NCBI GenBank assembly: GCA_020632415.1
Contig: JACKFO010000002.1
Location: 642,732 to 706,731 of the forward strand
Direction of reading: 5' to 3'
Source of the DNA: Candidatus Nomurabacteria bacterium
GTDB taxonomy: Bacteria > Patescibacteriota > Patescibacteriia > UBA1558 > GWA2-36-10
DNA length: 64,000 nucleotides
Shown here: positions 1 through 64,000 of the stretch, in pieces
Layout of the letters: the number at the start of each line of letters is the position of its first letter
Numbering within the stretch: the first letter of the stretch is position 1
The notes under the pieces: generated by a model
Told to the model about the DNA's origin: nothing
The model's input: the letters and a program-made list of their open reading frames with translations, nothing else
The model's database searches: none
Made by a program: the position numbers and the translations under genes

Positions 1-1
1 T

Positions 2-511
2 GGCAAAGGAAAAACCACCGCTGGTTTAGGCTTGTTAGTACGCGCCTTAGGGGCTGGACTTAAAGTTGGTCTGATTTTTTTTGATAAAGGCGGAGATTTT
101 TACAGTGAACGAAAAATTTTAGAAGAATTACAAAAGCTCCATCCAGAAAATTTACAATTTTTGGGTTTTGGCACCCAAAGAATGGTAGAGGGAAAAGGTT
201 TTCGTTTTGAAAATAACCCAGAAGATTTTGAAGAAGCTAAAAAAGCCTTAACACAAGCCTTGGCTTGGTTCAAAGAAAATTTTGATCTCCTGATTTTAGA
301 CGAAATTAACACGACGGTGAAAACTGGTTTATTAAAACTAGAAGATTTAAAAAAAATAATTACTGAAAAACCAGAAAATACCGAATTAATTTTGACTGGT
401 CGTTATTGTCCGGCAGAAATTATCGACCTAGCTGACTTGGTAACCAATATGAATGAAATCAAACACTATGTTTATCAGGGCGTCAAAGTCCGCCAAGGAA
501 TTGATTATTAA
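2..511 (+). CDS. cobO: cob(I)alamin/cob(I)yrinic acid a,c-diamide adenosyltransferase, CobO/BtuR type (5' end outside window)
   Basis: Reading frame from nt 2 gives GKGKTTAGLGLLVRALGAGLKVGLIFFDKGG, the CobO/BtuR P-loop; the ORF continues to the stop at 511. Confidence 0.65.
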   Translation, partial: GKGKTTAGLGLLVRALGAGLKVGLIFFDKGGDFYSERKILEELQKLHPENLQFLGFGTQRMVEGKGFRFENNPEDFEEAKKALTQALAWFKENFDLLILDEINTTVKTGLLKLEDLKKIITEKPENTELILTGRYCPAEIIDLADLVTNMNEIKHYVYQGVKVRQGIDY

Positions 512-535
512 ATTTATAATAAATGTATTAAACAT

Positions 536-964
536 ATGAAAAAAAAGATTATCTCCTTTAGTTTGCTCATTTTTATAATTTTACTGATTGCCCTTTTTTG
601 GCAACTAAAATCCCCAGCAATTGCACCAACAGAAAATATTCAACAAAAGCAAAGTCAAAATCTAGAAATTAATTTCCAGTTTGACAAAGGAGATATAATT
701 TCGCTACAATACCCCTACCAAAATTCTGAGAGTTTATTGGACATTACTCAAAAAATTGCCCAAGAAGAATCTTGGGATTTTCAGAGTCAAACTTACGCAG
801 AAATGGGCACATTGATTACTCAAATTAGAGACAAGGTTAATGGTGATGCTGGTAAATACTGGCAATATCAAGTTAATCAAAAAACACCTCTAGTCTCTGT
901 TGATCAATTTTTTCCAAAAAATGAAGACCTGATCGAATGGAAATTTGAAGCCTCTGCCCTATAA
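536..964 (+). CDS. membrane-anchored secreted protein with DUF4430-like C-terminus (putative cobalamin-binding)
   Basis: N-terminal hydrophobic anchor; C-terminal KYWQYQVNQ...VSVDQF...NEDLIEWKF resembles the DUF4430 W-Y-VNG...DGD-I-W-Y signature; lies directly after cobO. Confidence 0.4.
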   Translation: MKKKIISFSLLIFIILLIALFWQLKSPAIAPTENIQQKQSQNLEINFQFDKGDIISLQYPYQNSESLLDITQKIAQEESWDFQSQTYAEMGTLITQIRDKVNGDAGKYWQYQVNQKTPLVSVDQFFPKNEDLIEWKFEASAL

Positions 965-1019
965 AAAATAAGCTTTCAAAAAAATTTAACTAATTTATTT
1001 TAAAATAATTTCTAAACTG

Positions 1020-1547
1020 ATGCCTGAAAAAAATAATTTACTCTTAATCATGATGATTGCTATAGTGATTTTGTTGAGTCGCTTATTCCCCCATGCTCCA
1101 AATTTTTCTCCCTTAATCGCCGCTGTTTTATTTACCGCTGTTTATGCTGATAAAAAATTATTTTTTCTCCCCTTTATTGCTCTCTTTATCTCTGATCTTT
1201 TTATTGGTTTTTATACTTTGGGAGTGATGTTCAGCGTTTACGCTTCTCTAGGCCTTACTTTCTTAATCGGTGCTCTACTAAAAAAACATAAAAATACTTT
1301 AAATATTTTAAGCGGTTCATTGTTTAGCGCTTTGTTGTTTTTTCTGTTCACTAACTTTGCTGTTTGGTATTTTGGCAATTGGTATGCCCACGATTTAAAC
1401 GGCTTAGCCTTAAGCTATTCTCTGGCTATTCCTTTTTTTAGAAGTACTGTGCTTAGCACTGTATTTTATTCAACCGTTCTCTTTGGAACTTATGAACTTG
1501 TTTCTCTGATCATTAGCAAAAAGAAATTGACTTTAGAAAAAAATTAA
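1020..1547 (+). CDS. polytopic membrane protein, possible ECF-type vitamin transporter S component
   Basis: 175 aa, about 5-6 hydrophobic segments; position after CobO and the DUF4430 protein suggests a B12-uptake role (inference only). Confidence 0.3.
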   Translation: MPEKNNLLLIMMIAIVILLSRLFPHAPNFSPLIAAVLFTAVYADKKLFFLPFIALFISDLFIGFYTLGVMFSVYASLGLTFLIGALLKKHKNTLNILSGSLFSALLFFLFTNFAVWYFGNWYAHDLNGLALSYSLAIPFFRSTVLSTVFYSTVLFGTYELVSLIISKKKLTLEKN

Positions 1548-1658
1548 AAAGCAAAAAATCTTGATAAATTTTAACTACTCGTCTTTGGCGAGTAGTTTTA
1601 TTTATGGTATAATAAAAATGAATTTAAGACTCACATATCCAAAAATAAAAATAATTTC

Positions 1659-2693
1659 ATGAACTTAAACGACTTATTTAAAATTGCCTCACAATCAAAA
1701 GCTTCTGACTTACATTTGATTGTTGGTAAACCACCGATCTTAAGAATTGACGGTGAACTAAGAGCAATTCCAAATACCGAAGTACTAAGTAAAGCTAATG
1801 CTGAAAAAATGATCTTTAGCATTATCACTGAAAAACAACGCGATCAGTTTATTGCCGAAAGAGAGCTGGATATTTCTTATGAAATTACCGGTTACTCTCG
1901 TTATCGAGTTAATTTGCACTGGGAAAAAGATAATGTCGGCATGGTTGCTCGAGTTATTTCACAAATTATTCCTTCGATGGAAGACTTGGGCTTGCCACCA
2001 ATTGTCCATCGTTTAATCGAGCGTGAACAAGGCTTGATTTTGATCACTGGTCCAACTGGTTGTGGCAAATCCACTACTCTAGCAGCAATGATTGAAAAAA
2101 TAAACAACATTCGTTTTGCTAACATTATTACCTTAGAGGATCCGATTGAATACATCTTCAAACCAGATAAAAGTATTATCAAACAAAGACAATTAGGCAC
2201 CGACATGCTTACTTTTGGCAATGCCTTGAAACATGTCTTAAGACAAGACCCAAATGTAATCATGGTTGGTGAGATGCGCGACTTAGAAACTATCGCTGCC
2301 ACGATTACGCTTGCTGAAACTGGTCATTTAGTTCTCGCTACCTTACACACACATAATGCTGCTCAAACCATCGATCGTATCATCGACGTTTTTCCTCCAC
2401 ACCAACAAGCACAGGTCAGATTACAACTTTCAATGTCTTTAAGCGGTGTTATTTCTCAAAAACTTTTACCAAAAATTGGCGGTGGCCGAGTAGCTGCTCG
2501 TGAAATTTTGATCAATACTCCAGCGGTAGCAAATATTGTTCGTGAAAATAAAGTGCCTCAAATTAAAACTGTAATCCAAACCTCTGCCGACGTTGGCATG
2601 TTTTCAATGGATCAAAACATTCGCGAGCTTTTAGAAAATAAACTAATCGATGAGCCAACCGCTATGGCTCATACCACAACAAGCCAAAAATAA
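1659..2693 (+). CDS. pilT: type IV pilus retraction ATPase PilT
   Basis: 344 aa with Walker A GPTGCGKST; typical PilT/PilU length and motifs (PilT N-terminal region, Asp box, His box region). Confidence 0.8.
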   Translation: MNLNDLFKIASQSKASDLHLIVGKPPILRIDGELRAIPNTEVLSKANAEKMIFSIITEKQRDQFIAERELDISYEITGYSRYRVNLHWEKDNVGMVARVISQIIPSMEDLGLPPIVHRLIEREQGLILITGPTGCGKSTTLAAMIEKINNIRFANIITLEDPIEYIFKPDKSIIKQRQLGTDMLTFGNALKHVLRQDPNVIMVGEMRDLETIAATITLAETGHLVLATLHTHNAAQTIDRIIDVFPPHQQAQVRLQLSMSLSGVISQKLLPKIGGGRVAAREILINTPAVANIVRENKVPQIKTVIQTSADVGMFSMDQNIRELLENKLIDEPTAMAHTTTSQK

Positions 2694-2712
2694 AAAATAA
2701 TTTCTTTACAGA

Positions 2713-3669
2713 ATGAATGGTTTTAAATTAGAGCAAATTACGCTTTTTCAAAATTTGAGCAAAAGTGAACTTAAAATTGTCTCTAATTTTTTATTAGAAA
2801 AAAACTATCAAGCTGAAGATAAAATTTTCAAAAAAGATTCTATCCGTGACAAAGTGATCATTATTAAAGATGGCTTAGTGAAATTGCAAACTGAAATTGC
2901 TGACCATCAAGAAATCATCGCCCTCTTCAAAGATGGAGACTTTTTGGGAGAAATGGCTTTTTTAGAAAAAGGCAGTCACCACCAGCATTCTTTAGAAGTT
3001 GCTAGTCCTCGCTTGAGTACTTTGGAATTTTCAGTTTATCACTGGTACAAAATCTTAAAAGAACACCCAGAAATTTCTAGAAAAATTTATCAAAATATTG
3101 CGATTAGTTTAAAAAATCGTTTGGACCATGCAAACAATAAACTAGTCACTCTTTTTGCTTCTGGCCAAATCATTGCCAAGTATGACAACATCGAAGATAT
3201 TAGTCGTCACTTGATCGAAATCATCCAAAAAGTTATTCCTTGTCAAAAAACATTATTTATTACCAGTAGCCAAGGAAATGAAAGGTTCGTTGTCCGACAT
3301 CTAAGTGGCTACAAAAATATCAAGCTGGGAGAAATTTTTAATGCCAACCAAGATCCTCTCTTAGAAGAAATAATGACTAAGGCTGAAACAAAAATATTTC
3401 AAAAAAATACTTGGCCAAAGAATTTTATCAATCTCAAATATGTTAGCAATTCTTTGATTGTCGCTCCAATAAAAATCGCTCGCAAAATAACTGGCTTTAT
3501 TATTTTGGCCGACAAGCTAAATGGTCGAGCATTTAGCATGAACAATCAAATTCTTTTAGAAGCTATTGCTACTCAAATCGCTCCGATTATCGAAGAAGAA
3601 AGATTGTTAAATTTTCAAAACTCTAGCGATGACTTAAAAAGAGTCTATATCGACCCTTTTTCTTCTTAG
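2713..3669 (+). CDS. cyclic-nucleotide-binding (CAP-like) plus GAF-like domain protein, putative regulator
   Basis: N-terminal region with FGEMAFL-type cNMP-binding motif; C-terminal half resembles a GAF domain; immediately downstream of pilT. Confidence 0.4.
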   Translation: MNGFKLEQITLFQNLSKSELKIVSNFLLEKNYQAEDKIFKKDSIRDKVIIIKDGLVKLQTEIADHQEIIALFKDGDFLGEMAFLEKGSHHQHSLEVASPRLSTLEFSVYHWYKILKEHPEISRKIYQNIAISLKNRLDHANNKLVTLFASGQIIAKYDNIEDISRHLIEIIQKVIPCQKTLFITSSQGNERFVVRHLSGYKNIKLGEIFNANQDPLLEEIMTKAETKIFQKNTWPKNFINLKYVSNSLIVAPIKIARKITGFIILADKLNGRAFSMNNQILLEAIATQIAPIIEEERLLNFQNSSDDLKRVYIDPFSS

Positions 3670-3707
3670 TTGATTTCTAGAGACTTTTGTGTTAACTTAT
3701 CTTCTGT

Positions 3708-3782
3708 GCCCTTGTGGTGAAATGGATATCACGCTTGGCTTCGGACCAAGAATTGTGGGTTCGATCCCTGCCGAGGGCACCA
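3708..3782 (+). tRNA. tRNA-Arg (anticodon TCG)
   Basis: Cloverleaf folds by eye: acceptor gcccttg/cgagggc, anticodon stem cttgg/ccaag with loop cttcgga, T-loop ttcgatc, 3' CCA. Confidence 0.75.
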
Positions 3783-3902
3783 GACAGCTTATCGTCAAGC
3801 TGTTTTATTGTCCTTTATTTTATTCCCATTTTCTGCTAAATTAAGGCTATACTTATTCAATTACCAGCAAGACGATACATAAAACATTAACTTTCTAAAA
3901 GG

Positions 3903-4820
3903 ATGAAACTACAATACAAAAAAGAAGAGAAGATCAGACTTGATAAATTCTTAAGCGACAACTTACCAGATCTCACCCGAAGTCAAATTAAAAAACAAAT
4001 TTTAGCTGGTCTTGTTTTGGTTAATGAAAAAAGCTCATCGGTTCATAATTGGCTCAGGAAGGACGATTTGATAGAAATCGTTGAAAAAAACCCAAGCAAT
4101 GTAAAAAAAACAATTCCGAAAAAACTACGTCCAAAAGTACTTGAACAAAACTCCGAATATTTGATTTTAGAAAAACCAGCTGGACTTTTGGTTCATCCAA
4201 CTGAAAAGCTAGAGACTGACACTTTGACTGACTGGCTAAGAGATAATTTTCCAAAGATAAAAAAAGTCGGAGATGACCCAATGCGTCCTGGCATTGTCCA
4301 TCGCTTAGACAAGGATGTTTCTGGCTTAATGGTCATCGCTCTAAATAACGACTCTTTTGATTCTTTAAAAAAACAATTTCAAGAACGAACTGTTAAAAAA
4401 GAATACCTGGCTTTAGTTCATGGCGCAATGAAAGAAGAAGAGGGAGAGATTAATACTCGCCTCGAAAGAGATAAGGAAACGGGCTTGATGAAAGCACAGA
4501 GAACTTTGAAATCTGGAAAAACAGCGATCACAATTTATCGTCTAGAACAAAATTATATTAACTACAGTTTAATTAAGGTCCATATCAAGACTGGACGTAC
4601 TCACCAAATTCGTGCCCATTTATATAGCATTGGGCACTCTATTGTCGGAGACAAACTTTATCAAACCAAAGACATTCGTAAAAAGAAAAAAGGTGTTTCT
4701 GAGGTCAGAATCTTCTTGCATGCTTATTATTTATCTTTTCAAGATTTAAACAAAGCTTGGCAAGAATTCAAATCTCCTCTACCAAAAGAATTAAGAGACT
4801 TTTTAAAAACCATAAAATAA
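3903..4820 (+). CDS. rluD: RluA-family 23S rRNA pseudouridine synthase (RluD-like) with N-terminal S4 domain
   Basis: HRLDKDVSGLMV catalytic motif; 305 aa. Confidence 0.8.
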   Translation: MKLQYKKEEKIRLDKFLSDNLPDLTRSQIKKQILAGLVLVNEKSSSVHNWLRKDDLIEIVEKNPSNVKKTIPKKLRPKVLEQNSEYLILEKPAGLLVHPTEKLETDTLTDWLRDNFPKIKKVGDDPMRPGIVHRLDKDVSGLMVIALNNDSFDSLKKQFQERTVKKEYLALVHGAMKEEEGEINTRLERDKETGLMKAQRTLKSGKTAITIYRLEQNYINYSLIKVHIKTGRTHQIRAHLYSIGHSIVGDKLYQTKDIRKKKKGVSEVRIFLHAYYLSFQDLNKAWQEFKSPLPKELRDFLKTIK

Positions 4821-4825
4821 TTTAT

Positions 4826-5407
4826 ATGGTAAAAAATTTATTAATTACAATTTCTGGCACACCAGGAAGCGGCAAAAGCACAATTGCAGAAATTTTGAGT
4901 AAAAAATTAAAAGCAAAGAGAATCTATGTCGGTGGAATCAGAAGAGATTTAGCTCGAAAAAAAGGAATGACTCTTGAACAATTAAATGAATACGCATTAA
5001 TTCACCCTGAAACTGATGTCGAAGTTGATGAAACAGCTGCCAAAGAAGCTCGCCAACTTAATAAAGAAACAAATGTTATTGTCGAAGGAAGAACTCAATT
5101 TCATTTTTTGCCGGAATCAATAAAAATCTACATTAAAGTTGATCTAGCAGAAGGCGCAAAAAGAATTTGGCAACAAATCCAAAATAGCCAAGAGCAAGCC
5201 CAAAGAAACGAAGGTCTTCCAGATTCAATTGAAGGAGTAATAGAAAAGCTCCAAGAACGCCAGAAAAGCGACAAAAAACGCTACAAAAAGTACTATAATT
5301 TAGACCATACCGACCTAAGTCAATATGATCTAGTAATCGACACAACGAAGATTAGCGCTGAAGATGGGGCCCAAGAAATCATTGATTTTCTTGAAAATAA
5401 AGCCTAA
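4826..5407 (+). CDS. cmk: cytidylate kinase, archaeal-type
   Basis: ISGTPGSGKST P-loop and GMTLEQLNEYALIHPETDVEVD closely resemble archaeal CMP kinases; start taken at internal MVKNLL (M24 of the track ORF 4757..5407). Confidence 0.55.
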   Translation: MVKNLLITISGTPGSGKSTIAEILSKKLKAKRIYVGGIRRDLARKKGMTLEQLNEYALIHPETDVEVDETAAKEARQLNKETNVIVEGRTQFHFLPESIKIYIKVDLAEGAKRIWQQIQNSQEQAQRNEGLPDSIEGVIEKLQERQKSDKKRYKKYYNLDHTDLSQYDLVIDTTKISAEDGAQEIIDFLENKA

Positions 5408-5457
5408 ACTAATCTTTTCTAAGGTTAGCCAGCTTAGATAATAACCACCAAACGGGG

Positions 5458-5486
5458 TTGACAAAAAATCAATTTTAGTCTAAAAT
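5458..5486 (+). promoter_or_regulatory. sigma70-like promoter (TTGACA-17-TAAAAT) upstream of rplS
   Basis: ttgaca at 5458-5463, 17-nt spacer, taaaat at 5481-5486. Confidence 0.4.
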
Positions 5487-5531
5487 AGACGAGTATTATT
5501 TAATCGTTTTATCCAATTTTAAAGGAAAAAT

Positions 5532-5882
5532 ATGTCCGAAGAGAAAATTCAGACCGAAAAAAAAGCAGAGATTGCTCCAGAAATCAAACCTGGAATGACT
5601 GTTAAGGTCCATGAAAAAATCAAAGAAAAGAACGCCAAGGGTGTTGAAAAAGAAAGAATTCAAGTCTTTGAAGGTTTAGTTATCGCCAGAAAACACGGTA
5701 AAGAAATCGGTTCTACAATCACTGTTCGTAAAGTATCAAATGGCATTGGTGTAGAAAAAATCTATCCTTTAAACTCTCCTTTGATTACTAACATTGAACC
5801 AGTTAAACAAGCAAAAGTTAGACGTGCTAAATTGGGTTTTGTTCGTACTGCTAAAAAGAAATTCAAAGAAACCAAAATCTAA
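5532..5882 (+). CDS. rplS: 50S ribosomal protein L19
   Basis: 116 aa; MTVKVHEKIKEKNAKG...VFEGLVIARKHG...TVRKVSNGIGVEKIYPLNSP is the L19 signature. Confidence 0.9.
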   Translation: MSEEKIQTEKKAEIAPEIKPGMTVKVHEKIKEKNAKGVEKERIQVFEGLVIARKHGKEIGSTITVRKVSNGIGVEKIYPLNSPLITNIEPVKQAKVRRAKLGFVRTAKKKFKETKI

Positions 5883-5923
5883 ATCATTTCTTGGCGTGTC
5901 TCTTTAAAATTTAAGTTTCACAT

Positions 5924-6012
5924 GCCGGAGTGGTGGAATTGGTAGACACGCCAGCTTGAGGGGCTGGTCCTTATTTTTGAGGGTGGAGGTTCAAATCCTC
6001 TCTTCGGCACCA
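5924..6012 (+). tRNA. tRNA-Leu (anticodon GAG), long variable arm
   Basis: acceptor gccggag/cttcggc, anticodon loop ttgaggg, long extra arm, T-loop ttcaaat, CCA. Confidence 0.75.
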
Positions 6013-6024
6013 ACTTATTATTTA

Positions 6025-6101
6025 GGGCCCATAGCTCAGTTGGCTAGAGCGCCTGCTTTGCACGCAGGAGGTCGCAGGTTCGATTCCTGTTGGGTCCACC
6101 A
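6025..6101 (+). tRNA. tRNA-Ala (anticodon TGC)
   Basis: G3:U70 Ala identity pair, anticodon loop tttgcac, T-loop ttcgatt, CCA. Confidence 0.85.
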
Positions 6102-6111
6102 CTATTTTTAA

Positions 6112-6188
6112 GGGCGCTTAGCTCAGTTGGCTAGAGCATCTCGTTTACACCGAGAGGGTCAGGGGTTCGAGTCCCTTAGCGCCCACCA
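6112..6188 (+). tRNA. tRNA-Val (anticodon TAC)
   Basis: acceptor gggcgct/agcgccc, anticodon loop tttacac, T-loop ttcgagt, CCA. Confidence 0.85.
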
Positions 6189-6303
6189 TAGAATAATCTT
6201 GTGTATAAGATTATTTTTTGTTTATTAAAAAATAAAATTATGCTTGAAAAGATAAGTAATCCATTATATAATAAGCTCGTCTTTAAATTACTCTCAAATA
6301 TTA

Positions 6304-7866
6304 TTGATGTCTAAAAAAGGATTCACCTTAATGGAATTAATTATTGTAATTGCCCTAATAGCTTTGCTTGCGGCAATTACTTTTGTCGCCATTGATCCAG
6401 CAAGAAGAATTGGCGAATCTAGAAATAGCCGAAGGTATAGCGAAGCTCTAAACATTAAAAAAGCTCTGGAGAAATATACTGTAGATAATATCACTCTGCC
6501 AAGCACCATTACCGCCTTAACAGACAACACTAACTATATGATTGCCGCAGTAGGTGACTCTGCCGGAGGCACCGTTACTTGCACAGCGCTAGGAGCTGAG
6601 ATTACTAAAGTAGATATTGCCGACGGAGTTGACCTTGTTCCTACTTATCTACCGACTATGCCAGTAGACCCAACCGAGTCTGCCCCATATACCAACGGCA
6701 CTGGTTATTACTTTAGTAAGGTCGGTTCTATTATTGTCGATATAAAACCTTGTACTGTTTATACAGTAGCGGTAGCTGAAAGTACACCGACCACAATCAC
6801 CGGTCTCTCCTTTGATGGTTCAGCAGTTGTTGTCGATGCCGGAGCTACTACATATAACCAAGTAACTGTTTTAGATAGCACTAATTTTGTTAGCGCATAT
6901 AATGATACAACGACTGGTGGTGGTAGAGCAGCTGTTGGTGTAGTCACTGGTAGCAGTATTGCTTTTGGTTCAGATTATCAATACAATGCTGGGGCAACTT
7001 TAGAAAATAGTTTAACTGCTTTGAGTAGTACTAAATTTGTTGTAGCTTACAGAGACAATGCTAATGGTAACTATGGTCAAGCAGTTGTTGGCACCGTCAG
7101 TGGCACTACTATCTCTTATGGTTCTGAGTATCCATTTAATGGCACCAATGTTTCTTATCGTCCAGCAGTTACTGCTTTGAGTAGTACTAAATTTGTTGTG
7201 GTTTACCAAGATAATGCTAGCTCTGACCTAGTTACTAAAGTTGGTAGTGTCAGTGGTAATGCTATCTCTTATGGTTCTGGAACAACAGTGCACACAGGAG
7301 GACAAAATGATGTTAGATTAGCCACTTTGGACGACAGTCATTTTGTCATCATTTTTGAGGATAGCGCGGCTGGCAATAGCGTAGCTTATGTAGGAACAGT
7401 TACTGGCACTAGCATTGCTTTTGGTTCTGAGTACACCTACAATACTGGCCTTCTTAGAGAGCCAAATATTACAGCTCTAGATGCTAATACAATTTTAATT
7501 GTCTATGAAGATTCAGCTAACAGTAGCTATGGTACAGCTATCGTAGGAACGATTAGTGGAACTACTATTTCCTTTGGTTCTGAATATGTTTATGAAAGCG
7601 AGGCAACAAGGTACCATGCGACAAGTAAAATTGATGCCAGCAATGCTGTGATCAGCTACCGAAAGAGTACTTTGGATGGTTATAGTAGGATTGCTACAAT
7701 TGACGGTACTACTATTAGTTTCTTAGACTCTGTAAATTATACTGCTAACATAGTTGCCTACAATGGCGTTGGGGTTTTAGATAGCACAAGCTTTGTTAAT
7801 GGCTATGCAGACAATACCAATAGTAACAGAGCAACTGCAATTGTCGGAACGATTGCTTGGGAATAA
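6304..7866 (+). CDS. type IV pilin-like protein with prepilin leader and about 8 tandem ~50-aa repeats
   Basis: N-terminus MSKKGFTLMELIIVIALIALLAAI is a class III (prepilin peptidase) signal; body is repeats of the form TAL-S-T-FVV-Y-D-...-G-A-VGT-SG-TI-FGSEY-Y. Confidence 0.6.
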   Translation: MMSKKGFTLMELIIVIALIALLAAITFVAIDPARRIGESRNSRRYSEALNIKKALEKYTVDNITLPSTITALTDNTNYMIAAVGDSAGGTVTCTALGAEITKVDIADGVDLVPTYLPTMPVDPTESAPYTNGTGYYFSKVGSIIVDIKPCTVYTVAVAESTPTTITGLSFDGSAVVVDAGATTYNQVTVLDSTNFVSAYNDTTTGGGRAAVGVVTGSSIAFGSDYQYNAGATLENSLTALSSTKFVVAYRDNANGNYGQAVVGTVSGTTISYGSEYPFNGTNVSYRPAVTALSSTKFVVVYQDNASSDLVTKVGSVSGNAISYGSGTTVHTGGQNDVRLATLDDSHFVIIFEDSAAGNSVAYVGTVTGTSIAFGSEYTYNTGLLREPNITALDANTILIVYEDSANSSYGTAIVGTISGTTISFGSEYVYESEATRYHATSKIDASNAVISYRKSTLDGYSRIATIDGTTISFLDSVNYTANIVAYNGVGVLDSTSFVNGYADNTNSNRATAIVGTIAWE

Positions 7867-7883
7867 AAATAAAACTTAACTTA

Positions 7884-7920
7884 AAAAACAATTTTATTTT
7901 TTTAAAATTGTTTTTTATTT
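7884..7920 (+). terminator. AT-rich hairpin plus T-run after the pilin gene
   Basis: aaaaacaatttta...taaaattgttttt inverted repeat followed by tttttatttt. Confidence 0.3.
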
Positions 7921-8059
7921 TCTAAAAAATTTATAGATTAACCTAAAAAAATATTTTTTTCAAAAAATTTTACAAAAAAAACAAAAATACTATTCTCTTT
8001 TTAAAAAAATTATGTTATAATTTCTTTGTTATAAAAAAGTTTTTTTAAAAAAATAATTT

Positions 8060-8326
8060 ATGACTTTTGGAAAATTTATTTTAGGAATTTTAATTGCCGT
8101 CGGGGGTTTCTTTGTTACTTGGAAATCAGAATGGCTCTTAAGAAACTTCGGTCGAATTCCATTTGCTGAAAAATATTTAGGTGGTGAGGGCGGCACTCGT
8201 TTAATGTATAAATTAATTGGTATCTTATTTATCATTATCGGCCTGATGTACGCTACAGATTTAACAGACAATTTAATTGCTAAAATAGTCAATCTAGTCT
8301 TCAAAACTAACATTACAGTCGAATAA
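8060..8326 (+). CDS. small membrane protein (2 TM), hypothetical
   Basis: 88 aa with two hydrophobic segments; -10-like ttataat upstream. Confidence 0.4.
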   Translation: MTFGKFILGILIAVGGFFVTWKSEWLLRNFGRIPFAEKYLGGEGGTRLMYKLIGILFIIIGLMYATDLTDNLIAKIVNLVFKTNITVE

Positions 8327-8408
8327 ACCTTTGTCCTATTGCTCAAAGCAATGAGATAAGGCGAAAATAAAAATATTATCTTAAAAAAAGAAAGGGGGTG
8401 AAAATAAA

Positions 8409-8615
8409 ATGCCAGCAAAGAAAAAAGTTGCAAAAAAACCAGTTGCTAAGAAAAAAGTAACTAAAAAGAAAGTTGCAAAAAAACCAGTTGCTAAGAAAAA
8501 AGTAACTAAAAAGAAAGTTGCAAAAAAACCAGTTGCTAAGAAAAAAGTAACTAAAAAAAGAGTCGCCAAAAAAGCTGCTCCAAAAAAAAGAAAAGCTACT
8601 CGCAAAAAGAAATAG
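8409..8615 (+). CDS. lysine-rich histone H1-like/Hc-like DNA-binding protein built from (KKVAKKPVAKKKVTK)x3 repeats
   Basis: Strong RBS aaaggggg 8 nt before the ATG; three perfect 45-nt tandem DNA repeats encode KK(V/P)AKK units. Confidence 0.55.
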   Translation: MPAKKKVAKKPVAKKKVTKKKVAKKPVAKKKVTKKKVAKKPVAKKKVTKKRVAKKAAPKKRKATRKKK

Positions 8616-8681
8616 TTTTTCGAAAATAAAAAATTCCTTTAATAGTCTTTATGAAGGAATTTTTTATTTACTCTATAATTT

Positions 8682-9947
8682 TTAAAATAAACTTTTTTGC
8701 TGATTAATCTTAGCTAACTTCTGTTCTTCTTCGGAAAAAATTTCTATCTTTCCATACTGACCATCAAAGCCAGGAATTAATTTCAATTTATTTTCTCGCA
8801 TCCTAATAATGCCTAAAGCTAAATTTTCTGGCATTATTTTTTTTAAATCTGCAAAAGAAAGATCTAATAAAACTTCAAATTCATTTTTAGCATGGCTCAA
8901 AATATCAAAAAACAAAGTCTGCACTTTTTTACTATTACGTGACATGCCAAAATAATCAGCCAATAAATCTGGCAAAGGAACAATACTTTTATAAGGAATG
9001 TGTTTACTTTTCTCTACCTCCTCTTTTTTAAGATCCGCCAAAGCAAAAACTCTACTTTCTACGCCAATAGTAAGCGGCTTTTTACATTTTGGACAAATAT
9101 TTTTATATTTTTTACTTTCTTCTGGCGAACAAGAAAAATTACAAGTTCGATGACCATCAAAATGATACATCCCTTCTTCGGGAAAAAATTCTATTGTATA
9201 CAAAAACTTCTTTTTATTTTTAGTTTTAATAATTTCTACTATTTCATCGTAGGTATTTTCTTCTAAATCCATCACGTTTGCTTCACGTCCAATGTGTGGT
9301 CCCGAATGAGCATCGGAATTTGAAACCAAAGTAATTTGATCAAGCTGAGATAATTGCCAATTCATAATCGGATCAGAAGAAAGCCCAGTTTCAATTGCTT
9401 TAATGTATGGCGTAAGATCTTCAAAACATTCTTCCAAAGAATCAAAGCCAGATTTTGAACCAAAAACCGCAAACCATGGCGTCCAAGCGTGAGCCGGAAT
9501 CATCATTGCTCTTTCGTCTGTTTCAAGCATAATTTCCAAAACCTGTTTAGCGGACATGCCTAAGATTGGTCTCCCGTCAGAAGCAAGTTTAGCTCCGCGA
9601 TCACTCAAAGCTTGGTTAAACTTTTCAGCGGCTTGTAAACTTGGCATCAAAATACAAAGATGCACCCGGCGAGTCTGATCATTTTGTCGATAAATGCAAG
9701 AAATTTCCGTGGAAATTAAAAAACGGACAGTCGACTGAACGTCTTTTAATTTGTATAAACCCGAATTACCATCTTCAATTAAATGATTTTTTAGTTCCTT
9801 AAACCAAGCTGGATGCGTGAAATCAGCGCAAGAGACAATGTCTACGCCCTTTATTTCTGACCACTTGACCATCTCTGCCAAATCAAAATATTTAGAAGTA
9901 GCTCGAGCGTATTTAGAATGAATATGTAAATCTATGATCTTTTTCAT
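8682..9947 (-). CDS. PHP-domain endonuclease Q (EndoQ)-like protein with zinc-ribbon
   Basis: MKKIIDLHIHSKYARATS...CADFTHPAWFKEL matches the EndoQ/TIGR00375 N-terminal PHP motifs; C-x2-C ... CPKC zinc ribbon present; start taken at internal MKKII (M12 of the track ORF). Confidence 0.5.
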   Translation of the reverse strand: MKKIIDLHIHSKYARATSKYFDLAEMVKWSEIKGVDIVSCADFTHPAWFKELKNHLIEDGNSGLYKLKDVQSTVRFLISTEISCIYRQNDQTRRVHLCILMPSLQAAEKFNQALSDRGAKLASDGRPILGMSAKQVLEIMLETDERAMMIPAHAWTPWFAVFGSKSGFDSLEECFEDLTPYIKAIETGLSSDPIMNWQLSQLDQITLVSNSDAHSGPHIGREANVMDLEENTYDEIVEIIKTKNKKKFLYTIEFFPEEGMYHFDGHRTCNFSCSPEESKKYKNICPKCKKPLTIGVESRVFALADLKKEEVEKSKHIPYKSIVPLPDLLADYFGMSRNSKKVQTLFFDILSHAKNEFEVLLDLSFADLKKIMPENLALGIIRMRENKLKLIPGFDGQYGKIEIFSEEEQKLAKINQQKSLF

Positions 9948-9948
9948 T

Positions 9949-10470
9949 CTATTTTGCAAAAAAATTAGCGTGCTCTCCAATTTTTAATCCATTTTGTTTT
10001 TCACCAACGTCAATAGGAATTTGTTTGCCATTTAAACTAAGTAATAAATAATGATGAATAACGAAATTCAAAAAAGTTAACTTGATTTTTATATCTTCTT
10101 GTTTAAAAAAATCACTGCGCACTAAAAATATTTTGAAAATAAAACTACTTTGATGACAAGGCACAAAGCCGTCAATTTGCCAAATTTGTTCTAAATTTTT
10201 AAACCATAGCTGTGGCTTTAATAAAGTATTCCAACGCTCTGAATGATATTTATTGCCTAAATAATCATAAGTTAAGTCTAAAAATTCTTCCGGAGAACCA
10301 GCGCTATTCTTCAATTCATTTATCTTATCTTCCATGCTCTCAGGAATATCATTTGGTACTGATATTTTTCTAAAACCAAAATGTGGAATCAAAAAATAAG
10401 CAAACAAAAAAATAGCTAATAAATACCCAATAAATGCGATTAAAAACCAAATGATAATCATATAATACAT
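9949..10470 (-). CDS. membrane-anchored hypothetical protein, co-directional with and immediately upstream of the EndoQ-like gene
   Basis: 173 aa, N-terminal TM helix; stop abuts the EndoQ start. Confidence 0.4.
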   Translation of the reverse strand: MYYMIIIWFLIAFIGYLLAIFLFAYFLIPHFGFRKISVPNDIPESMEDKINELKNSAGSPEEFLDLTYDYLGNKYHSERWNTLLKPQLWFKNLEQIWQIDGFVPCHQSSFIFKIFLVRSDFFKQEDIKIKLTFLNFVIHHYLLLSLNGKQIPIDVGEKQNGLKIGEHANFFAK

Positions 10471-10562
10471 CTTAAAATCTCATTAAGCTTAGCAAAATCA
10501 AGCTAAAAAATAAAGCAAACAAAAAAACGATGCTTCAAACTATAAATTTACAGAGAACAACA

Positions 10563-10688
10563 GGGTTCTGGCGATGACCTACTCTCGCAACCCTAAATGG
10601 GTTACTACCATCGGCCTTGAAGAGCTTAACTGCTGAGTTCGAAATGGGATCAGGTGTGGCCTCTCCAGTAGAACCACCAGAACTCTAT
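10563..10688 (-). rRNA. rrf: 5S rRNA
   Basis: Reverse complement reads ...CCGATGGTAGT...GAGAGTAGG..CGCCAG, the conserved 5S helices; lies directly downstream of 23S. Confidence 0.8.
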
Positions 10689-10877
10689 CGTCCTCGAAAA
10701 AATAAATTTATAAATCGAAACATCGTTTCCTAACCTAATACTATTTGATTGATCGGCGTGAATAACATCACGACACCCAATAATAATATCAAGCCAATGA
10801 AAAGTAAAACGATTTTAATCATTTAAACAATGTTTAAGAACAAAAAATTTGTATAAAAATTTCCAAAATTTTTAGTG

Positions 10878-13995
<3,118 letters not shown>

Positions 13996-14366
13996 AAAAA
14001 TTCTGAAAACTTTTGGCACTAAAATTTTTTATGAGTAATACAAATTTATACTTAAAATTGAATTGATAAATTATCGAATCTATCAATTTTTAAAAGATGC
14101 TCTTAAACATTATTGTTTAAAAAATTATTTACTTGTCAAAGTTCTTGTGTTGCTAAATTTAATTACTTGGCAACAAGCAGTTCTTTAGTGGATCGCGCAA
14201 AGCCTACCCATAAAAAACTGCTTGCTAACAACTAATTTTCAAAGAGACAAAAAACCGCTTTTTAGGCGGCTCAAAAAGTAGAGAATTAACTTTCTGAACC
14301 TTAGATTTTTAACTTAACTAATTGTCCTAACATGTATTATTTCTTCTCCTTAATAAAGGTAGGCGT

Positions 14367-14395
14367 ATTATATACTATTTTTCATAGCTTGTCAA
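14367..14395 (-). promoter_or_regulatory. consensus sigma70 promoter (TTGACA-17-TATAAT) on the minus strand, about 370 nt upstream of 23S
   Basis: Reverse complement of 14367-14395 reads ttgaca agctatgaaaaatagta tataat. Confidence 0.45.
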
Positions 14396-14499
14396 ACCCT
14401 TTTGATAGCTGGGAATTTAGCTTAAATTCTCAATAAAAATCAATAAAAACAAGAGATAATTAAGGGGCTCTGATTTTCATCAAAGCCCGAGTATTTTTT

Positions 14500-14643
14500 T
14501 CAAGTGACTAATCGCCCAATTGAACGCCAAAGCCAAAATGGCAATCGCGATCATGATGGTAGCGAATGGCGGTTGCCACGTCACCAGAATGCCAACGAAA
14601 ACCCAAGCAAGCAATTTGTAATGTCGCCGATTCAACTTAAACA
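14500..14643 (-). CDS. 48-aa hydrophobic peptide in GC-rich island (hypothetical)
   Basis: Minus-strand ORF MFKLNRRHYKLLAWVFVGILVTWQPPFATIMIAIAILALAFNWAISHL with aaggag RBS; not in the ORF track because it is under 60 aa; coordinates hand-counted. Confidence 0.25.
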
Positions 14644-14699
14644 TCTTCTGCTCCTTGTTCTAGACAATGAACTAACTCTTTTATTAAAAGACAAATCTT

Positions 14700-14749
14700 A
14701 TCATCTAATAAAAGAGTCCGAAGTGTCCCTGCTGAGCAGAAACACTTCG
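14700..14749 (-). terminator. hairpin terminator after the GC-rich two-gene module
   Basis: ccgaagtgt...acacttcgg 9-bp stem with nested tgct/agca; T-rich on the minus strand after the stem. Confidence 0.35.
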
Positions 14750-14772
14750 GCACATTGAAGTTGGAGCGCTAG

Positions 14773-14967
14773 TCACCGAAGTCCTCGACAGACCTCGTAG
14801 AACTCACTGAAGCCCTCCTCCAGCAGTTCACTGAAGCTCGGTCCATCGGAACTTCCTCTTCCGACTCGCCTCATGAGTGGATCGCCTCCATTGGCCGTGA
14901 CGTTCTTCCGTGGAGAAGCGGGTGGTTGTGGGTGTTGTGAGTACATCTGTTTCGTGTCCTTGGCCAT
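14773..14967 (-). CDS. 64-aa hypothetical protein (GC-rich island)
   Basis: Internal start MAKDTKQMYSQHP... preceded by ggaggaagg RBS; begins 26 nt after the stop of the 183-aa gene. Confidence 0.35.
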   Translation of the reverse strand: MAKDTKQMYSQHPQPPASPRKNVTANGGDPLMRRVGRGSSDGPSFSELLEEGFSEFYEVCRGLR

Positions 14968-14992
14968 CGTTCCTTCCTCCATGCTGCAAACT

Positions 14993-15544
14993 TCAATCAA
15001 GTAAGCTCGTTTGGGCGACTTGTGCTGACATGTCAACGTTCGCCTTGCGCAAGATGCGTAAAGCAAAACCAGAAACCAACTCCGCACGAGAAGCACCGGT
15101 CAAAGCACAATCAAGCGCTCGACCAATGTCCTCCTTGCTGATCTTTCGATCTAACTCTGGAAACTCTTCGAGGATCCTTCTGATCACTTCGATTAACCTT
15201 TCAGCTTCTTTCTCTGCTTTGCGATAAGCGACTTGTTTCGGTTCATCGGGAATTCCCGCTAAGAACACCCGAACTTCCGCATCGCCAGCTTTGGACAAGT
15301 CAACGTCCAAAGATTGCCCGGCGACTCGGCCTCTCGGAAACTCGATGCCAGCTAGACTTCGCGCTGACGTCAAATCTCCTACGTTACCAAACGCTTGAAC
15401 AAATCCCTCCACTTGCATCATGCGATTCAATCGCGGAAGCAAGTATTCGCTCAAGCGAGTGCCTTTAAAACCAAGCCCCTTGCCTTCGCGAATCAAAGCC
15501 TCAACCTCTGCACGATGAGCTTTTAACCATTCAACGCGTGTCAT
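14993..15544 (-). CDS. 183-aa hypothetical protein (GC-rich island, no recognisable domain)
   Basis: Long ORF in a region of markedly elevated GC; protein composition is plausible (not antisense-like); no family recognised by eye. Confidence 0.5.
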   Translation of the reverse strand: MTRVEWLKAHRAEVEALIREGKGLGFKGTRLSEYLLPRLNRMMQVEGFVQAFGNVGDLTSARSLAGIEFPRGRVAGQSLDVDLSKAGDAEVRVFLAGIPDEPKQVAYRKAEKEAERLIEVIRRILEEFPELDRKISKEDIGRALDCALTGASRAELVSGFALRILRKANVDMSAQVAQTSLLD

Positions 15545-15683
15545 GTTGCTTGCTCCAAGTTATTACATTCAAGTTTGCAACTTGAATATGTTAATGTTCA
15601 GCTCTTTCCTTAAAATAATTTCCAAAAAACTATTCTAAGGAAAAAGGAGCTTAAGTTAATAAGCTCTTTTTTCTATTTTAATT

Positions 15684-16172
15684 TTATAAAATCTCCATTT
15701 TTAAATATTTAGCGCCGAATTTAATCGACTCAGCTTTATCAGCCATCCAAATATCCATCCGGTAATAATAACGAGAATTCATTCGATCTTCGACGACGAA
15801 AATTTTGTCACCAAATTCATCAGGAAATCTGACTAAAGTTCCTTTTGGTAAAAAGTTAGTAGCCACAATACCATCACGCACATGAGTATTAAAAGCAGTA
15901 ATAAAAGGAGAATCGTCAGTTTGACCAGGCTCACTATTATAAGAAGTAACAATAATATTCATGGTTGTTTTAGCCAAACGATCGCCACTTTCTGGTAAAG
16001 TAGGCTCACCATAGTGACTTTTTAAGACATTTTCAGCTCTTGGGCCAGTATTAGCGCTAGTTTCACTTTGAGAAAATACAGCTTGTGGAAAGTCAAAAAT
16101 CACTAAAATAGCCAAGATTGTCCCTAAAATAACCGTTTTATTCAATTTTCCTTGATTTTGTGTAAAATTCAT
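15684..16172 (-). CDS. secreted 3D-domain protein (MltA/YuiC-like, cell-wall associated)
   Basis: Signal/TM N-terminus; C-terminal TSYNSEPGQTDDSP...DGIVAT...GTLVRFPDEFGDKIFVVEDRM...MDIWM fits the 3D domain pattern. Confidence 0.55.
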   Translation of the reverse strand: MNFTQNQGKLNKTVILGTILAILVIFDFPQAVFSQSETSANTGPRAENVLKSHYGEPTLPESGDRLAKTTMNIIVTSYNSEPGQTDDSPFITAFNTHVRDGIVATNFLPKGTLVRFPDEFGDKIFVVEDRMNSRYYYRMDIWMADKAESIKFGAKYLKMEIL

Positions 16173-16239
16173 AAAATTTGCTTATTTTTCAAATTGATGT
16201 ACAATAATAGCATATAATTAAATTTTTGTCAATACTAAG

Positions 16240-16524
16240 ATGCTGAACACAAGTTTCAAAGAAAAAGTCTATGCAATTGTCAGCCAAATACCACTTGGGC
16301 AAGTTTTAAGCTATCAAGAGGTCGCAAAACTCGCTGGATCCCCTCGCGCTTATCGAGCAGTTGGTAATTTGATGCACAATAATCCTGATCCCAAAAATAT
16401 TCCCTGTCATCGCGTTGTAGCGAGTCAAAATAAACTCGGTGGTTATGCCTGGGGAACTTTAGCTAAAATCAAAAAATTACAAGCTGAAGGTTGGCAAATT
16501 AAAGGCAATCAATTATCAAAATAA
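16240..16524 (+). CDS. methylated-DNA-protein-cysteine methyltransferase C-terminal domain protein (MGMT/Ogt-like, 94 aa)
   Basis: IPCHRVV active-site motif with the Cys retained; helix-turn-helix YQEVAKLAGSPRAYRAVG. Confidence 0.6.
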   Translation: MLNTSFKEKVYAIVSQIPLGQVLSYQEVAKLAGSPRAYRAVGNLMHNNPDPKNIPCHRVVASQNKLGGYAWGTLAKIKKLQAEGWQIKGNQLSK

Positions 16525-16588
16525 GCTATTGCTTTCTCTGAGAACAATCTGATATAATAACTTAACTAATTAATTAAATAAATAAAGT

Positions 16589-17359
16589 ATGGAAGAAAAA
16601 TATACAAGTGAAAATCCATATGAGAAAAAATTCATTGATAACTTGCCTCCACGCTCTGCTTTTAAAGTAGGCCTTTTTAGTGGCGTTGGCGCGATGTTCG
16701 CTGTAGGATTTTTTATCATGGCTGGATTATTTATCAATCAAGCAGTCCAAACTAGAGCTGATGATGAAAAACCAAACGTCAATGTTAATGCCAATGTTAA
16801 CGATAACGCTGCTGCAGCAAATAATATTGCCAATGTTAAAGTTGAAAAAGACGATTGGTTAAGAGGTGATAAAAAAGCTGACATTACTATTGTTGAATAC
16901 TCTGACATTGACTGCCCTTACTGCCAAAAATTTCACGAAACAATGAAACAAGTTCTTGCTGATTATAATGGCGATGTGAATTGGGTCTATCGTAACTTTC
17001 CTTTAACCCAACTACACCCAGAAGCTGCTAAAAAAGCAGAGATTGCCGAATGTGTTGGCGAAGTTGCTGGCAATGACAAGCTTTGGGACTATCTAGATTA
17101 TATGTATGCCAACAAAACCGCCCTTGCTGATATTAATACTGCTTTAGCAAAAATTAACGTTAACGCTGAAAAAGTAAATTCTTGTTTTGAAGCTGGTAAA
17201 TACACTCAAAAAGTCCAAAGCCAAATCAGCGAAGCTGTTGCTGCCGGTGGTCGTGGCACCCCTTACTCAATCATTGTTGCCGGAGACCAAAGAATGCCAA
17301 TCAACGGAGCCTTGCCTTATGAGACAATTGCTCAACAATTAGACGCTTTATTAAAATAA
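16589..17359 (+). CDS. DsbA-like thiol:disulfide oxidoreductase, membrane anchored
   Basis: CPYC active site in a thioredoxin fold; N-terminal TM; Asn/Ala-rich linker. Confidence 0.6.
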   Translation: MEEKYTSENPYEKKFIDNLPPRSAFKVGLFSGVGAMFAVGFFIMAGLFINQAVQTRADDEKPNVNVNANVNDNAAAANNIANVKVEKDDWLRGDKKADITIVEYSDIDCPYCQKFHETMKQVLADYNGDVNWVYRNFPLTQLHPEAAKKAEIAECVGEVAGNDKLWDYLDYMYANKTALADINTALAKINVNAEKVNSCFEAGKYTQKVQSQISEAVAAGGRGTPYSIIVAGDQRMPINGALPYETIAQQLDALLK

Positions 17360-17460
17360 TAATCTAATTTTTTACCCGCCGCGTCTGACGCGGCGGGTTT
17401 TCTTTTTGAGAAAATATTGCTATGATAATCTCACTGATTTAAAAAAATAATTTTTAAGAT

Positions 17461-18096
17461 ATGAAAAATAATAATTTACTTTTTTGGCTAATTTCTCTTG
17501 TTGTTTTGGCCTTGCTTGCCTGGGGCATGATTTCTCTAGCTACCAATAACCAAGGCGAAGAAACGACTCTTTTTGATGAAACACAAATTCAAGCCAATGA
17601 CCACGTTCAAGGCTCTGAAAGTGCTCAAAATATTTTGATTGAATATAGCGATTTCCAGTGCCCAGCTTGCGGAGCTTACTATCCAATGCTCAAAACCTTA
17701 AGCGAAGAATTGGCTGATCAAGTAAAATTAATCTATCGCCATTTTCCTTTAGAAAGCCTCCACCCAAATGCCAAAATTGCCGCATTAGCTTCTGAAGCAG
17801 CCGGTCAACAAGGAAAATTTTGGGAAATGTATGACAAACTGTTTGAAAATCAAACAGACTGGTCAAATGAACAAAATCCAATTGAAAAATTTACTCAATA
17901 TGCCGCAGAAATCGGTCTAGACCCTGAACAATTTAAAAATGATCTAGACAGTGAACCTGTAAAAGATAAAGTCAAACAAGACCAGGGCTTTGCTAATAGC
18001 CTCAGACTAAACAGCACACCAACATTTTTTCTTAACGGAGAAAAAATTAGATTTAATAGCTACAACCAATTAAAAAATGCAATCAAGCAAAATTAA
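17461..18096 (+). CDS. DsbA-like thiol:disulfide oxidoreductase (second paralog)
   Basis: CPAC active site; N-terminal TM; 211 aa. Confidence 0.65.
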   Translation: MKNNNLLFWLISLVVLALLAWGMISLATNNQGEETTLFDETQIQANDHVQGSESAQNILIEYSDFQCPACGAYYPMLKTLSEELADQVKLIYRHFPLESLHPNAKIAALASEAAGQQGKFWEMYDKLFENQTDWSNEQNPIEKFTQYAAEIGLDPEQFKNDLDSEPVKDKVKQDQGFANSLRLNSTPTFFLNGEKIRFNSYNQLKNAIKQN

Positions 18097-18526
18097 TTTT
18101 TCTTTACTTTTGGCATTTGCTTTAACAGCGACCGTTGGTTTTTTGGATTCCGTTTATCTAACTACTAAATATTTTGTCGGCACAATCAATTGCTCCGTTC
18201 TTTCTGGCTGTCAACAAGTTTTAGATAGTAAATATTCGGCAATCTTTAATATCCCGATTGCTTCATTGGGAGTCCTTTATTATTTATCAATAATTTTTGC
18301 AGTTTTACTTTACTTCAAGTACCAACATAAACTCACGTCTTTATATCTTAAGTTTATTCCCAGTCTAGGCTTTGTATTTACCCTTTGGTTGGTTTATCTC
18401 CAAATTTGGGTAATCAAAGCAATTTGTATTTACTGCATGCTTTCAGCAACGAGCTCAACAATTATTTTTATTTTTAGTCTATTGCTATTTAAAAATAAAA
18501 AGGAAATAACAACAGAGGTAAATTAA
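18077..18526 (+). CDS. vitamin K epoxide reductase (VKOR) family protein, DsbB functional analogue
   Basis: Multi-TM; loop Cys pair NCSVLSGC and TM4 CIYC redox motif. Confidence 0.55.
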   Translation: MQSSKINFSLLLAFALTATVGFLDSVYLTTKYFVGTINCSVLSGCQQVLDSKYSAIFNIPIASLGVLYYLSIIFAVLLYFKYQHKLTSLYLKFIPSLGFVFTLWLVYLQIWVIKAICIYCMLSATSSTIIFIFSLLLFKNKKEITTEVN

Positions 18527-18538
18527 AAAAACAAATCT

Positions 18539-19468
18539 ATGAATACTATTTACGATCTAATTATTATCGGTGGCGGCCCAGCTGGAGTTGCCGCTGGCGT
18601 TTATGCCGCTCGCAAAGAATTAAAGACACTTTTTATAACAAAAGATTTTGAAAGTCAATCAATCGTTTCTCCTAAAATAGAAAACTGGATCGGCACTGTG
18701 GCTATTTCTGGTGCTGAACTAGCGCAAAACTTACAAAAACATCTAGAGGCTTATCAAGGAGAAAATCTACAAATTATTAGTGGACAAAAAGTCTCTAATT
18801 TAGAAAAGAAAGACGACTTGTTTCAAGTCACTACTGAAAATCAAGAGACCCATCAAAGCAAAACGATTTTGATCAGCACTGGTTCACAAAGAAGAAAATT
18901 AAATGTTCCTGGGGCAGACCGCTTAGAGCACAAGGGCTTAACTTATTGCGCTACTTGTGATGGACCGCTCTATCGAAACAAAGACATAGTAGTAATCGGT
19001 GGCGGCAATGCTGGCTTTGAATCAGCAGCGCAACTTGCTGCTTATGTGAATAGTGTTACTATTTTACACCGTGGCCCAGAATTTAAAGCTGATGAAATTA
19101 CCATTAAAAAAGTATTAAACAACCCCAAAGTAAAAGCTTTGACTAATATCGAAACTCTAGAAGTCAAAGGAGAAAATACAGTTGAAGCAATCATTTATCA
19201 AAATCAAGACTCTCAAAAAACAGAACTAAAAACTCAAGGCATTTTTGTTGAGATTGGGGCGATACCAAATACTGAATTTGCCAAAAACCTCGTAGCAACT
19301 AATTCTTTCGGAGCAATCATTATTGACCCCAAAAATCAACAAAGCCAAACTTTGGGTGTCTGGGCTGCTGGTGATTGTACCGACGCTTTGTACCACCAAA
19401 ACAATATCGCCGTTGGCGATGGCGTCAAAGCCTTAGAGGATATCTATAATTTTTTACACACCAAATAA
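18539..19468 (+). CDS. trxB: thioredoxin-disulfide reductase
   Basis: GGGPAG FAD motif, CATCDGPLY redox-active disulfide, GGGNAG NADPH motif. Confidence 0.75.
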   Translation: MNTIYDLIIIGGGPAGVAAGVYAARKELKTLFITKDFESQSIVSPKIENWIGTVAISGAELAQNLQKHLEAYQGENLQIISGQKVSNLEKKDDLFQVTTENQETHQSKTILISTGSQRRKLNVPGADRLEHKGLTYCATCDGPLYRNKDIVVIGGGNAGFESAAQLAAYVNSVTILHRGPEFKADEITIKKVLNNPKVKALTNIETLEVKGENTVEAIIYQNQDSQKTELKTQGIFVEIGAIPNTEFAKNLVATNSFGAIIIDPKNQQSQTLGVWAAGDCTDALYHQNNIAVGDGVKALEDIYNFLHTK

Positions 19469-20224
19469 ATGTGGCATTTAATCATCCCTAGTTTCTTTGC
19501 CGGACTCTTAACCTTTCTTGCACCCTGCACGCTCCCTTTGGTTCCTAGTTATTTAGGATTTATTAGCGGCGTGTCTTTGACCAAAGAAAATCTAGAACAA
19601 AAAATAATCAAAAAGAAAATTCTACTCAACAGCCTACTTTATGTTTTGGGTTTTAGTTTGATTTTTATTATTTTAGGGAGCCTTTTTGCCTTGGGCGGTG
19701 GAGCCTTGATTGGCTATCGTCTAATCTTATCTAGAATTGGTGGAATTTTCATCATCATCTTTGGCCTGTTCATGCTCCATTTTTTAAAAATACCAGGATT
19801 TGGTTTTTTAAATAAAACTAAAAAAATTAACTTATTCAATAAACTGCAACCAGGCAAACCTTTGAGCTCTTTTATTTTTGGCGCTAGCTTTGCTTTTGGC
19901 TGGACGCCCTGCATCGGCCCAATCTTAGGCAGCGTTCTTTTCTTGGCCTCTACAACCGCTACTTTAGGCTCAGGAATTATTCTATTAAGCATTTTTTCTT
20001 TGGGCTTAGCCTTGCCATTTTTACTGATTGCTCTCAGTATAGAGTCTGCTTTAAAATATTTACCAAAAATAAACAAAATCTTACCCTACATCTCAACTAT
20101 TGGTGGTATATTTTTAGTCATCATTGGCGTTTTGATGCTCACTGATAGTTTTGGTTTATTTATTTCTTGGTTTTATAAAATTTTTAGCTTCTTAAACTAC
20201 GACCAACTTTTAAATTATTTATAA
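19469..20224 (+). CDS. ccdA: cytochrome c biogenesis/thiol-disulfide transporter CcdA (DsbD membrane domain)
   Basis: LAPCTLPLVPSY and WTPCIGPILGSVL, the two conserved Cys-containing motifs of CcdA. Confidence 0.7.
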   Translation: MWHLIIPSFFAGLLTFLAPCTLPLVPSYLGFISGVSLTKENLEQKIIKKKILLNSLLYVLGFSLIFIILGSLFALGGGALIGYRLILSRIGGIFIIIFGLFMLHFLKIPGFGFLNKTKKINLFNKLQPGKPLSSFIFGASFAFGWTPCIGPILGSVLFLASTTATLGSGIILLSIFSLGLALPFLLIALSIESALKYLPKINKILPYISTIGGIFLVIIGVLMLTDSFGLFISWFYKIFSFLNYDQLLNYL

Positions 20225-20299
20225 AAAATTAAAAAAACAACTAGCAAAGATTGTCTGGCTGTTTTTTTATTATCCAAAAAATGCTAAAATATAAATGTT

Positions 20300-21130
20300 A
20301 TGCAAAAAGATTCTCTCTTTGAATTAAAAAAAATAGCCAACGAACTACGACAAGATGTAATTCGTAGTCTAAAAAATGCTGGCTCAGGACACAGCGGCGG
20401 ATCTTTGGGTATGGCTGATATTTTTGCTGTTTTATATTTTGCTATTTTAAATCATGATCCAAAAAAACCAAATTTAAAAAATAGAGATCGTTTAATTTTA
20501 TCCAATGGTCACATTTGCCCGATTCTTTATGCTAGTCTTGCTCGTGCTGGGTATTTTCCTTTAGCCAAACTAAAAACTTTACGTAAACTAAATAGCGATT
20601 TACAAGGTCATCCACATAATTTAAGTTTAGCAGGAGTAGAAACGAGCTCTGGTCCTTTGGGACAGGGAATTTCTCAGGCTGTCGGCATGGCTCTTGCTGC
20701 TAAACTAGACCATCTAAAACATCACATCTTTTGTGTCACTTCTGATGGAGAACATAACGAAGGGCAGGTTTGGGAAGCAATCATGACTGCCAATAAATAT
20801 CATCTAGGCAATCTAATCAATATCATCGATTACAATGGTATTCAAATTGACGGTTACACCAAAGATATTATGCCTTTGGGTAATTTAAAAACTAAATATG
20901 AAAGTTTTGGTTGGAAAGTCCTAGAAACAAATGGCCATGACCTTAAACAAATCATCAAAACCTTAGACAAAGCTAAAACTTACCAAAAATCTCCCGTAGC
21001 AATTATTGCTCATACTATTTTAGGAAAAGGTGTCTCTTTTATGGAAAATAAATACCCTTGGCATGGCAAAGCACCAAACCAAGAACAAGCTTCAAGAGCT
21101 TTGGAGGAATTACAAAATCATGACCAATAA
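20300..21130 (+). CDS. transketolase, N-terminal (TPP-binding) subunit (split transketolase)
   Basis: SGHSGGSLGMADI and GPLGQG TPP-binding motifs; 276 aa. Confidence 0.8.
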   Translation: MQKDSLFELKKIANELRQDVIRSLKNAGSGHSGGSLGMADIFAVLYFAILNHDPKKPNLKNRDRLILSNGHICPILYASLARAGYFPLAKLKTLRKLNSDLQGHPHNLSLAGVETSSGPLGQGISQAVGMALAAKLDHLKHHIFCVTSDGEHNEGQVWEAIMTANKYHLGNLINIIDYNGIQIDGYTKDIMPLGNLKTKYESFGWKVLETNGHDLKQIIKTLDKAKTYQKSPVAIIAHTILGKGVSFMENKYPWHGKAPNQEQASRALEELQNHDQ

Positions 21131-22070
21131 TAATTCTCAAAAAAATAATTTACGTTCGACTCGCGATGCTTATGGCGAGGCTTTATTGTCTTTGGCTAAA
21201 ACAAATAAAAATATCATTGCTGTTTCAGCTGATTTAGCAGAAAGCACTCGTCTACAAGATTTTGCTAAAAAATATCCAGAGCGCCTAATTGAAGTCGGCG
21301 TAGCTGAACAAAACATGTTGGGCGTAGCTGCTGGCTTGGCTTTGAGCAACAAAACTGTTTTTGCTTCTTCTTTTGCAGTTTTTTCTCCGGGAAGAAATTG
21401 GGAACAATTAAGAATTTCGGTTTGTTACTCAAAAGCTAACGTCAAACTAGTATCTACCCACGCTGGGCTTTCTGTTGGTGCAGACGGAGCAACTCATCAG
21501 GCCTTAGAAGACTTGGCTTTAACTCGAGTTTTACCAAATTTAATCGTCATCTCTCCGAGCGATTATCAAGAAACAAAAAAAGCAGTCGTTGCTATTGCTA
21601 AAATAAATAATCCCGTTTACTTAAGATTGCATCGCCAAGAATCCGAACAAATTACCACTTCTAAAAGTCCTTTTAAAATTGGCAAAGCAAATATTCTACA
21701 AAAAGGAAACCAAGTAACTTTAGTTGCTTGCGGACCAATTTTAAGCGAAGCAATTGCTGCGGTAAAAAAATCAAAAATTTCCGTGGAGATCATCAATTGT
21801 CACACTATCAAGCCGCTAGATAAAAATACCATTCTCAAATCTTTGAAAAAAACCAAACGCTTAATCACTTTGGAGGAGCACCAAGTTGCCGGCGGTTTAG
21901 GCTCTGCCATTTTGGAAGAAGTAGTTGCTCAATTTCCAGTACCAGTAGAAATGATTGGCGTTCAAGACAGCTTTGGAGAATCTGGCAAGGTTGTTGAGCT
22001 TTGGAAAAAATATAAAATAGATCGAAACTATATTGAGACTATAATTAAAAAAATAATAACTAGAAAATAA
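21120..22070 (+). CDS. transketolase, C-terminal (pyrimidine-binding) subunit
   Basis: Start at internal MTNNN overlapping the upstream stop; EDLALTRVLPNL and C-terminal domain motifs. Confidence 0.8.
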   Translation: MTNNNSQKNNLRSTRDAYGEALLSLAKTNKNIIAVSADLAESTRLQDFAKKYPERLIEVGVAEQNMLGVAAGLALSNKTVFASSFAVFSPGRNWEQLRISVCYSKANVKLVSTHAGLSVGADGATHQALEDLALTRVLPNLIVISPSDYQETKKAVVAIAKINNPVYLRLHRQESEQITTSKSPFKIGKANILQKGNQVTLVACGPILSEAIAAVKKSKISVEIINCHTIKPLDKNTILKSLKKTKRLITLEEHQVAGGLGSAILEEVVAQFPVPVEMIGVQDSFGESGKVVELWKKYKIDRNYIETIIKKIITRK

Positions 22071-22071
22071 A

Positions 22072-23031
22072 ATGTTTAAAGTAATTGAAGACTTCCCAAA
22101 ACAATTTTCCTGGCCAGCCAAAGTAAATAACGCCAAAAATTATCGTTCAAAAAATAAATTTATTGTTTTAGGAATGGGCGGTTCACACCTGGCTGCTGAT
22201 ATTCTAAATCACCACTTAGACAAAGAAATTATTGTCCACCATTCTTATGGCCTACCAAAATTATCCGATAAAACATTAAAAGATTACACAATTATTGCCA
22301 GCTCTTTTTCTGGTAATACAGAAGAAGTAATTGATGGCCTAAAACTTGCTTTGCAAAAAAAATTAAGCGTTGCTGTTTTGGCTGTTGGAGGCAAATTGAT
22401 CAAGATGGCCAAAGAAAAAAATCTAGCTTATGTCCAAATGCCGGATCTCGGACTTCAGCCTCGCATGGGCTTAGGACTACAAACCAAGGCTCTTCTAGCT
22501 TTAATGAGAGAAAATAAAGTTGCCCGTGATTTGAAATCTTTGGCAAATACCAAAACTAAAACCTACCAAAAACAAGGTCAAAAATTAGCCAAACAATTAA
22601 AAAACAAAGTGCCGATTATTTATGCTTGCCATTATTATGAAACTTTGGCTTATAACTGGAAAATAAAATTTAATGAGGACACAAAGATTCCTGCTTTTTA
22701 CAATACTTTCCCAGAACTAAATCATAATGAAATGAACGGCTTTGATCATGTCTTAAGTACTAAGCATTTATCAGAAAAATTTCATTTTATTTTTCTAAAA
22801 GATAAAAATGACCATCCAAGAATAAACAAAAGAATGCAGGTTTTACAAAAACTTTTAACCCAAAGAAAATTTCCCGTAACTATTATCGAATTAAAAGGCA
22901 AAAATATCTGGGAAAAAATGTTTACAAACTTAATCATCGCTGACTTTACTGCTTTTTACCTAGCCGGACACTATGGGATCGATCCAGAACCAGTACAGAT
23001 GGTCGAACAATTTAAAAAATTGATAAAATAA
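22072..23031 (+). CDS. bifunctional phosphoglucose/phosphomannose isomerase (SIS domain, archaeal type)
   Basis: VLGMGGSHLAADIL SIS motif; 319 aa; follows the transketolase subunits. Confidence 0.5.
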   Translation: MFKVIEDFPKQFSWPAKVNNAKNYRSKNKFIVLGMGGSHLAADILNHHLDKEIIVHHSYGLPKLSDKTLKDYTIIASSFSGNTEEVIDGLKLALQKKLSVAVLAVGGKLIKMAKEKNLAYVQMPDLGLQPRMGLGLQTKALLALMRENKVARDLKSLANTKTKTYQKQGQKLAKQLKNKVPIIYACHYYETLAYNWKIKFNEDTKIPAFYNTFPELNHNEMNGFDHVLSTKHLSEKFHFIFLKDKNDHPRINKRMQVLQKLLTQRKFPVTIIELKGKNIWEKMFTNLIIADFTAFYLAGHYGIDPEPVQMVEQFKKLIK

Positions 23032-23113
23032 CTACAGTTTCTTTTTTAAAAAAAATATTGTATAATAAACTCAGATTAAAATTAAAACTAAAATAAAAAA
23101 GAAAGGAGCACTT

Positions 23114-23443
23114 ATGAATAAAGATAACAAAAGTTGTTGTACTAACCACGATACCTATTGGTATCATGCTAATAAAATAGGCTTGCTATTTATTTTATTG
23201 TTTGCGATCTGTTTCTTCTGGCCATCATTTCATCCTGCACAATACGGCTTGCACTTACAAATGATGCAAATGACCTTCTTCGGCTTTAGCGGTATGGACT
23301 GGCAAAGTTTTGCTGCCGGCTTAATCCAAGCTTACTTCTGGGCTTACATTTTCGTTATTGTTTGGAAAATCGTTTGCTTAAGCTCCGAATGCTCTTGCAG
23401 CTGTGAAAAAACTGAAACAAAAAAAACTTCTAAGAAAAAATAA
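23114..23443 (+). CDS. hypothetical membrane protein with Cys-rich C-terminus
   Basis: aaaggagc RBS; 2-3 TM; CLSSECSCSCEK. Confidence 0.4.
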   Translation: MNKDNKSCCTNHDTYWYHANKIGLLFILLFAICFFWPSFHPAQYGLHLQMMQMTFFGFSGMDWQSFAAGLIQAYFWAYIFVIVWKIVCLSSECSCSCEKTETKKTSKKK

Positions 23444-23456
23444 AGCCTTAACAAAA

Positions 23457-23487
23457 ACACCCCTGAATTTCTCAGGGGTGTTTTTTG
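23457..23487. terminator. bidirectional intrinsic terminator
   Basis: acacccctga/tcaggggtgt perfect 10-bp stem flanked by A-run and T-run, between convergent genes. Confidence 0.55.
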
Positions 23488-23506
23488 GTTTTACTTTTCC
23501 TTTTCT

Positions 23507-23998
23507 TTATTGAGCTATTTTTTGTCTGATCATTTGGCCAAAACCTCTGCCTTGTTTGAAACCCTCAAAATCAGCTGGCTGATCAGGTCTTTGACCCATT
23601 TCATCCATTCGTTGTAAACGTAAGTCAGCTTGTTCTTGGGTGATTTCTCCAAGCGCTACAGAATCAGCTAATTTTTCTTTAATCTGAGCTTGCATTGCTT
23701 CGTGCATTTGCTCTTGAGTAATGCCTTGAGCCTCAGCGATCTGATCTAATCTTTGACCAGAATCTAAAGCAGCCTGCAATTCTTCGGTACTCATGCCCAA
23801 AATCTGAGCATGATCAGCTAACCATTCGGTATTGCCGCCGTGAAAGCCAAAACCCTTTCCTTCATGCATCCTCTGACAAACAGTGGGATCAAGCTGTTGA
23901 TCAGAAGAGCTAGACGTGGTTTGAGCGTGAACCAATCCGCCAGTGATTGCACTGGCCATGATTGCGCCTAATGCTAAATAACCTAATTCTTTTTTCAT
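23507..23998 (-). CDS. secreted hypothetical protein with ITQEQ (LTXXQ-like) repeats, possibly Spy/CpxP-like
   Basis: Signal peptide; GITQEQMHEAMQAQ and EITQEQADLRLQR repeats. Confidence 0.35.
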   Translation of the reverse strand: MKKELGYLALGAIMASAITGGLVHAQTTSSSSDQQLDPTVCQRMHEGKGFGFHGGNTEWLADHAQILGMSTEELQAALDSGQRLDQIAEAQGITQEQMHEAMQAQIKEKLADSVALGEITQEQADLRLQRMDEMGQRPDQPADFEGFKQGRGFGQMIRQKIAQ

Positions 23999-24078
23999 AT
24001 TTTTATTTATTTAATTATTAGACTTTTAAATAAGCTTATTTTTCTTTGTCTAATAATTAATACAAGATAAAAAGTTTT

Positions 24079-24843
24079 TTATTTCATCATCGGCATACTT
24101 GGCATAAACGGCCTAAAATTTGGCTTAAATCTTGGCCCCCATTGCTCATCTAAGGGATGAATGCCCCAGGCTCTAATTTGGCCAGCCTCTTCTTCTCCCA
24201 TCACCATCACCCAATCTCCGGTTTTAAAAACAAACTTTTTTGGTAAACGAGTTTCTTTTAAAACCAAAATTTCTAATTCACGATCTTGAGCTAAAAGTAA
24301 ATTTATTCGATCATCGATGATTGCTGAAATTTGTCCGGTATAAACTTTGTCATCAGCATCCATTCCATAATGACGATACATTCTACTGATGATTGGCAAA
24401 TCTTCATCTTCAGATCTATCTAGAAAATTAAGATGCACAGGATTAGTCCTCAAGAAAAAGCTAGTTAGAAAAACGACAGCGGCAATAAAAAACAAAGAAT
24501 AAAGAATGGGCTGACGATAAACCGTTGTGTGTTTTTTTACAAAAAATTCTAAAAAGAAAATAATAACAACAGCCCCGAAAATAATTAACCAAGGCAATGA
24601 AACAAACAAGTGCGTCCAACCTCTAAAGCCAAAGTTTGGCAGAAAAACAGAACCATTAGCTTGAGCAATGAAAAAAACAAAACTCAATAAAAAAGTCCCC
24701 AAAAGTAAGCCAAACAAAACAGCAGAAACAATTAAAATATTTTTTAGAATAAAATAATTTTTAGAATGCATTTCTACCTTACCCTCTTTGAGTTTGGCTT
24801 GAATAACTTCGCTAATTGATTTTTTTTCTTCTTGCTTATTCAT
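24079..24843 (-). CDS. polytopic membrane protein, putative anti-sigma factor
   Basis: Start overlaps the stop of the upstream ECF sigma factor gene; no zinc-binding anti-sigma motif seen, so assignment is by context only. Confidence 0.3.
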   Translation of the reverse strand: MNKQEEKKSISEVIQAKLKEGKVEMHSKNYFILKNILIVSAVLFGLLLGTFLLSFVFFIAQANGSVFLPNFGFRGWTHLFVSLPWLIIFGAVVIIFFLEFFVKKHTTVYRQPILYSLFFIAAVVFLTSFFLRTNPVHLNFLDRSEDEDLPIISRMYRHYGMDADDKVYTGQISAIIDDRINLLLAQDRELEILVLKETRLPKKFVFKTGDWVMVMGEEEAGQIRAWGIHPLDEQWGPRFKPNFRPFMPSMPMMK

Positions 24844-25405
24844 ATTTTTTCTCCTTAAAAATTTTGGCCAAATTTTCCTTGGCCCTTTTAATCCTCACTC
24901 CAACAGTGGAAACCGGAATCTGCATTACATCAGAAATATCTTGATAACTTAAGTCTTGTAAATAATATAAAATTACCGGCTCTTTGTATTTTGCATCCAA
25001 TTGATCCAAACCATAATCAAGCATTTGCTGTAATTCTTTTAGTTCCGCATCTTTGTCTGGGCGTTCTTTGGCTATCGGATGCGGAAATAAGGTGTCAGCA
25101 TCAAAAAACAAAACTAGATCATTTTTTTTCTTTTTCAGATGATTCACAAAAGTATTATGAGCAATTCGGTAGAGCCAAGAAGAAAATTTCCTCTCTAGAT
25201 CAAAAGACTGAATATTAACAAAAGCCTTGATAAAAGTCTCCTGCACCAAATCTTCGATATCTTGCTGATTATTCAAAAATCTATAAGCATAGCTTTTTAG
25301 TTTTTTTTCGTATCTTTCTACCAAAAAAGAAAAGGGCTCTTGCTGGCCTTTTTGAATTAACTGAACAATTAGCTCATCACTAAGGTTTTTTGTTTTTTGA
25401 TCCAT
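24836..25405 (-). CDS. ECF-subfamily RNA polymerase sigma factor
   Basis: 189 aa; region-2 like YRFLNNQQDIEDLVQETFIKAF and region-4 like DVMQIPVSTVGVRIKRAKENL. Confidence 0.7.
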   Translation of the reverse strand: MDQKTKNLSDELIVQLIQKGQQEPFSFLVERYEKKLKSYAYRFLNNQQDIEDLVQETFIKAFVNIQSFDLERKFSSWLYRIAHNTFVNHLKKKKNDLVLFFDADTLFPHPIAKERPDKDAELKELQQMLDYGLDQLDAKYKEPVILYYLQDLSYQDISDVMQIPVSTVGVRIKRAKENLAKIFKEKKYE

Positions 25406-25446
25406 TTATATTTAATACAATAAACTTCTTGTTTTATTTCACTAGA

Positions 25447-25647
25447 CTAAAATCCTCCCAAAGTTCCTAAATAATTATTTAAAAATGCTGGTAAAGCAAA
25501 CAACAAGCCTATTAATGGCACGATAAAGAAAACGATCGTTAAAATAAACCCCCACAAAAAATACTTGCGCATTTTTTCTACAGAAGCATACATTTTATCT
25601 ATTTTAGCTTCTTGCGCATTTAATTTTTCAATAATTTCTTGTTCCAT
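25447..25647 (-). CDS. small membrane protein (about 66 aa from internal MEQEII start)
   Basis: Single C-terminal TM helix; weak. Confidence 0.25.
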   Translation of the reverse strand: MEQEIIEKLNAQEAKIDKMYASVEKMRKYFLWGFILTIVFFIVPLIGLLFALPAFLNNYLGTLGGF

Positions 25648-25744
25648 AAATTTATTTAATAATATTATCTTGAGTATAGCAAATAACAGATGTGCTTGGC
25701 TAATACCGCAAAACAAAAACAAGCCCAGAGGCTTGTACAATATT

Positions 25745-25819
25745 TGGAGCGGGTGAGCGGAATCGAACCGCCCTCTTCAGCTTGGAAGGCTGACATAATA
25801 GCCACTATACGACACCCGC
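25745..25819 (-). tRNA. tRNA-Gly (anticodon TCC)
   Basis: Reverse complement folds: acceptor gcgggtg/cacccgc, anticodon loop cttccaa, T-loop ttcgatt, CCA. Confidence 0.75.
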
Positions 25820-25875
25820 CTACGCTTCGCTTCGACAAAACAACTTTGCTCTTTACGAATTGTAGTAAATATAAA

Positions 25876-25952
25876 TGGTCGGGGTGAGAGGACTCGAACC
25901 TCCGGCCTCATCGTCCCAAACGACGCGCGCTAGCCAACTGCGCCACACCCCG
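25876..25952 (-). tRNA. tRNA-Pro (anticodon TGG)
   Basis: Reverse complement: acceptor cggggtg/caccccg, anticodon loop tttggga, T-loop ttcgagt, CCA. Confidence 0.8.
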
Positions 25953-25962
25953 AAAAATTTAG

Positions 25963-26035
25963 TGGTGCCACGGGGCGGAATTGAACCACCGACACAGGGA
26001 TTTTCAGTCCCCTGCTCTACCACTGAGCTACCGTG
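25963..26035 (-). tRNA. tRNA-Phe (anticodon GAA)
   Basis: Reverse complement gccacggtagctcagtggtagagc...ctgaaaa...ggttcaattcc...ggcacca. Confidence 0.85.
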
Positions 26036-26065
26036 GCTAAAATAGAATTGTAATAATGCTTAAGC

Positions 26066-26142
26066 TGGTGGGCATGGGAGGACTCGAACCTCCGACCCCT
26101 ACATTATCAGTGTAGTGCTCTAACCAGCTGAGCTACATGCCC
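26066..26142 (-). tRNA. tRNA-Ile (anticodon GAT)
   Basis: Reverse complement gggcatgtagctcagctggttagagc...ctgataa...ggttcgagtcc...cccacca. Confidence 0.85.
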
Positions 26143-26382
26143 AACAACTTAAACATTCTTACTTAAAAAAATTCTAATTAACAGAAAGATAATAACAAAA
26201 AAATGCTGATTTGGCAATAGCCTAAAGAAACAAAAAAACCCGCCTCACGCGGGAAAATATTTAACAACTAGAAAGTGACCATTTTTAGCTAAATCCATTT
26301 TAACTAAAATAAATTAGTTAATCGACTATGGTAATAAAAAAGGGTGTTGGACCTTTTTATTTTATTACACCTATCTCCTTAG

Positions 26383-27861
<1,479 letters not shown>

Positions 27862-28177
27862 AAATAAAGTTTGCACATCTTGCTAAAAGATGTGTTTGGC
27901 TCGAGTTGTTACTCGAAATATGATTGACTTGTCCAAACTTTTAGTTGGACAATAAAATTTAAAAATTGACTTATGGTTTAACTAAAAACGGTTCACTTTT
28001 TAGTTGTCAAATATTTATTTGTCAAAAAACATTGTTTTTCTTGCTTATAGATAGCTTCTAAAGTTCAAGAAAAAACAGCAATGTCCAAAGACCTTAGACA
28101 CTTCTGTTTTTTCTCGGGTGCAACTCCCTTAATTTCTTTGTAAATCAGCTACGACTTTATTTTTTTAATGCTCCCGT

Positions 28178-28206
28178 ATTTTAAAGCAAAAAAAACATTT
28201 TGTCAA
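28178..28206 (-). promoter_or_regulatory. sigma70-like promoter (TTGACA-17-TAAAAT) on the minus strand upstream of 16S
   Basis: Reverse complement reads ttgaca aaatgttttttttgctt taaaat; lies between the trmD stop and the 16S 5' end. Confidence 0.35.
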
Positions 28207-28227
28207 GCCTTTTAAGCCTCCTGGAAA

Positions 28228-28905
28228 TTAAGCTCTAAATTTAGTTTGTTTTTCCCGCCATTCTTTAATTTTTTGATGATTTCCAGAAAGCAATACTTCT
28301 GGGACCTTAAGGCCTTTAAACTCCTCTGGACGCGTATATTGTGGATATTCTATATTAAATTCTTTAGTCTTTTTATTATACTCTGAAAAAGATTCGTCAT
28401 CTAAAGACTCTGCCTTGCCCAGCACTCCTGGCACTAAACGAGCTACCGAGTCGATCAGGGTCGCGGCAGCCAATTCACCGCCAGTCATAATAAAATTACC
28501 AAGCGAAATTTTCTGATCAATAAAATTATCTATTCGCGCATCAATAGCTTCGTAGTGTCCGGCAATCAAAATCAATCTTTTGTATTTAGCAAGTTCTTTG
28601 ACTTTGGTCTGGGTCAAAGTCTCGCCACGCGGAGTTAATAAAATAACTTGAGTATTTTTGTTTTTTATTTTATAAATTTTTTTTAATGTTTTATAAACCG
28701 GCTCTATTTTTAAAACCATTCCCGGTCCTCCACCATAAGGAGGTTCATCAACTGTATTATGTTTATTACCGGCTTGCTCTCTAATGTCGTGAGTGTTTAT
28801 CTCGATTAATTTATTTTTCTGTGCTCGCGCTAAAATAGAACTACTAAAATAGCTGTCCAAACATTCTGGAAAAATTGTCAGTAAATCAAATTTCATATTA
28901 TTCAC
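28228..28905 (-). CDS. trmD: tRNA (guanine37-N1)-methyltransferase
   Basis: MKFDLLTIFPECL N-terminus and SPOUT knot motifs (LIAGHYEAIDAR, GNFIMTGGE). Confidence 0.85.
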   Translation of the reverse strand: MNNMKFDLLTIFPECLDSYFSSSILARAQKNKLIEINTHDIREQAGNKHNTVDEPPYGGGPGMVLKIEPVYKTLKKIYKIKNKNTQVILLTPRGETLTQTKVKELAKYKRLILIAGHYEAIDARIDNFIDQKISLGNFIMTGGELAAATLIDSVARLVPGVLGKAESLDDESFSEYNKKTKEFNIEYPQYTRPEEFKGLKVPEVLLSGNHQKIKEWREKQTKFRA

Positions 28906-28980
28906 TTAATGATGCATTTATTATACAAAATAAAACCGCCCTGTGATAGTGCGGTTTTATTTATTCTATTGTTTGAATAT

Positions 28981-29322
28981 TTATAATGATAATTCTTCAA
29001 CGTCTTCGGTGGCACTTGGAGCTTGTTCGCTACTGGCCATATTTTCATCGCGATTTTCGCGATCATGAGATCTCATTCCTTCTGGTTCAAAGATCTTTAA
29101 GTTAACGCGAGCGTTGTTATTATTACCAACGATGCGTAATAAAGTACGTAAAGCTTTGGCTGTTTGACCTTGCTTTCCGATAATCTTACCCATGTCGGCT
29201 GGATTAACCTTTAAGGTTAACAATACGCCTCTTTCGTCAATGTCGCGCTTTACTTCGACGTCGTTTGGATTCTCGACTAAAGCTTTGACAACTGTTGCTA
29301 GGAAATCTTTATCTTCCATCAT
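28981..29322 (-). CDS. khpA: KH-domain RNA-binding protein (KhpA/YlqC-like) with acidic C-terminal extension
   Basis: GKIIGKQGQTAKALRTLL KH GXXG motif; sits between rpsP and trmD as in many bacteria. Confidence 0.6.
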   Translation of the reverse strand: MMEDKDFLATVVKALVENPNDVEVKRDIDERGVLLTLKVNPADMGKIIGKQGQTAKALRTLLRIVGNNNNARVNLKIFEPEGMRSHDRENRDENMASSEQAPSATEDVEELSL

Positions 29323-29408
29323 AGTTTTTCTTTAATAATCTTTTAAATAACAGTTCGTTCAACACGAAACTTTATCTAAATATACAACTTCTGTAAAAAA
29401 TAATCAAG

Positions 29409-29891
29409 TTATTTAGCTTCATCCGAAGCAACTTCGGCCGGAACTTCTTCGGTTGCTAGTTTTTCTTCTGTTGTTACTTCTGCTTCTGCTTTTTCTTCAG
29501 CAACAGCCTCTTCTTTTACTTCTTCGGCTGGAGCCTCTGCTTTTTCTTCAGCGGCTACTTTGGCGGCTTCTTCTTTTTCTTTTTTAGCTGCTTTTTTTGC
29601 GTCAATTTTAGTTTGACGTTTTTTACTAATAGAAACTGCTTTGGCTTTTTTTTCAGTTTTAACTAAACCTACTTTTGCTAATAAGTTACTAACCACTTCG
29701 GAGCTCTGAGCGCCCATTTTCAACCAATGTTCAATTCGGTCGTTTTTAAGAACCGTTTCCTTGGTATGTGGATTATGGTGACCCAAAATCTCCAAATGAT
29801 TACCATACATATCTTTGGTGCTTTCAGAAACGACCACTCTATAAAGTGGCATTTTCTTTTTTCCAACTCTTGCTAATCTAATTTTTAACAT
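29409..29891 (-). CDS. rpsP: 30S ribosomal protein S16 with long Lys/Ala/Glu-rich C-terminal tail
   Basis: MLKIRLARVGKKKMPLYRVVV...HWLKMGAQ is S16; 160 aa compared with about 85 aa typical. Confidence 0.85.
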   Translation of the reverse strand: MLKIRLARVGKKKMPLYRVVVSESTKDMYGNHLEILGHHNPHTKETVLKNDRIEHWLKMGAQSSEVVSNLLAKVGLVKTEKKAKAVSISKKRQTKIDAKKAAKKEKEEAAKVAAEEKAEAPAEEVKEEAVAEEKAEAEVTTEEKLATEEVPAEVASDEAK

Positions 29892-30050
29892 TTTTCTTCT
29901 TTAATTTGCTTAATAATCAAAATTGAGCACTCCATGACAAGGCTTATGCTACTATAATCTTGATTTTTTGTCAATAATGAAAAAGGGCAGGCCTTACAAC
30001 CTACCCGAGCAATCACGAAATTTGTCTTCGGAATGTCTAATGAGGAGATT

Positions 30051-30260
30051 TCAGGTGACAATTTTCGCCTTTGTAATGTCGGCAATCCGAAATTCAAATC
30101 GTATTCCACTCTCACAATCAACAACCGTTACTCTCTTGGTAGAATCATTGACTTCGGAGACTCTAACTCTCATCTGATGTTCATCTCTCCAAATCTCAAC
30201 GATTCGCTGAAAATCACAAGCAGTCCATAACAATTCATGAATTTTAATTGTGCGTGACAT
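30051..30260 (-). CDS. 69-aa hypothetical protein
   Basis: aagggg RBS 7 nt upstream of the ATG; beta-rich composition; no family recognised. Confidence 0.3.
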   Translation of the reverse strand: MSRTIKIHELLWTACDFQRIVEIWRDEHQMRVRVSEVNDSTKRVTVVDCESGIRFEFRIADITKAKIVT

Positions 30261-30381
30261 CTGTCGCCCCTTAATTTGAATGACCCTTGTTTAAAACCAG
30301 AATAAAATAAAACCCAATCCTTGTCAAACTAAAAATTCAGACTTAAAGCCTGAATTTTTAAATTTTTTATTATTAAGTTAT

Positions 30382-32949
30382 TTAAGCAGCTATTTCATCA
30401 GCTTGATCAAAATTGATTGATAATAAATTTGAAATGCCATCATCGCCCATTGTCACGCCATAGATTATTTTTGCCTTGTGCATCAAAGCACGATTATGAG
30501 TAATGCCAATAAACTGCGTCTTATCAGAAAGCTCGGCTAAAATATCCGCTAAACGAATTGAATTTGCTTCATCCAAAGCTGCATCAACTTCATCCAAAAC
30601 CACAAATGGAGAAGGATTGTTAGCAATAATTGCGCAAATCAAAGCAATCGAGGTCAATGCCTTCTCGCCACCGGAAAGCATATTGATGCCAGAAAGTTTT
30701 TTTCCAGGAGGTGTGGCTAAAATTTCAATTCCATATTGCTTTTTGGTTTTTACTTCTTCTGGGTTATCATCTGAAAGATCGTCTTGATTTTCAGTTGAAG
30801 AATTGTCCAATGAAATTTCTTTGATATCCAAAATTAATTGCGCCCTACCGCCATTAAACAATTTTTTAAAATAACCACTAAACAATTGATTGATGTTTTG
30901 AAAAGCTTCATCAAACTGTTGAGAAATAGTTTCTTCTAAATCTTTAATTACTTTTTCCAAATGTTTAATTGCCTCATTTAAATCAGCAACTTGCGTACTC
31001 AAAAAAACAAAACGTTGATTAACTTCTTCGTACTCTTCTAAGACGCCTTGATCGATGGCGCCAATTTGGCTTAATTGATTTTTCAGGCTACTAATTTTTT
31101 GACGAGCAAGCTCTACTTCTAAATCTGCTGAAAATTTTACTCTGGAAAAACTTTTTGCCTCTTGTAAAATCTCTAGATCTAAATCTTCTTTTTTAGTTTC
31201 GACTTTAGCCATCAAAACTTTCACTTCATTAAGTTCGTTGTTTTTGGAATTAAATTCACTCTGTAATTCTCTAAATCTTTTTTGGTCAGCCAACAAAGAA
31301 GACTTCATTGTTTCTTCTTGCTGATTAAACTCAGCAATTTGCTGAGAAATTTCTACTGACAACTTTTCTTTTTCTTCAATTTTTGCTTCCAACTCTTTCA
31401 GCTGTTGATCAACTACGCTTGCTGATGGATTTGAACCAGCTGTTTGCAAATCACTCTCTATTTTTTTTAAATCATTTTCTGCCTGACTGATCTGCTCTTT
31501 GATTTGTTGCAAACTATGTTCTAAAACCGTTACTTCGGTTTTGGCCGAATTAACCTCGCTAACTAAATTATCTTTTTCTCCTAAAAGTTTATTAAACTCT
31601 AACTGCCAATTAATTTTTTGATCATCTGGACTTTCTTTGATTGAATGCCAAAGTCTTTTGGTATTTTCTTTCAAAGAATCAAAAATATTTCGCAAAGTTC
31701 CTAATTCTTCCAAATTTTTAATCTCAAAAACTTGAGAAAACAAATCATCTTGCGCTTGCACAATTTTTTCTAATTCTTCTGAAATATTTCCTTTAGAAAA
31801 ATTTTGTTGTTCTTGTAATTTTTTTTCTAAATCTTTAAACTGCGCAAGAATAGCTTGCTGTTTATTTTCCAGTTCAGCTAAAACTTCTTTTTTGCTAACT
31901 AATTCTTTATTTTTATCATTCAAAAATAACCTGTTTTTTTGAATGAGGTTAACTAATTCTTGCTGACGATTTTTTAGCCAAACCAAATCTCCTTTTCCTC
32001 CGGATAATAATTTTAAATCAGCCTTAGCTTCCAAAATCGTCTTTTCTTTTAACAAAGAATTTAGTTCATTTTGTTCTTGCTTTAGTTTGTCTTGTAAATT
32101 TTGGAATTTATCCTGCCGGGAATCAGCTTTGCTATGTTTATCCAAGTTGGTCTGCAAGACAACTAACTCTTGATTTAAGCTGCTGACTATTTTTTTTAAA
32201 CGATCGTGCTCACTTTGATTAGAGGCTAAGTCATTTTCTAGGTGGCTCAATAAAAAACTGTAATAATTGTTTTGTAATTCTTGTAATTCTTTTTCTAAGC
32301 CCTCTCTTCTCTCCAATTTATTTACCTGGCGAGTTAAGCTTTTTAAACGAGGCTCCAGTTCAGCTAAAATTTGATCAGTTTGTTCTAAATTTTCTTTTGA
32401 ATGTTCTAGCTTAGAAATTGCTTGATCTTTTTTGATCTGAAATTGTTTAACGCCAGTTGCTTCATCAAAAAACTCTTTTCTTTCAGCAGCAGAAGAAGTT
32501 AAAATCGAATCAATCATTCCCTGACCAATTACGCTGTAAGTCTTTTGACCAAAGTTTGCTTGAGCAAGTAAAAGCTGGACATCTAATAAACGAACTTTGT
32601 TGTTGTTAATCAAATATTCGCTTTCTCCTTTACGATCAATTTTACGAGAAATAATCACTTGTTCATAATCAATGTCCGCTTTACGATCATGATTGTTTAA
32701 ATACAAGTCAACTTGGGCATAACCAAGCTTTCCTTTTTTATCAGATCCCGCAAAAATAACATCATCTGATTTCTTGCCACGTAAAGTTTTGGCACTTTGC
32801 TCACCCAAAACCCAACGCACAGCATCAGCAATATTTGATTTTCCAGAACCGTTTGGTCCGACAATAGCGGTCAGCTCACGATTAAAAACCAGCGTGCTGG
32901 CTCTGGCAAATGATTTAAAACCTTGAATTTCTAGTTTCTCTAAATACAT
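30382..32949 (-). CDS. smc: chromosome segregation protein SMC (short, about 855 aa)
   Basis: N-terminal MYLEKLEIQGFKSF...GPNGSGKSN Walker A; long coiled coil; C-terminal LSGGEKALTSIAL signature and DEVDAALD Walker B; start at internal M29 of the track ORF. Confidence 0.8.
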   Translation of the reverse strand: MYLEKLEIQGFKSFARASTLVFNRELTAIVGPNGSGKSNIADAVRWVLGEQSAKTLRGKKSDDVIFAGSDKKGKLGYAQVDLYLNNHDRKADIDYEQVIISRKIDRKGESEYLINNNKVRLLDVQLLLAQANFGQKTYSVIGQGMIDSILTSSAAERKEFFDEATGVKQFQIKKDQAISKLEHSKENLEQTDQILAELEPRLKSLTRQVNKLERREGLEKELQELQNNYYSFLLSHLENDLASNQSEHDRLKKIVSSLNQELVVLQTNLDKHSKADSRQDKFQNLQDKLKQEQNELNSLLKEKTILEAKADLKLLSGGKGDLVWLKNRQQELVNLIQKNRLFLNDKNKELVSKKEVLAELENKQQAILAQFKDLEKKLQEQQNFSKGNISEELEKIVQAQDDLFSQVFEIKNLEELGTLRNIFDSLKENTKRLWHSIKESPDDQKINWQLEFNKLLGEKDNLVSEVNSAKTEVTVLEHSLQQIKEQISQAENDLKKIESDLQTAGSNPSASVVDQQLKELEAKIEEKEKLSVEISQQIAEFNQQEETMKSSLLADQKRFRELQSEFNSKNNELNEVKVLMAKVETKKEDLDLEILQEAKSFSRVKFSADLEVELARQKISSLKNQLSQIGAIDQGVLEEYEEVNQRFVFLSTQVADLNEAIKHLEKVIKDLEETISQQFDEAFQNINQLFSGYFKKLFNGGRAQLILDIKEISLDNSSTENQDDLSDDNPEEVKTKKQYGIEILATPPGKKLSGINMLSGGEKALTSIALICAIIANNPSPFVVLDEVDAALDEANSIRLADILAELSDKTQFIGITHNRALMHKAKIIYGVTMGDDGISNLLSINFDQADEIAA

Positions 32950-33040
32950 AGTGCAATTAAAAATAATCGCCAAAAGCAAATCCGCCTCTGGCGGAAAAAC
33001 TATTGATATTTTATCACATTTTCTTTTCTTCAACCAGTTT

Positions 33041-33086
33041 TAAAACAAAAAGAAAAATCGCTCAGTTCACAAAGGACACTGAGCGA
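33041..33086 (-). terminator. intrinsic terminator on the minus strand, immediately upstream of smc
   Basis: atcgctcagt/actgagcgat 10-bp stem; on the minus strand it is followed by tttttctttttgtttt. Confidence 0.45.
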
Positions 33087-33640
33087 TCGCAGCAGTTGTG
33101 CCGATCCACGGGGACCGGTCCGCCAAAACACCCAGTCGGGTGGTAGTGGCCAAAGGTAGCGGAAGGCGGCGCGGGGTTGAACGAATTCAGACTCGTCAAA
33201 ACGCGAACGAGAAGCCTCGCACCTCACCTTTGCAGTCGCGTCAACAGCCCGCAAGGCCTCTCGTGTTTACCACGAAATAGGAGGTTCCAATGGCATCGAA
33301 CGGTTGTGCGCCACCTTCCGCATTTTCTTTTCTTGCTAAAGAGCCAAGAAGACTTATTTAGTATAAGATCAGAAAAGAAAATTGTCAAATATATATTTAA
33401 ACAAAAGAAAAACTGCCCAGTTCTCAAGGAACTCTGGGCAGCTTGGGGGGCCTCTTTCGAGGCGTCGTCGCAGCAGCAGAAAGCCGGGGCACAGGGAGCG
33501 TCACACACACAGGTCGGTAGGAAGTTATCTGGAAAAGTCCAGGCGGACTTTTGGCTGCAAAATAAGGAAGGAGCACAAAATCATTATCAAAATACACGAA
33601 AACAATTATTTTGTCAAGACCAACAAAAAACTCATCTGTC
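33087..33640 (-). ncRNA. GC-rich, ORF-poor region: candidate structured RNA gene(s) of unknown class
   Basis: G+C far above flanks; only overlapping, biased-composition ORFs on both strands; bounded by three minus-strand intrinsic terminators (33041-86, 33398-440, 33641-79). Confidence 0.25.
33398..33440 (-). terminator. intrinsic terminator on the minus strand inside the GC-rich island
   Basis: ctgcccag/ctgggcag 8-bp stem followed on the minus strand by tttttcttttgttt. Confidence 0.4.
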
Positions 33641-33679
33641 CAAATAAAAAACATTCCGCCAAAGTCAGACTTTGGCGGA
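33641..33679 (-). terminator. intrinsic terminator on the minus strand downstream of rnc
   Basis: ttccgccaaag/ctttggcggaa 11-bp stem followed on the minus strand by tgttttttattt. Confidence 0.45.
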
Positions 33680-33774
33680 ACGGAGCGCTCTCAAAAACCA
33701 TTACGGTAAGTAGATCCGGATCTGGCCTCTGGGCAGCTACACAATCATTTGAGTAAAAGAGCTATTATCTAAGT

Positions 33775-34476
33775 TTATTTATCTTCCCAGCCTTTTTTCA
33801 ACAAGCCTTTAGCAGCAGCATCAGTTTGCGCTTCCTGTTTACTAAAACCTTCGCCTTCAGCTACTAATTCTTTTTCTAAATAAACTCCGACAATAAATCT
33901 CTTATTATGATCTGGTCCTGATTCAGCAATCACTCGATAATTTGGTGTGATTCCGACTAACTCTTGAGCCTTTTCTTGAAAATTAGTTTTTGGATCAATA
34001 TATGATTTCTCTTCGATGATTTTTTCTAAATTAACAATCAAATTTTCTCTGATAAACTTTTCTGCTGTTTTATATCCTTGATCTAAATAGATTGCTCCCA
34101 CTACCGCTTCAAAAGTGTTGGCCAAAATATAGCTACGAGCTTTTTTATTTTTATCGCGAGCCTCTCCCCGACTCATATGAAGCCAACGATATAAGTCTAA
34201 ATTTTCTGAAGCGGCGGCAAGTTGATCACGATTTACTAAACTCGAGCGCCAATTAGTCAAAACACCCTCTGCTTCTTGAAAATTTTTATACAAATAATCA
34301 GTAACAACTAATTCTAGCACTGCGTCACCTAAAAATTCTAAACGCTCATTATGATCTAGGGCAAAGTTTTTATGTTCATTTAAATAAGATCTATGCACCA
34401 AAGCAGATTTTAAAAAGTCACGGTTCTTAAAAGTGACTTTTAGTTTCTCTTCCAAATCTTTCAAATTCTTCTCCAT
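33775..34476 (-). CDS. rnc: ribonuclease III
   Basis: ERLEFLGDAVLELVV RNase III signature; C-terminal dsRBD. Confidence 0.85.
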   Translation of the reverse strand: MEKNLKDLEEKLKVTFKNRDFLKSALVHRSYLNEHKNFALDHNERLEFLGDAVLELVVTDYLYKNFQEAEGVLTNWRSSLVNRDQLAAASENLDLYRWLHMSRGEARDKNKKARSYILANTFEAVVGAIYLDQGYKTAEKFIRENLIVNLEKIIEEKSYIDPKTNFQEKAQELVGITPNYRVIAESGPDHNKRFIVGVYLEKELVAEGEGFSKQEAQTDAAAKGLLKKGWEDK

Positions 34477-34482
34477 AAAAAA

Positions 34483-35346
34483 TTATTCTAAACCCAACTT
34501 CTTTAGTCCTAGATTAAAAATGTCATGAGCATTTTCATAACCTAATATTTTTTTTGCCTCTTCTTTGGAAAACCACTTTACGTCTTGTAATTCATTGACT
34601 TTCGGAACAGTTAGCTCGGTTTGATTGGTAAAAATCAAAAAATATTTAATCATTTTACGATAAGGGGTTTCATTTGGCTTATGTACTTTGACCTGTGTTT
34701 CTCCTAAATAATCGATGATTTCTAAGTTGTGTAAACCAGTTTCTTCTTCTAATTCTCTGACCGCAGCATCTTCTAAACTTTCGCCTTGTTCAACATGTCC
34801 TTTTGGAAAAGTCCACTTGCCATAAGCATCTAAAATCAAAACAAAATAATAACCATCGTCACTTTTGCGATAAATCAAACCACCAGCAGAAACTTCTTTG
34901 ATTCCTTGTTCTTCTAGATTTTGTTTTTCGCCATTTTGAGACATCTCTTTGTAGATACTACCTAAAACTCCGTTAACAAATTTACCAGATGAATCACCAC
35001 CAAAAGCTTTGGCTAGCTCTATTGCTTCGTTGATTGCTACTTTTGGTGGAATTTCCAAACTCATTTTCAATTCATAGATTCCGATCCGCAAAACATTACG
35101 ATCAACAATCGTGATTTGATCCAATGGCCATTCAGGAGCAAATTTTTTAATCAAAGCATCAAGCTCATTTTTTTTAGCAACAACTTGTTTTACCAACTCA
35201 TCAGCAAAACCCTGATCATCAAAATCAGGAGCAAACTCATCGTGATTTTTATGCAAAATCTCAGAAGGAACTGCGTTGCCCTCTTTAAAATCCCATTCAA
35301 ATAATGATTGTAAGGCTAAAGTTCGAGCTAAATGTCGATTGGCCAT
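34483..35346 (-). CDS. nusB: NusB antitermination factor fused to a C-terminal NUDIX hydrolase domain
   Basis: N-terminus MANRHLARTLALQSLFEWDF is NusB-like; C-terminus has NUDIX box GHVEQGESLEDAAVRELEEETGL. Confidence 0.65.
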   Translation of the reverse strand: MANRHLARTLALQSLFEWDFKEGNAVPSEILHKNHDEFAPDFDDQGFADELVKQVVAKKNELDALIKKFAPEWPLDQITIVDRNVLRIGIYELKMSLEIPPKVAINEAIELAKAFGGDSSGKFVNGVLGSIYKEMSQNGEKQNLEEQGIKEVSAGGLIYRKSDDGYYFVLILDAYGKWTFPKGHVEQGESLEDAAVRELEEETGLHNLEIIDYLGETQVKVHKPNETPYRKMIKYFLIFTNQTELTVPKVNELQDVKWFSKEEAKKILGYENAHDIFNLGLKKLGLE

Positions 35347-35358
35347 GATTTTATTTTT

Positions 35359-35550
35359 TTATTTTTTAGAAATATTTTTCGCAGGCACTTTTTTCTCACC
35401 TTTAAAATAACCGCATTTAGGGCAGGCACGGTGTGGCAAAATGCTAGCACTACAATTTTTACAAACCAAAACACTTGGTTTTTTTAAGGCAAAATGAGAA
35501 GCTCTTCTGCGAGCTGACGATTTTGTACGTTTTTGTGAAGGTAAACCCAT
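35359..35550 (-). CDS. rpmF: 50S ribosomal protein L32
   Basis: 63 aa; KRTKSSARRRASH...C-x2-C...C-x2-C zinc ribbon typical of L32. Confidence 0.8.
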   Translation of the reverse strand: MGLPSQKRTKSSARRRASHFALKKPSVLVCKNCSASILPHRACPKCGYFKGEKKVPAKNISKK

Positions 35551-35698
35551 AAAATTATTTAATTTATTAGAAAATCTTTTTGTGGCTTAGATAATACTGG
35601 AAAAAACCACTTTGGTCAAGATAAGTATCCAAATTATACCACAAAGCTTAAGAAAAAGCGACATTTTAAAGCTTAATCTAAATGTTTTTAAAATGGAC

Positions 35699-35727
35699 TT
35701 GACAATATTTTTAATGTATGCTACAAT
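35699..35727 (+). promoter_or_regulatory. consensus sigma70 promoter (TTGACA-17-TACAAT) with no protein gene downstream
   Basis: ttgaca at 35699-35704, 17-nt spacer, tacaat at 35722-35727. Confidence 0.45.
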
Positions 35728-35733
35728 GCTTTA

Positions 35734-35955
35734 TCCAGTAAGGAAAACATCAAAAATAGAAATTAAAATAAAAAATCCCTAAAAACAGCAGATTTAAAAA
35801 GCATCTTTCTAGCTAGCTGTGTCCACGACAAGCATGGGGATCATTTTTGGATTTCATTCGGCTCAGGCTAAATTATTTCTAATAATGATTTTCTTGGACG
35901 CAGCTAATTGGAAAGATTCTAAAAACAAAAACCGCCTGTAATCAGGCGATTTTTT
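35734..35955 (+). ncRNA. candidate ~220-nt sRNA (promoter to intrinsic terminator), class unknown
   Basis: Transcript bounded by the promoter above and the cgcctg-taat-caggcg hairpin plus T8 at 35931-35955; lies between convergent/divergent minus-strand genes; only a 35-aa ORF without SD inside. Confidence 0.3.
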
Positions 35956-37814
35956 TATTGACTAATTTCTTCTGGAGTGGAGCTAGTATTCTCAGCATCC
36001 AGCTCTTCTTGTGTCACGCCCAACAAACAAACCTCCTGCCAAGGCACATAGTGACTACGGAAAGTCGTCACTATTGGCTCTTCGCTGTTTGGATACAAAA
36101 CAGAATAATCAAATTTTGCATCAGCACCATTGTGCGCTCGCTCAGTACACTTGGTTTGACCTGGTTCCAAATCTAAAGTTTTGATAATTTTCTTTTCTGG
36201 TGGCGGAGTAATATTATAAACCTCGGGTTGAGTCATGATCACTTGTCGACCATCTTTGGTTCCCCAATAATCAAAATATATTTTTGTGCCTTCAATTCGA
36301 CTTTGAATCAAAATATATTTTTCGGTGTCATTTTTGAATCTAAAATCTGGCCAAGGATCATAAATCGTTGCGTCAGTTCCAGCTGGCTCATAATAAGAAA
36401 CACGATAGGAATGATTTCTTCGTTCAGTGATCGGCAGACCAGATGACAAGGCTCCACGAAAAACAGTTGTGCCAATCTGACAAAGTCCTCCGCCGTATTC
36501 TGGCTTCGTCTCATTTCCCTTGATTACCAACTCTTGCAAATAACCATGCTCGCCATCTATTTCTCCTAAAGTTGCCAGCAAAGAAAATTCTTCTTGTGGC
36601 GCAATCAAAGTTCCGTTAACAGCCGCTGCCCCGACACTAATATTGTGCACACGATTTCGCGGACTACCAGTAAAATCAGAAATGCCTGTACCAATGATTT
36701 CTAAAATTCCCAAACTATTTACATCGTCATTACTAATTTTGGGATCAATCGTTTCTACTGACAAATTAATCAAATAATTTTCATTTTGATTGTTTAAAAC
36801 AGACTCTAAATCAGAAATTATTTTTTCCCAATCCAATGCCCTGCCTGGCTGACTAGAAACAAACTCCTCAACTTTTCCTTCTGAAACTTCAAACTTAGCG
36901 TCTTTTACCGGCTGCTCTATTTGTTTGCTGATTCCTCGATCAATAAAATATTGCTCTAGTTTTTTTTCATCTATTCCTAAATAAGGAGCAACTGGCCCTA
37001 TTTTCAAAACTAACCAAGGATTCCAAATGTCTTTAGTGACGTCCCAGGTTTCTTCTTCAAAAACAAAATGAAGCTCGTCTCGATCGGCTGCGGCCAAAAT
37101 TTCCGCTTCTCGATCCTTGATCATTTTAGCGCTAAGTTCTGGATCGCCAGTACTAATCAATAAACTAATTTCTTTATTTTCTAAAGTAGCAATTTGTTTT
37201 TCTGTGTCTGCCAAAGCTGTTTGATAATCAAAAATTTGTCCGCTCTGACCAGGAATAATTTTTAACTCTCCATCTAATATTTCAAAACTAGCTTCTTTTT
37301 TCTCAGTCAAAACATCTTTTAAACCATTTTGTAAAATATTAAGATGCTGTTCTTTGTCCCATTTATATTGCAAAACAAAGTCTTTTCCTTTCCACATTGT
37401 AATTAATTTAGAGAAAAGATTTTTCCAACTTTTGTCTTGTTGCCAAACAAAAATTTGATCTAAACTTTTTTCAATATCCCAAGAAACAAGAGCATAAGAA
37501 CTATCGGTTGATTCAATCGAATTTACATTTGGGTAAACTATAATATTTTTTAAATCTGACTGATAAATAAAGCCTCGGCGAGAAATAAAATCTACCCTCT
37601 TTTGCAACAAGTCTCGAGCTTCTTCATAACTTAAATTTTCTACTAGATTAGAACCAATGCTGACTTTTGGCAAAATCACATTTTGATAATTTTGATTAAC
37701 CGTCATGTTAGTCAGCCAAAAAGCTAAAAGCAAAATAGCAAAAATAGCCGATAAGATCAGCGGCCATTTTAACCAAGACATTTTTTTAATTTTTGCTACC
37801 TGCTCTTCAATCAT
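35955..37814 (-). CDS. VanW-family protein (membrane anchored, large extracytoplasmic region)
   Basis: C-terminal GGGLCQIGTTVFRGALSSGLPITERRNHSY matches the VanW domain core; N-terminal TM. Confidence 0.6.
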   Translation of the reverse strand: MIEEQVAKIKKMSWLKWPLILSAIFAILLLAFWLTNMTVNQNYQNVILPKVSIGSNLVENLSYEEARDLLQKRVDFISRRGFIYQSDLKNIIVYPNVNSIESTDSSYALVSWDIEKSLDQIFVWQQDKSWKNLFSKLITMWKGKDFVLQYKWDKEQHLNILQNGLKDVLTEKKEASFEILDGELKIIPGQSGQIFDYQTALADTEKQIATLENKEISLLISTGDPELSAKMIKDREAEILAAADRDELHFVFEEETWDVTKDIWNPWLVLKIGPVAPYLGIDEKKLEQYFIDRGISKQIEQPVKDAKFEVSEGKVEEFVSSQPGRALDWEKIISDLESVLNNQNENYLINLSVETIDPKISNDDVNSLGILEIIGTGISDFTGSPRNRVHNISVGAAAVNGTLIAPQEEFSLLATLGEIDGEHGYLQELVIKGNETKPEYGGGLCQIGTTVFRGALSSGLPITERRNHSYRVSYYEPAGTDATIYDPWPDFRFKNDTEKYILIQSRIEGTKIYFDYWGTKDGRQVIMTQPEVYNITPPPEKKIIKTLDLEPGQTKCTERAHNGADAKFDYSVLYPNSEEPIVTTFRSHYVPWQEVCLLGVTQEELDAENTSSTPEEISQ

Positions 37815-37824
37815 TTAAGTCGAG

Positions 37825-38052
37825 TTACTCTTCTTTATTATTGCCAACTAGTTCATTTAACATTTCTTTTTTGTAATCATCGGAACTCGGCATAATTTTT
37901 GTATCGGCGCTCAAGAAAATTCCTTCTTTAAAATCCGGATGAGCTTCCAAAAGAAATTTTGGCAAAACTATTTCCATGCCATTTTCAGTTTCTAAAAAAA
38001 CTTTTTCCTCTTCTTCTTTTTTAAAATTAAGTCGTAAATTTTGAATCAACAT
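37825..38052 (-). CDS. 75-aa hypothetical protein, co-operonic with the VanW-family gene
   Basis: Small acidic protein; no family recognised. Confidence 0.3.
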   Translation of the reverse strand: MLIQNLRLNFKKEEEEKVFLETENGMEIVLPKFLLEAHPDFKEGIFLSADTKIMPSSDDYKKEMLNELVGNNKEE

Positions 38053-38063
38053 TTTTCTATACT

Positions 38064-38543
38064 TTAATTTTCATCTTTTACTTTAATCTCTTTTTCTTTT
38101 TTCTTTGCCTTTGGTAAGGTGATTGTCAAAATTCCATTTTTCATTGCTGCGTCTACTTTGTCAGCTTCAACTTCTACTGGTAAAATTATTGAGCGCGAAA
38201 AACTTCCCCAATAACATTCCTGATAAAAATAATCATCTTCTTTAACCGTGCGATCTTTCTCTCGGCTACCACGAATCGTGATCATATCATTATCAATCGA
38301 GATATCAATATCTTCTGGTTCAACACCAGCAACAGTTGATTTAATAATCACATTATTTTTATCCTGATAAACATCAACGGTCAATTGCCCTTCTTCGTCA
38401 ATCTCTTCTTCCATTGCCTCTAGCTCTTGATCATTCCAAGGATCTGCTTCTTCCTCGGTTTCATCTTCTGTTAACTCCTCTTCTTCTACGTTTTCTAGTT
38501 CTACTTCTTCCTCGGTTTGTTTTTTGTTTTTCTTTTTAAACAT
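38064..38543 (-). CDS. Hsp20/alpha-crystallin family small heat-shock protein with acidic N-terminal extension
   Basis: alpha-crystallin core DVYQDKNNVIIKSTVAGVEPEDIDISID...AAMKNGILTITLPK. Confidence 0.75.
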   Translation of the reverse strand: MFKKKNKKQTEEEVELENVEEEELTEDETEEEADPWNDQELEAMEEEIDEEGQLTVDVYQDKNNVIIKSTVAGVEPEDIDISIDNDMITIRGSREKDRTVKEDDYFYQECYWGSFSRSIILPVEVEADKVDAAMKNGILTITLPKAKKKEKEIKVKDEN

Positions 38544-38679
38544 AGTTTATATTTTTGCTTCTTTTAATACCTATATTATAAAAGTTTAAAGCCGGATTGT
38601 AAAGAAGCCTTACTTGATTTTTTATCCAAAATCAGCTATAAATACACTTGTTAAAATTTTAAATGATTTTAACTACTGT

Positions 38680-38764
38680 GCCGGAGTGGTGAAATTGGTA
38701 GACACGCTTGGCTTAGGACCAAGTGCCTTCGGGCGTGGGGGTTCAAGTCCCTTCTCCGGTACCA
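38680..38764 (+). tRNA. tRNA-Leu (anticodon TAG), long variable arm
   Basis: acceptor gccggag/ctccggt, anticodon loop cttagga, extra arm, CCA. Confidence 0.8.
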
Positions 38765-38771
38765 GATTAAA

Positions 38772-38848
38772 GGGTGTATAGCTCAGCTGGTTAGAGCGTT
38801 ACATTGACATTGTAGAGGTCAGAGGTTCGAGTCCTCTTACACCCACCA
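38772..38848 (+). tRNA. tRNA-Val (anticodon GAC)
   Basis: gggtgtatagctcagctggttagagc...ttgacat...ggttcgagtcc...cacccacca. Confidence 0.85.
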
Positions 38849-38866
38849 TTTTATACAAACAAAAAA

Positions 38867-38895
38867 CACCCGATATAAGGGTGGTTTTTATTTTT
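38867..38895 (+). terminator. intrinsic terminator after the tRNA pair
   Basis: caccc-gatataa-gggtg followed by tttttattttt. Confidence 0.45.
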
Positions 38896-39125
38896 AGCTA
38901 AAAATTTAATTACAGAAAAAATCCTTCTAAAAAATCCGTAAAAGAAAAATCGATCGCTTTCAGAAAAAAGAAAATTGCCAAAACTAACAAAATTGGTGCC
39001 CAAGGTAAGTTAGCGGCAATTGAAACTGGCATTTCCACAAATAATCCGTGTAAAATATCTCTCATTTTTTTTAAAATTAAGCAATTTTAATATACTCTCT
39101 TCTCTTTTTAATTTCAAGCAAACCA

Positions 39126-39154
39126 TTGACAAAATTTATAATTTATCCTATTAT
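39126..39154 (+). promoter_or_regulatory. sigma70-like promoter (TTGACA-17-TATTAT) upstream of the GC-rich membrane gene
   Basis: ttgaca aaatttataatttatcc tattat. Confidence 0.35.
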
Positions 39155-39193
39155 AAATTAATTTTGCACATCTTCAAACTCAAGGAGAATCCG

Positions 39194-39769
39194 GTGGAAA
39201 ACCTCTTCTTTTTCCTAGATTGGAAGCTCTTGTTTGCTTCCTTCATCCTGAACACACTGGCCATCTGCGCCATGTTGATCGTCCAGTGGTGCGAAAGCAC
39301 TTCAGGAGTGATCAGACCAAGACACCACATAATCCCCAGCACCAAGCAGAAGTTCCTCTACTGGCAGGACTTCTACTGCCAAAAGTGGGGTAACGTCTGG
39401 GGCATGCCTCTGATGCTCTACCCTACGATGTTCCTTTACAAGTACAACTGCCTAGATTCCTGGTCGCTCTTGTTCGCGTTGCTGGCAATTCTTGCCACCA
39501 GAGCATTCTTCAAAGAATGCACAAAGAAGACACATAAGCCGGATTGGGGCTACCCCAAGCCAGGAGAACACAGCTTCAGCGGAACACTCCACTTGACCTA
39601 CTTTGGGTTTTATATCTTTGTCGTGATCACCTCGATCTATTCCATGATCAGAGGCTACCTGGTCCGAGAAGAAATCTTCGTTTTCTTCCTCGGTGCGACG
39701 ATCTACATCGCAACCTGGGTCAAAGACGTCAGGTCTGGTAACTTCGCCAAACTGGAGAAAATCCATTGA
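39194..39769 (+). CDS. 191-aa polytopic membrane protein in GC-rich island (hypothetical, GTG start)
   Basis: aaggag RBS 6 nt before the GTG at 39194 (in frame with the track ORF 39020..39769); 4-5 TM; Cys/Trp/His rich; no family recognised. Confidence 0.45.
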   Translation: MENLFFFLDWKLLFASFILNTLAICAMLIVQWCESTSGVIRPRHHIIPSTKQKFLYWQDFYCQKWGNVWGMPLMLYPTMFLYKYNCLDSWSLLFALLAILATRAFFKECTKKTHKPDWGYPKPGEHSFSGTLHLTYFGFYIFVVITSIYSMIRGYLVREEIFVFFLGATIYIATWVKDVRSGNFAKLEKIH

Positions 39770-39843
39770 AAACCCTCCGTTTCCTGAATCAGCTCTGGGG
39801 CTGGTTCAGTCATGGCGAGCTTCACTGGTAAGCTCAGCTCCTC

Positions 39844-39880
39844 CCTCTGCGTACGCGAGCACGCAGAGGGATTTTTTTTA
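39844..39880 (+). terminator. GC-rich intrinsic terminator
   Basis: ccctctgcgt/acgcagaggg 10-bp stem followed by atttttttta. Confidence 0.5.
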
Positions 39881-42664
39881 TTTACTAAACTTTTTCTTTA
39901 ACGAAAAAATAATTAACAAAATTAAACTGCCGCAAATTATAAACAATAAATTCTTTTTTATTTTTTCACTCCGCAGATCATTTTCTACCTGATAAACTTC
40001 TTCGCTAATTTCTACTTGTTTGTTTGGCTCTTTGTTTATTGCTGCTTCTACTTTTTGAGCAAACTGCAAATCATTTTTATTCAAAGGCAATAATTTAAAT
40101 CCACTACTGGTTTCAGACAAAATTCCAGCAACAATCATTTCTTGACCTTTGCTGATTTCTAAATCACTTAAATCAAAATTTGCATAAACGCGCACTTGCC
40201 AATCCTCTTCTTCTTCGCTAGCCAAATAAATATTCTTGCCACTTTTTTTGACAATAATTCCCTTGAGATGCAAAAAGTCTCCTAATAAATCTTCACTCAA
40301 ATCATCGGTAGAAATTAATTCTGGCGCTGCCAAATCCAAATGAAACTCAGTTTTTAAAAGATCTTCTTTGCTTTTTATTTTTACTCGTGGCAAAGGATCC
40401 AGTTTTGAAATTTCACCAGACACTTCCACAAGATCTCCCGCTTTTATTTCGGGCCAATCTTTTTTGCTAAAATAAATCTCCACTGGTTGATCATAATAAA
40501 TTTCCTCTTGGTCCCAATCTACTAAATATAAACTTGCGCTTTTTGGATTAGCATCATTGATTGCTAGGCCCTGCAAAATAACATTGGCTTTTATTTTTTG
40601 ATCATAAATAGCTGGCGGATTTAAAAGGCTAAAACCAGCAACGTCTTGTTTAGCTTGATTTACAGATCCTGGACTAGCTTGCTTATTGACAAACCATTCT
40701 AAATTCTCAAAATCCCAAGCGTACGATTGTCCTTCGGGAATTTTATTATAATTTACTTCCTGCCAAACTTCTTGCAATGGGTTTAATAAACGCACACTAT
40801 CTTCTGAATTATTTAAAGTAACGCCTGTTTCTGAACGAGAAAAAATCTTGAACTCACCCGGCAAAATAATTGTGCTGGTCGCAAATAAGTATGGCCGACT
40901 ACCACCATCTTGGTCATCCAAATACCAACCCAGCAAATCTATTGGTTCTGAAAAATTATTACAAACTTCAATCCATTCACCGTCATCAGAGCCGACTGGA
41001 TTTGGAATAAACTCAGAAATAATCAAGTCTCCAAGCTCAAAATTTATTACTTGGATGTTTTTTATTTCTAAATTATTCTCTGCCTCAAAAATATTTAACA
41101 ATAAACTAGCCTCGCCGCTCAAACCTTCGCTGTCGCTAACTTTTAACTTTACTAAATAATTTCCAGCTGCCGAGTATTGATGATTTTCTATTTTTTCATC
41201 ACCAGAAGTTTCGTCACCAAAGTCCCAAAAATATTCTAGCGTTCCTTCTTCGGGATCAGAAGAATCTTCTGCTGATAATTTAATTTTTTCACCAACTAAA
41301 AAATTTTCTGACAACAACTTAATTACTGCCTCCGGCGCAAGATTTGCTACAAAAATATTTTCCGTTCCAGGAGTCAATTCTGCGGTCCACAAAAAATTAT
41401 TCTGAAAAATATTTTCTCGGGCATAACTTTTGTTTTCTAAGGCTGTATCAATGTATGAAATTTGTTCCAACAAACTTCCTTCTGGATCATAAAGCTTGAC
41501 GGCATCACCTCCGGCATTATTCAAAGAAACTCCCGTAACACTTTTTTCTAAAACCAAATAAGTGTTAGCGCCAATGCTGAGATTGTCATCTTCAGAAATT
41601 GTAAATATTCGCGCTGAGTTATCTTGCAAAGCAAAACCACTCAAATCTATTCTTTGTTCTCCTTTGTTATAAAGCTCAATCCACTCACCATCATCAACTC
41701 CAGTTGGATTTGGTAAAAACTCGGAGACAATAATGTCTTGCCAATGATTTTGCGGCGGCGGATTTCCGCCGCCGTTATTACCGCCACCATTTTCTCCACC
41801 CCCACCATCTTCCTCCTCTTGATCTTCTGCTGTCACAGTCACCAAACAACTAGCATAAGCTTCTAATTCGCCATTGGAAACAGTCAAACTAACATTGTAA
41901 TTATTTGCTTCCACAAAAGTATGGGTCGCTTGCACTGTTGTTATCGTTGTACCGTCCAAAAAATCCCAAAGATAAGTAAGCGGTAAATTTTGCGGATCAA
42001 TCGATTGAGAAGCGTCAAATAAACCCTCTTCTCCAAGGAGCAAGCTTGTCGGACAAATAGCTACAGCAAGCGGCTGATCGCTCTCTTCTCCACTACCATC
42101 GTCGTGACTATTTTCTAAGCCTGGCGTGCCACCAATGACAAAACTTTCTTGCCAATTTTCTGGACTTGAGTCTTGATTTAAATTTATTTTTTCTAGACTT
42201 TTGCCAGATCCCGATCCACCCCAAGCCGAATCATAAGTAGCTTGAATTAAATAAGTCTCTCCGCCATCGAAACTTAAAGCCAGTTCTCCTGTTGTATTTG
42301 CCAAACTCATTACTGTATCAAAAACCGTGCCAGAAAATTCTGGATAGTCTTGCAAAAATTGCTCAGCATCTGCCGCGATTATAAAATATTCTCCTGGCAC
42401 AATTAAATTATCTTCACCTTGCGCTAAATTTAAAGTATGATTTGTGCCGTCAAAAAAACGCCAAGTATCAGAACCCGCGCCCGTCAAAACTTCGATCTCC
42501 TCATTGCCGCTATTAAAAATTTCAACCCACTCATGTCCAGCGTCACCACCAGATAAATCATACATGATTTCGGAAATCAACAAATCAGCTTCTGTTGCCT
42601 GCGCTATTTTGGTCGCGCTAAAAACTAGCAAGCATATGATGCTTAACAAAACCGCTTTCTTCAT
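39878..42664 (-). CDS. large secreted surface protein with lamin-tail-like (LTD) domains, PKD domain(s) and C-terminal TM anchor
   Basis: Signal peptide; repeated LISEIMYD..GHEWVEIFNSG / IISEFLPNPTGVDDGEWIELYN / IISEFIPNPVGSDDGEWIEVCN motifs (LTD); PLTYLWDFLDGTT...YNVSLTV (PKD); Gly-rich linker; C-terminal hydrophobic helix plus KKKFSK. Confidence 0.6.
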   Translation of the reverse strand: MKKAVLLSIICLLVFSATKIAQATEADLLISEIMYDLSGGDAGHEWVEIFNSGNEEIEVLTGAGSDTWRFFDGTNHTLNLAQGEDNLIVPGEYFIIAADAEQFLQDYPEFSGTVFDTVMSLANTTGELALSFDGGETYLIQATYDSAWGGSGSGKSLEKINLNQDSSPENWQESFVIGGTPGLENSHDDGSGEESDQPLAVAICPTSLLLGEEGLFDASQSIDPQNLPLTYLWDFLDGTTITTVQATHTFVEANNYNVSLTVSNGELEAYASCLVTVTAEDQEEEDGGGGENGGGNNGGGNPPPQNHWQDIIVSEFLPNPTGVDDGEWIELYNKGEQRIDLSGFALQDNSARIFTISEDDNLSIGANTYLVLEKSVTGVSLNNAGGDAVKLYDPEGSLLEQISYIDTALENKSYARENIFQNNFLWTAELTPGTENIFVANLAPEAVIKLLSENFLVGEKIKLSAEDSSDPEEGTLEYFWDFGDETSGDEKIENHQYSAAGNYLVKLKVSDSEGLSGEASLLLNIFEAENNLEIKNIQVINFELGDLIISEFIPNPVGSDDGEWIEVCNNFSEPIDLLGWYLDDQDGGSRPYLFATSTIILPGEFKIFSRSETGVTLNNSEDSVRLLNPLQEVWQEVNYNKIPEGQSYAWDFENLEWFVNKQASPGSVNQAKQDVAGFSLLNPPAIYDQKIKANVILQGLAINDANPKSASLYLVDWDQEEIYYDQPVEIYFSKKDWPEIKAGDLVEVSGEISKLDPLPRVKIKSKEDLLKTEFHLDLAAPELISTDDLSEDLLGDFLHLKGIIVKKSGKNIYLASEEEEDWQVRVYANFDLSDLEISKGQEMIVAGILSETSSGFKLLPLNKNDLQFAQKVEAAINKEPNKQVEISEEVYQVENDLRSEKIKKNLLFIICGSLILLIIFSLKKKFSK

Positions 42665-42690
42665 TTTGTTAGATTTAAATAATTAAATAT

Positions 42691-43251
42691 TTACAACTCT
42701 TTAATATCTCCTTTGGCTAAATATCTTTCTATTTTTTTAAATTCATTAACAACCCTTTTATTATTTTCTTTTTTTACCCACCAATCATCCTTATTAAACC
42801 CATATGCGTCATAAGTTGCCAAAGAAAACTTTATGTCTTTTGGAAAATATTTTTTAATGGTCATCAATGCTCTCCGAGAATGATAATTTTTAGTGATCAA
42901 CAAAATACTATCAATTTTATCTAATGCCCCTTTGCTTTTTAATAATCTTCTAGAAAATAAAACATTTTCTAAGGTGTTGGTTGCTTTATCCTCCAACAAT
43001 AAACACTCTGCTTTAATTCCTTTTTTAATTAAAGCTGTAGCAATGCTTTTTGCTTCAATAATGCTTTCTGGAAATTTTTTACCCCCTGAAATTAAAATTT
43101 TATTAAAAAATTTTTCTTTATCTAATTTAGACACTAAATCCACCAATTCTTTATAATGAATCGTTCCAAAAACAAAACCCAAGTCGGCCTGAACCACGTT
43201 TTCCTTTAAAAATAAATATTCCGTTATTTTTTTCACTTCTTCCTCGTTCAT
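42691..43251 (-). CDS. DUF218 (YdcF/SanA/ElyC-like) domain protein
   Basis: LISGGKKFPESIIEAKSIATALIKKGI...LLEDKATNTLENVLFS...LLITKNYHSRRAL fits the DUF218 core; start at internal MNEEE. Confidence 0.45.
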   Translation of the reverse strand: MNEEEVKKITEYLFLKENVVQADLGFVFGTIHYKELVDLVSKLDKEKFFNKILISGGKKFPESIIEAKSIATALIKKGIKAECLLLEDKATNTLENVLFSRRLLKSKGALDKIDSILLITKNYHSRRALMTIKKYFPKDIKFSLATYDAYGFNKDDWWVKKENNKRVVNEFKKIERYLAKGDIKEL

Positions 43252-43315
43252 ATTTAATATAATAACAAATTGTATAAATAAGCCCAAGTTAACCCTAACC
43301 TGGGCTTATTTATTA

Positions 43316-44071
43316 TCATCCTATATTTTTACAAACTTGATTATAAGCAATAGCCTGAGATTCACCGTGGACAACCAAAGAAATTAACGTTTCATACCAC
43401 AACATCAATTGCAACGCCTGATTATAATTCATCTCTTTTTTGCATCTCTGCAAAAAATTCATAGCAGGCATTGAATCGACGTTGTATATATCATCAAAAT
43501 GTCTAAAACATTGAACCAAATCCGACGGGGAACATATATACCGTAAAGAAAACCGACAAGCATAGCGCGTTAATGCATTACCTGGACCATGCAATAACTT
43601 ACTTACAAAAATCCTTGCCTCCGCTTTCTCAAGCGTCCTTACTAACTGTCTACGACAAATCGTCCTATTGTCTAATAAAACATACGTAGCCATATCTGCG
43701 AAACTAGCAACCTCTCCTCTGTTACAACTCGACTCAATGGGCATTCTGCCTTTAATATCTGTGCCAGAAACTAAAGATGGATTATAGCGTGGATACCACA
43801 TCGGTGAAAACAAATTTGTAATTTCATCCATTGTATGTGGAACTAGGTCAATGTCACAGCTCGTGCTAAGACATAATTTCTCCCTTAAATCGCGTAACTT
43901 TTGATAAACATCCAGTTCAACAACCCCCAATCTACTTGGTATCATAATTGCTATATCTAAATCCTCTGAATCGTGATTAAAAAACCAAGATCCATAAATT
44001 CTAGCTGCGATTACCAAATTATTCTCTGCGATAGCTTCCGCTACACAGTCAACAATCGCTTGCTTCTTCAT
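43316..44071 (-). CDS. Pol-beta-superfamily nucleotidyltransferase (kanamycin/lincosamide NTase-like architecture)
   Basis: GS...DSEDLDIAI nucleotidyltransferase motif in the N-domain, helical C-domain; aaggag RBS before internal M28 start. Confidence 0.45.
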   Translation of the reverse strand: MKKQAIVDCVAEAIAENNLVIAARIYGSWFFNHDSEDLDIAIMIPSRLGVVELDVYQKLRDLREKLCLSTSCDIDLVPHTMDEITNLFSPMWYPRYNPSLVSGTDIKGRMPIESSCNRGEVASFADMATYVLLDNRTICRRQLVRTLEKAEARIFVSKLLHGPGNALTRYACRFSLRYICSPSDLVQCFRHFDDIYNVDSMPAMNFLQRCKKEMNYNQALQLMLWYETLISLVVHGESQAIAYNQVCKNIG

Positions 44072-44187
44072 CACTCTTCTCCTTTTTTTGTTTGTAAAAA
44101 TTGTGAAAGTGCTTTTCTTCATTAACTCTCTTAAGAAAACTCCAAAGCTCAACAGGCCGAAAAACTTTGGAATTCTCCTTAAAACAA

Positions 44188-44595
44188 TTAATTGTTTTCT
44201 AATTGAATCTCCTCTACCTCAATATCTTCTCGAGCAGTTTCGTCTCCCTGACTTTCTTTGCGCTGACTTCCGCCAAGCATAATTAAGTCAGAAGCAATCA
44301 CTTCGGTAGCATAATGTTTCCGTCCATCTTTATCGTCCCAAGTTCTGTTTTGCAATCTACCTTCCAAATAAATTTTTGATCCCTTTTTTAAATAAGTAGC
44401 AACAATGTCGGCTAAATGTCCCCAAGCTACGATTTTATGAAAATCGGCACGAGACTTTTTTTCTTTTGATTTTGAGTCGTACCAAACATAATTAGTAGCT
44501 AAACCAAAGGCACTTACTGCTTGTCCAGATGGTAAATTTTTTAACTCTGGATCTTGAGTCAAATTACCGATCAAATTTACTTTGTTTAAATCCAT
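44188..44595 (-). CDS. ssb: single-stranded DNA-binding protein
   Basis: MDLNKVNLIGNLTQDPELKNLPSGQAVSAFGLATN OB-fold N-terminus; acidic C-terminal tail. Confidence 0.8.
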   Translation of the reverse strand: MDLNKVNLIGNLTQDPELKNLPSGQAVSAFGLATNYVWYDSKSKEKKSRADFHKIVAWGHLADIVATYLKKGSKIYLEGRLQNRTWDDKDGRKHYATEVIASDLIMLGGSQRKESQGDETAREDIEVEEIQLENN

Positions 44596-45029
44596 AATCG
44601 CTTTTCCTTTCTGATTATTAATAATTATTTTTTAAATATCTATTGACAAAATCGACTTTTTTGTTTATTATTTTGATTGAAGGCTATTTATTTAGCCCTC
44701 AAAATCGCTTTTCTTCAAGAAAAACCAGCCGCAAGGCTGGTTTTTCTATTATTTTAAATAAAAAATCACATCACTAATAGCGCTCAACCCATAATCAGAC
44801 ATATTAAATAACATGGGTTTTTTCTTTAATAATAAATTGCTCAAAAATTTGAAAATCATCTTTTTTTCTTAAATCTTTCATAATTGACTTATTTTTATTT
44901 TGTTTTTTATTTGCGCCGTCGATATATTTAAAGACGGCTTAAATATATTTCTATCATATCAAAAATAAAAAATCTGTCAATACTAAATAATTTAGCTAAT
45001 ATTAGCTAAATTAAAAAAGCCTGGTCCTT

Positions 45030-45278
45030 TCACAAGAACAAGGCTTTGATAATCTGACTCGAAAATAGACCAAAAAAGGCGATTAAAACTGGCAATGCCA
45101 AGAAAAAATAGAACAAAAATCCCCTGAAATAGTGCAAAAACCGATCTGTCAAACTAATAATATGAACATCTCTAGGATAAATCCTACAAGCTATTGTCCA
45201 AGAAATTATCAAGACAAGGCCTAAATACAGCCCAAAGTGGCTATGGATATAAGCTAAGGCTTTCATGTTTTCCCCCAA
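45030..45278 (-). CDS. 82-aa small membrane protein (hypothetical)
   Basis: Two hydrophobic segments. Confidence 0.3.
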   Translation of the reverse strand: MGENMKALAYIHSHFGLYLGLVLIISWTIACRIYPRDVHIISLTDRFLHYFRGFLFYFFLALPVLIAFFGLFSSQIIKALFL

Positions 45279-45342
45279 AAAATTGAAGAACTGTTCTTTC
45301 TTGTATTATAGAGCCTTTGGTTTTATTAGGTCAATCTTACTA

Positions 45343-45371
45343 TTGACAAAATATATATTATGTGATATAAT
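45343..45371 (+). promoter_or_regulatory. consensus sigma70 promoter (TTGACA-17-TATAAT) upstream of the GC-rich 315-aa gene
   Basis: ttgaca aaatatatattatgtga tataat. Confidence 0.45.
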
Positions 45372-45448
45372 TGTATATTGGCCGATTCACTACGAATTAG
45401 CCAACAGCTCCTTGCAACTTATAACTTTTTGCAGAAGGGATTGAAATC

Positions 45449-46396
45449 ATGACCGCCAACCATCATCCTTCCCTCCCGACCGCCGAAGAAATCAGCCACC
45501 ACTGCGTCGCGGCAGCCTACAAGGCAGTCGGCAAGGGCAACCCCTGGCGCAATGCTGCCTGGCATGCCCTGCAGGACTACGCCACCGAGCATCACGGCTA
45601 CGACCGCGATGACCGGTGGCAGACCGCCCAGCTGCGTCGACGCTTCTATGCCACGGCCAACTGCGGTTCCCCCGAGAACATGCTCAAGACCAAGATCCGC
45701 CAGCTGAACCTCGGGGGGCTGACCATGAGCCAGGCTCTGGCAACGCTCTATCACGATCCGCTTCTCGACCTGATCGATGGTGAAGGCCACTTCTGGCTCA
45801 ACAAGCTGAGTGAGGAAGAGGGTCTGAACTGGGCCGAACCGCACACCAAGAACCAACTGAAGCAGCTCGCCCCCAAGAAAGCCTCGCCGAGACCGCTTTC
45901 GCCTCAACGACGCTTTGTGCTCCGAATCAAGGAACTGCAGGACGATCTCGACCTCAGTCGACGAGAAGCCTACAAGAAGATCCATGCCGAATTCGCAGGT
46001 GAACTCGAGCGGGATCGCGGGCTCTTCATGACGCACTGGCCTTTCGACGAAGAAGAGCTTTCGGCCCTGGTCACGATGTTCGAAGAAGACACCAACAAGA
46101 TCCCGAAGCTCCACCGCCGCGAACTCTTCGGCTTCCTGATCACCGAGCAGATCACCGATCCGGGTGATCCGCGCGAGATGCAGAAGTTTGTAGAGACCTT
46201 CCTCAAGGTCAGTCCACTGCCGCTGGACGAGCTGAAAGCCGAGATCGAGAAAGGCTACCGAATCGCTGGCTTCAATCGTCCCTATGTGAGGGCTCAAGTG
46301 GAAAAAAGCTTCCGCGATCGGCTGCTCCCAGGCGAATTCGATCACGTCTTCGACAAGATCTGGCGTGACTGCGTCACGCTCGGACTCACTGGCTAG
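45449..46396 (+). CDS. 315-aa hypothetical soluble protein in GC-rich island
   Basis: aaggga RBS; protein has normal composition while the opposite-strand ORF (45419..46345) has antisense-like Leu/Val/Gly/Arg bias; followed by a strong terminator; no family recognised. Confidence 0.55.
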   Translation: MTANHHPSLPTAEEISHHCVAAAYKAVGKGNPWRNAAWHALQDYATEHHGYDRDDRWQTAQLRRRFYATANCGSPENMLKTKIRQLNLGGLTMSQALATLYHDPLLDLIDGEGHFWLNKLSEEEGLNWAEPHTKNQLKQLAPKKASPRPLSPQRRFVLRIKELQDDLDLSRREAYKKIHAEFAGELERDRGLFMTHWPFDEEELSALVTMFEEDTNKIPKLHRRELFGFLITEQITDPGDPREMQKFVETFLKVSPLPLDELKAEIEKGYRIAGFNRPYVRAQVEKSFRDRLLPGEFDHVFDKIWRDCVTLGLTG

Positions 46397-46408
46397 CTTC
46401 CTCCTGCT

Positions 46409-46464
46409 GCCCGCTCACTGCAAGCAAACCTTGTGTTTGTCTTGCGATGAGCGGGCTTTTTTTA
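46409..46464 (+). terminator. GC-rich intrinsic terminator
   Basis: gcccgctca...tgagcgggc with inner gcaag/cttgc, then ttttttta. Confidence 0.5.
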
Positions 46465-46530
46465 TTTGACAAAATAATTTAAAAATTCTAAGCTTTTCTA
46501 AATTGCACGCCAGCAGTTTTTGGAGGAAAA

Positions 46531-46653
46531 ATGCTAGAACAAGTCAGGCTCTACATCGACCAACACTTGGGACAATTCCTGCCAGTCTTGCTGATGCTCT
46601 CTCTTCCTTTGATCGCCGTGATCAGAAACAAAATAAGGCGGAAGAAAGCTTAG
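46531..46653 (+). CDS. 40-aa hydrophobic peptide (hypothetical)
   Basis: ggagga RBS 6 nt upstream; MLEQVRLYIDQHLGQFLPVLLMLSLPLIAVIRNKIRRKKA; followed by its own terminator. Confidence 0.25.
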   Translation: MLEQVRLYIDQHLGQFLPVLLMLSLPLIAVIRNKIRRKKA

Positions 46654-46661
46654 ATCCCCAC

Positions 46662-46690
46662 GCAGCCACCTTGAGCGGCTGCTTTTTTTA
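46662..46690 (+). terminator. intrinsic terminator
   Basis: gcagcc...ggctgc stem followed by tttttttatttt. Confidence 0.4.
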
Positions 46691-47284
46691 TTTTAAATAC
46701 TTCTTTAAAAAACTAATTCGATGCAAATCAGAAACACCGTGTTTGGCGATCAGCTCTAAGTGCTCTTTTGTACCATAACCCTTGTGTTGAGAAAAATTAT
46801 ATTTAGAATATTTTTCTCCTAAATTCATCAACAAATTATCGCGATAAACTTTAGCTAAAATTGAAGCTGCGGCAATAATCGAAAATTTACTCTCACCTTT
46901 TATGTGAAATTCTATTTTTTTGTTTTTTACATAATTTTGTGCACCACCAATATGGTCGGCTAAAATTTTTCCCTCAAAATTTTCTAGCTGTAAAATCAGC
47001 TTTTCAACTGCTCTCTCTACTACTAAACAATTAGCTGGCTGAATTCCAATTTTATCTATCTCTTGACCATCTATTTCAGCGTACGCCCAGATAAAATTAT
47101 TTTTTAATAACTCAAAAAGCTCTTCTCTTTTTTTAGCTGTTAATTTTTTAGAGTCTTTCACCAGCTTTAAAACTTCATCTTCGTTTTCTAGACCACGCGA
47201 CAAACAAGCCGCAGCCACAATCGGACCAGCCACACAACCACGACCAACTTCATCAACGCCAATAAGGTAATTTTCATTTTCCAT
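46688..47284 (-). CDS. rnhB: ribonuclease HII
   Basis: IGVDEVGRGCVAGPIVAAA catalytic N-terminus. Confidence 0.85.
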   Translation of the reverse strand: MENENYLIGVDEVGRGCVAGPIVAAACLSRGLENEDEVLKLVKDSKKLTAKKREELFELLKNNFIWAYAEIDGQEIDKIGIQPANCLVVERAVEKLILQLENFEGKILADHIGGAQNYVKNKKIEFHIKGESKFSIIAAASILAKVYRDNLLMNLGEKYSKYNFSQHKGYGTKEHLELIAKHGVSDLHRISFLKKYLK

Positions 47285-47353
47285 CTTTTGATTATATCAT
47301 AAAACCTCGGGACAAACCCGAGGTTAAGTAAAATTTAAACAAAATAATTAAAA

Positions 47354-48583
47354 TTAATTTCTAGCGCGAGAAGCTTTGTCGATTCTTTCTAGGGCGGTCA
47401 CAAAAGCGGCTGTTCGTAAATTAACTTGATACTTTTGTCCGGTTTCCCAAATTGCTTGCCAAGCCGGAATCATTCTTTCTCTAAGCTCAGCATCTACCTC
47501 TTCGGCGCTCCAATAATTATTACTTAAATTTTGCACCCATTCAAAATAAGAAACCGTCACCCCGCCGGCGTTAGCCAAAACGTCTGGCACTACGACAACT
47601 TTGTTTTTAAATAAAATATCATCGGCCTCCGGAGTAGTTGGTCCGTTGGCAAGTTCTAACAAAATCTTTGCTTTAATATTTTCAGCATTGTCTTTGGTAA
47701 TTTGATTTTCTAAAGCAGCCGGCACCAAAACGTCCACTTCCAAAGCAAACAATTCTTCGATGTTTATTTCTTTAGCTCCTTTAAAACCTTTGACGCTCTT
47801 GGTCTCTTCTTTGTGCATCATTAATTCTGGAATATCTAAACCAGCTGCGTCATAAATTGCCGAACTAGAGTCAGCCACAGCTACTATTTTATAACCAGCC
47901 TCAAATAATAAGCCAGCCATTACTGCTCCGGCATTACCAAAACCTTGAATAGCTACTTTCAAATCTTTTTCCGGCAAGCCTAGTTGTTTAACCGCTGCTT
48001 CCAAAACATAAAAACCACCTTGTGCCGTAGAAGTACCGCGTCCTTTTGAACCACCGTATTCCAAAGGCTTGCCAGTGACAACGCCCAAAGAAGGCTTACC
48101 TTCAAGTTGTGAAAATTCATCGGCCATCCAAGCCATAATTTGTGGGGTTGTATAAACATCTGGTGCTGGAATGTCTTTTTCTGGCCCAATAACCGGACGA
48201 AAAGCACGAATCCAAACACGAGACAATCTCTCTAGTTCATTTTGACTTAGTTTTTTAGGGTCCACAATCACGCCGCCTTTACCGCCGCCCATCGGGATTC
48301 CAACTACCGCGCACTTGATCGCCATCCAAAAACTCAAAGCTTTTACTTCATCCAAATCAACTTGTGGATGAAAACGAATTCCTCCTTTGTATGGTCCACG
48401 GGCACTGTTGTATTGAACACGATAAGCTTGATAAATATTTAAACTGCCATCGTCCATTCTAACTGGCAAAGAAGCTTGATTGATTTTTTCTGGGTTAGAC
48501 AAACGGGCCAAAGTTTCTGAATTTAAATCCATGATTTTAGCCGCTGTCTCTAATTGCCTTAAAGCATTGTCATAAGCATTCAT
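47354..48583 (-). CDS. gdhA: Glu/Leu/Phe/Val-family (glutamate) dehydrogenase
   Basis: 409 aa; GGGKGG substrate motif region and GFGNAG NAD(P)-binding motif. Confidence 0.85.
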   Translation of the reverse strand: MNAYDNALRQLETAAKIMDLNSETLARLSNPEKINQASLPVRMDDGSLNIYQAYRVQYNSARGPYKGGIRFHPQVDLDEVKALSFWMAIKCAVVGIPMGGGKGGVIVDPKKLSQNELERLSRVWIRAFRPVIGPEKDIPAPDVYTTPQIMAWMADEFSQLEGKPSLGVVTGKPLEYGGSKGRGTSTAQGGFYVLEAAVKQLGLPEKDLKVAIQGFGNAGAVMAGLLFEAGYKIVAVADSSSAIYDAAGLDIPELMMHKEETKSVKGFKGAKEINIEELFALEVDVLVPAALENQITKDNAENIKAKILLELANGPTTPEADDILFKNKVVVVPDVLANAGGVTVSYFEWVQNLSNNYWSAEEVDAELRERMIPAWQAIWETGQKYQVNLRTAAFVTALERIDKASRARN

Positions 48584-48621
48584 ATTTTTGATTTTAAAAT
48601 AAAAATTTTAATTAATATTTT

Positions 48622-49563
48622 TTAACTCCAATCTGGACCAGCTGCAGCATTTGCTCCTTGTAAAAACTTATAAGCTTGCAAAGCGGCTTTCGATCCTTCG
48701 CCAGCAGAAATCACAGCTTGCTTGTAGCTAATGTCTGTAATGTCTCCGGCCGCAAAAAGTCCTGGGGTCTTTGTTTCACAATCTCGAGAAATTTTTATTT
48801 CCCGACGTTCAGTCAAGTCTACCAAGTCTGCTGTCCAATCAGTTTTGGCAATGTGACCAATCTCAACAAAGACTCCATCAACTTTGATTTCTTTTTCTTG
48901 ATCTTCTTGCTGATAAACCAAAGCTTCTACCTTCTGATCACCTTTTACGATTTTGCTTTCGGCGTTATAAATAATTTCGATATTTTCTGTATTTTGAACT
49001 TTATCGATCAAAACTTGTTCACCACGAAAAACATCACGACGATGCAAAAGATAAACTTTGTTAGCAATCTTTGACATAAACTCAGCAGCATCTAGAGCCG
49101 AATTTCCACCGCCAACTACCACAACATCTTTACCTTTATACAATGGACCATCACAGGTTGCGCAATAGGCAACTCCTTTGCCAATCAGTTCTTTTTCTCC
49201 TGGTACATTAAGGTTTCTTGGCGTTAAACCAAAGGCTAAAATTACCGCTTTTGCTTTGATTTCTCTATTTTTACTAGTTGTCAAAATAAAAGTCTCCCCT
49301 TCTTTATTTAGTTTTTCTACTTCTTCAAAAGCAAATTCTGTGCCAAATTTTGTTGCTTGTGCTTGAAATTTTTGCATCAACTCCAAACCATCAACGTGTT
49401 CAAAACCAGGATAATTTTCAATATCACTAGTCATTGCTGCTTGACCACCAATATCTTTGGATAAAACCAAGGTTTTTAAAGATCTGCGAGTCGTATAAAT
49501 TGCCGCAGTCAAACCAGATGGCCCAGCGCCAACCACCACTACATCATAAATATTTTCTGACAT
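48622..49563 (-). CDS. trxB: thioredoxin-disulfide reductase (second copy)
   Basis: GAGPSG, CATCDGPLY, GGGNSA motifs. Confidence 0.8.
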   Translation of the reverse strand: MSENIYDVVVVGAGPSGLTAAIYTTRRSLKTLVLSKDIGGQAAMTSDIENYPGFEHVDGLELMQKFQAQATKFGTEFAFEEVEKLNKEGETFILTTSKNREIKAKAVILAFGLTPRNLNVPGEKELIGKGVAYCATCDGPLYKGKDVVVVGGGNSALDAAEFMSKIANKVYLLHRRDVFRGEQVLIDKVQNTENIEIIYNAESKIVKGDQKVEALVYQQEDQEKEIKVDGVFVEIGHIAKTDWTADLVDLTERREIKISRDCETKTPGLFAAGDITDISYKQAVISAGEGSKAALQAYKFLQGANAAAGPDWS

Positions 49564-49573
49564 ACTATTTTAG

Positions 49574-49900
49574 TTAAGCTAAGTGTTGTTTGATTTTGTT
49601 AGACAAATCATCTGAGCCTTGTAGTCCGATCATCTCTTCAACAACATTTCCGTCTTTAAAAATTTTTAAAGTTGGAATGCTCATTACGGCAAATGCCTGA
49701 GCAGTTGCTTGATTTTCATCAACGTTTAACTTTGTAATTTTTACTTTTGCTTCGTCTTTGAAGCTTTCAGCAAGCTCTTCAATAATTGGACCTTGCATCT
49801 GACATGGTCCGCACCATGGTGCCCAAAAATCTACCAAAGCTACTCCTTTGAAATCTTTGATTTCTTGTTGAAAATTTTGATCATTTACTTCTTGTGCCAT
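49574..49900 (-). CDS. trxA: thioredoxin
   Basis: WAPWCGPCQM active site. Confidence 0.85.
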   Translation of the reverse strand: MAQEVNDQNFQQEIKDFKGVALVDFWAPWCGPCQMQGPIIEELAESFKDEAKVKITKLNVDENQATAQAFAVMSIPTLKIFKDGNVVEEMIGLQGSDDLSNKIKQHLA

Positions 49901-49937
49901 ATTTTTTCTTTAAATTTTAAATTTATTAAATATATTT

Positions 49938-50198
49938 TTAATTAACATCAAACAAGATGTCTACTAATTTTTCTAGTTCTTTTTTATTGGTAATTTCTTT
50001 ACCATCAAAACAACCATGGACTTTATCGTTGATCAACATTTTGGTTACAGCGCCCAAAGAAGCGCGTGCTGCCAAAACCACTCGAACAATTTCTTCTAAG
50101 CTTCGTTTTTCTTGATACATTTTTTCGATTGAACGAACTTGTCCTTCAACGCGATGCAAACGAGCTAAAATTTTTTGTGGATCACATTTTTGTTCCAT
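49938..50198 (-). CDS. CsoR/RcnR/FrmR-family (DUF156) metal- or thiol-sensing transcriptional repressor
   Basis: 86 aa; LARLHRVEGQVRSIEKM helix and conserved H-x-C in DKVHGCFDG; first gene of the trxA-trxB operon. Confidence 0.55.
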   Translation of the reverse strand: MEQKCDPQKILARLHRVEGQVRSIEKMYQEKRSLEEIVRVVLAARASLGAVTKMLINDKVHGCFDGKEITNKKELEKLVDILFDVN

Positions 50199-50286
50199 AT
50201 TTTTATATACCCTGTGGGGGTATTATACAGCAAAGTAAAATTCTTGTCAAATCCCCTGCTCTCACCACATCCTCAAAACACCTTAC

Positions 50287-50315
50287 TTGACAAAATACTC
50301 TAAATATGCTAATAT
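50287..50315 (+). promoter_or_regulatory. sigma70-like promoter (TTGACA-17-TAATAT)
   Basis: ttgaca aaatactctaaatatgc taatat. Confidence 0.4.
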
Positions 50316-50361
50316 AATAAGAATCTGTACAAAAGCAAACAACAAAGAAGGAGGAGCAAAA

Positions 50362-50703
50362 ATGCTCGCCTACAAAAAAACTCACGTCAAATTGACACTT
50401 TTGAGCATTGTGATTGTCGCTGCCCTGATCTGGCTGGCGATCAAGAATCAGCACGTGGTTTCGTACTTCTCACCTCTCTGGAGTGAAAACCCGAACATCG
50501 CCGATTGGTTTCACAGCTTCTGGTTCTGGGTTTTCGCCATAATCCTCTACGTCTTTAGCTGGGGAATAGTTTCCTTGCCTTTTTCGAAGAATTTCGAAGG
50601 AAACACACTTGGTTTTCTGCTCATTGGAATTCTCTGGGCCATAATCTATTTTCCCCTAGCAATCAAGGCCTGGAACTGGCTAGTTCCTCACTTCGTCTGG
50701 TAA
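50362..50703 (+). CDS. 113-aa membrane protein in GC-elevated island (hypothetical)
   Basis: aaggagga RBS 7 nt upstream of the ATG at 50362 (in frame with the track ORF 50287..50703); 3 TM; Trp/Phe rich. Confidence 0.45.
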   Translation: MLAYKKTHVKLTLLSIVIVAALIWLAIKNQHVVSYFSPLWSENPNIADWFHSFWFWVFAIILYVFSWGIVSLPFSKNFEGNTLGFLLIGILWAIIYFPLAIKAWNWLVPHFVW

Positions 50704-50719
50704 GCTGCTGCTTCGCTCA

Positions 50720-50780
50720 AGCTCGTCACAACGAGCAAAGAGCCCTCGATACACCGTGTATCGAGGGCTCTATTATTTAA
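50720..50780 (+). terminator. GC-rich intrinsic terminator
   Basis: agagccctcgatacaccgtgtatcgagggctct perfect hairpin followed by attattt; second small hairpin gctcgtcacaacgagc upstream. Confidence 0.5.
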
Positions 50781-50832
50781 AAAATTTATCTAATTTTAGC
50801 CAAAAAATAATCTTTAATTCTGCGCGGAAAAG

Positions 50833-51798
50833 CTAGTCTTTTTCATCCTCTATTTCACCAACTAGCTGTTCCAAAAGATCTTCTAAGGTCAAAACGCCAA
50901 TGGTCTGAGAATCTTCTTTTCTTTTCACTACAGCCATGTGGATCTTTTTTTGCCTCATTTTAGCAAAAATCTTATCTATTTTAGTCTCTTCATTAACTTC
51001 AATAATGTTTTGTAAATATTTTTCTAAACTATCTTCTCGATTCTCACTGTTTAAGGCTCCTAAAATATCTATCACATGCACATAGCCAATGATATTATCT
51101 TTGTTGTTACTAAAAACCGGATAGCGGCTCCAACCCTCTTTGGCCATAAAATAAGAAACCTGATCAATTTCCGCTTCTTTGTTTAAAACTGTAATTTTAT
51201 AAAAAGGGGTCATTACTTCTTTAGCGGTTTTATCATCAAAAGCCAAAACATTCATAATCATCTCATGCTCTTCAAAATCAATCACGCCTTTTTCAACTGC
51301 CAAACGACTTAAGGCTTTAAATTCTTTTTCAGAAACAACTTCTGCTGTCTTTCCACGTGTCAAAAAAAATAAAAGTTTTTCCAAAACAAAAATCACTGGA
51401 AATAAGATTATTTCTAAAAAGTAAATAAAAGGAGCAAAAAACAAGGCAATTTTACCAGCATGTAGCTGAAATAAGGCTTTTGGATACATTTCGCCAAAAA
51501 TCAAAATAATTACCGTCAAAACTCCGGTGGCAATCCCAACTCCGGCTGAACCAAATTTTTGTACAGCCCAAACTGTGGCCAAAGAAGCTGCACCAATATT
51601 TACCAGATTGTTGCCCAACAAAATCAAAGACAATAAACGATGTTTATTGCTCAAAATTTTCTCTAAAATTAGAGCGTTTTTTTGATGATGTAAAACGAAA
51701 GATTTTGTTTTAGCAGAGGAGAGTGAAAACAAGGCAATTTCCATTCCGGAAAACCAAGCTGATAATAAAATTAAAAAAAATAAATAAAAAGTAAACAT
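50833..51798 (-). CDS. HlyC/CorC (CNNM) family transporter, DUF21 plus CBS domains
   Basis: N-terminal 4-TM DUF21, paired CBS domains, C-terminal CorC_HlyC-like region. Confidence 0.7.
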   Translation of the reverse strand: MFTFYLFFLILLSAWFSGMEIALFSLSSAKTKSFVLHHQKNALILEKILSNKHRLLSLILLGNNLVNIGAASLATVWAVQKFGSAGVGIATGVLTVIILIFGEMYPKALFQLHAGKIALFFAPFIYFLEIILFPVIFVLEKLLFFLTRGKTAEVVSEKEFKALSRLAVEKGVIDFEEHEMIMNVLAFDDKTAKEVMTPFYKITVLNKEAEIDQVSYFMAKEGWSRYPVFSNNKDNIIGYVHVIDILGALNSENREDSLEKYLQNIIEVNEETKIDKIFAKMRQKKIHMAVVKRKEDSQTIGVLTLEDLLEQLVGEIEDEKD

Positions 51799-52003
51799 TT
51801 TAAAAAAGTAAATAAAAAATACCAGCCTAAAGCTGACTTTTGTTTAAAAATAAATTTTTGCCCATTGTGAATGGGATTTTTTGAATTCGCGACAAGGGAT
51901 CTGGATCAAGCAAACTAATCATGTCTATATGATAGCAAATTTTAAAACATTCGTCACTACTTAAAAGCGAGGATTCCGATAAGCGCCGCAACGCGTCATA
52001 GTC

Positions 52004-52078
52004 TGGTGTCCCCACCATGAGTCGAACATGGATCTAGAACTTAGGAGGTTCTTGTTCTATCCATTGAACTATGGGGAC
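52004..52078 (-). tRNA. tRNA-Arg (anticodon CCT)
   Basis: Reverse complement gtccccatagttcaatggatagaac a agaac ctcctaa gttct agat ccatg ttcgact catgg tggggac a cca folds as a canonical cloverleaf. Confidence 0.75.
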
Positions 52079-52357
52079 ACAGGATCATAACACGTTTTAA
52101 TCTGCTGGATTATGGAGTCTAATAAATTCTCCGCTGCTACTTAAAATTAAAAATGTTTTTTATTTAATATTAGATAGTATTTAGTGTCGTAAAATATTTA
52201 TATTCTCTGAATAAAAATAAAGTAAAAAATCAAAGACTTTTTTATTTTAAAAAACTTTTGTTCAAGTTTAATACAAGTCGGCTAAAAAGTCTAGATAAAT
52301 TAAGAAAAAATACTTTGACTTTTTTAAAATTTTAGCCTAAGATAAACTGGCTTATAA

Positions 52358-52804
52358 TTGAAAATAAACTATATGTTTAATAAAAACCAGGATATCAATG
52401 CTTCTAAAAACATTGAAACCATTATTGGACCATCTGTAAAAGTTCAAGGAGATTTTAAAGGGGAAGGGGATTTGATTGTTGAGGGTATTTTGGTCGGAAA
52501 CTTACAAACAAAAAATAATTTAAAAATTGGCCAAAATGCTATTGTTGAAGCAGAGGTAAAAGCAAATAACGCTTTTATTTCTGGAAAAGTGAAGGGTAAT
52601 TTAACTATCAAAGGTAAGTTAGAAATTACCAGCACTGCCGTGATCTTGGGCGACATCAAAGCACAAATTATTTCCATCGAAAGCGGGGCTTTATTAAAAG
52701 GTAAGTTAGACATGCCCGCTGGAAGTATTAAAATTGACGAGCCAAGAGAAGAAGTGGCAGAAGACCTAGAAGAAGTAGAAGAAAGCGAAGAAGAAGATAA
52801 CTAA
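52358..52804 (+). CDS. bactofilin (DUF583) cytoskeletal protein with acidic C-terminus
   Basis: Repetitive beta-helix pattern KVQGDFKGEGDLIVEGILVGNLQTKNNLKIGQNAIVEAEVKANNAFISGKVKGNLTIKGKLEITSTAVILGDIKA. Confidence 0.7.
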   Translation: MKINYMFNKNQDINASKNIETIIGPSVKVQGDFKGEGDLIVEGILVGNLQTKNNLKIGQNAIVEAEVKANNAFISGKVKGNLTIKGKLEITSTAVILGDIKAQIISIESGALLKGKLDMPAGSIKIDEPREEVAEDLEEVEESEEEDN

Positions 52805-52806
52805 AA

Positions 52807-53565
52807 TTGGAGGGTATGTATTTATACATTTACGATTCTTTTTTGAATCATAAAAAATACGCCGATCTCTTAATCAAAATTGAAAAACGAGTAACTGATC
52901 TTGGAATCAAAGGAAAGATCGCTCGCTTATCCGTTCTGAAAAACATGAAAGAAATGATTTTGGATGGAGTGAGAAACGGCGTCCAAACTGTTGTTGTCAT
53001 TGGCAACAACCAAAGCTTCGCAAAAGTAATCAATGTTGTAGCTGATCTTGATGTCACTCTCGGTTTGATTCCGGTTGAAAATGACAACTCGATCGCCAAA
53101 ATTTTGGGAATTCCTCCTGGAGTTTTGGCTTGTGATATCTTGGCTTCGCGAATTATCAAAAAAATAGACTTAGGAAAAATAAACAATCACTACTTTATCA
53201 AAAATGCTGAAATTTTAAATGGTGATGTTGATATTGAATTTGAAAATTTTTCTATTAGCCCAACCACTTTAGAAAATAAAATTACCATCTATAATTTTTC
53301 AGACGACAAAAGCTCTTACAAAAAATCCAAACCAATCGATGGAATATTAGAAACCGTCGTTACACCAATAAAATCAACCTTATTTGGCAAAAAAGCTATT
53401 TCTGAAACCGTGCTACCTTTTAAAAAAATAAAAATTACCAGCAAGTCAGAGGAGCAGATTTCAATCGTTAGTGATGAACAAATCATTATGAAAACCCCAG
53501 CTGAAATAAAAGTTGTTCCTGAAAAATTAAAAATCATCGTTGGCTCTGATCGACAATTTGAATAA
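52807..53565 (+). CDS. DAGK_cat/NAD-kinase-fold protein with degenerate GGDGT motif (possibly non-catalytic)
   Basis: VVVIGNNQSF...VTLGLIPVENDNSIAKILGIP aligns to the GGDGT...lgiiPlGTgNdfar.lgip pattern of YegS/DAGK-like kinases, but the glycine-rich loop is replaced. Confidence 0.35.
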   Translation: MEGMYLYIYDSFLNHKKYADLLIKIEKRVTDLGIKGKIARLSVLKNMKEMILDGVRNGVQTVVVIGNNQSFAKVINVVADLDVTLGLIPVENDNSIAKILGIPPGVLACDILASRIIKKIDLGKINNHYFIKNAEILNGDVDIEFENFSISPTTLENKITIYNFSDDKSSYKKSKPIDGILETVVTPIKSTLFGKKAISETVLPFKKIKITSKSEEQISIVSDEQIIMKTPAEIKVVPEKLKIIVGSDRQFE

Positions 53566-53576
53566 ACCTAAAAAAT

Positions 53577-53640
53577 TAAAAAATCCCCTGGGTTATTTTA
53601 TACATTTTATTTTGTAAAATAACCCAGGGGATTTTTAGTT
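53577..53640. terminator. long perfect inverted repeat, bidirectional terminator
   Basis: aaaaatcccctgggttatttt...aaaataacccaggggattttt (about 21-bp stem) between convergent genes. Confidence 0.5.
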
Positions 53641-53650
53641 TTATCTTTTT

Positions 53651-54379
53651 TTAATTATGTTTAGTTTCTACAACCTCTACTTCTTTTTTCTTTTTAAATC
53701 CTAAAACCATATACTGTTGTAAGACTGAGAAGAGAGTGGTCAGCAACCAATAAAAAGTAAGGCCGGCCGGAAACTGTGACCCAATCACCACGGTAATGAT
53801 TGGCATGAAATACATCATCTGATTACCAATTGCAGCTGCTGGGTTGTTGCTCTTGGACTTATTCATCATCATCTTGGATTGCCAAAACTGTGCCCCACCA
53901 GCAAGCACTGCTAACAACAAACTCTTGTCAGCAAAATTTACAAAACCAAAGGCAATTGGGTTGAGGGCCCCTGGATTAGAAACAAAAGAATAAAGAGAAC
54001 CCGCATCAAAAGACGCTCCTTCTTTAAGTTCGTTAAAAAAGACGCGATACATGGCAATCAAAAATGGCAGCTGAACTAATAAAGGTAAACAAGAACCAAA
54101 AGGATTTATCTTTTTAGTTTTATAAAGAGCCATGATCTCTGGGCCCATTTTTTCTTTGTCGTCTTTGTACTTTTCTTTAATCGCTTCGATTTCTGGCTGA
54201 ATGGTTTGCAAATCTTTTTGGGACTTAATCGCTTGTTTGGATAAAGGATACAAAATCAAACGAATAATCAAAGTAATCAAAATAATCGCCACACCAATGT
54301 CCCGAAAAGCGACCGTGTCATACAAAAAAACTAACAAGTTAAAAATTGGTTGATAAAAAACAGTAAAAAAGAATCCCAT
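53651..54379 (-). CDS. yidC: membrane protein insertase YidC (short Oxa1-type)
   Basis: 242 aa, 5 TM; conserved core; canonical position next to yidD-rnpA-rpmH. Confidence 0.8.
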   Translation of the reverse strand: MGFFFTVFYQPIFNLLVFLYDTVAFRDIGVAIILITLIIRLILYPLSKQAIKSQKDLQTIQPEIEAIKEKYKDDKEKMGPEIMALYKTKKINPFGSCLPLLVQLPFLIAMYRVFFNELKEGASFDAGSLYSFVSNPGALNPIAFGFVNFADKSLLLAVLAGGAQFWQSKMMMNKSKSNNPAAAIGNQMMYFMPIITVVIGSQFPAGLTFYWLLTTLFSVLQQYMVLGFKKKKEVEVVETKHN

Positions 54380-54427
54380 TATTTTTCGTTTACTAATTAA
54401 GTGTTTCTATTATAACTAAAAATCATT

Positions 54428-54661
54428 TTATAATAAAGGGTCGTCTCCACCTTTTGACCACGGATGACAACGAACAATTCTTAAAAAAGCTTTAATTGTT
54501 CCTTTAAAAATTCCGTATTTTTCAATGGCCTGATAAGAATATTCTGAACAATGTGGTCGAAACTTACAATACCCAACAGGATGCTGATAAGAAAACCAGC
54601 CGGTGTCTGGAGAAAGGGTTTTTTGGTAAAGACGAATTAATTTTAATAAAAGCCAACGCAT
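54428..54661 (-). CDS. yidD: membrane protein insertion efficiency factor YidD
   Basis: LIRLYQK.LSP......C.F.P.CS.Y...A....G signature. Confidence 0.75.
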   Translation of the reverse strand: MRWLLLKLIRLYQKTLSPDTGWFSYQHPVGYCKFRPHCSEYSYQAIEKYGIFKGTIKAFLRIVRCHPWSKGGDDPLL

Positions 54662-55002
54662 TATTTTTTCAAAAGACCTATTTTGGTCAGGGCAAACTCC
54701 ATTTGTTTAGAAATTGTAGCAAAATCAAGTTCTAGAGCGCTTTTTTTAACAATCACCAAAACATCAAAGCCGGTGATTCTTGGTAAAAACTCTCTAATAG
54801 CTTCTCTTAGTTGTCTTTTTAAACGATTTCTAACCACCGCACGCTTATCAACCTTAGTTGAGATCACAAAAGCAAAGCGAGGAGTGTTTTCTTTATTTTT
54901 TTGATACTTAATCACAAATTGGGGCAAAAAAAAGGTCTGACCTTTTTCAATCAAACTCTTTATTTCTTTATCTTTTTGTAATCTGTTGTTTTTAGACAAC
55001 AT
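54661..55002 (-). CDS. rnpA: ribonuclease P protein component
   Basis: 113 aa, basic; LQKDKEIKSL...FAFVISTKVDKRAVVRNRLKRQLRE RNR motif. Confidence 0.75.
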   Translation of the reverse strand: MLSKNNRLQKDKEIKSLIEKGQTFFLPQFVIKYQKNKENTPRFAFVISTKVDKRAVVRNRLKRQLREAIREFLPRITGFDVLVIVKKSALELDFATISKQMEFALTKIGLLKK

Positions 55003-55030
55003 AAAAATTTTGTTTTTTTAAAAACCAAAA

Positions 55031-55171
55031 TTTAAACACTAACCTTGGTTCTGCCTTTATCTCGACGTCTTTTTAAAACAGCCCTTCCGTTTTTAGTAGA
55101 CATTCTTGCCCGGAAACCATGAGTTTTTGCTCTTTTTCTGGTTTTTGGTTGGTAGGTTCTTTTTGTTGCCA
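55031..55171 (-). CDS. rpmH: 50S ribosomal protein L34
   Basis: Minus-strand [44 protein letters not shown]... (not in the ORF track because it is under 60 aa); coordinates hand-counted. Confidence 0.7.
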
Positions 55172-55373
55172 TATATCTAGACTATCTTGCTTAATTTTAA
55201 CCTTCCCAAGATAACATATTTTTTATCTTTTGGCAATAGTCAAAAGCACTTGTCTTTGTCCACAACTAAACACAAATTATCAACAACTTATTCACTTTTG
55301 TCTATATTTTAGTAATTTTGAATCTATGGTATATTTAAACAGATTCGAAAAACCCAAAAAAATACTAAAAAAT
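55172..55373. other. putative oriC region (rpmH | dnaA divergent intergenic) with DnaA-box-like 9-mers
   Basis: ttgtccaca at 55256-55264 and ttatcaaca at 55277-55285 (1 mismatch each to TTATCCACA); AT-rich; canonical rnpA-rpmH/dnaA-dnaN context. Confidence 0.35.
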
Positions 55374-56741
55374 ATGAATAATTTTGAAAAAGAGTGGCAA
55401 AGCGTCTTAGGAGAATTAGAGCTGTTGATTAGTCGCGCCAATTTTACCACTTGGTTTAAAAATACTTTTATTTTTGACTTCAATGAACCAGAAATTGTTG
55501 TTGGCGTGCCCAATGCTTTTACTAAAGTTTGGTTAGAAAAAAAATATCATCAAGATATTGTTAAATCTTTAGAAAAAGTCTTTTCAAAAAGTAATCTACA
55601 AGTTATCTACAGGGTCGCTGCAGAAGAATTACCCGCTAAGGTTAGCGAAAAAGAAGAAAATCCCGCGCCAAAAGAAGAAAAGCCTGTGAATAACTTCCCA
55701 GAGAGAAAAAACAACAATAAATTCGGACTAAATCCTAAATATACCTTCCAAAGCTTTATTGTTGGACCAGGAAATGAGTTGGCTCAAGCTGCTGCAATGG
55801 CTGCCGCTCAAAAACCAGGCGAACTGTATAATCCTTTGTTTATCTATGGTGGGGTTGGTTTAGGAAAAACCCACCTAGTACAAGCTGTCGGTAACTATAT
55901 TTTGGCTAAAGATAGCACAAAAAAAATATTATATATTAATAGTGAAAAGTTTACTAATGACTTTATTTATGCTATTAAAAACGGCCGAACCGAGGAATTT
56001 AAGCAAAATTATCGTAATGTCGACGTTTTATTGATTGACGACATTCAGTTTATTACTGGAAAAGAGCAAACTCAAGAAGAGTTTTTTCACACTTTTAATG
56101 CTTTACACCAAAGTAATAAGCAAATTGTCCTATCTTCTGACCGCCCACCAAAGGCTATTCCAGCGGTTGAGGGTCGTTTAATCTCTCGTTTTGAGTGGGG
56201 CATGATCGCCGACATCTCTTTTCCTGACTTTGAAACCAGAATGGCTATTTTAGAAATAAAATGCCAAGAAAAAAGCTACAACCTAAGCAAAGAGATTATT
56301 AGTTTTATTGCTCAAAGCATTCAAGAAAACATTAGAGAGCTTGAGGGCGCTTTAAACCGAATTATTGCCTTTCACCAACTCAACAACACAAAACCAAGTC
56401 TAGAAAGCGTCCGTTCTATCTTAGGTGGCATTTCTGCTAACCCAAAAAAAGCTGGTCTGACAACCAAAAAACTTCTCTCGGTTGTAATAGATTTTTATGG
56501 TATTTCCATGCCTGAGCTTTTGGGCTCTAGCCGCAAAAAAGAGTTGGTTACGCCACGCCAAATTGCGATGTTTTTGATGCGAGAAGAGCTTAAAGCCTCT
56601 TATCCAAACATTGGACAAGGACTTGGGGGACGAGATCATACTACTGCGATGCATGCTTGTTTAAAAATTTCTGAAATCATCAAGGTTGATGATAAATTAA
56701 GAAATGATGTTGAGGTCTTAAGACAAAAAGTATATGAATAA
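55374..56741 (+). CDS. dnaA: chromosomal replication initiator DnaA
   Basis: GGVGLGKTHL Walker A, LLIDDIQF Walker B, C-terminal DNA-binding helix; start taken at MNNFEKEW (M49 of the track ORF). Confidence 0.85.
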   Translation: MNNFEKEWQSVLGELELLISRANFTTWFKNTFIFDFNEPEIVVGVPNAFTKVWLEKKYHQDIVKSLEKVFSKSNLQVIYRVAAEELPAKVSEKEENPAPKEEKPVNNFPERKNNNKFGLNPKYTFQSFIVGPGNELAQAAAMAAAQKPGELYNPLFIYGGVGLGKTHLVQAVGNYILAKDSTKKILYINSEKFTNDFIYAIKNGRTEEFKQNYRNVDVLLIDDIQFITGKEQTQEEFFHTFNALHQSNKQIVLSSDRPPKAIPAVEGRLISRFEWGMIADISFPDFETRMAILEIKCQEKSYNLSKEIISFIAQSIQENIRELEGALNRIIAFHQLNNTKPSLESVRSILGGISANPKKAGLTTKKLLSVVIDFYGISMPELLGSSRKKELVTPRQIAMFLMREELKASYPNIGQGLGGRDHTTAMHACLKISEIIKVDDKLRNDVEVLRQKVYE

Positions 56742-56992
56742 CAAGATGTATAACTTGTGTAAAAAATATTAACTAAACACCAGCTAGCCTGTGCACAAAA
56801 AAGGGCAAAACAACAAAACCTAAAAACTTGTACACAAAAAATATTTTCTTACCGAGTTTCTTAAGAGTTTGTCCACCAGTAAAATAAACAAAAAATATTT
56901 AAAAAGCCTAGAATAAACTTTCCAAAAAGCAAATTTATCAACATATCCCCAACGCTTACTACTATTACTATTTTATACTTAATATAATTATT

Positions 56993-58087
56993 ATGAAGCT
57001 AAGTTGTACTCAAGAAAATTTAAACAAGGGTTTAAATCTTGTTTCCCATATTGCCAATAAGAATTCAAACTTACCAATTCTTAATAATGTTTTGTTAAAA
57101 GTAAACAAAGGCGGTCTAACTTTAGTCACAACAGATTTAGAAATAGGGATTAAGGTTTTTGTTAGAGGAAAAGTTGATGAAGAAGGGGAATTTACCGTTG
57201 CAGCAAAACTATTTAATGATTTCGTGGCTTTGTTACCAAGAGAAAATATCGAACTAGAAATAGAGGACGCAAGTTTATTTGTCAAAAGTCAGAATCAAAA
57301 AACAAACATCAAGGGCTTAGAGGCAGAGGATTTTCCACTTATTCCAGAAATAGAAAAAGAAAACGAAGTAGAGATAAACATCGTTGAGTTTAAAAGGGCC
57401 TTGAATCAATTAATTTTTGCTGCTTCTCTGGATAGCTCAAGAATAGAGATTAATGCTGTTAACTTTAATTTTTCCAAAGACAAGTTAGTTTTAGCTGCTA
57501 CCGATAGTTATCGTTTGGCTGAAAAACAAATTAAAATTAACAACAACGAAGAAAGATCTTTGATTGTTCCTTTGAAAACAATTCAGGAGTTAGTTAGAAT
57601 TTTAAACGACCAAGAAAAAGAAAATATTAAGCTTTATTTTAACGAAAACCAAATCATGTTTGTTTTTGATGGAGTGGAATTAATTTCTCGAGTGATCGAA
57701 GGAAAGTACCCAGACTATCAACAAATAATTCCAGAAAAATTCATCACAAATGCTAAGTGCGCTAAAGACAAATTAATTCCCGCGATTAAATCAGCAGCGC
57801 TTTTTTGTAAACAAGGAATCAACGATGTTCGTTTGAGTTTTGCTAAGGATGAAATCGTGATTGCCTCAGCCTCGTCTGGTTTAGGTGAAAATGTGATTAA
57901 GGTCCCAGCAGAAATTAGCGGAGAAGAAAACGACATTGTTTTTAACTATCGTTATTTATTAGATGGCCTTTTGAATTTGGGGAGTCAAAATTTAAATTTA
58001 AAAATAAACAATAACAACACTCCAGGACTTTTAACTCCTGAAAGCAGTCAAGATTATTTGTATTTAATCATGCCGATTAAGCAGTAA
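56993..58087 (+). CDS. dnaN: DNA polymerase III beta sliding clamp
   Basis: 364 aa, three-domain clamp pattern; immediately after dnaA. Confidence 0.85.
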   Translation: MKLSCTQENLNKGLNLVSHIANKNSNLPILNNVLLKVNKGGLTLVTTDLEIGIKVFVRGKVDEEGEFTVAAKLFNDFVALLPRENIELEIEDASLFVKSQNQKTNIKGLEAEDFPLIPEIEKENEVEINIVEFKRALNQLIFAASLDSSRIEINAVNFNFSKDKLVLAATDSYRLAEKQIKINNNEERSLIVPLKTIQELVRILNDQEKENIKLYFNENQIMFVFDGVELISRVIEGKYPDYQQIIPEKFITNAKCAKDKLIPAIKSAALFCKQGINDVRLSFAKDEIVIASASSGLGENVIKVPAEISGEENDIVFNYRYLLDGLLNLGSQNLNLKINNNNTPGLLTPESSQDYLYLIMPIKQ

Positions 58088-58126
58088 ACAGATTGTTTTA
58101 ATTAATAAAAATGTTATTATTAATTT

Positions 58127-58696
58127 ATGATTGCTTACTTAGAAGGTTTGGTTTTTAAAAAAAATAACAAGAATTTAATTTTGTTAGTTAATAATATTGG
58201 CTATCTAGTTTCTTTGAGTGTTAAGGATTTAGAGGTCTTAAAACTCGAGCAAAAACTTAGTCTTTTTATTCATACTCACGTCAAAGAAGACGCTTTAGAT
58301 TTGTATGGTTTTTTAAAACAAGAGCAGTTAGAATTTTTTCAGCAATTAATTTCTGTTTCCGGTGTTGGTCCAAAAAGCGCCCTGAACATCATTTCTCTGG
58401 CTTCGCTAGAAGACCTAAAAAAAGCCATTACCTCTGGAGACCCAAGCATTTTACAGCAAGTCTCTGGGATTGGTAAAAAAACAGCCGAGCGCTTGGTTGT
58501 GGAGCTAAAAGAAAAAATAATTACCGACTTGTCCGTTGGTTTTGAACAAAAACTAATTGGCGATCAACAGCTTATCGAAGCTCTGCTTTCCTTGGGTTAC
58601 AAAGAAAGAGAAATTAGAGAGGCTCTAAACATCATAAAACCAGAAGGTGAGCTGGGGGAAAAAGTTAAACAAACCTTAAAATTTTTAGCAAAATAA
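58127..58696 (+). CDS. ruvA: Holliday junction branch-migration protein RuvA
   Basis: MIAYLEGLV N-terminus; two helix-hairpin-helix motifs VSGVGPKSALNI and VSGIGKKTAERL. Confidence 0.8.
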   Translation: MIAYLEGLVFKKNNKNLILLVNNIGYLVSLSVKDLEVLKLEQKLSLFIHTHVKEDALDLYGFLKQEQLEFFQQLISVSGVGPKSALNIISLASLEDLKKAITSGDPSILQQVSGIGKKTAERLVVELKEKIITDLSVGFEQKLIGDQQLIEALLSLGYKEREIREALNIIKPEGELGEKVKQTLKFLAK

Positions 58697-58700
58697 TTTA

Positions 58701-59714
58701 ATGGAAGTCTTAGTTAAAAATACCAACCAGGAAGTTTTTTTAAGCGCTAGATTTTTAAGCGGAGCTTTTTTACAAAGCGATCTTTGGAAAGATTTTTTGT
58801 CAGCGCAGCAGAAAAGATTTTGGCAAATTACAACTTGGGAAAAAGACGAACTTTTGGCTTTGTGTTTGCTGTACGAAAATAAATTGCCGCTCGGAAAGAG
58901 TTATTTATACGCACCAAAAGGACCGGTTTTTAAAAATGATTTAGACGAAGAAATGCGAGCAGAGGCCTTGAGGCTTATTCTTTCTAAGACTCGAGACTTA
59001 ACAATTGAAACTAAAAAAATAGAAGAGGTTTTTTTGCGTCTAGAAGCAAGCGACGAACTTGTTTCTGTTGACGGACTGATTGACTCGGAGTCTACTCAAC
59101 CAAAAGACACTTTGTTTTTGGATTTAAAAAAAGACACAAAAGAATTGTTAGCTGCAATGCACCCAAAGACTAGATACAACATTAGCTTGGCAATTAAAAA
59201 AGGCGTCAAGATTGTGGTTAGCGAAAAAGAAGAAGATCTAAAATATTTTTTAGAGTTAAATAAGAAAACCTCTTCTCGTCAGCAAATCAGCAGTCACCCA
59301 GAAAAATATTATCAATTACTTTGGCAAACTCTTTTGAAAAACAGGGCTGGAAAATTATATTTAGCTTATTTAGGAAAAGAGGTTGTGGCTGTAAATTTGA
59401 TTTTAAACTTTGCGCAAACCAGCACATATTTGCACGGAGCTTCTGATTACCAATTTAGAAAGTATATGGCGCCACATCTTTTGCAGTGGCAAGCAATCAA
59501 AGATGCGCAAAGCGCTGGTATGCTTTATTATGATTTTTGGGGAGTAGCACCAAAAGATGGTAGTAAACCAAAATGGGAGGGCTTTACTAGATTTAAAGAA
59601 GGTTTTGGTGGTCAAAGAATTTCTGCTCCAAGAGCCAAAATTTTTGTTTACCAAGAAAACCTTTATCAAGCTTATCAATTTTTTAAAAAACTAAAAAAGT
59701 TTTTGAGATTTTAA
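58701..59714 (+). CDS. FemAB-family aminoacyltransferase (peptidoglycan interpeptide/lipid II modification)
   Basis: N-terminal FLQS..W pattern and size typical of FemX/FemAB GNAT-fold proteins; adjacent to the Mur ligase. Confidence 0.5.
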   Translation: MEVLVKNTNQEVFLSARFLSGAFLQSDLWKDFLSAQQKRFWQITTWEKDELLALCLLYENKLPLGKSYLYAPKGPVFKNDLDEEMRAEALRLILSKTRDLTIETKKIEEVFLRLEASDELVSVDGLIDSESTQPKDTLFLDLKKDTKELLAAMHPKTRYNISLAIKKGVKIVVSEKEEDLKYFLELNKKTSSRQQISSHPEKYYQLLWQTLLKNRAGKLYLAYLGKEVVAVNLILNFAQTSTYLHGASDYQFRKYMAPHLLQWQAIKDAQSAGMLYYDFWGVAPKDGSKPKWEGFTRFKEGFGGQRISAPRAKIFVYQENLYQAYQFFKKLKKFLRF

Positions 59715-59730
59715 AATTAATTTTTTTAAA

Positions 59731-60456
59731 ATGATTAAAAAAGCTTTAATTTCAGCAGCGGGTCGTGGTACTAGAATGCTTGATTTTGCCAAGGACAAAC
59801 CAAAACATTTAATTGAGGTTGGCGGCAAGCCTTTTTTGTATTACTTGTTAAACAATTTAAAAAAAGCTGGATTTTTGGATATAGTCATGGTGGTTGGTTA
59901 CAAAAAAGAAATTATGGATTTATTTCTAGAAGAATACAAAGATGATTTTAATGTCACGGTGGTTAATCAATTTGAAATTTTAGGAGATAAAAAATACGGA
60001 ACAGCCTGTCCACTTGAGTGTGTCAAAGATTTGTTAAAAGGCGAGAGCTTCTTATCAGTTTACGGTGATAATTTATACGCCGTTGAAGACTTAAAAAACT
60101 TTAATCTTGATGATCAGTATCATTATGTCGCTGGCTTAAAACACGAGCAACCACAAAATTATGGCGTTTTGCATTTGGATGAGCAAGGCTTTTTGCAGGA
60201 GATAATTGAAAAGCCAGTAGAGTTTGTTGGTGATTTAATCAACACGGGTTTGTATAAATTTACAGCAGAGGTTTTTGATTATTTAGATCAAATTTCTTTA
60301 TCTCCGCGCGGCGAATATGAGCTAACTGATGTGATTAATTTATTGGCTCAACAAAAAAAAGTAAAAGCAAAAAATTTAACAGACATTTGGTTTGACTTTG
60401 GTAAACCACAAGACATTGTCAAGGTGGAAGAATACATTAAAGAAAAATATGCTTAA
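59731..60456 (+). CDS. sugar-phosphate nucleotidyltransferase (RmlA/GlmU-N-like)
   Basis: KALISAAGRGTRM signature G-x-G-T-R-M nucleotide-binding motif. Confidence 0.6.
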   Translation: MIKKALISAAGRGTRMLDFAKDKPKHLIEVGGKPFLYYLLNNLKKAGFLDIVMVVGYKKEIMDLFLEEYKDDFNVTVVNQFEILGDKKYGTACPLECVKDLLKGESFLSVYGDNLYAVEDLKNFNLDDQYHYVAGLKHEQPQNYGVLHLDEQGFLQEIIEKPVEFVGDLINTGLYKFTAEVFDYLDQISLSPRGEYELTDVINLLAQQKKVKAKNLTDIWFDFGKPQDIVKVEEYIKEKYA

Positions 60457-61744
60457 TTTTTTTAGAAAAATTACTCCTCGCTTTTTAAAACAAGCCTATC
60501 ACTGGTTCTTGGCAAGAGTTGCGGCTTTGTTTTATTTTTTTCCTAGCAACAAACTAATCGTAATCGGGGTTACCGGAACCAACGGCAAAACTACCACGGT
60601 TAATTTGATTTCTCAAATTTTAGAAGCTTTAGGTGAAAAAGTTTTTTTAAGTTCAACTGTAAATTTTAAGCTCGGCAAAAAAGAGTGGTTGAATAATAAA
60701 AAAATGACCATGCTTGGTCGTTTTGCTACGCAAAAATTATTAAGACAAGCAGTCAAAGAAAATTGCCGTTTTGCAATAATCGAAAGCTCCTCTCAGGGCA
60801 TTGACCAGTTTCGTCACCTGGGAATAAATTATGATTTAGTAGTTTTTACCAATTTGACGCCAGAGCACATTGAAGCGCATGGCGGTTTTGAAAACTACCG
60901 AGCAGCCAAAGAAAAATTATTTAAACATTTATCAAATAGTAGACGTAAAATAGTTTTTGGCAAAAAAATTAATAAAATTATTATTAGCAACGCCGATGAC
61001 TCAGAAACCGAAAGATTGAAAAAATATTCGGTTGATCAATTTGTTACTTACGGCTTTCAAAATTCTGCTGATTTTCAAGCGAAAAATTTAATCTTAGAAA
61101 GTGGTTTAGTTTCTTTTGAGCTTGGACAAGAAAAAATCAAAACCAAACTTTTAGGAAAATTTAATGCTTATAATATTTTAGCTAGCATCGTAGCAGTTAA
61201 AAATTTAGGTTTTTCTGAAACTGAGATTTTAAAAACAAGCTTTCAAGGTGTTCCTGGAAGACAAGAGTTGATTGAAAACAACAAAGGATTCCAAGTGATG
61301 GTTGATTACGCTCCAGAGCCAGAATCTCTAAAACAACTTTATCAGGCTTTAAAAAATTTAAATTATCATAAACTAATTCACGTTTTAGGTTCTTGTGGTG
61401 GCGGCAGAGATCGTGCTCGTCAGCCAATTTTAGGAGAAATGGCCGGGCAGTTTGCTGATATTGTTGTTGTGACCAACGAGGATCCTTATGATGATGATCC
61501 GCAAGAGATTATGACCAATGTGTCAGCTGGCGCAATTAAGGCTGGTAAAGAGGCAAATAAGAACCTGTACGAGGTTCTAGATCGTAAACAAGCAATCATC
61601 AAGGCCTTGTCTCTGGCCAAAAGTGGGGATTTAGTTTTAATTACCGGTAAAGGAGCGGAACAATTTATTTGTGGCCGCAATGGTCAGAAAATTTTACACG
61701 ATGATCGACAGGTGGTTAGGGAATATTTTCAGAGAATTAAATAA
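60449..61744 (+). CDS. Mur ligase family protein (MurE/MurT-like)
   Basis: VIGVTGTNGKTTT ATP-binding motif, central and C-terminal Mur ligase domains; start ATGCTTAA overlaps the upstream stop. Confidence 0.6.
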   Translation: MLNFFRKITPRFLKQAYHWFLARVAALFYFFPSNKLIVIGVTGTNGKTTTVNLISQILEALGEKVFLSSTVNFKLGKKEWLNNKKMTMLGRFATQKLLRQAVKENCRFAIIESSSQGIDQFRHLGINYDLVVFTNLTPEHIEAHGGFENYRAAKEKLFKHLSNSRRKIVFGKKINKIIISNADDSETERLKKYSVDQFVTYGFQNSADFQAKNLILESGLVSFELGQEKIKTKLLGKFNAYNILASIVAVKNLGFSETEILKTSFQGVPGRQELIENNKGFQVMVDYAPEPESLKQLYQALKNLNYHKLIHVLGSCGGGRDRARQPILGEMAGQFADIVVVTNEDPYDDDPQEIMTNVSAGAIKAGKEANKNLYEVLDRKQAIIKALSLAKSGDLVLITGKGAEQFICGRNGQKILHDDRQVVREYFQRIK

Positions 61745-61765
61745 AAAATTAATTTTAAAGCAAAA

Positions 61766-61800
61766 AGAAAGCCGGCGCGTGGAATGCGTCGGCTTTTGAC
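61766..61800. terminator. bidirectional GC-rich terminator
   Basis: aagccggcgcgtggaatgcgtcggctt flanked by A-run and tttt, between convergent genes. Confidence 0.4.
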
Positions 61801-61818
61801 GATCAAGGTCGTCACCAC

Positions 61819-62325
61819 TCATTTCTTCTGGAAGGGATTGCGGAATGGTCCGTCTCCTTCCGTGTCACCGTGAAAAAGTTTGAGGTAGTGGTGATGCAGT
61901 AGATCACCCAAGATGCAGCTGAGACCAACTGCGATCAAGAGGCGATCTAGTTGCCAATTGGTTACTTCAGCGAAGAAACCAACAACGACCATTAAAGCTC
62001 CCCAGTGAGCATGGTGAATGCCTATGCGTCGTCCCTTGTGAACGATGTACAAGCGCTCATTTTTTCCCTGCTTACCAAAGACATAGCGAAAGAGTAACAT
62101 TGTGGCCTCTTGGAAGACGATTGTTCCCAAGAGAAACCAAAGAAACTCAATGTTGGTCATGGTCTGGAAGAAGCTGATCAGTTGTTCGAACTTGAGGTTG
62201 GAAATTTCTCGAGAGTTTTCCCAGCTATTGGTCCAGAGCCAACTCATCCAGTAGAAACTGAGCAGAAGCAAAAAACTTGTAATCAGGAGAAAAAGTCCTT
62301 TGCTAGGCTTGCTTTGCGTTTGCAT
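61819..62325 (-). CDS. 168-aa membrane protein in GC-elevated island (hypothetical)
   Basis: 4 TM; His-rich loop GIHHAHWG and LLHHHYLKLFHGD; GC clearly above the flanks. Confidence 0.45.
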   Translation of the reverse strand: MQTQSKPSKGLFLLITSFLLLLSFYWMSWLWTNSWENSREISNLKFEQLISFFQTMTNIEFLWFLLGTIVFQEATMLLFRYVFGKQGKNERLYIVHKGRRIGIHHAHWGALMVVVGFFAEVTNWQLDRLLIAVGLSCILGDLLHHHYLKLFHGDTEGDGPFRNPFQKK

Positions 62326-62655
62326 GGCAATAATCCTTTTGTCTTTAGATGGAAGTTTAGTAGCAAAATGTGAAGGATCGAATGATTAATATTAACATAT
62401 ATTTAATATTTTGTCAAGCACATGGTATTAAATTTCGGGTTTTTATCAGCAAAACAGCTTTTTATTTTTAATTTTAGCTAAAAAATGTGGATAACTTGAG
62501 GGTAAATCACCTCTTCTGGGGATTAGTTTGGCTGATCTTAGGTGAAAAAGCTTGAAAATTTGACAAAGCTAGAAATAGCTATCTCATAAAATTTAGCTAA
62601 TATTAGATAAGATAATTAAAAAAGAGCGACTTTTAAACTTTTTATGAAAGTCTTC

Positions 62656-62684
62656 TTGACAACTCTAAAAAAAACTACTAATAT
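62656..62684 (+). promoter_or_regulatory. sigma70-like promoter (TTGACA-17-TAATAT) upstream of rpoB
   Basis: ttgaca actctaaaaaaaactac taatat. Confidence 0.35.
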
Positions 62685-62829
62685 ATAAGCATGCAAATTT
62701 TGTCGACTAAACCCTTTTTAGTCTAGAAAATTAAATAACTGACCTCAGTGATTTTCCGGGGTGAGTTTATTTTTTGTCTAAAATCGTAGTTAAAATCGGC
62801 GGATTAAAAATTATCTTTAAGAACTTCTA

Positions 62830-64000
62830 TGTCCCCCAAAAAAGCCCCAAACACTACTCGCGAGTATTTTGATACTCTACGAGAGTCTATTCCTTTGACT
62901 GATTTAGTCGAGGTACAAAAAAATTCATACAACTGGTTTTTTAAAGACGGTCTAAAAGAGTTGTTTGAAGAAGTCTCCCCAATTAAAGATTTTATTGGTC
63001 GTGATCTAGAATTATATTTTTTAGATTACTATTTAGATGAACCAAAATTTGACGAGGTGACCGCCAAAGCTAAAAATACTACTTTTGAAGCTCCGTTGCG
63101 AGTCAATATTCGTTTGTTAAATAAAAAAACCAACGAAATCAAAGAACAGGAAATTTATCTTGGTGATTTTCCAGTCATGACCGAACGTGGTACTTTTGTG
63201 ATCAATGGCGTAGAAAGAGTAGTGGTTTCTCAGTTGATCAGAAGTGCAGGCGTCTTTTTTACTTCTCAAATTTTACGTGGTCGTAGACACTATGGCGCAA
63301 AGATTATTCCTAATCGTGGAGCATGGCTTGAAATTGAAACCGACGCCAATAACGTGATCTATGTTAAGATTGATCGTAAAAGAAAAGTAGCAGTTACTGC
63401 TTTGTTGCGAGCCTTGGGCGTTTCAACAGATGAAGAAATTAAAAAACTATTTGCCGACGTTGATGTTCATCCAGAAGTAAAATTTATCGAAAAGACCTTA
63501 GAGAAAGACACCTCAAACGATGAAGCAACCGGATTAAAAGAAGTTTACAAACGTATTCGTCCAGGAGACTTAGCGACCGTGGACAATGCTCGATCTTTGA
63601 TTCATGCAATGTTTTTTAATTTTGATCGTTATGACTTTGGTCGCGTTGGTCGTTATAAAATTAATTCTCGTTTTAGTTTAGATTTAGCAAACAATAAAGA
63701 AACTAGAGTCTTAAGAATCGAAGACTTGGTTTTGACTGTTAAAGAAATTATTCGTTTGAATTTAAGCCAAGACGAAGCTGATGATATTGATCACTTAGGA
63801 AACAGAAGAGTTAGAGCTGTTGGTGAGTTGGTTCAAAATAAGTTCCGCATTGGGCTTGCTCGAATGGAAAGAATCATTCGAGATCGCATGAGTACTTTGG
63901 ATATTAATAATATTTCACCAAATCAATTAATCAACGCTCGTCCGGTAATTGGTTCGATCAAGGAATTTTTCATGAGTTCACAATTGTCTCAATTCATGGA
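62830..64000 (+). CDS. rpoB: DNA-directed RNA polymerase subunit beta (3' end outside window)
   Basis: Open frame from the ATG at 62830 to the window end; ...FFKDGLKELFEEVSPI...VMTERGTFVINGVERVVVSQL... is the RpoB N-terminus. Confidence 0.85.

Follow-up and report, generated by a model that had tools for sequence, protein, structure and literature searches.

A type IV prepilin of a Candidatus Nomurabacteria bacterium combines a pilin module with a predicted seven-bladed propeller and is a probable modular pilus adhesin

The product of a prepilin gene in the 64-kb window (the whole stretch of 64,000 nucleotides that was analysed) is probably an adhesin built as a modular type IV pilin. It is likely to be located at the tip of the pilus, and its specificity module is cassette-like. 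The protein is made up like other modular pilins: it has two confidently predicted domains, a pilin module and a β-propeller, separated by a linker of low pLDDT, and each module is also found without the other. Because the propeller is shared with phage tail-fibre regions and varies strongly between near-identical strains, the most likely role of the protein is that of an adhesin that recognises targets from a retractile pilus. The gene and its surroundings comprise the following features:

1659–2693, + strand: PilT-like hexameric ATPase, 344 aa (PF00437 T2SSE, 1.1e-43)
6244–6272, + strand: promoter-like site, TTGAAA-17 nt-TATAAT (11/12 matches, with the ATG 35 nt downstream)
6307–7866, + strand: coding sequence of the modular prepilin, 519 aa plus stop, with an ATG start and an uninterrupted ORF

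An earlier sequence-only reading had described a 520-aa ORF with a prepilin leader, and both points were confirmed by the uninterrupted frame and by leader matches above curated cut-offs (see below). The length of 520 aa results from an alternative in-frame TTG start at 6304, which shares the stop at 7866. The start assigned to the gene by NCBI is Met9 (P0001, 511 aa), by which the leader is lost; in the orthologues, a leader of 5–16 aa before the Gly–Phe junction is kept in all. The gene is real, since an NCBI entry (H6761_03350, Candidatus Nomurabacteria bacterium, 842-kb contig) is 100% identical to it and syntenic orthologues are present in five further contigs. Two narrow search patterns run against the genome contigs found one locus only, identical to P0009.

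The prepilin gene is an orphan, placed between tRNA and rRNA genes, and follows a tRNA-Leu/Ala/Val cluster at 5924–6188. The promoter-like site was the top-scoring σ70-like match in 5880–8700, as judged by consensus alone, and its near-consensus sequence upstream of the ATG suggests that the gene is transcribed as a separate unit behind the tRNA cluster. A promoter of this kind would be fitting for an abundant subunit, too. The pilT gene reported upstream was found as well: the PilT-like ATPase gene lies 3.6 kb away, with conserved synteny, and its product is 87.8% identical to its syntenic counterpart in L001. It is the sole gene for type IV filament machinery in the 64-kb window. Of the pilD, pilB, pilC and pilM genes that the earlier reading proposed to look for elsewhere on the contig, none was found in the window (Pfam scan of 30 ORFs, with the other ORFs read by eye). 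A phmmer search with PilT in all frames of the window revealed no PilB-like paralogue, nor did a six-frame scan of the window for G-[FM..]-[TS]-L-x-E followed by a hydrophobic helix reveal a further prepilin gene. The modular prepilin contains 43% Gly+Ala+Ser+Thr, compared to 18–25% in its cytoplasmic neighbours, and a high content of these residues has been used as a marker of exported pilins (PMC11623550).

The N-terminal part of the protein is organized as follows:

6307–6321, + strand: class III leader peptide, MSKKG (sequence; PF07963 and TIGR02532 above cut-offs)
6322–6762, + strand: pilin module, aa 6–152 (AF2 model, PDB sequence matches, stand-alone homologues)
6763–6795, + strand: linker, aa 153–163, TVAVAESTPTT (low pLDDT, ≈55–56, in both AF2 models)

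The N-terminus, MSKKG followed by FTLMELIIVIALIALLAAITFVAI, matched PF07963 N_methyl with 26.1 bits (cut-off 21.2) and TIGR02532 with 29.6 bits (cut-off 16.3), both over aa 2–25. The leader is short and basic, with Gly at −1, Phe at +1 and Glu at +5, as in class III signals, and cleavage is predicted after Gly5, between MSKKG and FTLME. Phe1 and Glu5 of the mature protein and the hydrophobic α1-N open the pilin module, in which AF2 placed a long hydrophobic α1 (helices at aa 8–28 and 31–61) and a head consisting of a small β-sheet with strands in aa 76–148, giving the whole module a “lollipop” shape. The AF2 model of aa 1–165 had a pLDDT of 81 and a pTM of 0.67, and the pLDDT of the pilin head was 45–84 in the full-length model. 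Sequence matches in the PDB, covering aa 2–72, were to geopilin, PilE1, PilA and GspG, with E values for the α1 helix from 2e-06 to 0.05. With Foldseek, the top matches of the pilin module were all pilins or pseudopilins, but these were non-significant (E of at least 0.86).

The only two cysteines in the protein, Cys92 (6580–6582) and Cys149 (6751–6753), are both in the pilin module. Cys149 is near-invariant among 35 homologues, and Cys92 is kept in close relatives. The pilin module is of normal size, and its stand-alone versions are pilins of 154–183 aa. Elsewhere in Patescibacteria, the module is found alone, with FN3, with a Cys-rich module of ≈65 aa, or with the propeller, and in one locus (L007) three pilin genes adjoin, with stand-alone and modular pilins side by side. 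The linker is less conserved than the pilin module (0.30 vs. 0.65).

The remainder of the protein consists of repeats:

6796–7863, + strand: predicted seven-bladed β-propeller, aa 164–519 (AF2, Foldseek, seven repeats of ≈50 aa)
6796–6957, + strand: repeat 1, aa 164/171–217 (repeat HMM, i-E 5e-09; alignment)
6958–7110, + strand: repeat 2, aa 218–268 (repeat HMM; alignment)
7111–7263, + strand: repeat 3, aa 269–319 (repeat HMM; alignment)
7264–7413, + strand: repeat 4, aa 320–369 (repeat HMM; alignment)
7414–7566, + strand: repeat 5, aa 370–420 (repeat HMM; alignment)
7567–7713, + strand: repeat 6, aa 421–469 (repeat HMM, i-E 7.7e-07)
7714–7863, + strand: repeat 7, aa 470–519 (repeat HMM, i-E 4.9e-09), ending in ...GTIAWE

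The earlier count of eight repeats has to be reduced to seven, by both the repeat HMM and pairwise alignment. Smith–Waterman scores between repeat units had a median of 73, against 24 ± 5 (maximum 54) for the shuffled null, and 16 of the 21 repeat pairs scored above every shuffle. The candidate eighth repeat, aa 61–90, falls within the pilin module; it had a repeat HMM score of 1.9 bits and a maximum alignment score of 37, no better than shuffles (null maximum 42). Each repeat includes a recurrent Y-x-D-x-x-N-x-x-G turn, as read from the repeat alignment, and the C-terminal W-E/Q was present in all six pilin-fused relatives. At the DNA level, Tandem Repeats Finder detected no period of ≈150 nt, and self-blastn of the repeats gave 75–80% identity at most, over 44–112 nt. 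The repeats are old, and therefore reflect neither a recent DNA duplication nor an assembly artefact.

The sequence-only reading had left the fold open between a β-propeller and a β-sandwich array. Structure prediction favoured the former: according to the models, the repeat region is a seven-bladed propeller rather than a sandwich array. AF2 predicted an all-β structure with a pLDDT of 92–98, and Foldseek searches against the PDB returned propellers only, the seven-bladed matches reaching target-normalised TM scores (TMt) of 0.63–0.77. The best TM scores in the PDB were for seven-bladed lectins, Sec12 and Gβ, and the best solved matches had 8–14% sequence identity.

The propeller belongs to a large family, with 4,940 cluster representatives at E ≤ 1e-3 (50% clustering), for which there is no curated entry in Pfam or NCBIfam (E ≤ 1) or in PHROGs. 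Nine diverse members searched against Pfam gave nothing beyond spurious sums for Agenet or Clathrin_propel, all below threshold, and the family profile had no relative among PDB sequences. Within the family, the propeller is also found attached to an unrelated type of pilin head (P0260) and together with a dockerin (P0142), and there are double propellers of ≈860 aa and giant proteins of up to 5,630 aa. The blades are near-perfectly repeated in some relatives (e.g., P0002 and P0129); among the pilin-fused orthologues, conservation is limited to framework residues. The earlier reading had held that a match of the repeats to a known non-pilin family would speak against it. Most of the family are indeed not pilins, but the family lacks a curated entry and is extracellular, which suits the modular-pilin reading.

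Some of the relatives are encoded by phages. One family member (L004) has a tail fibre PHROG and an endolysin as neighbours, and gp49 of Lentibacter phage vB_LenP_ICBM2, a tblastn match, is flanked by genes for tail fibres and for their assembly; the region is reported to be variable (PMC6775973). The top match in BFVD had an E value of 2e-26, 33% identity and an rmsd of 2.3 Å over 365 columns. The likeness to the phage propeller proteins represents true homology of the repeat family, with full-length E values of ≈1e-91 to 1e-118. The phage proteins differ in that they lack the pilin module, usually have two propellers (≈860 aa, in uncultured marine phages) and end in a conserved G-Q-x-Y-[YF]-V-Q-x-D-G-T-L motif. 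They are annotated as hypothetical, with putative functions only.

The two modules evolve very differently between strains. Among syntenic orthologues, the pilin module is 52–97% identical and the propeller 31–61%, and the pilin module was the more conserved of the two in all 15 pairs among six pilin–propeller proteins. In one syntenic orthologue, identity is 45–88% for the neighbouring proteins and 77% for the pilin module, compared to just 31% for the propeller. The contrast was sharpest between L009 and L010, where DNA identity is 92–99% in the pilin module and 89–100% downstream, compared to 54–73% in the propeller. The drop coincides exactly with the propeller, extending over the whole 1.1-kb module, and the break lies at the position equivalent to the linker. 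We considered whether local sources of variation might be present. Targets of diversity-generating retroelements are accompanied by a nearby template repeat and a reverse transcriptase, and vary specifically at adenines in a C-terminal variable region. With blastn (word size 7), no portion of the gene was found to recur elsewhere in the window (best E 0.083, over 16–26 nt), and no other propeller repeat was found in the six frames of the window. The gene was rejected as a retroelement target, as there is no template copy in the window and the divergence is module-wide rather than confined to a short variable region. A silent-cassette (pilS-like) source in the window was likewise rejected, there being neither a DNA-level copy nor a six-frame repeat fragment.

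This pattern suggests that the propeller is the specificity determinant and may behave as an exchangeable cassette, with the carrier and flanks remaining constant while the propeller is replaced or diverges. Such behaviour would parallel that of phage receptor-binding modules built from the same repeat family. A broader proposal, that phages (in tail-fibre regions) and ultrasmall episymbionts (on pilus subunits) have in common a large, undefined family of propellers for recognising cell surfaces and that the L19–tRNA–pilin slot is a cassette-exchange locus, is tentative and on balance doubtful. On this proposal, whole propeller alleles, possibly from a pool shared with phage receptor-binding modules, would be recombined onto the constant pilin carrier, leading to a new partner range. 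If true, the host range of CPR episymbionts would be set, and re-set, as it is in phages.

In the sequence of events that we propose, a prepilin peptidase encoded outside the window would remove MSKKG and methylate Phe1, and the pilin module would enter a type IV filament via a PilB/PilC-type machine. The protein would most likely be a low-abundance subunit at the pilus tip, with its propeller free to bind, because a ≈38-kDa propeller on each subunit would crowd the shaft. The propeller would bind a ligand on the surface of the partner cell, most plausibly a glycan of the cell wall or envelope, and retraction driven by PilT would then draw the ultrasmall cell onto its target. Adhesion, tip location and glycan ligand are all inferred; the idea of an adhesin, already put forward in the earlier reading, gains support from the analogous PilX2 of TM7x (discussed below), from the phage tail-fibre relatives and from the propeller-specific hypervariability. 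Overall, the observation made in that reading was partly confirmed, and its interpretation is supported as far as computation allows.

Other roles for the protein have to be weighed against these data. Sialidase/BNR propellers have six blades with BNR (Asp-box) repeats, and their active site comprises an Arg triad, a Tyr and a Glu. The lowest Foldseek E values for the propeller were to such six-bladed sialidases, including the Pseudomonas pseudaminidase 2w38/3h6j (3.7e-09 to 1e-07), and the Y-x-D-x-x-N-x-x-G turn in each repeat loosely resembles Asp-box turns. The propeller might accordingly be a pilus-borne enzyme, a sialidase- or pseudaminidase-like hydrolase or another catalytic propeller that trims partner glycans, but we consider this quite unlikely. 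Despite the low E values, the sialidases aligned with a TMt of only 0.36–0.56, below the seven-bladed non-enzymatic propellers; with seven repeats and no BNR or sialidase match in Pfam, the domain was not placed in the sialidase/BNR class, and no other catalytic Pfam family matched even at E ≤ 1. Moreover, the near-perfect blades of P0002 and P0129 are more readily explained by multivalent binding or a scaffold role than by one asymmetric active site, and the restriction of conservation to the framework in the pilin-fused orthologues likewise argues against catalysis. It is distinctly improbable, too, that the protein is a major or otherwise abundant pilin with a propeller on every subunit, forming a thick, decorated filament. 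Giant outer domains do decorate some flagellins, and this is the sole pilin gene in the 64 kb, with its own near-consensus promoter. However, the axial rise of type IV pili is typically ≈1 nm, at which a globular domain of ≈38 kDa on each carrier of ≈16 kDa would be sterically demanding, and the stand-alone 154–183-aa pilins of related genomes, found beside modular ones in L007, correspond to the usual major-plus-minor arrangement. The linker appears flexible, and Raynaud et al. (PMC8179133) concede that modular pilins with such a linker might sit within the filament body; in TM7x, however, filaments form without the propeller-bearing PilX2 (PMC11623550).

A different view of the N-terminus would make the protein a pseudopilin, part of the short pseudopilus or DNA-uptake pilus of a Com/T2SS-like system for secretion or competence, with the propeller binding a secreted substrate or DNA. 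The best full-family likeness in NCBIfam was indeed to GspG (TIGR01710, aa 4–69, E 1.5e-07), there were weak matches to the N-termini of ComGC/GD/GE, and Patescibacteria are described as naturally competent (PMC10187176). We nevertheless regard this as very unlikely: the GspG match scored 31.5 bits against a cut-off of 88.85 and covers just the α1 common to all type IV filament subunits, while TM7x pilin mutants, including pilX2, had wild-type competence (PMC11623550). In addition, the recurrence of this propeller in dockerin proteins and among phage tail-fibre genes suggests a target on cell surfaces or among polysaccharides, and strain-level hypervariability would be unexpected for DNA binding. 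A final alternative departs from the target-recognition adhesin in its ligand alone: the propeller would bind particles, polysaccharides or kin, in aggregation or biofilms, and variants would be favoured because they escape pilus-binding phages, not because they change partner specificity. Many phages do use pili as receptors, and the association with a dockerin in P0142 favours this idea, dockerins being typical of polysaccharide-degrading surface complexes. It is still unlikely, as all cultivated Patescibacteria are reported to be episymbionts, and the one propeller pilin that was tested, PilX2, affects host binding (PMC11623550).

How uncultivated Patescibacteria find and hold their partners is largely obscure, with genetic evidence from Saccharibacteria only. 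This locus is a concrete candidate for a partner-specificity determinant, having a textbook prepilin signal and a clean, module-specific replacement, and metagenomes would allow its propeller alleles to be matched with the hosts that co-occur. The ≈38-kDa propeller is predicted with confidence and looks soluble, which makes it suitable for glycan arrays and tests of cell binding. The repeat family merits definition as a domain family, which would mend labels such as “hypothetical protein” with a truncated start.

The best agreement in fold was with the Photorhabdus lectins PLL, PLL4 and PLL5, with a TMt of 0.72–0.77 over 339–352 aligned columns. PLL-type lectins are seven-bladed and have sugar-binding pockets between the blades; AFL/FleA are six-bladed fucose lectins from fungi. 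The highly regular blades of the predicted propeller suggest that it, too, may have repeated binding sites, as in propeller lectins. However, its identity to the PLL lectins is 8–11%, and no sequence relation was found by the PDB profile search.

A seven-bladed propeller is also associated with the tip of retractile type IV pili in Pseudomonas and Neisseria, where PilY1/PilC is implicated in adhesion (PMC8179133, PMC11623550). PilY1 is not a pilin: it lacks a class III signal and an α1 helix, and docks on the minor-pilin complex via its propeller, whereas in the Nomurabacteria protein propeller and pilin form a single polypeptide chain. No match between the PilY1/PilC family and the Nomurabacteria protein was found in Pfam or NCBIfam (E ≤ 1).

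The concept of modular pilins stems from Raynaud et al. (PMC8179133), who report them as widespread, with >1,200 proteins in 264 architectures, CPR phyla included. In Streptococcus sanguinis, PilB carries a vWA module and PilC a lectin module (PMC8179133, PMC9934059). These proteins resemble the Nomurabacteria protein in having a small pilin module, common to ordinary pilins, a short linker and a bulky, independent binding module, proposed to be exposed at the tip. The modules themselves differ, being vWA and concanavalin-like there and a predicted seven-bladed propeller here. Because this propeller has no signature, the architecture would be invisible to the InterPro-based survey of modular pilins.

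The closest parallel is PilX2 of Nanosynbacter lyticus TM7x (Saccharibacteria), a minor pilin that belongs to the thin T4P-2 pilus and whose heptabladed propeller resembles PLL lectins; deletion of PilX2 halves host binding, while filaments still form (PMC11623550). Both proteins carry a C-terminal heptabladed propeller on a pilin, and PLL lectins are the best TM matches of the Nomurabacteria protein as well. There are three differences. The PilX2 propeller consists of RCC1 repeats, and since the Nomurabacteria protein has no RCC1 match even at E ≤ 1, its repeat family differs from that of PilX2, as the latter has been described. PilX2 has no predicted PilD signal, compared to the canonical signal found here, and pilX2 shares a pilin operon with the adjacent major pilin gene, while the Nomurabacteria gene is an orphan. 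The design is known from this one cultivated relative; here, it appears with a different propeller family and in a distant class.

The prepilin gene is a real, uninterrupted open reading frame on the forward strand (6304/6307–7866), as the sequence-only reading had held, and encodes 519 aa counted from the ATG at 6307. The N-terminus reads MSKKG/FTLMELIIVIALIALLAAITFVAI, and the prepilin leader claimed for it was borne out by both curated models, with scores of 26.1 bits for PF07963 (Pfam N_methyl; curated cut-off 21.2) and 29.6 for TIGR02532 (curated cut-off 16.3). The motif was unique to ORF 6307–7866 among all reading frames of the window. Gly, Ala, Ser and Thr make up 43% of the protein, compared to 18–25% in its cytoplasmic neighbours, a composition of the extracellular type. 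The NCBI entry H6761_03350 (P0001) is 100% identical, but starts at Met9 (MELII...), yielding 511 aa and losing the leader and Phe1 (window 6307–6330). This start would account for its product name, “hypothetical protein”; the stored Pfam record of the P0001 cluster is empty. H6761_03350 is encoded on an 842-kb contig of Candidatus Nomurabacteria, an origin for the window with which its ~35% G+C and its unlinked 16S and 23S genes are compatible.

Repeats fill the C-terminal two thirds of the protein. An HMM trained on four central units matched seven times (aa 171–217, 218–268, 269–319, 320–369, 370–420, 421–468 and 470–516), and pairwise Smith-Waterman scores among the seven units had a median of 73, compared to 24 ± 5 (maximum 54) for shuffled units. 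By these two tests the eight repeats originally counted were reduced to seven, the candidate eighth, within the pilin module, scoring only 1.9 bits, no different from shuffled units. The repeats are old at the DNA level: they have diverged to only 75–80% identity across 44–112 nt, and Tandem Repeats Finder found no ~150-nt period in the gene. An assembly artefact is therefore excluded as the source of the array.

A full-length AlphaFold2 model, computed from an alignment of 75 sequences, had a mean pLDDT of 85 and a pTM of 0.74, with an all-beta region at ~aa 160–519 (pLDDT 92–98). Foldseek searches of the PDB with this model returned only beta-propellers, with 7–14% identity throughout. The lowest E-values belonged to six-bladed sialidases; the highest target-normalised TM-scores were those of seven-bladed folds (Photorhabdus PLL lectins, 0.72–0.77; Sec12, 0.65–0.69; G-beta, 0.63–0.68). 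From the seven sequence repeats and these TM-scores we conclude that the repeat module is a predicted seven-bladed beta-propeller, so that of the two folds suggested beforehand the propeller was retained and the beta-sandwich dropped. Modeled separately from 35 homologues of the N-terminal part, aa 1–165 (pLDDT 81) formed a long helix (aa 8–28 and 31–61) followed by five short strands (aa 76–148), a predicted lollipop of the kind typical of type IV pilins. The sequence provides good evidence for the α1 helix. For the module alone, Foldseek placed pilins and pseudopilins at the top (Thermus PilA4, gonococcal pilin, EpsG, PulG and C. difficile PilA1), with non-significant E-values, and the structural case for a pilin-like head fold is consequently weak. 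Cys92 and Cys149, the only cysteines of the protein, both belong to the pilin module; Cys149 hardly varies, and Cys92 is kept among close relatives. The segment between the modules (aa 153–163, TVAVAESTPTT) is poorly conserved and was modeled with low confidence both times, and we read it as a probable flexible linker.

The pilin module and the propeller are independent modules, each of which occurs elsewhere without the other. Homologues of aa 1–165 include stand-alone pilins (154–183 aa), pilins with a Cys-rich C-terminal extension (222–232 aa) or a fibronectin type III domain (258–266 aa), and propeller fusions (~516–535 aa). On a Patescibacteria contig (L007:10001–11938), three genes with this module lie in tandem: one product, of 225 aa, has a Cys-rich module (CGNGVVEGxEVCD), the next is a stand-alone pilin of 183 aa and the last has 230 aa; no assembly genes adjoin them. 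In a search against proteins clustered at 50% identity, the propeller (aa 166–519) matched 4,940 representatives at a threshold of E ≤ 1e-3 and 1,135 at the stricter E ≤ 1e-30. The matched proteins are 379 to 5,630 aa long, and include the giants P0121 (3,054 aa) and P0128 (5,630 aa), members of ~860 aa that carry two arrays of seven repeats each and a conserved motif at the C-terminus, and P0142, in which seven repeats are combined with an RCC1 repeat and with a dockerin; P0129 and P0131 are further examples. In a second pilin fusion, P0260, the propeller could be aligned at ~35–42% identity, and the pilin head shares nothing beyond the α1 helix with the module described here. No curated match for the repeat was found in Pfam or NCBIfam (both at E ≤ 1) or in PHROGs, and the family profile matched no PDB sequence. 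The ~50-aa propeller repeat is thus a large family outside curated resources.

The gene is solitary and lies in the following setting:
Upstream genes: cobalamin adenosyltransferase-like, DUF4430, DUF6580, PilT-like ATPase, cNMP-binding/GAF, RluD-like, cytidylate kinase, L19
5924–6188: tRNA-Leu/Ala/Val, upstream of the prepilin gene
6244–6272: near-consensus promoter-like site, upstream of the prepilin gene
8060–8326 (+): 88-aa membrane protein with two predicted membrane helices, directly 3' of the prepilin gene
8409–8615 (+): 68-aa lysine-rich protein, histone-H1-like, with KKxVAKK repeats
Further downstream: PHP-family protein, then 5S and 23S rRNA

The pilT gene reported upstream was confirmed as a PilT-like ATPase at 1659–2693, and this nearby retraction-type ATPase gene is conserved with the pilin locus. 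Searches of the 64-kb window yielded no pilB, pilC, pilD, pilM or additional pilin. A gene for a cyclic-nucleotide-binding and GAF protein (2713–3669) follows the ATPase after a 19-nt gap, and the pair is kept in synteny in three contigs (L001–L003); given this conserved adjacency, pilus retraction may be under the control of cyclic nucleotides. The 88-aa protein also lies directly 3' of the pilin gene in four contigs (L001, L006, L009 and L010). Long antisense ORFs at 8029–8605 are likely shadows of the lysine-rich protein gene.

Several other features of the window were recorded. An extracytoplasmic thiol-disulfide cluster (16589–20224, +) encodes two DsbA-like thioredoxin-fold proteins, a thioredoxin reductase-like ORF, a DsbD/CcdA-type membrane protein and, recognised by eye, a small VKOR-like membrane ORF (18077–18526); it would fit disulfide-bonded surface proteins, for example the conserved Cys pair of the pilin. 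A 928-aa secreted or anchored protein (39878–42664, –), a further large surface protein, has three lamin-tail domains, PKD domains and a C-terminal hydrophobic segment. The rRNA genes are unlinked, with 5S/23S (10566–13994, –) separated from 16S (26383–27867, –) by 12.4 kb that holds protein-coding genes and four tRNAs. The 23S match covers 3,122 nt on a 2,925-position model, indicating ~200 nt of insertions; no intron family scored above threshold. Three ORFs of 183–315 aa without a Pfam match (45449–46396, +; 14993–15544, –; 43316–44152, –) may be foreign or lineage-specific; G+C is 0.40–0.42 around the first two, compared to ~0.35 in most protein-coding parts. Near 52 kb, beside rnpA-yidD-yidC (reverse strand), the sign of the GC skew flips, and dnaA (55230–56741) and dnaN (56993–58087) were recognised by eye from translations; ~52000–58100 is probably the chromosomal replication origin.

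The entire gene arrangement is syntenic in contigs with the orthologue P0009, and the L19-pilin-86-aa-PHP core in those with the orthologues P0021 and P0026. Compared to a syntenic orthologue, the propeller is 31% identical, the pilin module 77% and the neighbours 45–88%. Comparison of six pilin-propeller proteins gave 15 pairs, in each of which the pilin module (52–97%) was better conserved than the propeller (31–61%); the similarity rankings of the two modules were incongruent. In the closest pair, the near-identical strains L009 (1525–2777) and L010, compared in the slot syntenic with window 6763–7866, nucleotide identity was 92–99% over the pilin module and 89–100% over the downstream flank, compared to 54–73% exactly over the propeller-coding part, with breaks that coincide with the linker and the stop codon. 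Since this deep divergence sits inside near-identical flanks, whole-module replacement by recombination between old alleles would explain it better than local mutation, and the difference between L009 and L010 appears cassette-like. The window lacks a template copy, a reverse transcriptase and a silent cassette.

Relatives of the propeller also occur in phage-type loci. P0033 (858 aa; L004:1179–3755) is encoded on a 32-kb contig between a tail-fibre PHROG and an endolysin, with large unannotated ORFs around it. A tblastn search of phage genomes matched gp49 of Lentibacter phage vB_LenP_ICBM2, whose gene neighbours on either side carry tail-fibre and tail-fibre-assembly annotations, in what the phage's authors describe as the variable tail-fibre region (PMC6775973). 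The best match in a viral structure library had an E-value of 2e-26 (33% identity, rmsd 2.3 Å over 365 columns), and the ICBM2 protein was also among the matches. The family thus occupies sites at which phages carry their receptor-binding proteins; its members there are putative receptor binders.

Taken together, the data support the interpretation given in the sequence-only reading, a type IV pilin of modular build whose beta-propeller would serve as the adhesive module; adhesion itself is inferred. A prepilin peptidase would cleave and methylate the prepilin, which would then be assembled into a type IV filament. Since the shaft would be crowded if every subunit carried a ~38-kDa domain, the protein is probably present in low abundance at the tip; incorporation as a shaft subunit fits fewer of the observations, as does a role as a secretion or competence pseudopilin. 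The propeller would bind a ligand on the partner-cell surface, probably a glycan, and PilT-driven retraction would draw the cells together. Fewer observations are accommodated if the propeller is enzymatic or if its ligand is non-host. Given a partner-binding propeller, swapping of its alleles would alter specificity. The protein goes beyond an ordinary modular pilin in its module-specific replacement signature and in that its propeller belongs to a large uncurated repeat family also present in phage tail-fibre regions. It is rather unlikely, in our estimation, that receptor-binding propellers of the phage type are exchanged in cassette fashion on a pilin carrier that stays constant, resetting the episymbiont's partner range.

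Modular pilins were defined on S. sanguinis PilB and PilC, and have been reported to be diverse and to occur widely, CPR phyla included (PMC8179133); the present protein shares their design. It is a pilin without a PilY1/PilC family match, and a PilY1/PilC homologue was accordingly rejected. In the literature searched, a single work (PMC11623550) joined “Patescibacteria”, “pilin” and “propeller”. It describes PilX2 of Nanosynbacter lyticus TM7x (Saccharibacteria), a minor pilin whose heptabladed propeller is PLL-lectin-like; deletion of PilX2 halved host binding, and filaments were still formed (PMC11623550). PilX2 is the closest functional precedent for the pilin described here. However, the PilX2 propeller consists of RCC1 repeats, whereas ours had no RCC1 match at E ≤ 1, and pilX2 lies within a pilin operon, whereas our gene is an orphan. 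The present pilin also differs from PilX2 in having a canonical PilD-type signal and in its cassette-like variation.

Follow-up and report, generated by a model that had tools for sequence, protein, structure and literature searches.

How do a few small genes of a Candidatus Nomurabacteria bacterium come to be far richer in GC than the chromosome around them? The window analyzed here, a stretch of 64,000 nucleotides, has an overall GC content of 36.6% and a median of 0.355 in 200-nt sliding windows. A first-pass annotation had set apart six dispersed islands in it as insulated cargo, horizontally acquired or otherwise distinct in composition. If their composition is instead maintained, the odd GC content of these tiny genes would be an actively kept feature of an ultra-small AT-rich chromosome.

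Extent and composition of the islands

The 200-nt sliding GC profile recovered all six islands, with coordinates essentially as first given: 14461-15605 (mean 0.48, peak 0.57), 32960-33855 (0.46 and 0.61), 39147-39917 (0.47 and 0.535), 45336-46707 (0.53 and 0.675), 50318-50794 (0.44 and 0.485), and 61366-62265 (0.45 and 0.52). The level of about 50 to 60% GC that had been ascribed to them is reached only by island 4 and at local peaks; islands 3, 5, and 6 average 44 to 49%. The statement that the window has nothing comparable fails for the raw GC of island 5, which does not rise above some host stretches (peaks of 0.50 at 6397-6968, 0.505 at 23649-24003, and 0.48 at 47891-48471), but stands at third codon positions, the only ones at which island 5 is an outlier. 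Host genes of the window have a GC3 of 0.291 (sd 0.041, maximum 0.422, n = 55 genes), and the genes for ribosomal protein S16 and HSP20 and a pilin-like gene are no exception, with ordinary low values. Island open reading frames (ORFs) reach 0.47 to 0.74 (z = 4.3 to 11), a distinctness far exceeding drift, as had been proposed. Leucine is encoded in host genes by TTA and TTG in 74% of cases and by CTC in 1.6%; in islands 3 to 6, CTC and CTG dominate and TTA is nearly absent, and third-position C/(C+T) is 0.59 to 0.78 versus 0.18 to 0.33.

Synonymous sites carry most of the shift in islands 3, 5, and 6, whereas in island 4 it reaches all codon positions (GC1 of 0.65), as would be expected after long residence in a GC-rich genome. 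Outside the two peptide units, whose 3' untranslated regions (UTRs) measure 0 to 3 nt, island 3' UTRs have a GC content of 0.50 to 0.64 and 5' UTRs are partly raised, at 0.31 to 0.45. Promoters fall to 0.17 to 0.36 in six of the seven tabulated units and downstream flanks to 0.17 to 0.25, so that the GC-rich boundaries match the positions of transcription start and terminator. This combination of GC-rich UTRs with poor promoters and flanks points away from pure selection on codons or translation. Predicted folding energies are -0.28 to -0.36 kcal/mol per nt for island transcripts and -0.17 to -0.25 for host genes.

Architecture of the transcription units

The islands resolve into at least nine stand-alone units, seven coding and two non-coding, each running from a host-type promoter through a GC-rich transcript to a hairpin terminator. 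Their description as self-contained, insulated expression units is thus borne out; the hairpin terminators were confirmed by sequence scans and repeat searches, and the reported ORFs of 191, 113, 168, 183, and 315 aa are all present, as are the peptides of 40, 54, and 64 aa. A TTGACA-17-TAnnAT promoter, claimed for every coding island, is near consensus (10 to 12 of 12 positions) in units I3, I4a, I5, and I6 and weak (9 of 12) in I1a. Eight copies of TTGACAAAAT are present where 0.85 would be expected: six at island units, one at the 16S promoter, and one at a small sRNA-like unit. A looser pattern, TTGACAAAA, also picks up the promoter upstream of the rpsP operon, making this promoter form common to the island units and the 16S rRNA and rpsP operons.

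On the basis of the sequence and scans, unit I3 (39126-39880, plus strand) has the promoter TTGACAAAAT-N13-TATTAT at 39126-39154, an AAGGAG ribosome-binding site (RBS), and a GTG-initiated coding sequence (39194-39769, GC3 of 0.70) for a 191-aa protein with five transmembrane (TM) segments, followed by a GC-rich 3' UTR of about 70 nt with a terminator at 39842-39871. Unit I5 (50287-50780, plus strand), delineated similarly, combines TTGACAAAAT-N13-TAATAT at 50287-50315 and a GGAGGAG RBS with a 113-aa 3-TM protein (50362-50703) and a terminator at 50739-50771. The minus-strand unit I6 (61766-62417), also traced through repeats, uses TTGACAAAAT-N13-TAATAT at 62417-62389, encodes a 168-aa membrane protein (62325-61819, GC3 of 0.55), and ends, convergent with murE, in terminator arms at 61796-61786 and 61778-61768.

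Island 4 holds two plus-strand units. I4a (45343-46465; sequence, scans, and repeats) has a TG-extended TTGACA-17-TATAAT promoter matching 12 of 12 positions (45343-45371), a 5' UTR of about 70 nt that contains a 5' stem-loop, a coding sequence (45449-46396, GC 0.59, GC3 0.74) for an all-alpha soluble protein of 315 aa, and terminator arms at 46409-46424 and 46441-46456. I4b (46466-46690; direct sequence reading and motif search) starts at TTGACAAAAT-N13-TAAGCT (TTGACA-17-TAAGCT; 46466-46494, read directly) and encodes a 40-aa peptide (46531-46653, GC3 0.63) with a single predicted TM segment and a basic C terminus; its terminator hairpin, GCAGCC...GGCTGC followed by a T-run, brings the unit to its end at the rnhB stop codon.

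Island 1 comprises two minus-strand units identified by sequence and scans. I1a (14712-15659) has a promoter-like site with a weak match (15659-15632), a 183-aa soluble ORFan (15544-14993, GC 0.50, GC3 0.47, host-like leucine codons), and a second, 64-aa ORF (14967-14773, RBS GGAGGA) before a terminator at 14750-14718. The 183-aa protein retrieved only itself among 5.8 billion proteins. Given this lack of homologs, the weak promoter, and the different codon signature, this gene may have a history separate from that of the other islands. I1b (14465-14700), just upstream of the 23S rRNA promoters (14395-14367 and 14139-14112), encodes a 54-aa hydrophobic peptide (14644-14480, RBS AAGGAG, GC3 0.56, terminator 14488-14465) with a weak PGPGW-like match under the Pfam cut-off.

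The 33-kb island, described earlier as ORF-free, indeed has no credible ORF but is not featureless, as promoter and terminator scans found two minus-strand units that are candidate non-coding RNAs (ncRNAs). In I2A (33045-33388), TTGACA-17-TATACT (33388-33360) precedes a GC-rich transcript of roughly 300 nt whose small ORFs have no RBS, and a T-run follows the terminator arms at 33087-33078 and 33066-33057. I2B (33405-33617) has TTGACAAAAT-N13-TATTTT (33617-33589) ahead of a GC-rich transcript of roughly 170 nt, with terminator arms at 33444-33434 and 33420-33410; a repeat search found the two terminator regions to be alike (repeat D11). Neither unit matched Rfam, I2A not even at E<=10. Fold z-scores are -3.9 for I2A and -2.3 for I2B, and those of I4a (-1.8) and I5 (-1.6) are no better than those of host genes, values to be read knowing that clustered GC-rich stretches can themselves inflate such scores. 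The right-hand part of the island (33652-33774, minus strand) is the GC-rich 3' UTR of rnc, which includes a terminator stem of 14 bp at 33682-33652.

The islands and their proteins had no match in Rfam, Pfam, NCBIfam, PADLOC, PHROGs, or viral contigs, in keeping with the initial failure to place them in a family, and the membrane proteins show no mutual similarity, so that a shared function, raised earlier as a possibility, may hold but gains no support. One could ask whether the islands are assembly chimeras, or are all structured ncRNAs bearing the accidental ORFs of high-GC DNA. High-GC DNA does give long ORFs on either strand (the 315-aa ORF faces one of 308 aa in antisense), a gene caller took the antisense ORF of island 3 and called none in island 5, and island 2 looks non-coding. 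Yet the 17,299 bp that span islands 3 to 5 are matched at 100% identity by an independent Logan assembly, and metagenome-assembled genomes from other studies repeat the layout of a GC-rich gene within AT-rich flanks. The proposed frames show GC3 far above GC2 and have RBS motifs. The I4a protein shares 58% identity with the homolog L002 (dN 0.30, dS 0.67, dN/dS 0.44), with near-identical conserved blocks in which substitutions fall only at third codon positions, and the I3 family spans about 140 representative clusters, its AlphaFold2 model showing five helices at a pLDDT of 96.5. The artefactual or non-coding reading is largely refuted for I3 and I4 and overall is very improbable.

Unit orientation offers another possible cause. 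The replication origin is inferred at about 52 to 57 kb. Judged by the GC-skew turning point and dnaA/dnaN at 55-58 kb, I3, I4a, I4b, I5, and I6 all run head-on to replication; they are also antiparallel to their neighbors, and so are the genes that could be read in relatives as counterparts of I3, of I4, and at the I5 slot. Strongly expressed head-on genes might be selected to be GC-rich, with a C-rich, G-poor sense strand, because R-loops and melting would be disfavored in an easily melted AT-rich chromosome. The sense strands of the units do carry more C than G, but lagging-strand skew alone would yield the same; I1 and I2 are GC-rich although co-directional with replication, and a 7-kb head-on block (16.2-23.4 kb) has ordinary GC3. 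We consider such protection against replication-transcription conflict improbable.

Persistence and turnover in related genomes

Comparator genomes covered the sites of islands 3, 4, and 5, not those of 1, 2, and 6. Their same-site genes tell against recent horizontal transfer as the general cause, being GC3 elevated within their own AT-rich genomes (0.38 to 0.77 versus a background of 0.22 to 0.39). Synonymous divergence between most of these genomes is saturated (dS of 1.1 to 2.2 or undefined), so that a passive signature of transfer should have decayed; the composition thus appears to be maintained. I3 has the same LTD neighbor in four other contigs, with syntenic orthologs in L169, L168, and L162/L170, and its divergence (37 to 59% identity) parallels that of LTD (56 to 69%); dS is 1.3 to 2.2 for LTD, 1.1 to 1.4 for TrxB, and at least 1.2 or undefined for I3. 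Ortholog GC3 against local background is 0.70/0.29 in the window (host mean), 0.66/0.30 in L169, 0.68/0.27 in L168, 0.77/0.27 in L166, 0.38/0.24 in L162, and 0.34/0.24 in L164. At the I5 slot, L169 and L170 carry look-alike membrane ORFs of comparable size (GC3 of 0.60 and 0.41; 0.61 in the window), and the promoters of the window and L169 can be aligned with each other, unlike the coding parts. In the three genomes where both slots are readable, the paired I3/I5 values move together (window 0.70/0.61, L169 0.66/0.60, L170 0.38/0.41), which independent transfers do not predict. In L162/L170 and L164 the genes are only weakly elevated, and in L171 hardly at all, so any selection would be lineage dependent.

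The proposal of acquired cargo retains some force for island 4, an exact indel of 1,353 bp bounded on one side by the rnhB stop codon and on the other by the next gene's promoter; in L003, L169, and L170, which lack it, these two abut directly, a pattern that fits gain by transfer and loss alike. The units, or their coding cores, might be moron-like cassettes acquired and repeatedly replaced from a GC-richer pool (other CPR bacteria, hosts, or unsampled mobile elements) and inserted into permissive intergenic slots behind or with strong promoters, their GC reflecting origin and short residence. Besides the shift of I4 at every codon position and the unalignable coding parts at the I5 slot, this is favored by GC-elevated units of 127 and 128 aa that lie nearby in L162/L170 but not in the window, by a non-homologous membrane ORF (GC3 of 0.77) beside LTD in L172, and by GC levels that vary between islands, as with differing ages or donors. 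HGT and genomic islands are also reported to be common in Patescibacteria (PMC12455944). Against it, a search of 5.8 billion proteins gave no homolog of I4 or I1 from any GC-rich organism, all I3 and I4 relatives with readable DNA lie in AT-rich, CPR-type contexts, and I3 is syntenic and diverges in step with LTD. The I4a ortholog in L172 (38% identity, GC3 0.67, dS 1.27 to 1.79) shares an identical junction and an alignable promoter; I4b is absent from L172. Homology, PHROGs, PADLOC, and viral-contig searches yielded no donor-lineage homologs, phage or plasmid signals, or mobility genes such as an integrase or transposase, and neither repeats nor a target duplication was seen. Such a cassette origin is, in our estimate, unlikely, if far from negligible.

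The same turnover could reflect GC-biased gene conversion, with the slots as recombination hot spots exchanged among strains (e.g., as sites where naturally competent CPR cells diversify surface or membrane proteins) and GC-biased heteroduplex repair raising and holding GC3. The proteins are highly divergent or allelic looking between conserved flanks and promoters, island 4 is patchy, the shift is mainly synonymous in I3, I5, and I6, it reaches into UTRs, and higher GC3 has been reported for bacterial genes that recombine (PMC4450053). The published effects are weak (R2 of about 0.03 to 0.09 in Streptococcus pyogenes; PMC4450053) against a GC3 rise of 0.3 to 0.45 here, and the boundaries lie at transcription start and terminator rather than at arbitrary recombination tracts. 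We therefore regard this explanation as having a small chance of being correct.

Probably maintained composition and the moron comparison

The islands are autonomous mono- or bicistronic transcription units native to a Nomurabacteria-type (CPR/Patescibacteria) lineage. They carry small, fast-evolving proteins, for the most part micro-peptides and polytopic membrane proteins, and two apparent ncRNAs; they begin at a strong, host-type sigma-70 promoter, have a high GC content from roughly the onset of transcription to the end of the 3' UTR, are closed by a stable intrinsic terminator, and occupy recurrent intergenic slots, some conserved across relatives (I3 and the I5 slot) and some patchy (I4). 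As judged from sequence comparisons, their GC-richness appears to be maintained rather than a residue of recent transfer. Tentatively, and at somewhat below an even chance, we favor selection on the transcript as its most likely cause. In a cell whose RNA is AT-rich, a GC-rich message with C-ending codons would be strongly folded and have few AU-rich sites. Capped by its terminator hairpin, and in I4 also by the 5' stem-loop, it could be long-lived, and it would be free of internal AT-rich promoter, terminator, and RNase signals. Short stand-alone genes might thereby be robustly expressed, and recombination-driven gain and loss of units would produce the patchy distribution. The evidence for a general fitness advantage of GC-rich transcripts in bacteria is contested; PMC6112741 cites Raghavan et al. 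2012 on this point and questions it. On the side of the cassette reading, the architecture of the island units fits the definition of the phage "moron," a gene with its own promoter and terminator and a deviant GC content (PMC3594210).

Composition and anatomy of the GC-rich islands

The window, with an overall GC content of 36.6%, comes from an 842-kb contig that belongs to a Candidatus Nomurabacteria bacterium (CPR/Patescibacteria). Apart from the islands, it carries the 23S and 5S rRNA genes (10.6-14.0 kb; 23S at 10873-13994), the 16S rRNA gene (26383-27867), 11 tRNA genes, and ordinary housekeeping genes. The rRNA genes are unlinked, with the 16S gene lying about 12 kb away from the 23S-5S pair and followed by four tRNA genes; the 23S gene probably contains one or more insertions, because its span of 3,122 nt exceeds the 2,925-nt model. 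The GC content of the rRNA is only about 48-50%, which we consider consistent with a mesophile. The cumulative GC skew turns at about 52-57 kb, with its minimum at ~51.5-57 kb, next to rnpA-yidD-yidC and dnaA-dnaN, which places the replication origin inside the window and therefore makes the genes of islands 3 to 6 (I3, I4, I5, and I6) head-on genes.

Scoring by 200-nt sliding GC (window median, 0.355) recovered all six islands close to where the first-pass annotation had placed them, with peak values of 0.57, 0.61, 0.535, 0.675, 0.485, and 0.52 for islands 1 to 6, respectively. The 50-60% GC ascribed to them there is accurate for island 4 as well as for local peaks, whereas islands 3, 5, and 6 average 44-49%; the raw GC of island 5 is equaled by a few host stretches. 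At synonymous sites, the islands are real and statistically extreme: the 55 nonisland (host) genes of the window have a GC content at third codon positions (GC3) of 0.291 ± 0.041, with a maximum of 0.422, and the island ORFs have a GC3 of 0.47-0.74, i.e., 4.3-11 SD from the host mean. Host leucine codons are TTA or TTG in 74% of cases and CTC in 1.6%; in I3, I4, I5, and I6, TTA is almost absent and CTC and CTG predominate, and third-position C/(C+T) is 0.59-0.78, versus 0.18-0.33 in host genes. An assembly chimera, against which the first-pass annotation had cautioned, is excluded for practical purposes because 17,299 bp (islands 3-5) recur at 100% identity, with no strain-level SNPs, in an independent Logan assembly and because MAGs of other projects carry the same island arrangement.

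The six islands comprise at least nine transcription units. Island 1, upstream of the 23S gene, consists of I1a, with ORFs of 183 and 64 aa, and I1b, encoding a 54-aa peptide; island 2, in the smc-rnc spacer, of the units I2A and I2B; and island 4, of I4a, whose 315-aa ORF exactly matches an NCBI protein with the locus tag H6761_03585, and I4b, encoding a 40-aa peptide. I3, I5, and I6 encode proteins of 191, 113, and 168 aa, with I6 lying downstream of murE. Consensus scans and direct reading revealed a sigma-70 promoter and an intrinsic terminator in I3, I4a, I4b, I5, I6, I2A, and I2B; the I1a promoter is weak in the consensus scan. The islands are autonomous units with promoters and terminators of the host type, and the first-pass annotation was right to call them insulated expression units.

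GC-richness follows the transcript: GC is 0.20-0.36 in the promoters of six of the seven tabulated units, 0.31-0.45 in the 5' UTRs, 0.45-0.59 in the coding sequences, 0.50-0.64 in the 3' UTRs ahead of the terminator, and 0.17-0.25 in the 60 nt past the unit end. The nominal promoter window of I1b, which overlaps the I1a terminator, has a GC of 0.44, and two peptide units, with 3' UTRs of just 0-3 nt, are exempt from the 3' UTR pattern. GC-biased gene conversion at recombination hot spots could yield a joint synonymous and UTR shift of this kind, but we regard it as unlikely, since the island boundaries are transcriptional and bacteria are reported to show small effects (PMC4450053).

The promoter variant TTGACAAAAT is found eight times in the window against 0.85 expected, with six copies at island units, one at the 16S promoter, and one at a tiny, conserved small RNA-like unit; a looser version of the pattern is also present at the rpsP operon. 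Its presence at 16S and rpsP too marks it as a strong-promoter form of the host and not an island-specific signal. An island-only promoter was likewise rejected, as TTGACAAAA also begins the 16S and rpsP promoters. DNA repeats between islands were limited to promoter and terminator look-alikes. I3, I4a, I4b, I5, and I6 run antiparallel to their neighbors and meet replication head-on; the units of I1 and I2 are codirectional with it. The orientation of the five former units fits selection for avoidance of R-loops in head-on genes, an explanation that is nevertheless very improbable, given that I1 and I2 do not fit and that a head-on block at 16-23 kb is ordinary. Across the 3,074 nt of island transcripts from I3, I4a, I4b, I5, and I6, the reverse-complementary 4-mers CTGT and ACAG occur once (8.3 expected) and three times (10.5 expected), respectively, a depletion from a small sample whose significance is not established. 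This weak signal aside, no k-mer is depleted beyond composition, and avoidance of endoribonuclease motifs was rejected as a cause.

Cargo proteins and candidate small RNAs

Searches of all island proteins with Pfam, NCBIfam, PADLOC, and PHROGs retrieved nothing above cutoffs, profiles of PDB sequences gave no match that would point to function, and viral (IMG/VR) contigs scanned with four of the proteins gave no match. The all-versus-all comparison suggested in the first-pass annotation, run with BLASTP, recovered no similarity among the island proteins. A search of 5.8 billion proteins found no homolog of the 183-aa I1 protein, and the 315-aa I4 protein has a single word-index match, L002, at 58% identity. 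I3 belongs to an unnamed family of 140 representative clusters; its AlphaFold model, built from a 64-sequence alignment, has five membrane helices (pLDDT, 96.5; pTM, 0.90) and matches no solved structure. I4 is all-alpha, but its model is poor (pLDDT, 64) and matched nothing.

The I4 protein and its L002 counterpart differ with a dN of 0.30 and a dS of 0.67, and blocks such as HWPFDEEELSALVTMFEEDTNK carry third-position differences only. On such sequence comparisons, a protein-coding nature is well supported for I4, and it is well supported for I3, too. The ORFs of I5, I6, and I1 are more weakly supported as coding, by ribosome-binding-site motifs, hydrophobic segments where relevant, and a GC3 > GC2 periodicity. 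The notion that the islands are artifactual or all noncoding is essentially excluded for I3 and I4. The dN of I3 is 0.32-0.75, versus 0.10-0.21 for TrxB, and the cargo is largely lineage restricted and fast evolving. Hydropathy analysis of the 40- and 54-aa ORFs (<60 aa) revealed one transmembrane (TM) helix and a charged tail in each, traits shared with the small hydrophobic peptides of type I toxin-antitoxin systems; as to an overlapping or adjacent antisense RNA antitoxin, no antisense promoter was prominent in crude scans, and no PADLOC family matched.

Gene callers mishandle these units. In island 3, an automatic caller picked an antisense 104-aa ORF (L001 665-979, equivalent to window 39452-39766); in island 5, it found no gene (the gap at L001 11411-12046, equivalent to window 50.2-50.8 kb); and the NCBI annotation gives the 183-aa protein of island 1 a length of 141 aa. 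Systematic misannotation appears to affect GC-rich units in AT-rich genomes.

Island 2, which had been described as ORF free, indeed lacks a credible ORF, but it holds two minus-strand units, I2A (~300 nt) and I2B (~170 nt), each with a TTGACA-17-TAnnnT promoter and a hairpin followed by a T run. Their single-sequence fold z-scores are -3.9 and -2.3. None of the islands matched an Rfam 15 covariance model at the gathering threshold or at E ≤ 10. Outside the islands, a tiny unit with a TTGACAAAAT promoter (44643-44750, plus strand) specifies a ~75-nt transcript with a 13-bp terminator stem and a fold z-score of -7.1. It is convergent with a 53- to 55-aa ORF upstream of ssb, has no Rfam match, and is conserved in L169, L162, and L003, its terminator showing compensatory changes. 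We consider it a candidate small regulatory or antisense RNA.

Islands 3, 4, and 5 in related genomes

Comparison contigs were obtained via flanking genes and relatives of I3 and cover islands 3, 4, and 5; L169 belongs to MAG GCA_018062885.1, and L162/L170 belong to GCA_018653315.1. I3 adjoins, in convergent orientation, the same LTD/PKD surface protein gene (LTD) in the window, L162/L170, L168, and L169; in L164 and L166, it occupies another genome location. It is kept in every syntenic relative except L172, which has a nonhomologous ORF beside LTD. The GC3 of the I3 orthologs against the local background is 0.70/0.29 in the window, 0.66/0.30 in L169, 0.68/0.27 in L168, 0.77/0.27 in L166, 0.38/0.24 in L162, and 0.34/0.24 in L164. 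Identities among I3 proteins (37-59%) parallel those of the adjacent LTD (56-69%), with L169-L168 being the closest pair for both. The dS between the I3-bearing genomes is 1.3-2.2 for LTD, 1.1-1.4 for TrxB, and at least 1.2 or undefined for I3; synonymous divergence is saturated. A donor lineage for I3 was not found, as all readable family members lie in AT-rich, CPR-type contigs.

The spacer from CNNM to CsoR that houses I5 contains, in L169 and L170, a 3-TM ORF of ~113-122 aa in like orientation. The promoters align with that of the window, and the proteins share just ~20% identity. For the window, L169, and L170, the GC3 values are 0.61, 0.60, and 0.41, respectively. In each of the three genomes in which both slots are readable, the genes of the I3 and I5 slots are similarly elevated, strongly in the window and L169 and moderately in L162/L170. 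Positional counterparts are GC3 rich in every genome, although any neutral signal would be expected to have decayed. The GC-rich composition persists across genomes, and recent acquisition of the cargo accounts for the islands in part at best.

The units vary in presence at some sites, island 4 among them. In L003, L169, and L170, the rnhB stop codon directly abuts the -35 box of the small membrane gene that comes next; at this junction, the window is longer by 1,353 bases, with no target duplication seen. L172 has a 296-aa I4 ortholog at the identical junction (38% identity; tblastn E value, 1e-62) with a matching back-to-back promoter arrangement (ctATTGACAAAAATATA...), a GC3 of 0.67, and a dS of 1.3-1.8 to the window and L002. 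A search for homologs in a donor lineage matched only L002 and L172, both in an AT-rich context. L162/L170 and L172 also have further GC-elevated stand-alone genes that are missing from the window.

These observations bear on the main rival explanation, namely, repeated replacement from a GC-richer pool by cassettes resembling phage morons. In its favor, I4 is a clean indel with a GC shift at all codon positions, the cargo of the I5 slot is unalignable behind a conserved promoter, and neighboring units are variable. Against it, no donor was found, there are no mobility signatures or phage links, and I3 is syntenic and diverges in parallel with LTD. We hold this rival to be possible, if doubtful.

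At 45030-45278 (minus strand), the window encodes an 82-aa protein with two TM segments under a promoter of its own, with counterparts in L003, L169, L170, and L172. Its GC3 of 0.42 is the host maximum, and it is very divergent between relatives (~12-30% identity); it resembles the island class in a milder form. A perfect 20-nt palindrome, TTTAGCTAATATTAGCTAAA, with the core GCTAATATTAGC, lies at 44991-45010, and degenerate copies occur at 50785-50804 and 62592-62611; the palindrome is also present in L162 (~4848 and ~10285) and L169 (~14367). It is found just upstream of TTGACAG-type promoters, such as that of the ssb operon, and is conserved in syntenic positions in relatives; two of the three window copies are <200 nt from islands 5 and 6. 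It is probably an operator of a regulator. L003 (CAZXZY010000029.1), although deposited under "uncultured Gammaproteobacteria bacterium," shares synteny with the Nomurabacteria genome studied here (shared order trxB-gdh-rnhB-m82-ssb-DUF218-LTD; RNase HII 75-76% identical) and was probably misbinned.

Possible causes of the enrichment and comparison with known systems

We tentatively favor selection at the transcript level as the cause of the persistence, a reading that falls somewhat short of probable. The GC shift starts and stops with the transcript and includes UTRs and noncoding units, whereas ribosomal and chaperone genes are without it. Moreover, the island RNAs are computed to be thermodynamically far more stable (-0.28 to -0.36 versus -0.17 to -0.25 kcal/mol per nt), and, of five island mRNAs, three give a better fold than their shuffled versions (z ≤ -3.7). 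Translational selection for high expression was rejected as the sole cause, since the genes for S16, HSP20, and a pilin-like protein have low GC3 and the UTRs are GC rich. A fuller and more speculative reading is that this CPR lineage maintains a dedicated GC-rich "dialect" gene class, made up of strongly promoted units that stand alone and mostly specify small membrane proteins or small RNAs. Selection on the RNA itself would then keep their composition well away from the equilibrium of the genome; what is selected could be extreme RNA stability, protection against AT-directed RNases or termination, avoidance of R-loops by head-on genes, or a gating of translation by rare codons.

Atypical GC and codon usage are routinely taken as evidence of horizontal transfer. 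The recurrence of deviant composition in positional orthologs after saturation of dS suggests that, in small AT-rich CPR genomes, composition can be a maintained feature of particular units. If so, a gene class would have composition as a functional, heritable property and not as a record of ancestry, and GC and codon anomalies in such genomes would mislead detectors of horizontal transfer, which would caution against composition-based calls in Patescibacteria. It would also expose a strong selective or conversion force on RNA or DNA composition and flag small membrane proteins, predicted to be highly expressed, as candidates for the cell surface biology of episymbiotic bacteria. In open-access literature, we found no description of persistent GC-rich stand-alone genes in CPR genomes; new here would be that a reduced, AT-rich genome maintains a compositional dialect specific to one gene class, together with a widespread, uncharacterized 5-TM family (I3).

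With genomic islands and ORFan islets, the units share a sharp compositional break, atypical codon usage (GC3 z, 4.3-11), ORFan content, and, for island 4, patchy presence. They differ in being just 0.4-1.4 kb each and in being GC rich in an AT-rich genome, as acquired genes are typically AT richer than the host. Mobility hallmarks (integrase or transposase ORFs, flanking repeats, and tRNA-linked integration) were not found at the islands, and positional orthologs retain the deviant composition without amelioration (dS, 1.1-2.2 or undefined).

Klein, Misulovin, and Eddy reportedly described in 2002 GC-rich noncoding RNA genes in AT-rich hyperthermophiles. In AT-rich genomes of this kind, GC islands bounded by promoter and terminator mark stable structured transcripts. 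The rRNA and tRNA genes of the window behave likewise, and island 2 fits this precedent, although it has no Rfam family; most islands, in contrast, are protein coding with clear codon periodicity. In Streptomyces, bldA/TTA-type gating sets a small accessory gene set in codons rare for the genome. By analogy only, CTC, so rare among host leucine codons, is the main leucine codon in I3 to I6; the difference is that the entire transcript is shifted, UTRs and noncoding units included, and not one codon. Diversity-generating retroelements, for which neither repeat pairs nor RT-like ORFs were found near the islands, are a different cause of local GC elevation: in the distant metagenomic relative L090, a GC-rich island (13337-15961) is such an element, with a 202-aa target gene whose C-terminal part is a variable region, along with a template repeat, a 103-aa ORF resembling Avd, and a reverse transcriptase of 339 aa. 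Other GC islands in the fetched loci are mostly tRNAs or short.

The nearest known concept is the phage moron, said to go back to Hendrix and Juhala, and the island units work alike as expression cassettes. Morons carry a promoter and a terminator of their own, deviant GC, and the form of extra DNA between genes adjacent in relatives (PMC3594210). The islands resemble them as independent units that possess a sigma-70 promoter and an intrinsic terminator of their own, in base composition unlike the surroundings, and in cargo that frequently consists of a small membrane or surface protein with an accessory role. On insertion, the picture is mixed: island 4 lies between genes adjacent in L003, L169, and L170, the I3 and I5 slots do not fit, and the presence of I4 at the same junction in L172 bears on the same point. 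They depart from morons in location, because their context is chromosomal, among rnhB, ssb, trxB, gdh, smc, rnc, murE, and rRNA genes, and not phage or prophage, and in having no phage-family matches (PHROGs and viral contigs). They are also unlike the horizontal-transfer model behind both morons and genomic islands, because their composition is not ameliorating: I3 and the I5 slot keep both position and GC-richness despite saturated dS.

Follow-up and report, generated by a model that had tools for sequence, protein, structure and literature searches.

Flexible genomic islands, whether additive or replacement, sit at conserved chromosomal hotspots, and integron arrays and CALINs (clusters of attC sites that have no integrase) hold tandem, co-oriented small cassettes, with known attC sites measuring 57-141 nt. 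Little is known about how CPR bacteria, with their tiny streamlined genomes, acquire or vary accessory genes, and nothing relevant on CPR integrons or variable islands was found in the literature searched. We propose that a GC-rich segment in a Candidatus Nomurabacteria genome is the local form of a cassette island that is restricted to this clade and shaped by recombination, and which would run from the terminator of a 3D-domain gene to the 23S promoter; we give this reading a probability of roughly 0.55. Each cassette would comprise one or two orphan ORFs and a GC-rich intrinsic terminator, followed by an AU-rich junction hairpin of about 45 nt. Cassettes would be gained, lost, reordered and replaced through recombination, with the conserved junctions and flanks serving as anchors. 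The array here would consist of two cassettes, one carrying the gene for a 183-aa protein together with a probably decayed 64-codon acidic ORF, and the other the gene for a 54-aa membrane peptide.

The segment lies at positions 14480-15650, on the minus strand, of the window, by which we mean the whole 64-kb stretch of DNA analyzed. Its GC content is about 50%, compared with 37% for the genome; values of 0.46-0.53 extend across approximately 14550-15560 and drop to 0.29-0.37 in the flanks, the window as a whole standing at 0.366. The left flank is a gene for a 162-aa protein (15684-16172, minus strand) named 3D domain-containing protein by NCBI, which the terminator scan furnishes with an intrinsic-terminator-like hairpin (15647-15666, minus strand). 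In all relatives the island is anchored by this conserved gene, whose homologs are found directly upstream of the island or of the 23S rRNA at 14 loci. The right border is the 23S rRNA promoter (TTGACA-17-TATAAT; 14367-14395, minus strand), which matches the consensus at 12 of 12 positions, lies about 370 nt upstream of the 23S rRNA and is kept in filled and empty loci. The 23S rRNA gene itself forms the right flank (10873-13994, minus strand; Rfam LSU_rRNA_bacteria, 2549 bits). In three outgroup genomes (L012, L013 and L014) the locus is empty and the 3D-domain gene leads directly to the 23S promoter, relative to which the segment is an insertion. The GC profile, the promoter match and these empty relatives bear out the initial annotation, which had described a GC-rich insertion just upstream of the 23S promoter; the insertion looks foreign. 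An assembly artefact, which would have undermined that description, is ruled out because two independent Logan assemblies match the segment at 100% identity. Related ultra-small (CPR) bacteria maintain such an island in the interval that separates this cell-wall gene from their 23S rRNA promoter.

Could the segment simply have arrived in a single recent horizontal transfer from a donor of higher GC, for instance as what is left of a prophage or mobile element, with no special locus architecture? GC and GC3 values far above those of the host and the orphan status of the ORFs would fit such an origin. However, homologous genes occupy the same locus in several diverged relatives, no homologs were found outside the clade among 1.84 billion representative proteins, IMG/VR held no match to the island proteins or the junction motifs, and neither flanking direct repeats nor an integrase were found at the locus. 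We consider this origin very unlikely. Cassette genes are GC-rich in every lineage, with GC3 of 0.42-0.52 in the family of the 183-aa protein against 0.24-0.29 in neighboring genes. In the proposed island, the raised GC would presumably reflect cassettes circulating in a separate gene pool or a recombination-associated GC bias.

By sequence-based tests, two of the island ORFs are real genes. The first (14993-15544, minus strand, at the coordinates initially annotated) is predicted to encode an all-helical cytoplasmic protein of 183 aa. It belongs to a very small orphan family of all-helical proteins of 183-261 aa that occurs in close relatives only, and always at the same locus. A HMMER search of 1.84 billion representatives returned only P0002 (57% identity over the full length), P0004 and P0006 as credible relatives, and a profile search added P0009 and P0010. 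Four other HMMER matches (P0003, P0005, P0007 and P0008) proved spurious on reading, being eukaryote-like, repetitive, low-complexity multi-repeat sequences. The N-terminus of the family is conserved (M1, T2, W6 and L7), and the family contains neither a conserved block of 7-10 residues nor catalytic-looking conserved residues. Its dN/dS is 0.23-0.25, changes are enriched at the third codon position, indels come in multiples of 3, and a codon model trained on cassettes gives a clear in-frame signal; the homologs and the purifying selection uphold the ORF as annotated. The 5' leader of the gene carries a palindrome, ATTCAAGTT-GCA-AACTTGAAT (15560-15594, minus strand; inverted-repeat search and fold), and a related half-site lies just past the gene at 14980-15004. 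The palindrome is lineage-specific and was not seen in the relatives.

The second gene (14480-14644, minus strand) encodes a peptide predicted to form a two-TM hairpin; its N-terminus is basic, its loop reads WQPPF and its C-terminal part contains KKILGL. The hydrophobic peptide recognized earlier, with its AAGGAG site, is real, but its length is 54 aa and not 48. Homologs are present in L005, L011, L017, L007 and L009, dN/dS is 0.25-0.48, and the in-frame codon signal is again clear. The stop codon is held in a terminator hairpin (GGGCTTTGATGAAAATCAGAGCCC; 14465-14488, minus strand; terminator scan) that is nearly invariant in relatives. The closest approach to a known family is Pfam PGPGW (PF09656), which scores 18.4 bits (E=0.0015), under the gathering threshold of 23.3 bits, and matches one of eight related peptides. 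Both genes correct the public annotation, in which the NCBI model of the 183-aa gene is truncated to the C-terminal 141 aa and the peptide gene is missed altogether.

The status of the ORF between them is different. This 64-codon ORF (14773-14967, minus strand) does have the strong Shine-Dalgarno site (GGAGGAAGG) and the short gap that had been noted, starting 25 nt past the stop codon of the 183-aa gene, but as a gene it is doubtful. The cassette-trained codon model finds no coding signal, with a score of -0.09 compared with +0.18 to +0.25 for positional counterparts in relatives. There is no significant similarity to the 63-aa ORF of L005 and only marginal similarity (p about 0.03) to the 70-aa ORF of L017; the ORF is missing from L007, and none of the annotation pipelines or sources checked calls it as a gene. 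It is possibly the decayed remnant of a small acidic ORF found at the same position in relatives.

These observations also bear on whether the ORFs might be spurious, that is, chance ORFs in GC-rich non-coding DNA or structured RNA, or the product of misassembly. GC-rich DNA at this locus does give long chance ORFs in several frames, and the 64-aa ORF shows no coding signal. In contrast, the 183-aa and 54-aa genes have homologs and a dN/dS under 0.5, their indels keep the reading frame and their codon signal is specific to that frame; Rfam gave no match, and the independent assemblies are identical. For the segment as a whole we regard a spurious origin as extremely unlikely; it is already refuted for these two genes and remains for the 64-aa ORF only. 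A structured RNA in place of genes was likewise rejected, given the absence of an Rfam match and coding tests that favor genes. Of the outcome that the initial annotation had named as fatal to itself, ORFs devoid of homologs and coding signal, only the part concerning the 64-aa ORF came about, which shows no coding signal and no clear homolog.

What delimits the cassettes is a composite separator, in which a GC-rich terminator comes first and a conserved, AU-rich hairpin measuring about 45 nt comes second. Two copies of the hairpin are found in the array. The first, j1 (CTTTTTCCTTAGAATAG...ATTATTTTAAGGAAAGAG; 15600-15647, minus strand), forms the left border and is matched by the covariance model at 50.7 bits (E=1.7e-11); the promoter scan places a weak promoter-like site, TTAACT-16-TAGAAT, over it. 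The second, j2 (CTCTTTTATTAGATGATAAG...TTGTCTTTTAATAAAAGAG; 14674-14717, minus strand; 48.5 bits, E=7e-11), has a 3' arm that is identical to the L001 junction at 17 of 18 positions, although the family proteins are only 29% identical. It follows the terminator at the end of cassette 1, a GC-rich hairpin of 15 bp with a T-run (14718-14750, minus strand; terminator scan), which is homologous to the hairpin of the L001, L002 and L006 junctions and whose stem changes are compensatory. For 14645-14800, the fold z-score is -6.7. The hairpin terminator initially placed after the 64-aa ORF is thus present as this structure (14750-14718). The three ORFs are nonetheless not one tight unit, because the terminator and the junction hairpin part the first two from the third.

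The junction hairpin is structurally conserved. Across 13 copies, pairing stands at 96% as compared with 77% in shuffles (0 of 500), and 11 of the 17 pairs show compensatory changes, with one G.U pair conserved. Strong covariance-model matches are confined to islands and to the gene-sense strand, exactly two of them in the 64-kb window, and a GC terminator hairpin lies upstream of the junction hairpin in all filled loci. Rfam contained no match to the structured repeat or to the segment. A promoter role for a TTGAnA box after the junctions was rejected on inspection, which revealed no usable -10 element behind the box. The junction hairpin could be a purely RNA-level expression element. In L001, an extra 195-aa gene sits between two junction copies that are 100% identical over 57 nt, so that the junction is duplicated around an inserted cassette.

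Comparison of relatives shows a variable cassette array and not a fixed three-gene operon. Different orphan ORFs occupy the locus in L008 and L009, while subsets or reorderings of the same genes are found in L005, L007, L011, L017, L001, L002 and L006/L018. The three-gene module of the initial annotation is not supported by this comparison, given that the middle ORF is doubtful, the components assort independently and gene order is reversed in L001/L002. Nor are the putative partners obligate: L011, L017 and L009 have the TM peptide but not the 183-aa family, and L007 and L006/L018 have the family but no acidic ORF. In L001 and L002 the flanks are 95-100% identical, whereas the peptide and family genes are 52-80% identical, with sharp borders; dS reaches 1.19 in the family gene as compared with 0.10 in the adjacent 3D gene. 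In the proposed island, recombination that swaps cassettes would be the reason why near-identical genomes carry different or highly diverged ones. The breakpoints between L001 and L002 do not all fall at junction hairpins, the left border being the 3' end of a 71-aa gene. Turnover is not rapid everywhere, since the L009-type array is identical across eight samples (one abundant lineage). We also considered that the family gene might be the target of a diversity-generating retroelement, for which adenine-specific substitutions in a short variable repeat near a reverse transcriptase would be expected. This was rejected, as mismatches between alleles favor none of the bases A, C, G and T and no part of the gene, with enrichment at third codon positions; no reverse-transcriptase-like ORF was found in the locus.

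Such variability raises the question of a toxin-antitoxin, abortive-infection or immunity system, in which the two-TM peptide would be a membrane-damaging effector restrained by the helical protein, the acidic ORF or mRNA structure. Hypervariability with presence/absence polymorphism is typical of conflict systems, and a small two-TM peptide is present in all seven island types that hold the 183-aa family. In addition, the peptide's Shine-Dalgarno sequence AAGGAGC is paired in the predicted fold with a GCUCC that lies upstream, a contact that spans the two hairpins and recalls type I toxin mRNAs. However, this pairing is just 5 bp and is not conserved in relatives, the peptide stands without the family or an intact acidic ORF in L011, L017 and L009, and the order and spacing of the genes are not conserved, with a terminator between the putative partners. 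Pfam, NCBIfam, PADLOC and PHROGs returned nothing at curated thresholds for the 183-, 64- and 54-aa products or for the relatives' cargo ORFs in any lineage examined. PADLOC-DB 2.0 gave nothing for the window proteins or P0010 and one negligible match (E=0.037) for the relatives' cargo. No recognizable type II toxin or antitoxin domain was found, the sub-threshold PGPGW match being neither, and no type I antitoxin RNA reached the Rfam threshold, where ohsC (E=4) lies at another position. Comparison with PDB, by sequence profile and by Foldseek, likewise produced no match for the island proteins, so that the earlier statement that no family signature is recognizable holds. Its accompanying suggestion of a toxin-antitoxin, immunity or defense module found no direct support. 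Overall we judge such a function unlikely; hypervariability among strains and the turnover of cassettes would fit a conflict-type role and do not demonstrate one. Our best guess, from context, composition and topology, is that the products are strain-variable, membrane-directed accessory factors. They would be dispensable and strain-specific, with the small peptide as the common element and the soluble partners as add-ons.

How cassettes enter the slot is a separate matter. In an integron-like site-specific system, a recombinase whose gene lies elsewhere in the genome would use the junction hairpins as attC-like sites. The array is indeed a unidirectional series of small orphan cassettes bounded by structure-conserved, strand-asymmetric imperfect hairpins, as the 13 covarying copies attest; the junction is duplicated around the L001 cassette carrying the 195-aa gene, as is found in integrons and CALINs, and cassette composition is unlike that of the host genome. 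On the other hand, when both strands of six islands were scanned for complementary core sites, R'' (RYYYAAC) paired with R' (GTTRRRY) at a distance of 45-150 nt, no junction yielded such a pair, and at about 45 nt the hairpin is shorter than known attC sites. No recombinase or mobility gene was seen in the islands, no integrase-like ORF lies in or beside any of them, and the island ORFs of the window, L001, L008 and L009 gave no Pfam match above the curated threshold. Some recombination borders fall away from junctions. Moreover, with a terminator in every junction, the layout of the cassettes differs from that of promoterless integron cassettes. We therefore hold an integron-like system to be distinctly unlikely. 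A bolder form of the cassette-island proposal, which we put forward only tentatively and consider distinctly unlikely as well, is that the junction, GC hairpin and AU-rich hairpin together, is the recombination site of an undescribed CPR/Patescibacteria cassette-capture system. This would be a functional analogue of integrons with different sites and with other, or only homologous, recombination machinery, feeding a private GC-rich orphan-gene pool into the fixed slot by the strong 23S promoter.

The locus is a compact, well-delimited slot for the exchange of orphan genes between lineages, and the structured repeat at its bounds is absent from Rfam. Whether cassettes turn over by site-specific or by homologous recombination in CPR symbionts can be studied here in a natural setting. 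For functional tests the locus supplies a defined family of orphan proteins and a partner membrane peptide, and the junction is a candidate new RNA or DNA structural element.

Set against described systems, the cassette island shares partial features with several of them. Like integron arrays and CALINs, it consists of tandem, co-oriented small cassettes encoding mostly orphan proteins, its boundary is an imperfect palindrome that is structure-conserved, strand-specific and duplicated around an inserted cassette, and its content varies between close relatives and is compositionally unlike the host's. It differs in that R''/R' sites and a visible integrase are missing, the short hairpin stands behind a separate GC terminator, the cassettes appear individually terminated, and the array occupies a fixed chromosomal site by the 23S promoter. 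As in flexible genomic islands, the flanks, here the 3D gene and the rRNA promoter, are conserved, the locus may be empty or filled, the cargo is orphan and alleles are highly diverged in otherwise near-identical genomes. Unlike those islands, it measures only 0.3-2.9 kb, belongs to a CPR genome reduced to about 0.84 Mb (842 kb) and has its own repeated structured junction. The hydrophobic peptide of fewer than 60 aa resembles those of type I toxin-antitoxin loci, as does the structure upstream of it, which may mask the Shine-Dalgarno site, whereas the two-TM hairpin topology, the non-conserved pairing and the lack of an Rfam match to type I toxin or antitoxin RNAs do not fit such loci; no evidence of an antisense RNA or its promoter was found. 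The peptide falls in the same two-TM hairpin size class as the Pfam PGPGW proteins that it weakly matches, yet its loop is WQPPF and not PGPGW. Finally, like REP/BIME palindromic repeats, the junctions are repeated hairpins that follow genes beside terminators and keep their paired structure, but they are confined to one locus per genome and are not dispersed, both copies in the window lying in the island.

Reading on the minus strand toward the 23S rRNA, the 3D-domain gene (15684-16172) and its own terminator hairpin are followed by the 183-aa ORF (14993-15544), a 64-codon ORF (14773-14967) that starts 25 nt past it behind GGAGGAAGG, a 15-bp GC hairpin with a T-run (14750-14718), a hydrophobic 54-aa ORF with AAGGAG in front (14480-14644), a terminator enclosing the stop codon of the latter (14488-14465), and a sigma-70 promoter matching the consensus at 12/12 positions (14395-14367), ~370 nt ahead of the 23S rRNA. 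The source genome is a Candidatus Nomurabacteria (CPR/Patescibacteria) of ~842 kb, and the window has an overall GC of 36.6%. GC rises to 0.46-0.53 across ~14550-15560 as opposed to 0.29-0.37 on both sides, so that the initial annotation rightly placed a GC-rich segment just upstream of the 23S promoter. This segment is not an assembly artefact, because two independent Logan assemblies contain the island sequence with 100% identity. The 16S and 23S rRNA genes are unlinked in the window, the 16S (26383-27867) lying ~12 kb from the 23S and being followed by four tRNAs. The 23S match (10873-13994) spans 3122 nt versus 2925 nt for the model, which suggests insertions; in relatives its length lies between 2793 and 3120 nt.

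The 183-aa ORF is a genuine gene belonging to a small family. No recognizable family signature had been seen in it, and indeed Pfam, PHROGs, PADLOC and NCBIfam gave no match. Searched exhaustively with HMMER, 1.84 billion representative proteins yielded a full-length 189-aa relative with 57% identity (P0002) and two longer ones (P0004, P0006), to which a profile search added two proteins of 261 aa each (P0009, P0010); the remaining HMMER matches were judged spurious on reading the sequences, being repetitive eukaryote-like proteins. The NCBI call (MCB9803028.1 / H6761_03385) covers just the C-terminal 141 aa. Since the extreme N-terminus is conserved in the family alignment (M1, T2, W6, L7), the 183-aa start is correct and the NCBI call is truncated. 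Between close alleles dN/dS is 0.23-0.25, mismatches fall mostly at third codon positions and gap lengths are multiples of three, and the in-frame signal along the ORF is clear under a codon model trained on relatives. The protein is soluble and all-helical, with a C-terminal helical module of ~60 aa duplicated in the long members. Its conserved residues (W, P, D, F, K, E, L, C, R) do not look catalytic, and an AlphaFold2 model of a 261-aa member (pLDDT 75.8) found no fold match in the PDB. The leader of the gene contains an almost perfect palindrome (15560-15594), ATTCAAGTT-GCA-AACTTGAAT, and a related sequence, ATTGAAGTTTGCAGC, stands directly past its stop codon (14980-15004). The two bracket the ORF and are 76% complementary over 25 nt; none were seen in the leaders of relatives.

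The third ORF, described initially as 48 aa, in fact encodes 54 aa. Homologs occur in five of the loci compared from other genomes and contigs (L005, L007, L009, L011, L017) and all have a basic N-terminus, a pair of TM helices and ..KK(I/L/R)LGL at the C-terminus. The gene shows dN/dS of 0.25-0.48 and an in-frame codon signal. This conserved gene is absent from the NCBI annotation, and in L005 the gene caller picked a wrong-frame 81-aa ORF in its place. The 64-aa ORF is doubtful as a gene: it lacks a coding signal (-0.09 in frame, where relatives' small acidic ORFs score +0.18 to +0.25), is called by none of the annotation sources, has no counterpart in L007, and is not significantly similar to the 63-aa ORF that L005 has in this position. 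Against the 70-aa ORF of L017 it shows only a marginal match, at the C-terminal end of the latter (p ~0.03 before multiple-testing correction), and it may be a decayed version of the acidic ORF found in relatives.

The gene order around the family is the same for every member: DsbD, thioredoxin reductase-like, VKOR, two DsbA-like and MGMT-like genes run on one strand and lead into the 3D-domain gene, after which come the island and the 23S rRNA. Probing with the 3D-domain protein showed that the spacer from its gene to the 23S rRNA is variable. Three loci (L012, L013, L014) are empty, with ~520 nt holding only the rRNA promoter and leader; the 23S is reached in L012 and L013, and the L014 contig ends earlier. 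An acidic ORF accompanies the TM peptide in L017 (70 aa) and, as a remnant of 17 codons, in L011. L007 carries the family gene and the TM peptide, and L005 the family gene, a 63-aa ORF and the TM peptide. L002 carries an acidic ORF (71 aa), a different two-TM peptide and the family gene, L001 the same content plus a 195-aa gene, and L006/L018 a two-TM peptide and the family gene. L009/L010 and L008 hold 3 or 4 unrelated orphan ORFs, for the most part membrane proteins. No scanned cargo protein scored above threshold in Pfam or PADLOC, and in all lineages the cassette genes have a higher GC content than the flanks. Where the family occurs, a small two-TM peptide is found with it (7/7 island types); the peptide also occurs without the family. 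Compared with L005 and L017, its close relatives, L011 has lost the family gene, and the family is therefore dispensable. The L008 and L010 MAGs, which have a Patescibacteria-type locus, are publicly titled 'uncultured Gammaproteobacteria bacterium', probably a mislabel.

This variation is allelic replacement and cassette turnover at one fixed locus. Between L001 and L002 the flanking DNA, including the 23S region, is 95-100% identical, whereas identity is 52-80%, with sharp borders, over the stretch spanning the two-TM peptide and the family gene, and an indel of ~880 nt contains the 195-aa gene. For this pair dS is 1.19 in the family gene versus 0.10 in the neighboring 3D gene; L005 and L011 show the same pattern. 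Mutagenesis by a DGR was rejected because the divergence between alleles is not adenine-biased. Turnover is episodic, since eight samples of the abundant L009-type lineage carry an unchanged array.

What the cassette-bearing loci share is a structured junction. In every one of them a hairpin, CTTTTTCCTTAGAAYAR-loop-ATTRTTTTAAGGAAAGAG, stands directly behind the 3D terminator (15647-15600 in the window), and between cassettes a related hairpin stands behind the GC terminator, in the window (14717-14674) as well as in L001, L002, L006, L008 and L009. An alignment of 13 copies yields a 17-bp stem with compensatory double changes in 11 pairs and one conserved G.U pair; 96% of stem cells are paired versus 77% in shuffles, with 0/500 shuffles as high as observed. 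Strong matches (>45 bits) to the covariance model fall inside islands only and on the gene-sense strand only, exactly two in the 64-kb window and none in empty loci. The window region 14645-14800 has a fold z-score of -6.7. The 3' arm of the window's second junction matches that of L001 at 17/18 positions, yet the family proteins are only 29% identical; therefore, the junctions are far more constrained than the genes between them. In L001 the 195-aa gene is flanked by two junction copies identical over 57 nt, as cassette insertion via recombination inside the junction would leave them. Canonical attC core sites were not found at the junctions, nor was any integrase-like ORF within or adjoining an island. 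Wobble pairing on the sense strand points to a hairpin formed in RNA or in top-strand DNA when single-stranded; it may serve gene expression, through processing or insulation past the terminator, or recombination, or both.

The first junction of L005 (5868-5956) has an extra GC-rich hairpin of ~45 nt (CCCGCCTACGGCGGG) within its loop and still scores 36 bits. On a short (1.5-kb) contig, L019, the gene ahead of a junction-type hairpin (1289-1333, 32.7 bits) encodes a 296-aa membrane protein instead of the 3D-domain protein, and the element may occur in another context. Ahead of unrelated first cassettes in L009 (6660-6945), L008 (6545-6800) and L001 (4985-5130) there is a conserved leader-like element in which TGGGAGAGRGT..TAAGYAAAGAT leads into a hairpin resembling a terminator, with its T-run, and on to GGTAAATGTAGARGA...CTTCTACAGTTATTT. 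It comes after consensus promoters in L008 and L009; Rfam has no entry for it, and it may be a regulatory RNA, attenuator- or riboswitch-like.

Other GC-rich and repeat features occur elsewhere in the window. A second, stronger GC-rich island (45351-46550, GC up to 0.655) contains a protein-like 315-aa orphan ORF (45449-46396, plus strand) and an antisense 308-aa ORF, with no Pfam match and no junction hairpins. Another GC-rich stretch (39020-39900, up to 0.525) overlaps a hydrophobic 249-aa ORF with no Pfam match. At 33050-33560 two neighboring GC-rich units (GC up to 0.59) open with similar hairpins (CGCTCAGTTCACAAAGGACACTGAGCG / CTGCCCAGTTCTCAAGGAACTCTGGGCAG), the first terminating in a long closing helix, GCGGAAGGCGGCGC...GCGCCACCTTCCGC, and a T-run. 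Its ORFs do not seem protein-like, its fold z-score is -2.5, no Rfam match at E<=0.01 and no tmRNA were found, and it is a candidate unannotated structured RNA. A tandem repeat (8421-8573; 45-nt period, 15-nt sub-period, 3.3 copies, 96% matches) rich in lysine codons lies between ORFs 8029-8433 and 8682-9980.

As an observation, the initial annotation was largely correct. Its three-gene module reminiscent of toxin-antitoxin systems is better read as two genuine orphan cassettes and a doubtful ORF inside a cassette island. The best reading is that the island products are strain-variable accessory factors acting with or on the small membrane peptide; less likely is a role in conflict (exclusion, immunity or toxin-antitoxin-like), which would be compatible with the hypervariability. 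The island is clade-specific, with its own conserved structured junctions, and its interest would be greater if these prove to be recombination sites. As such, it represents a new variation on flexible-island or cassette-array biology in CPR bacteria.
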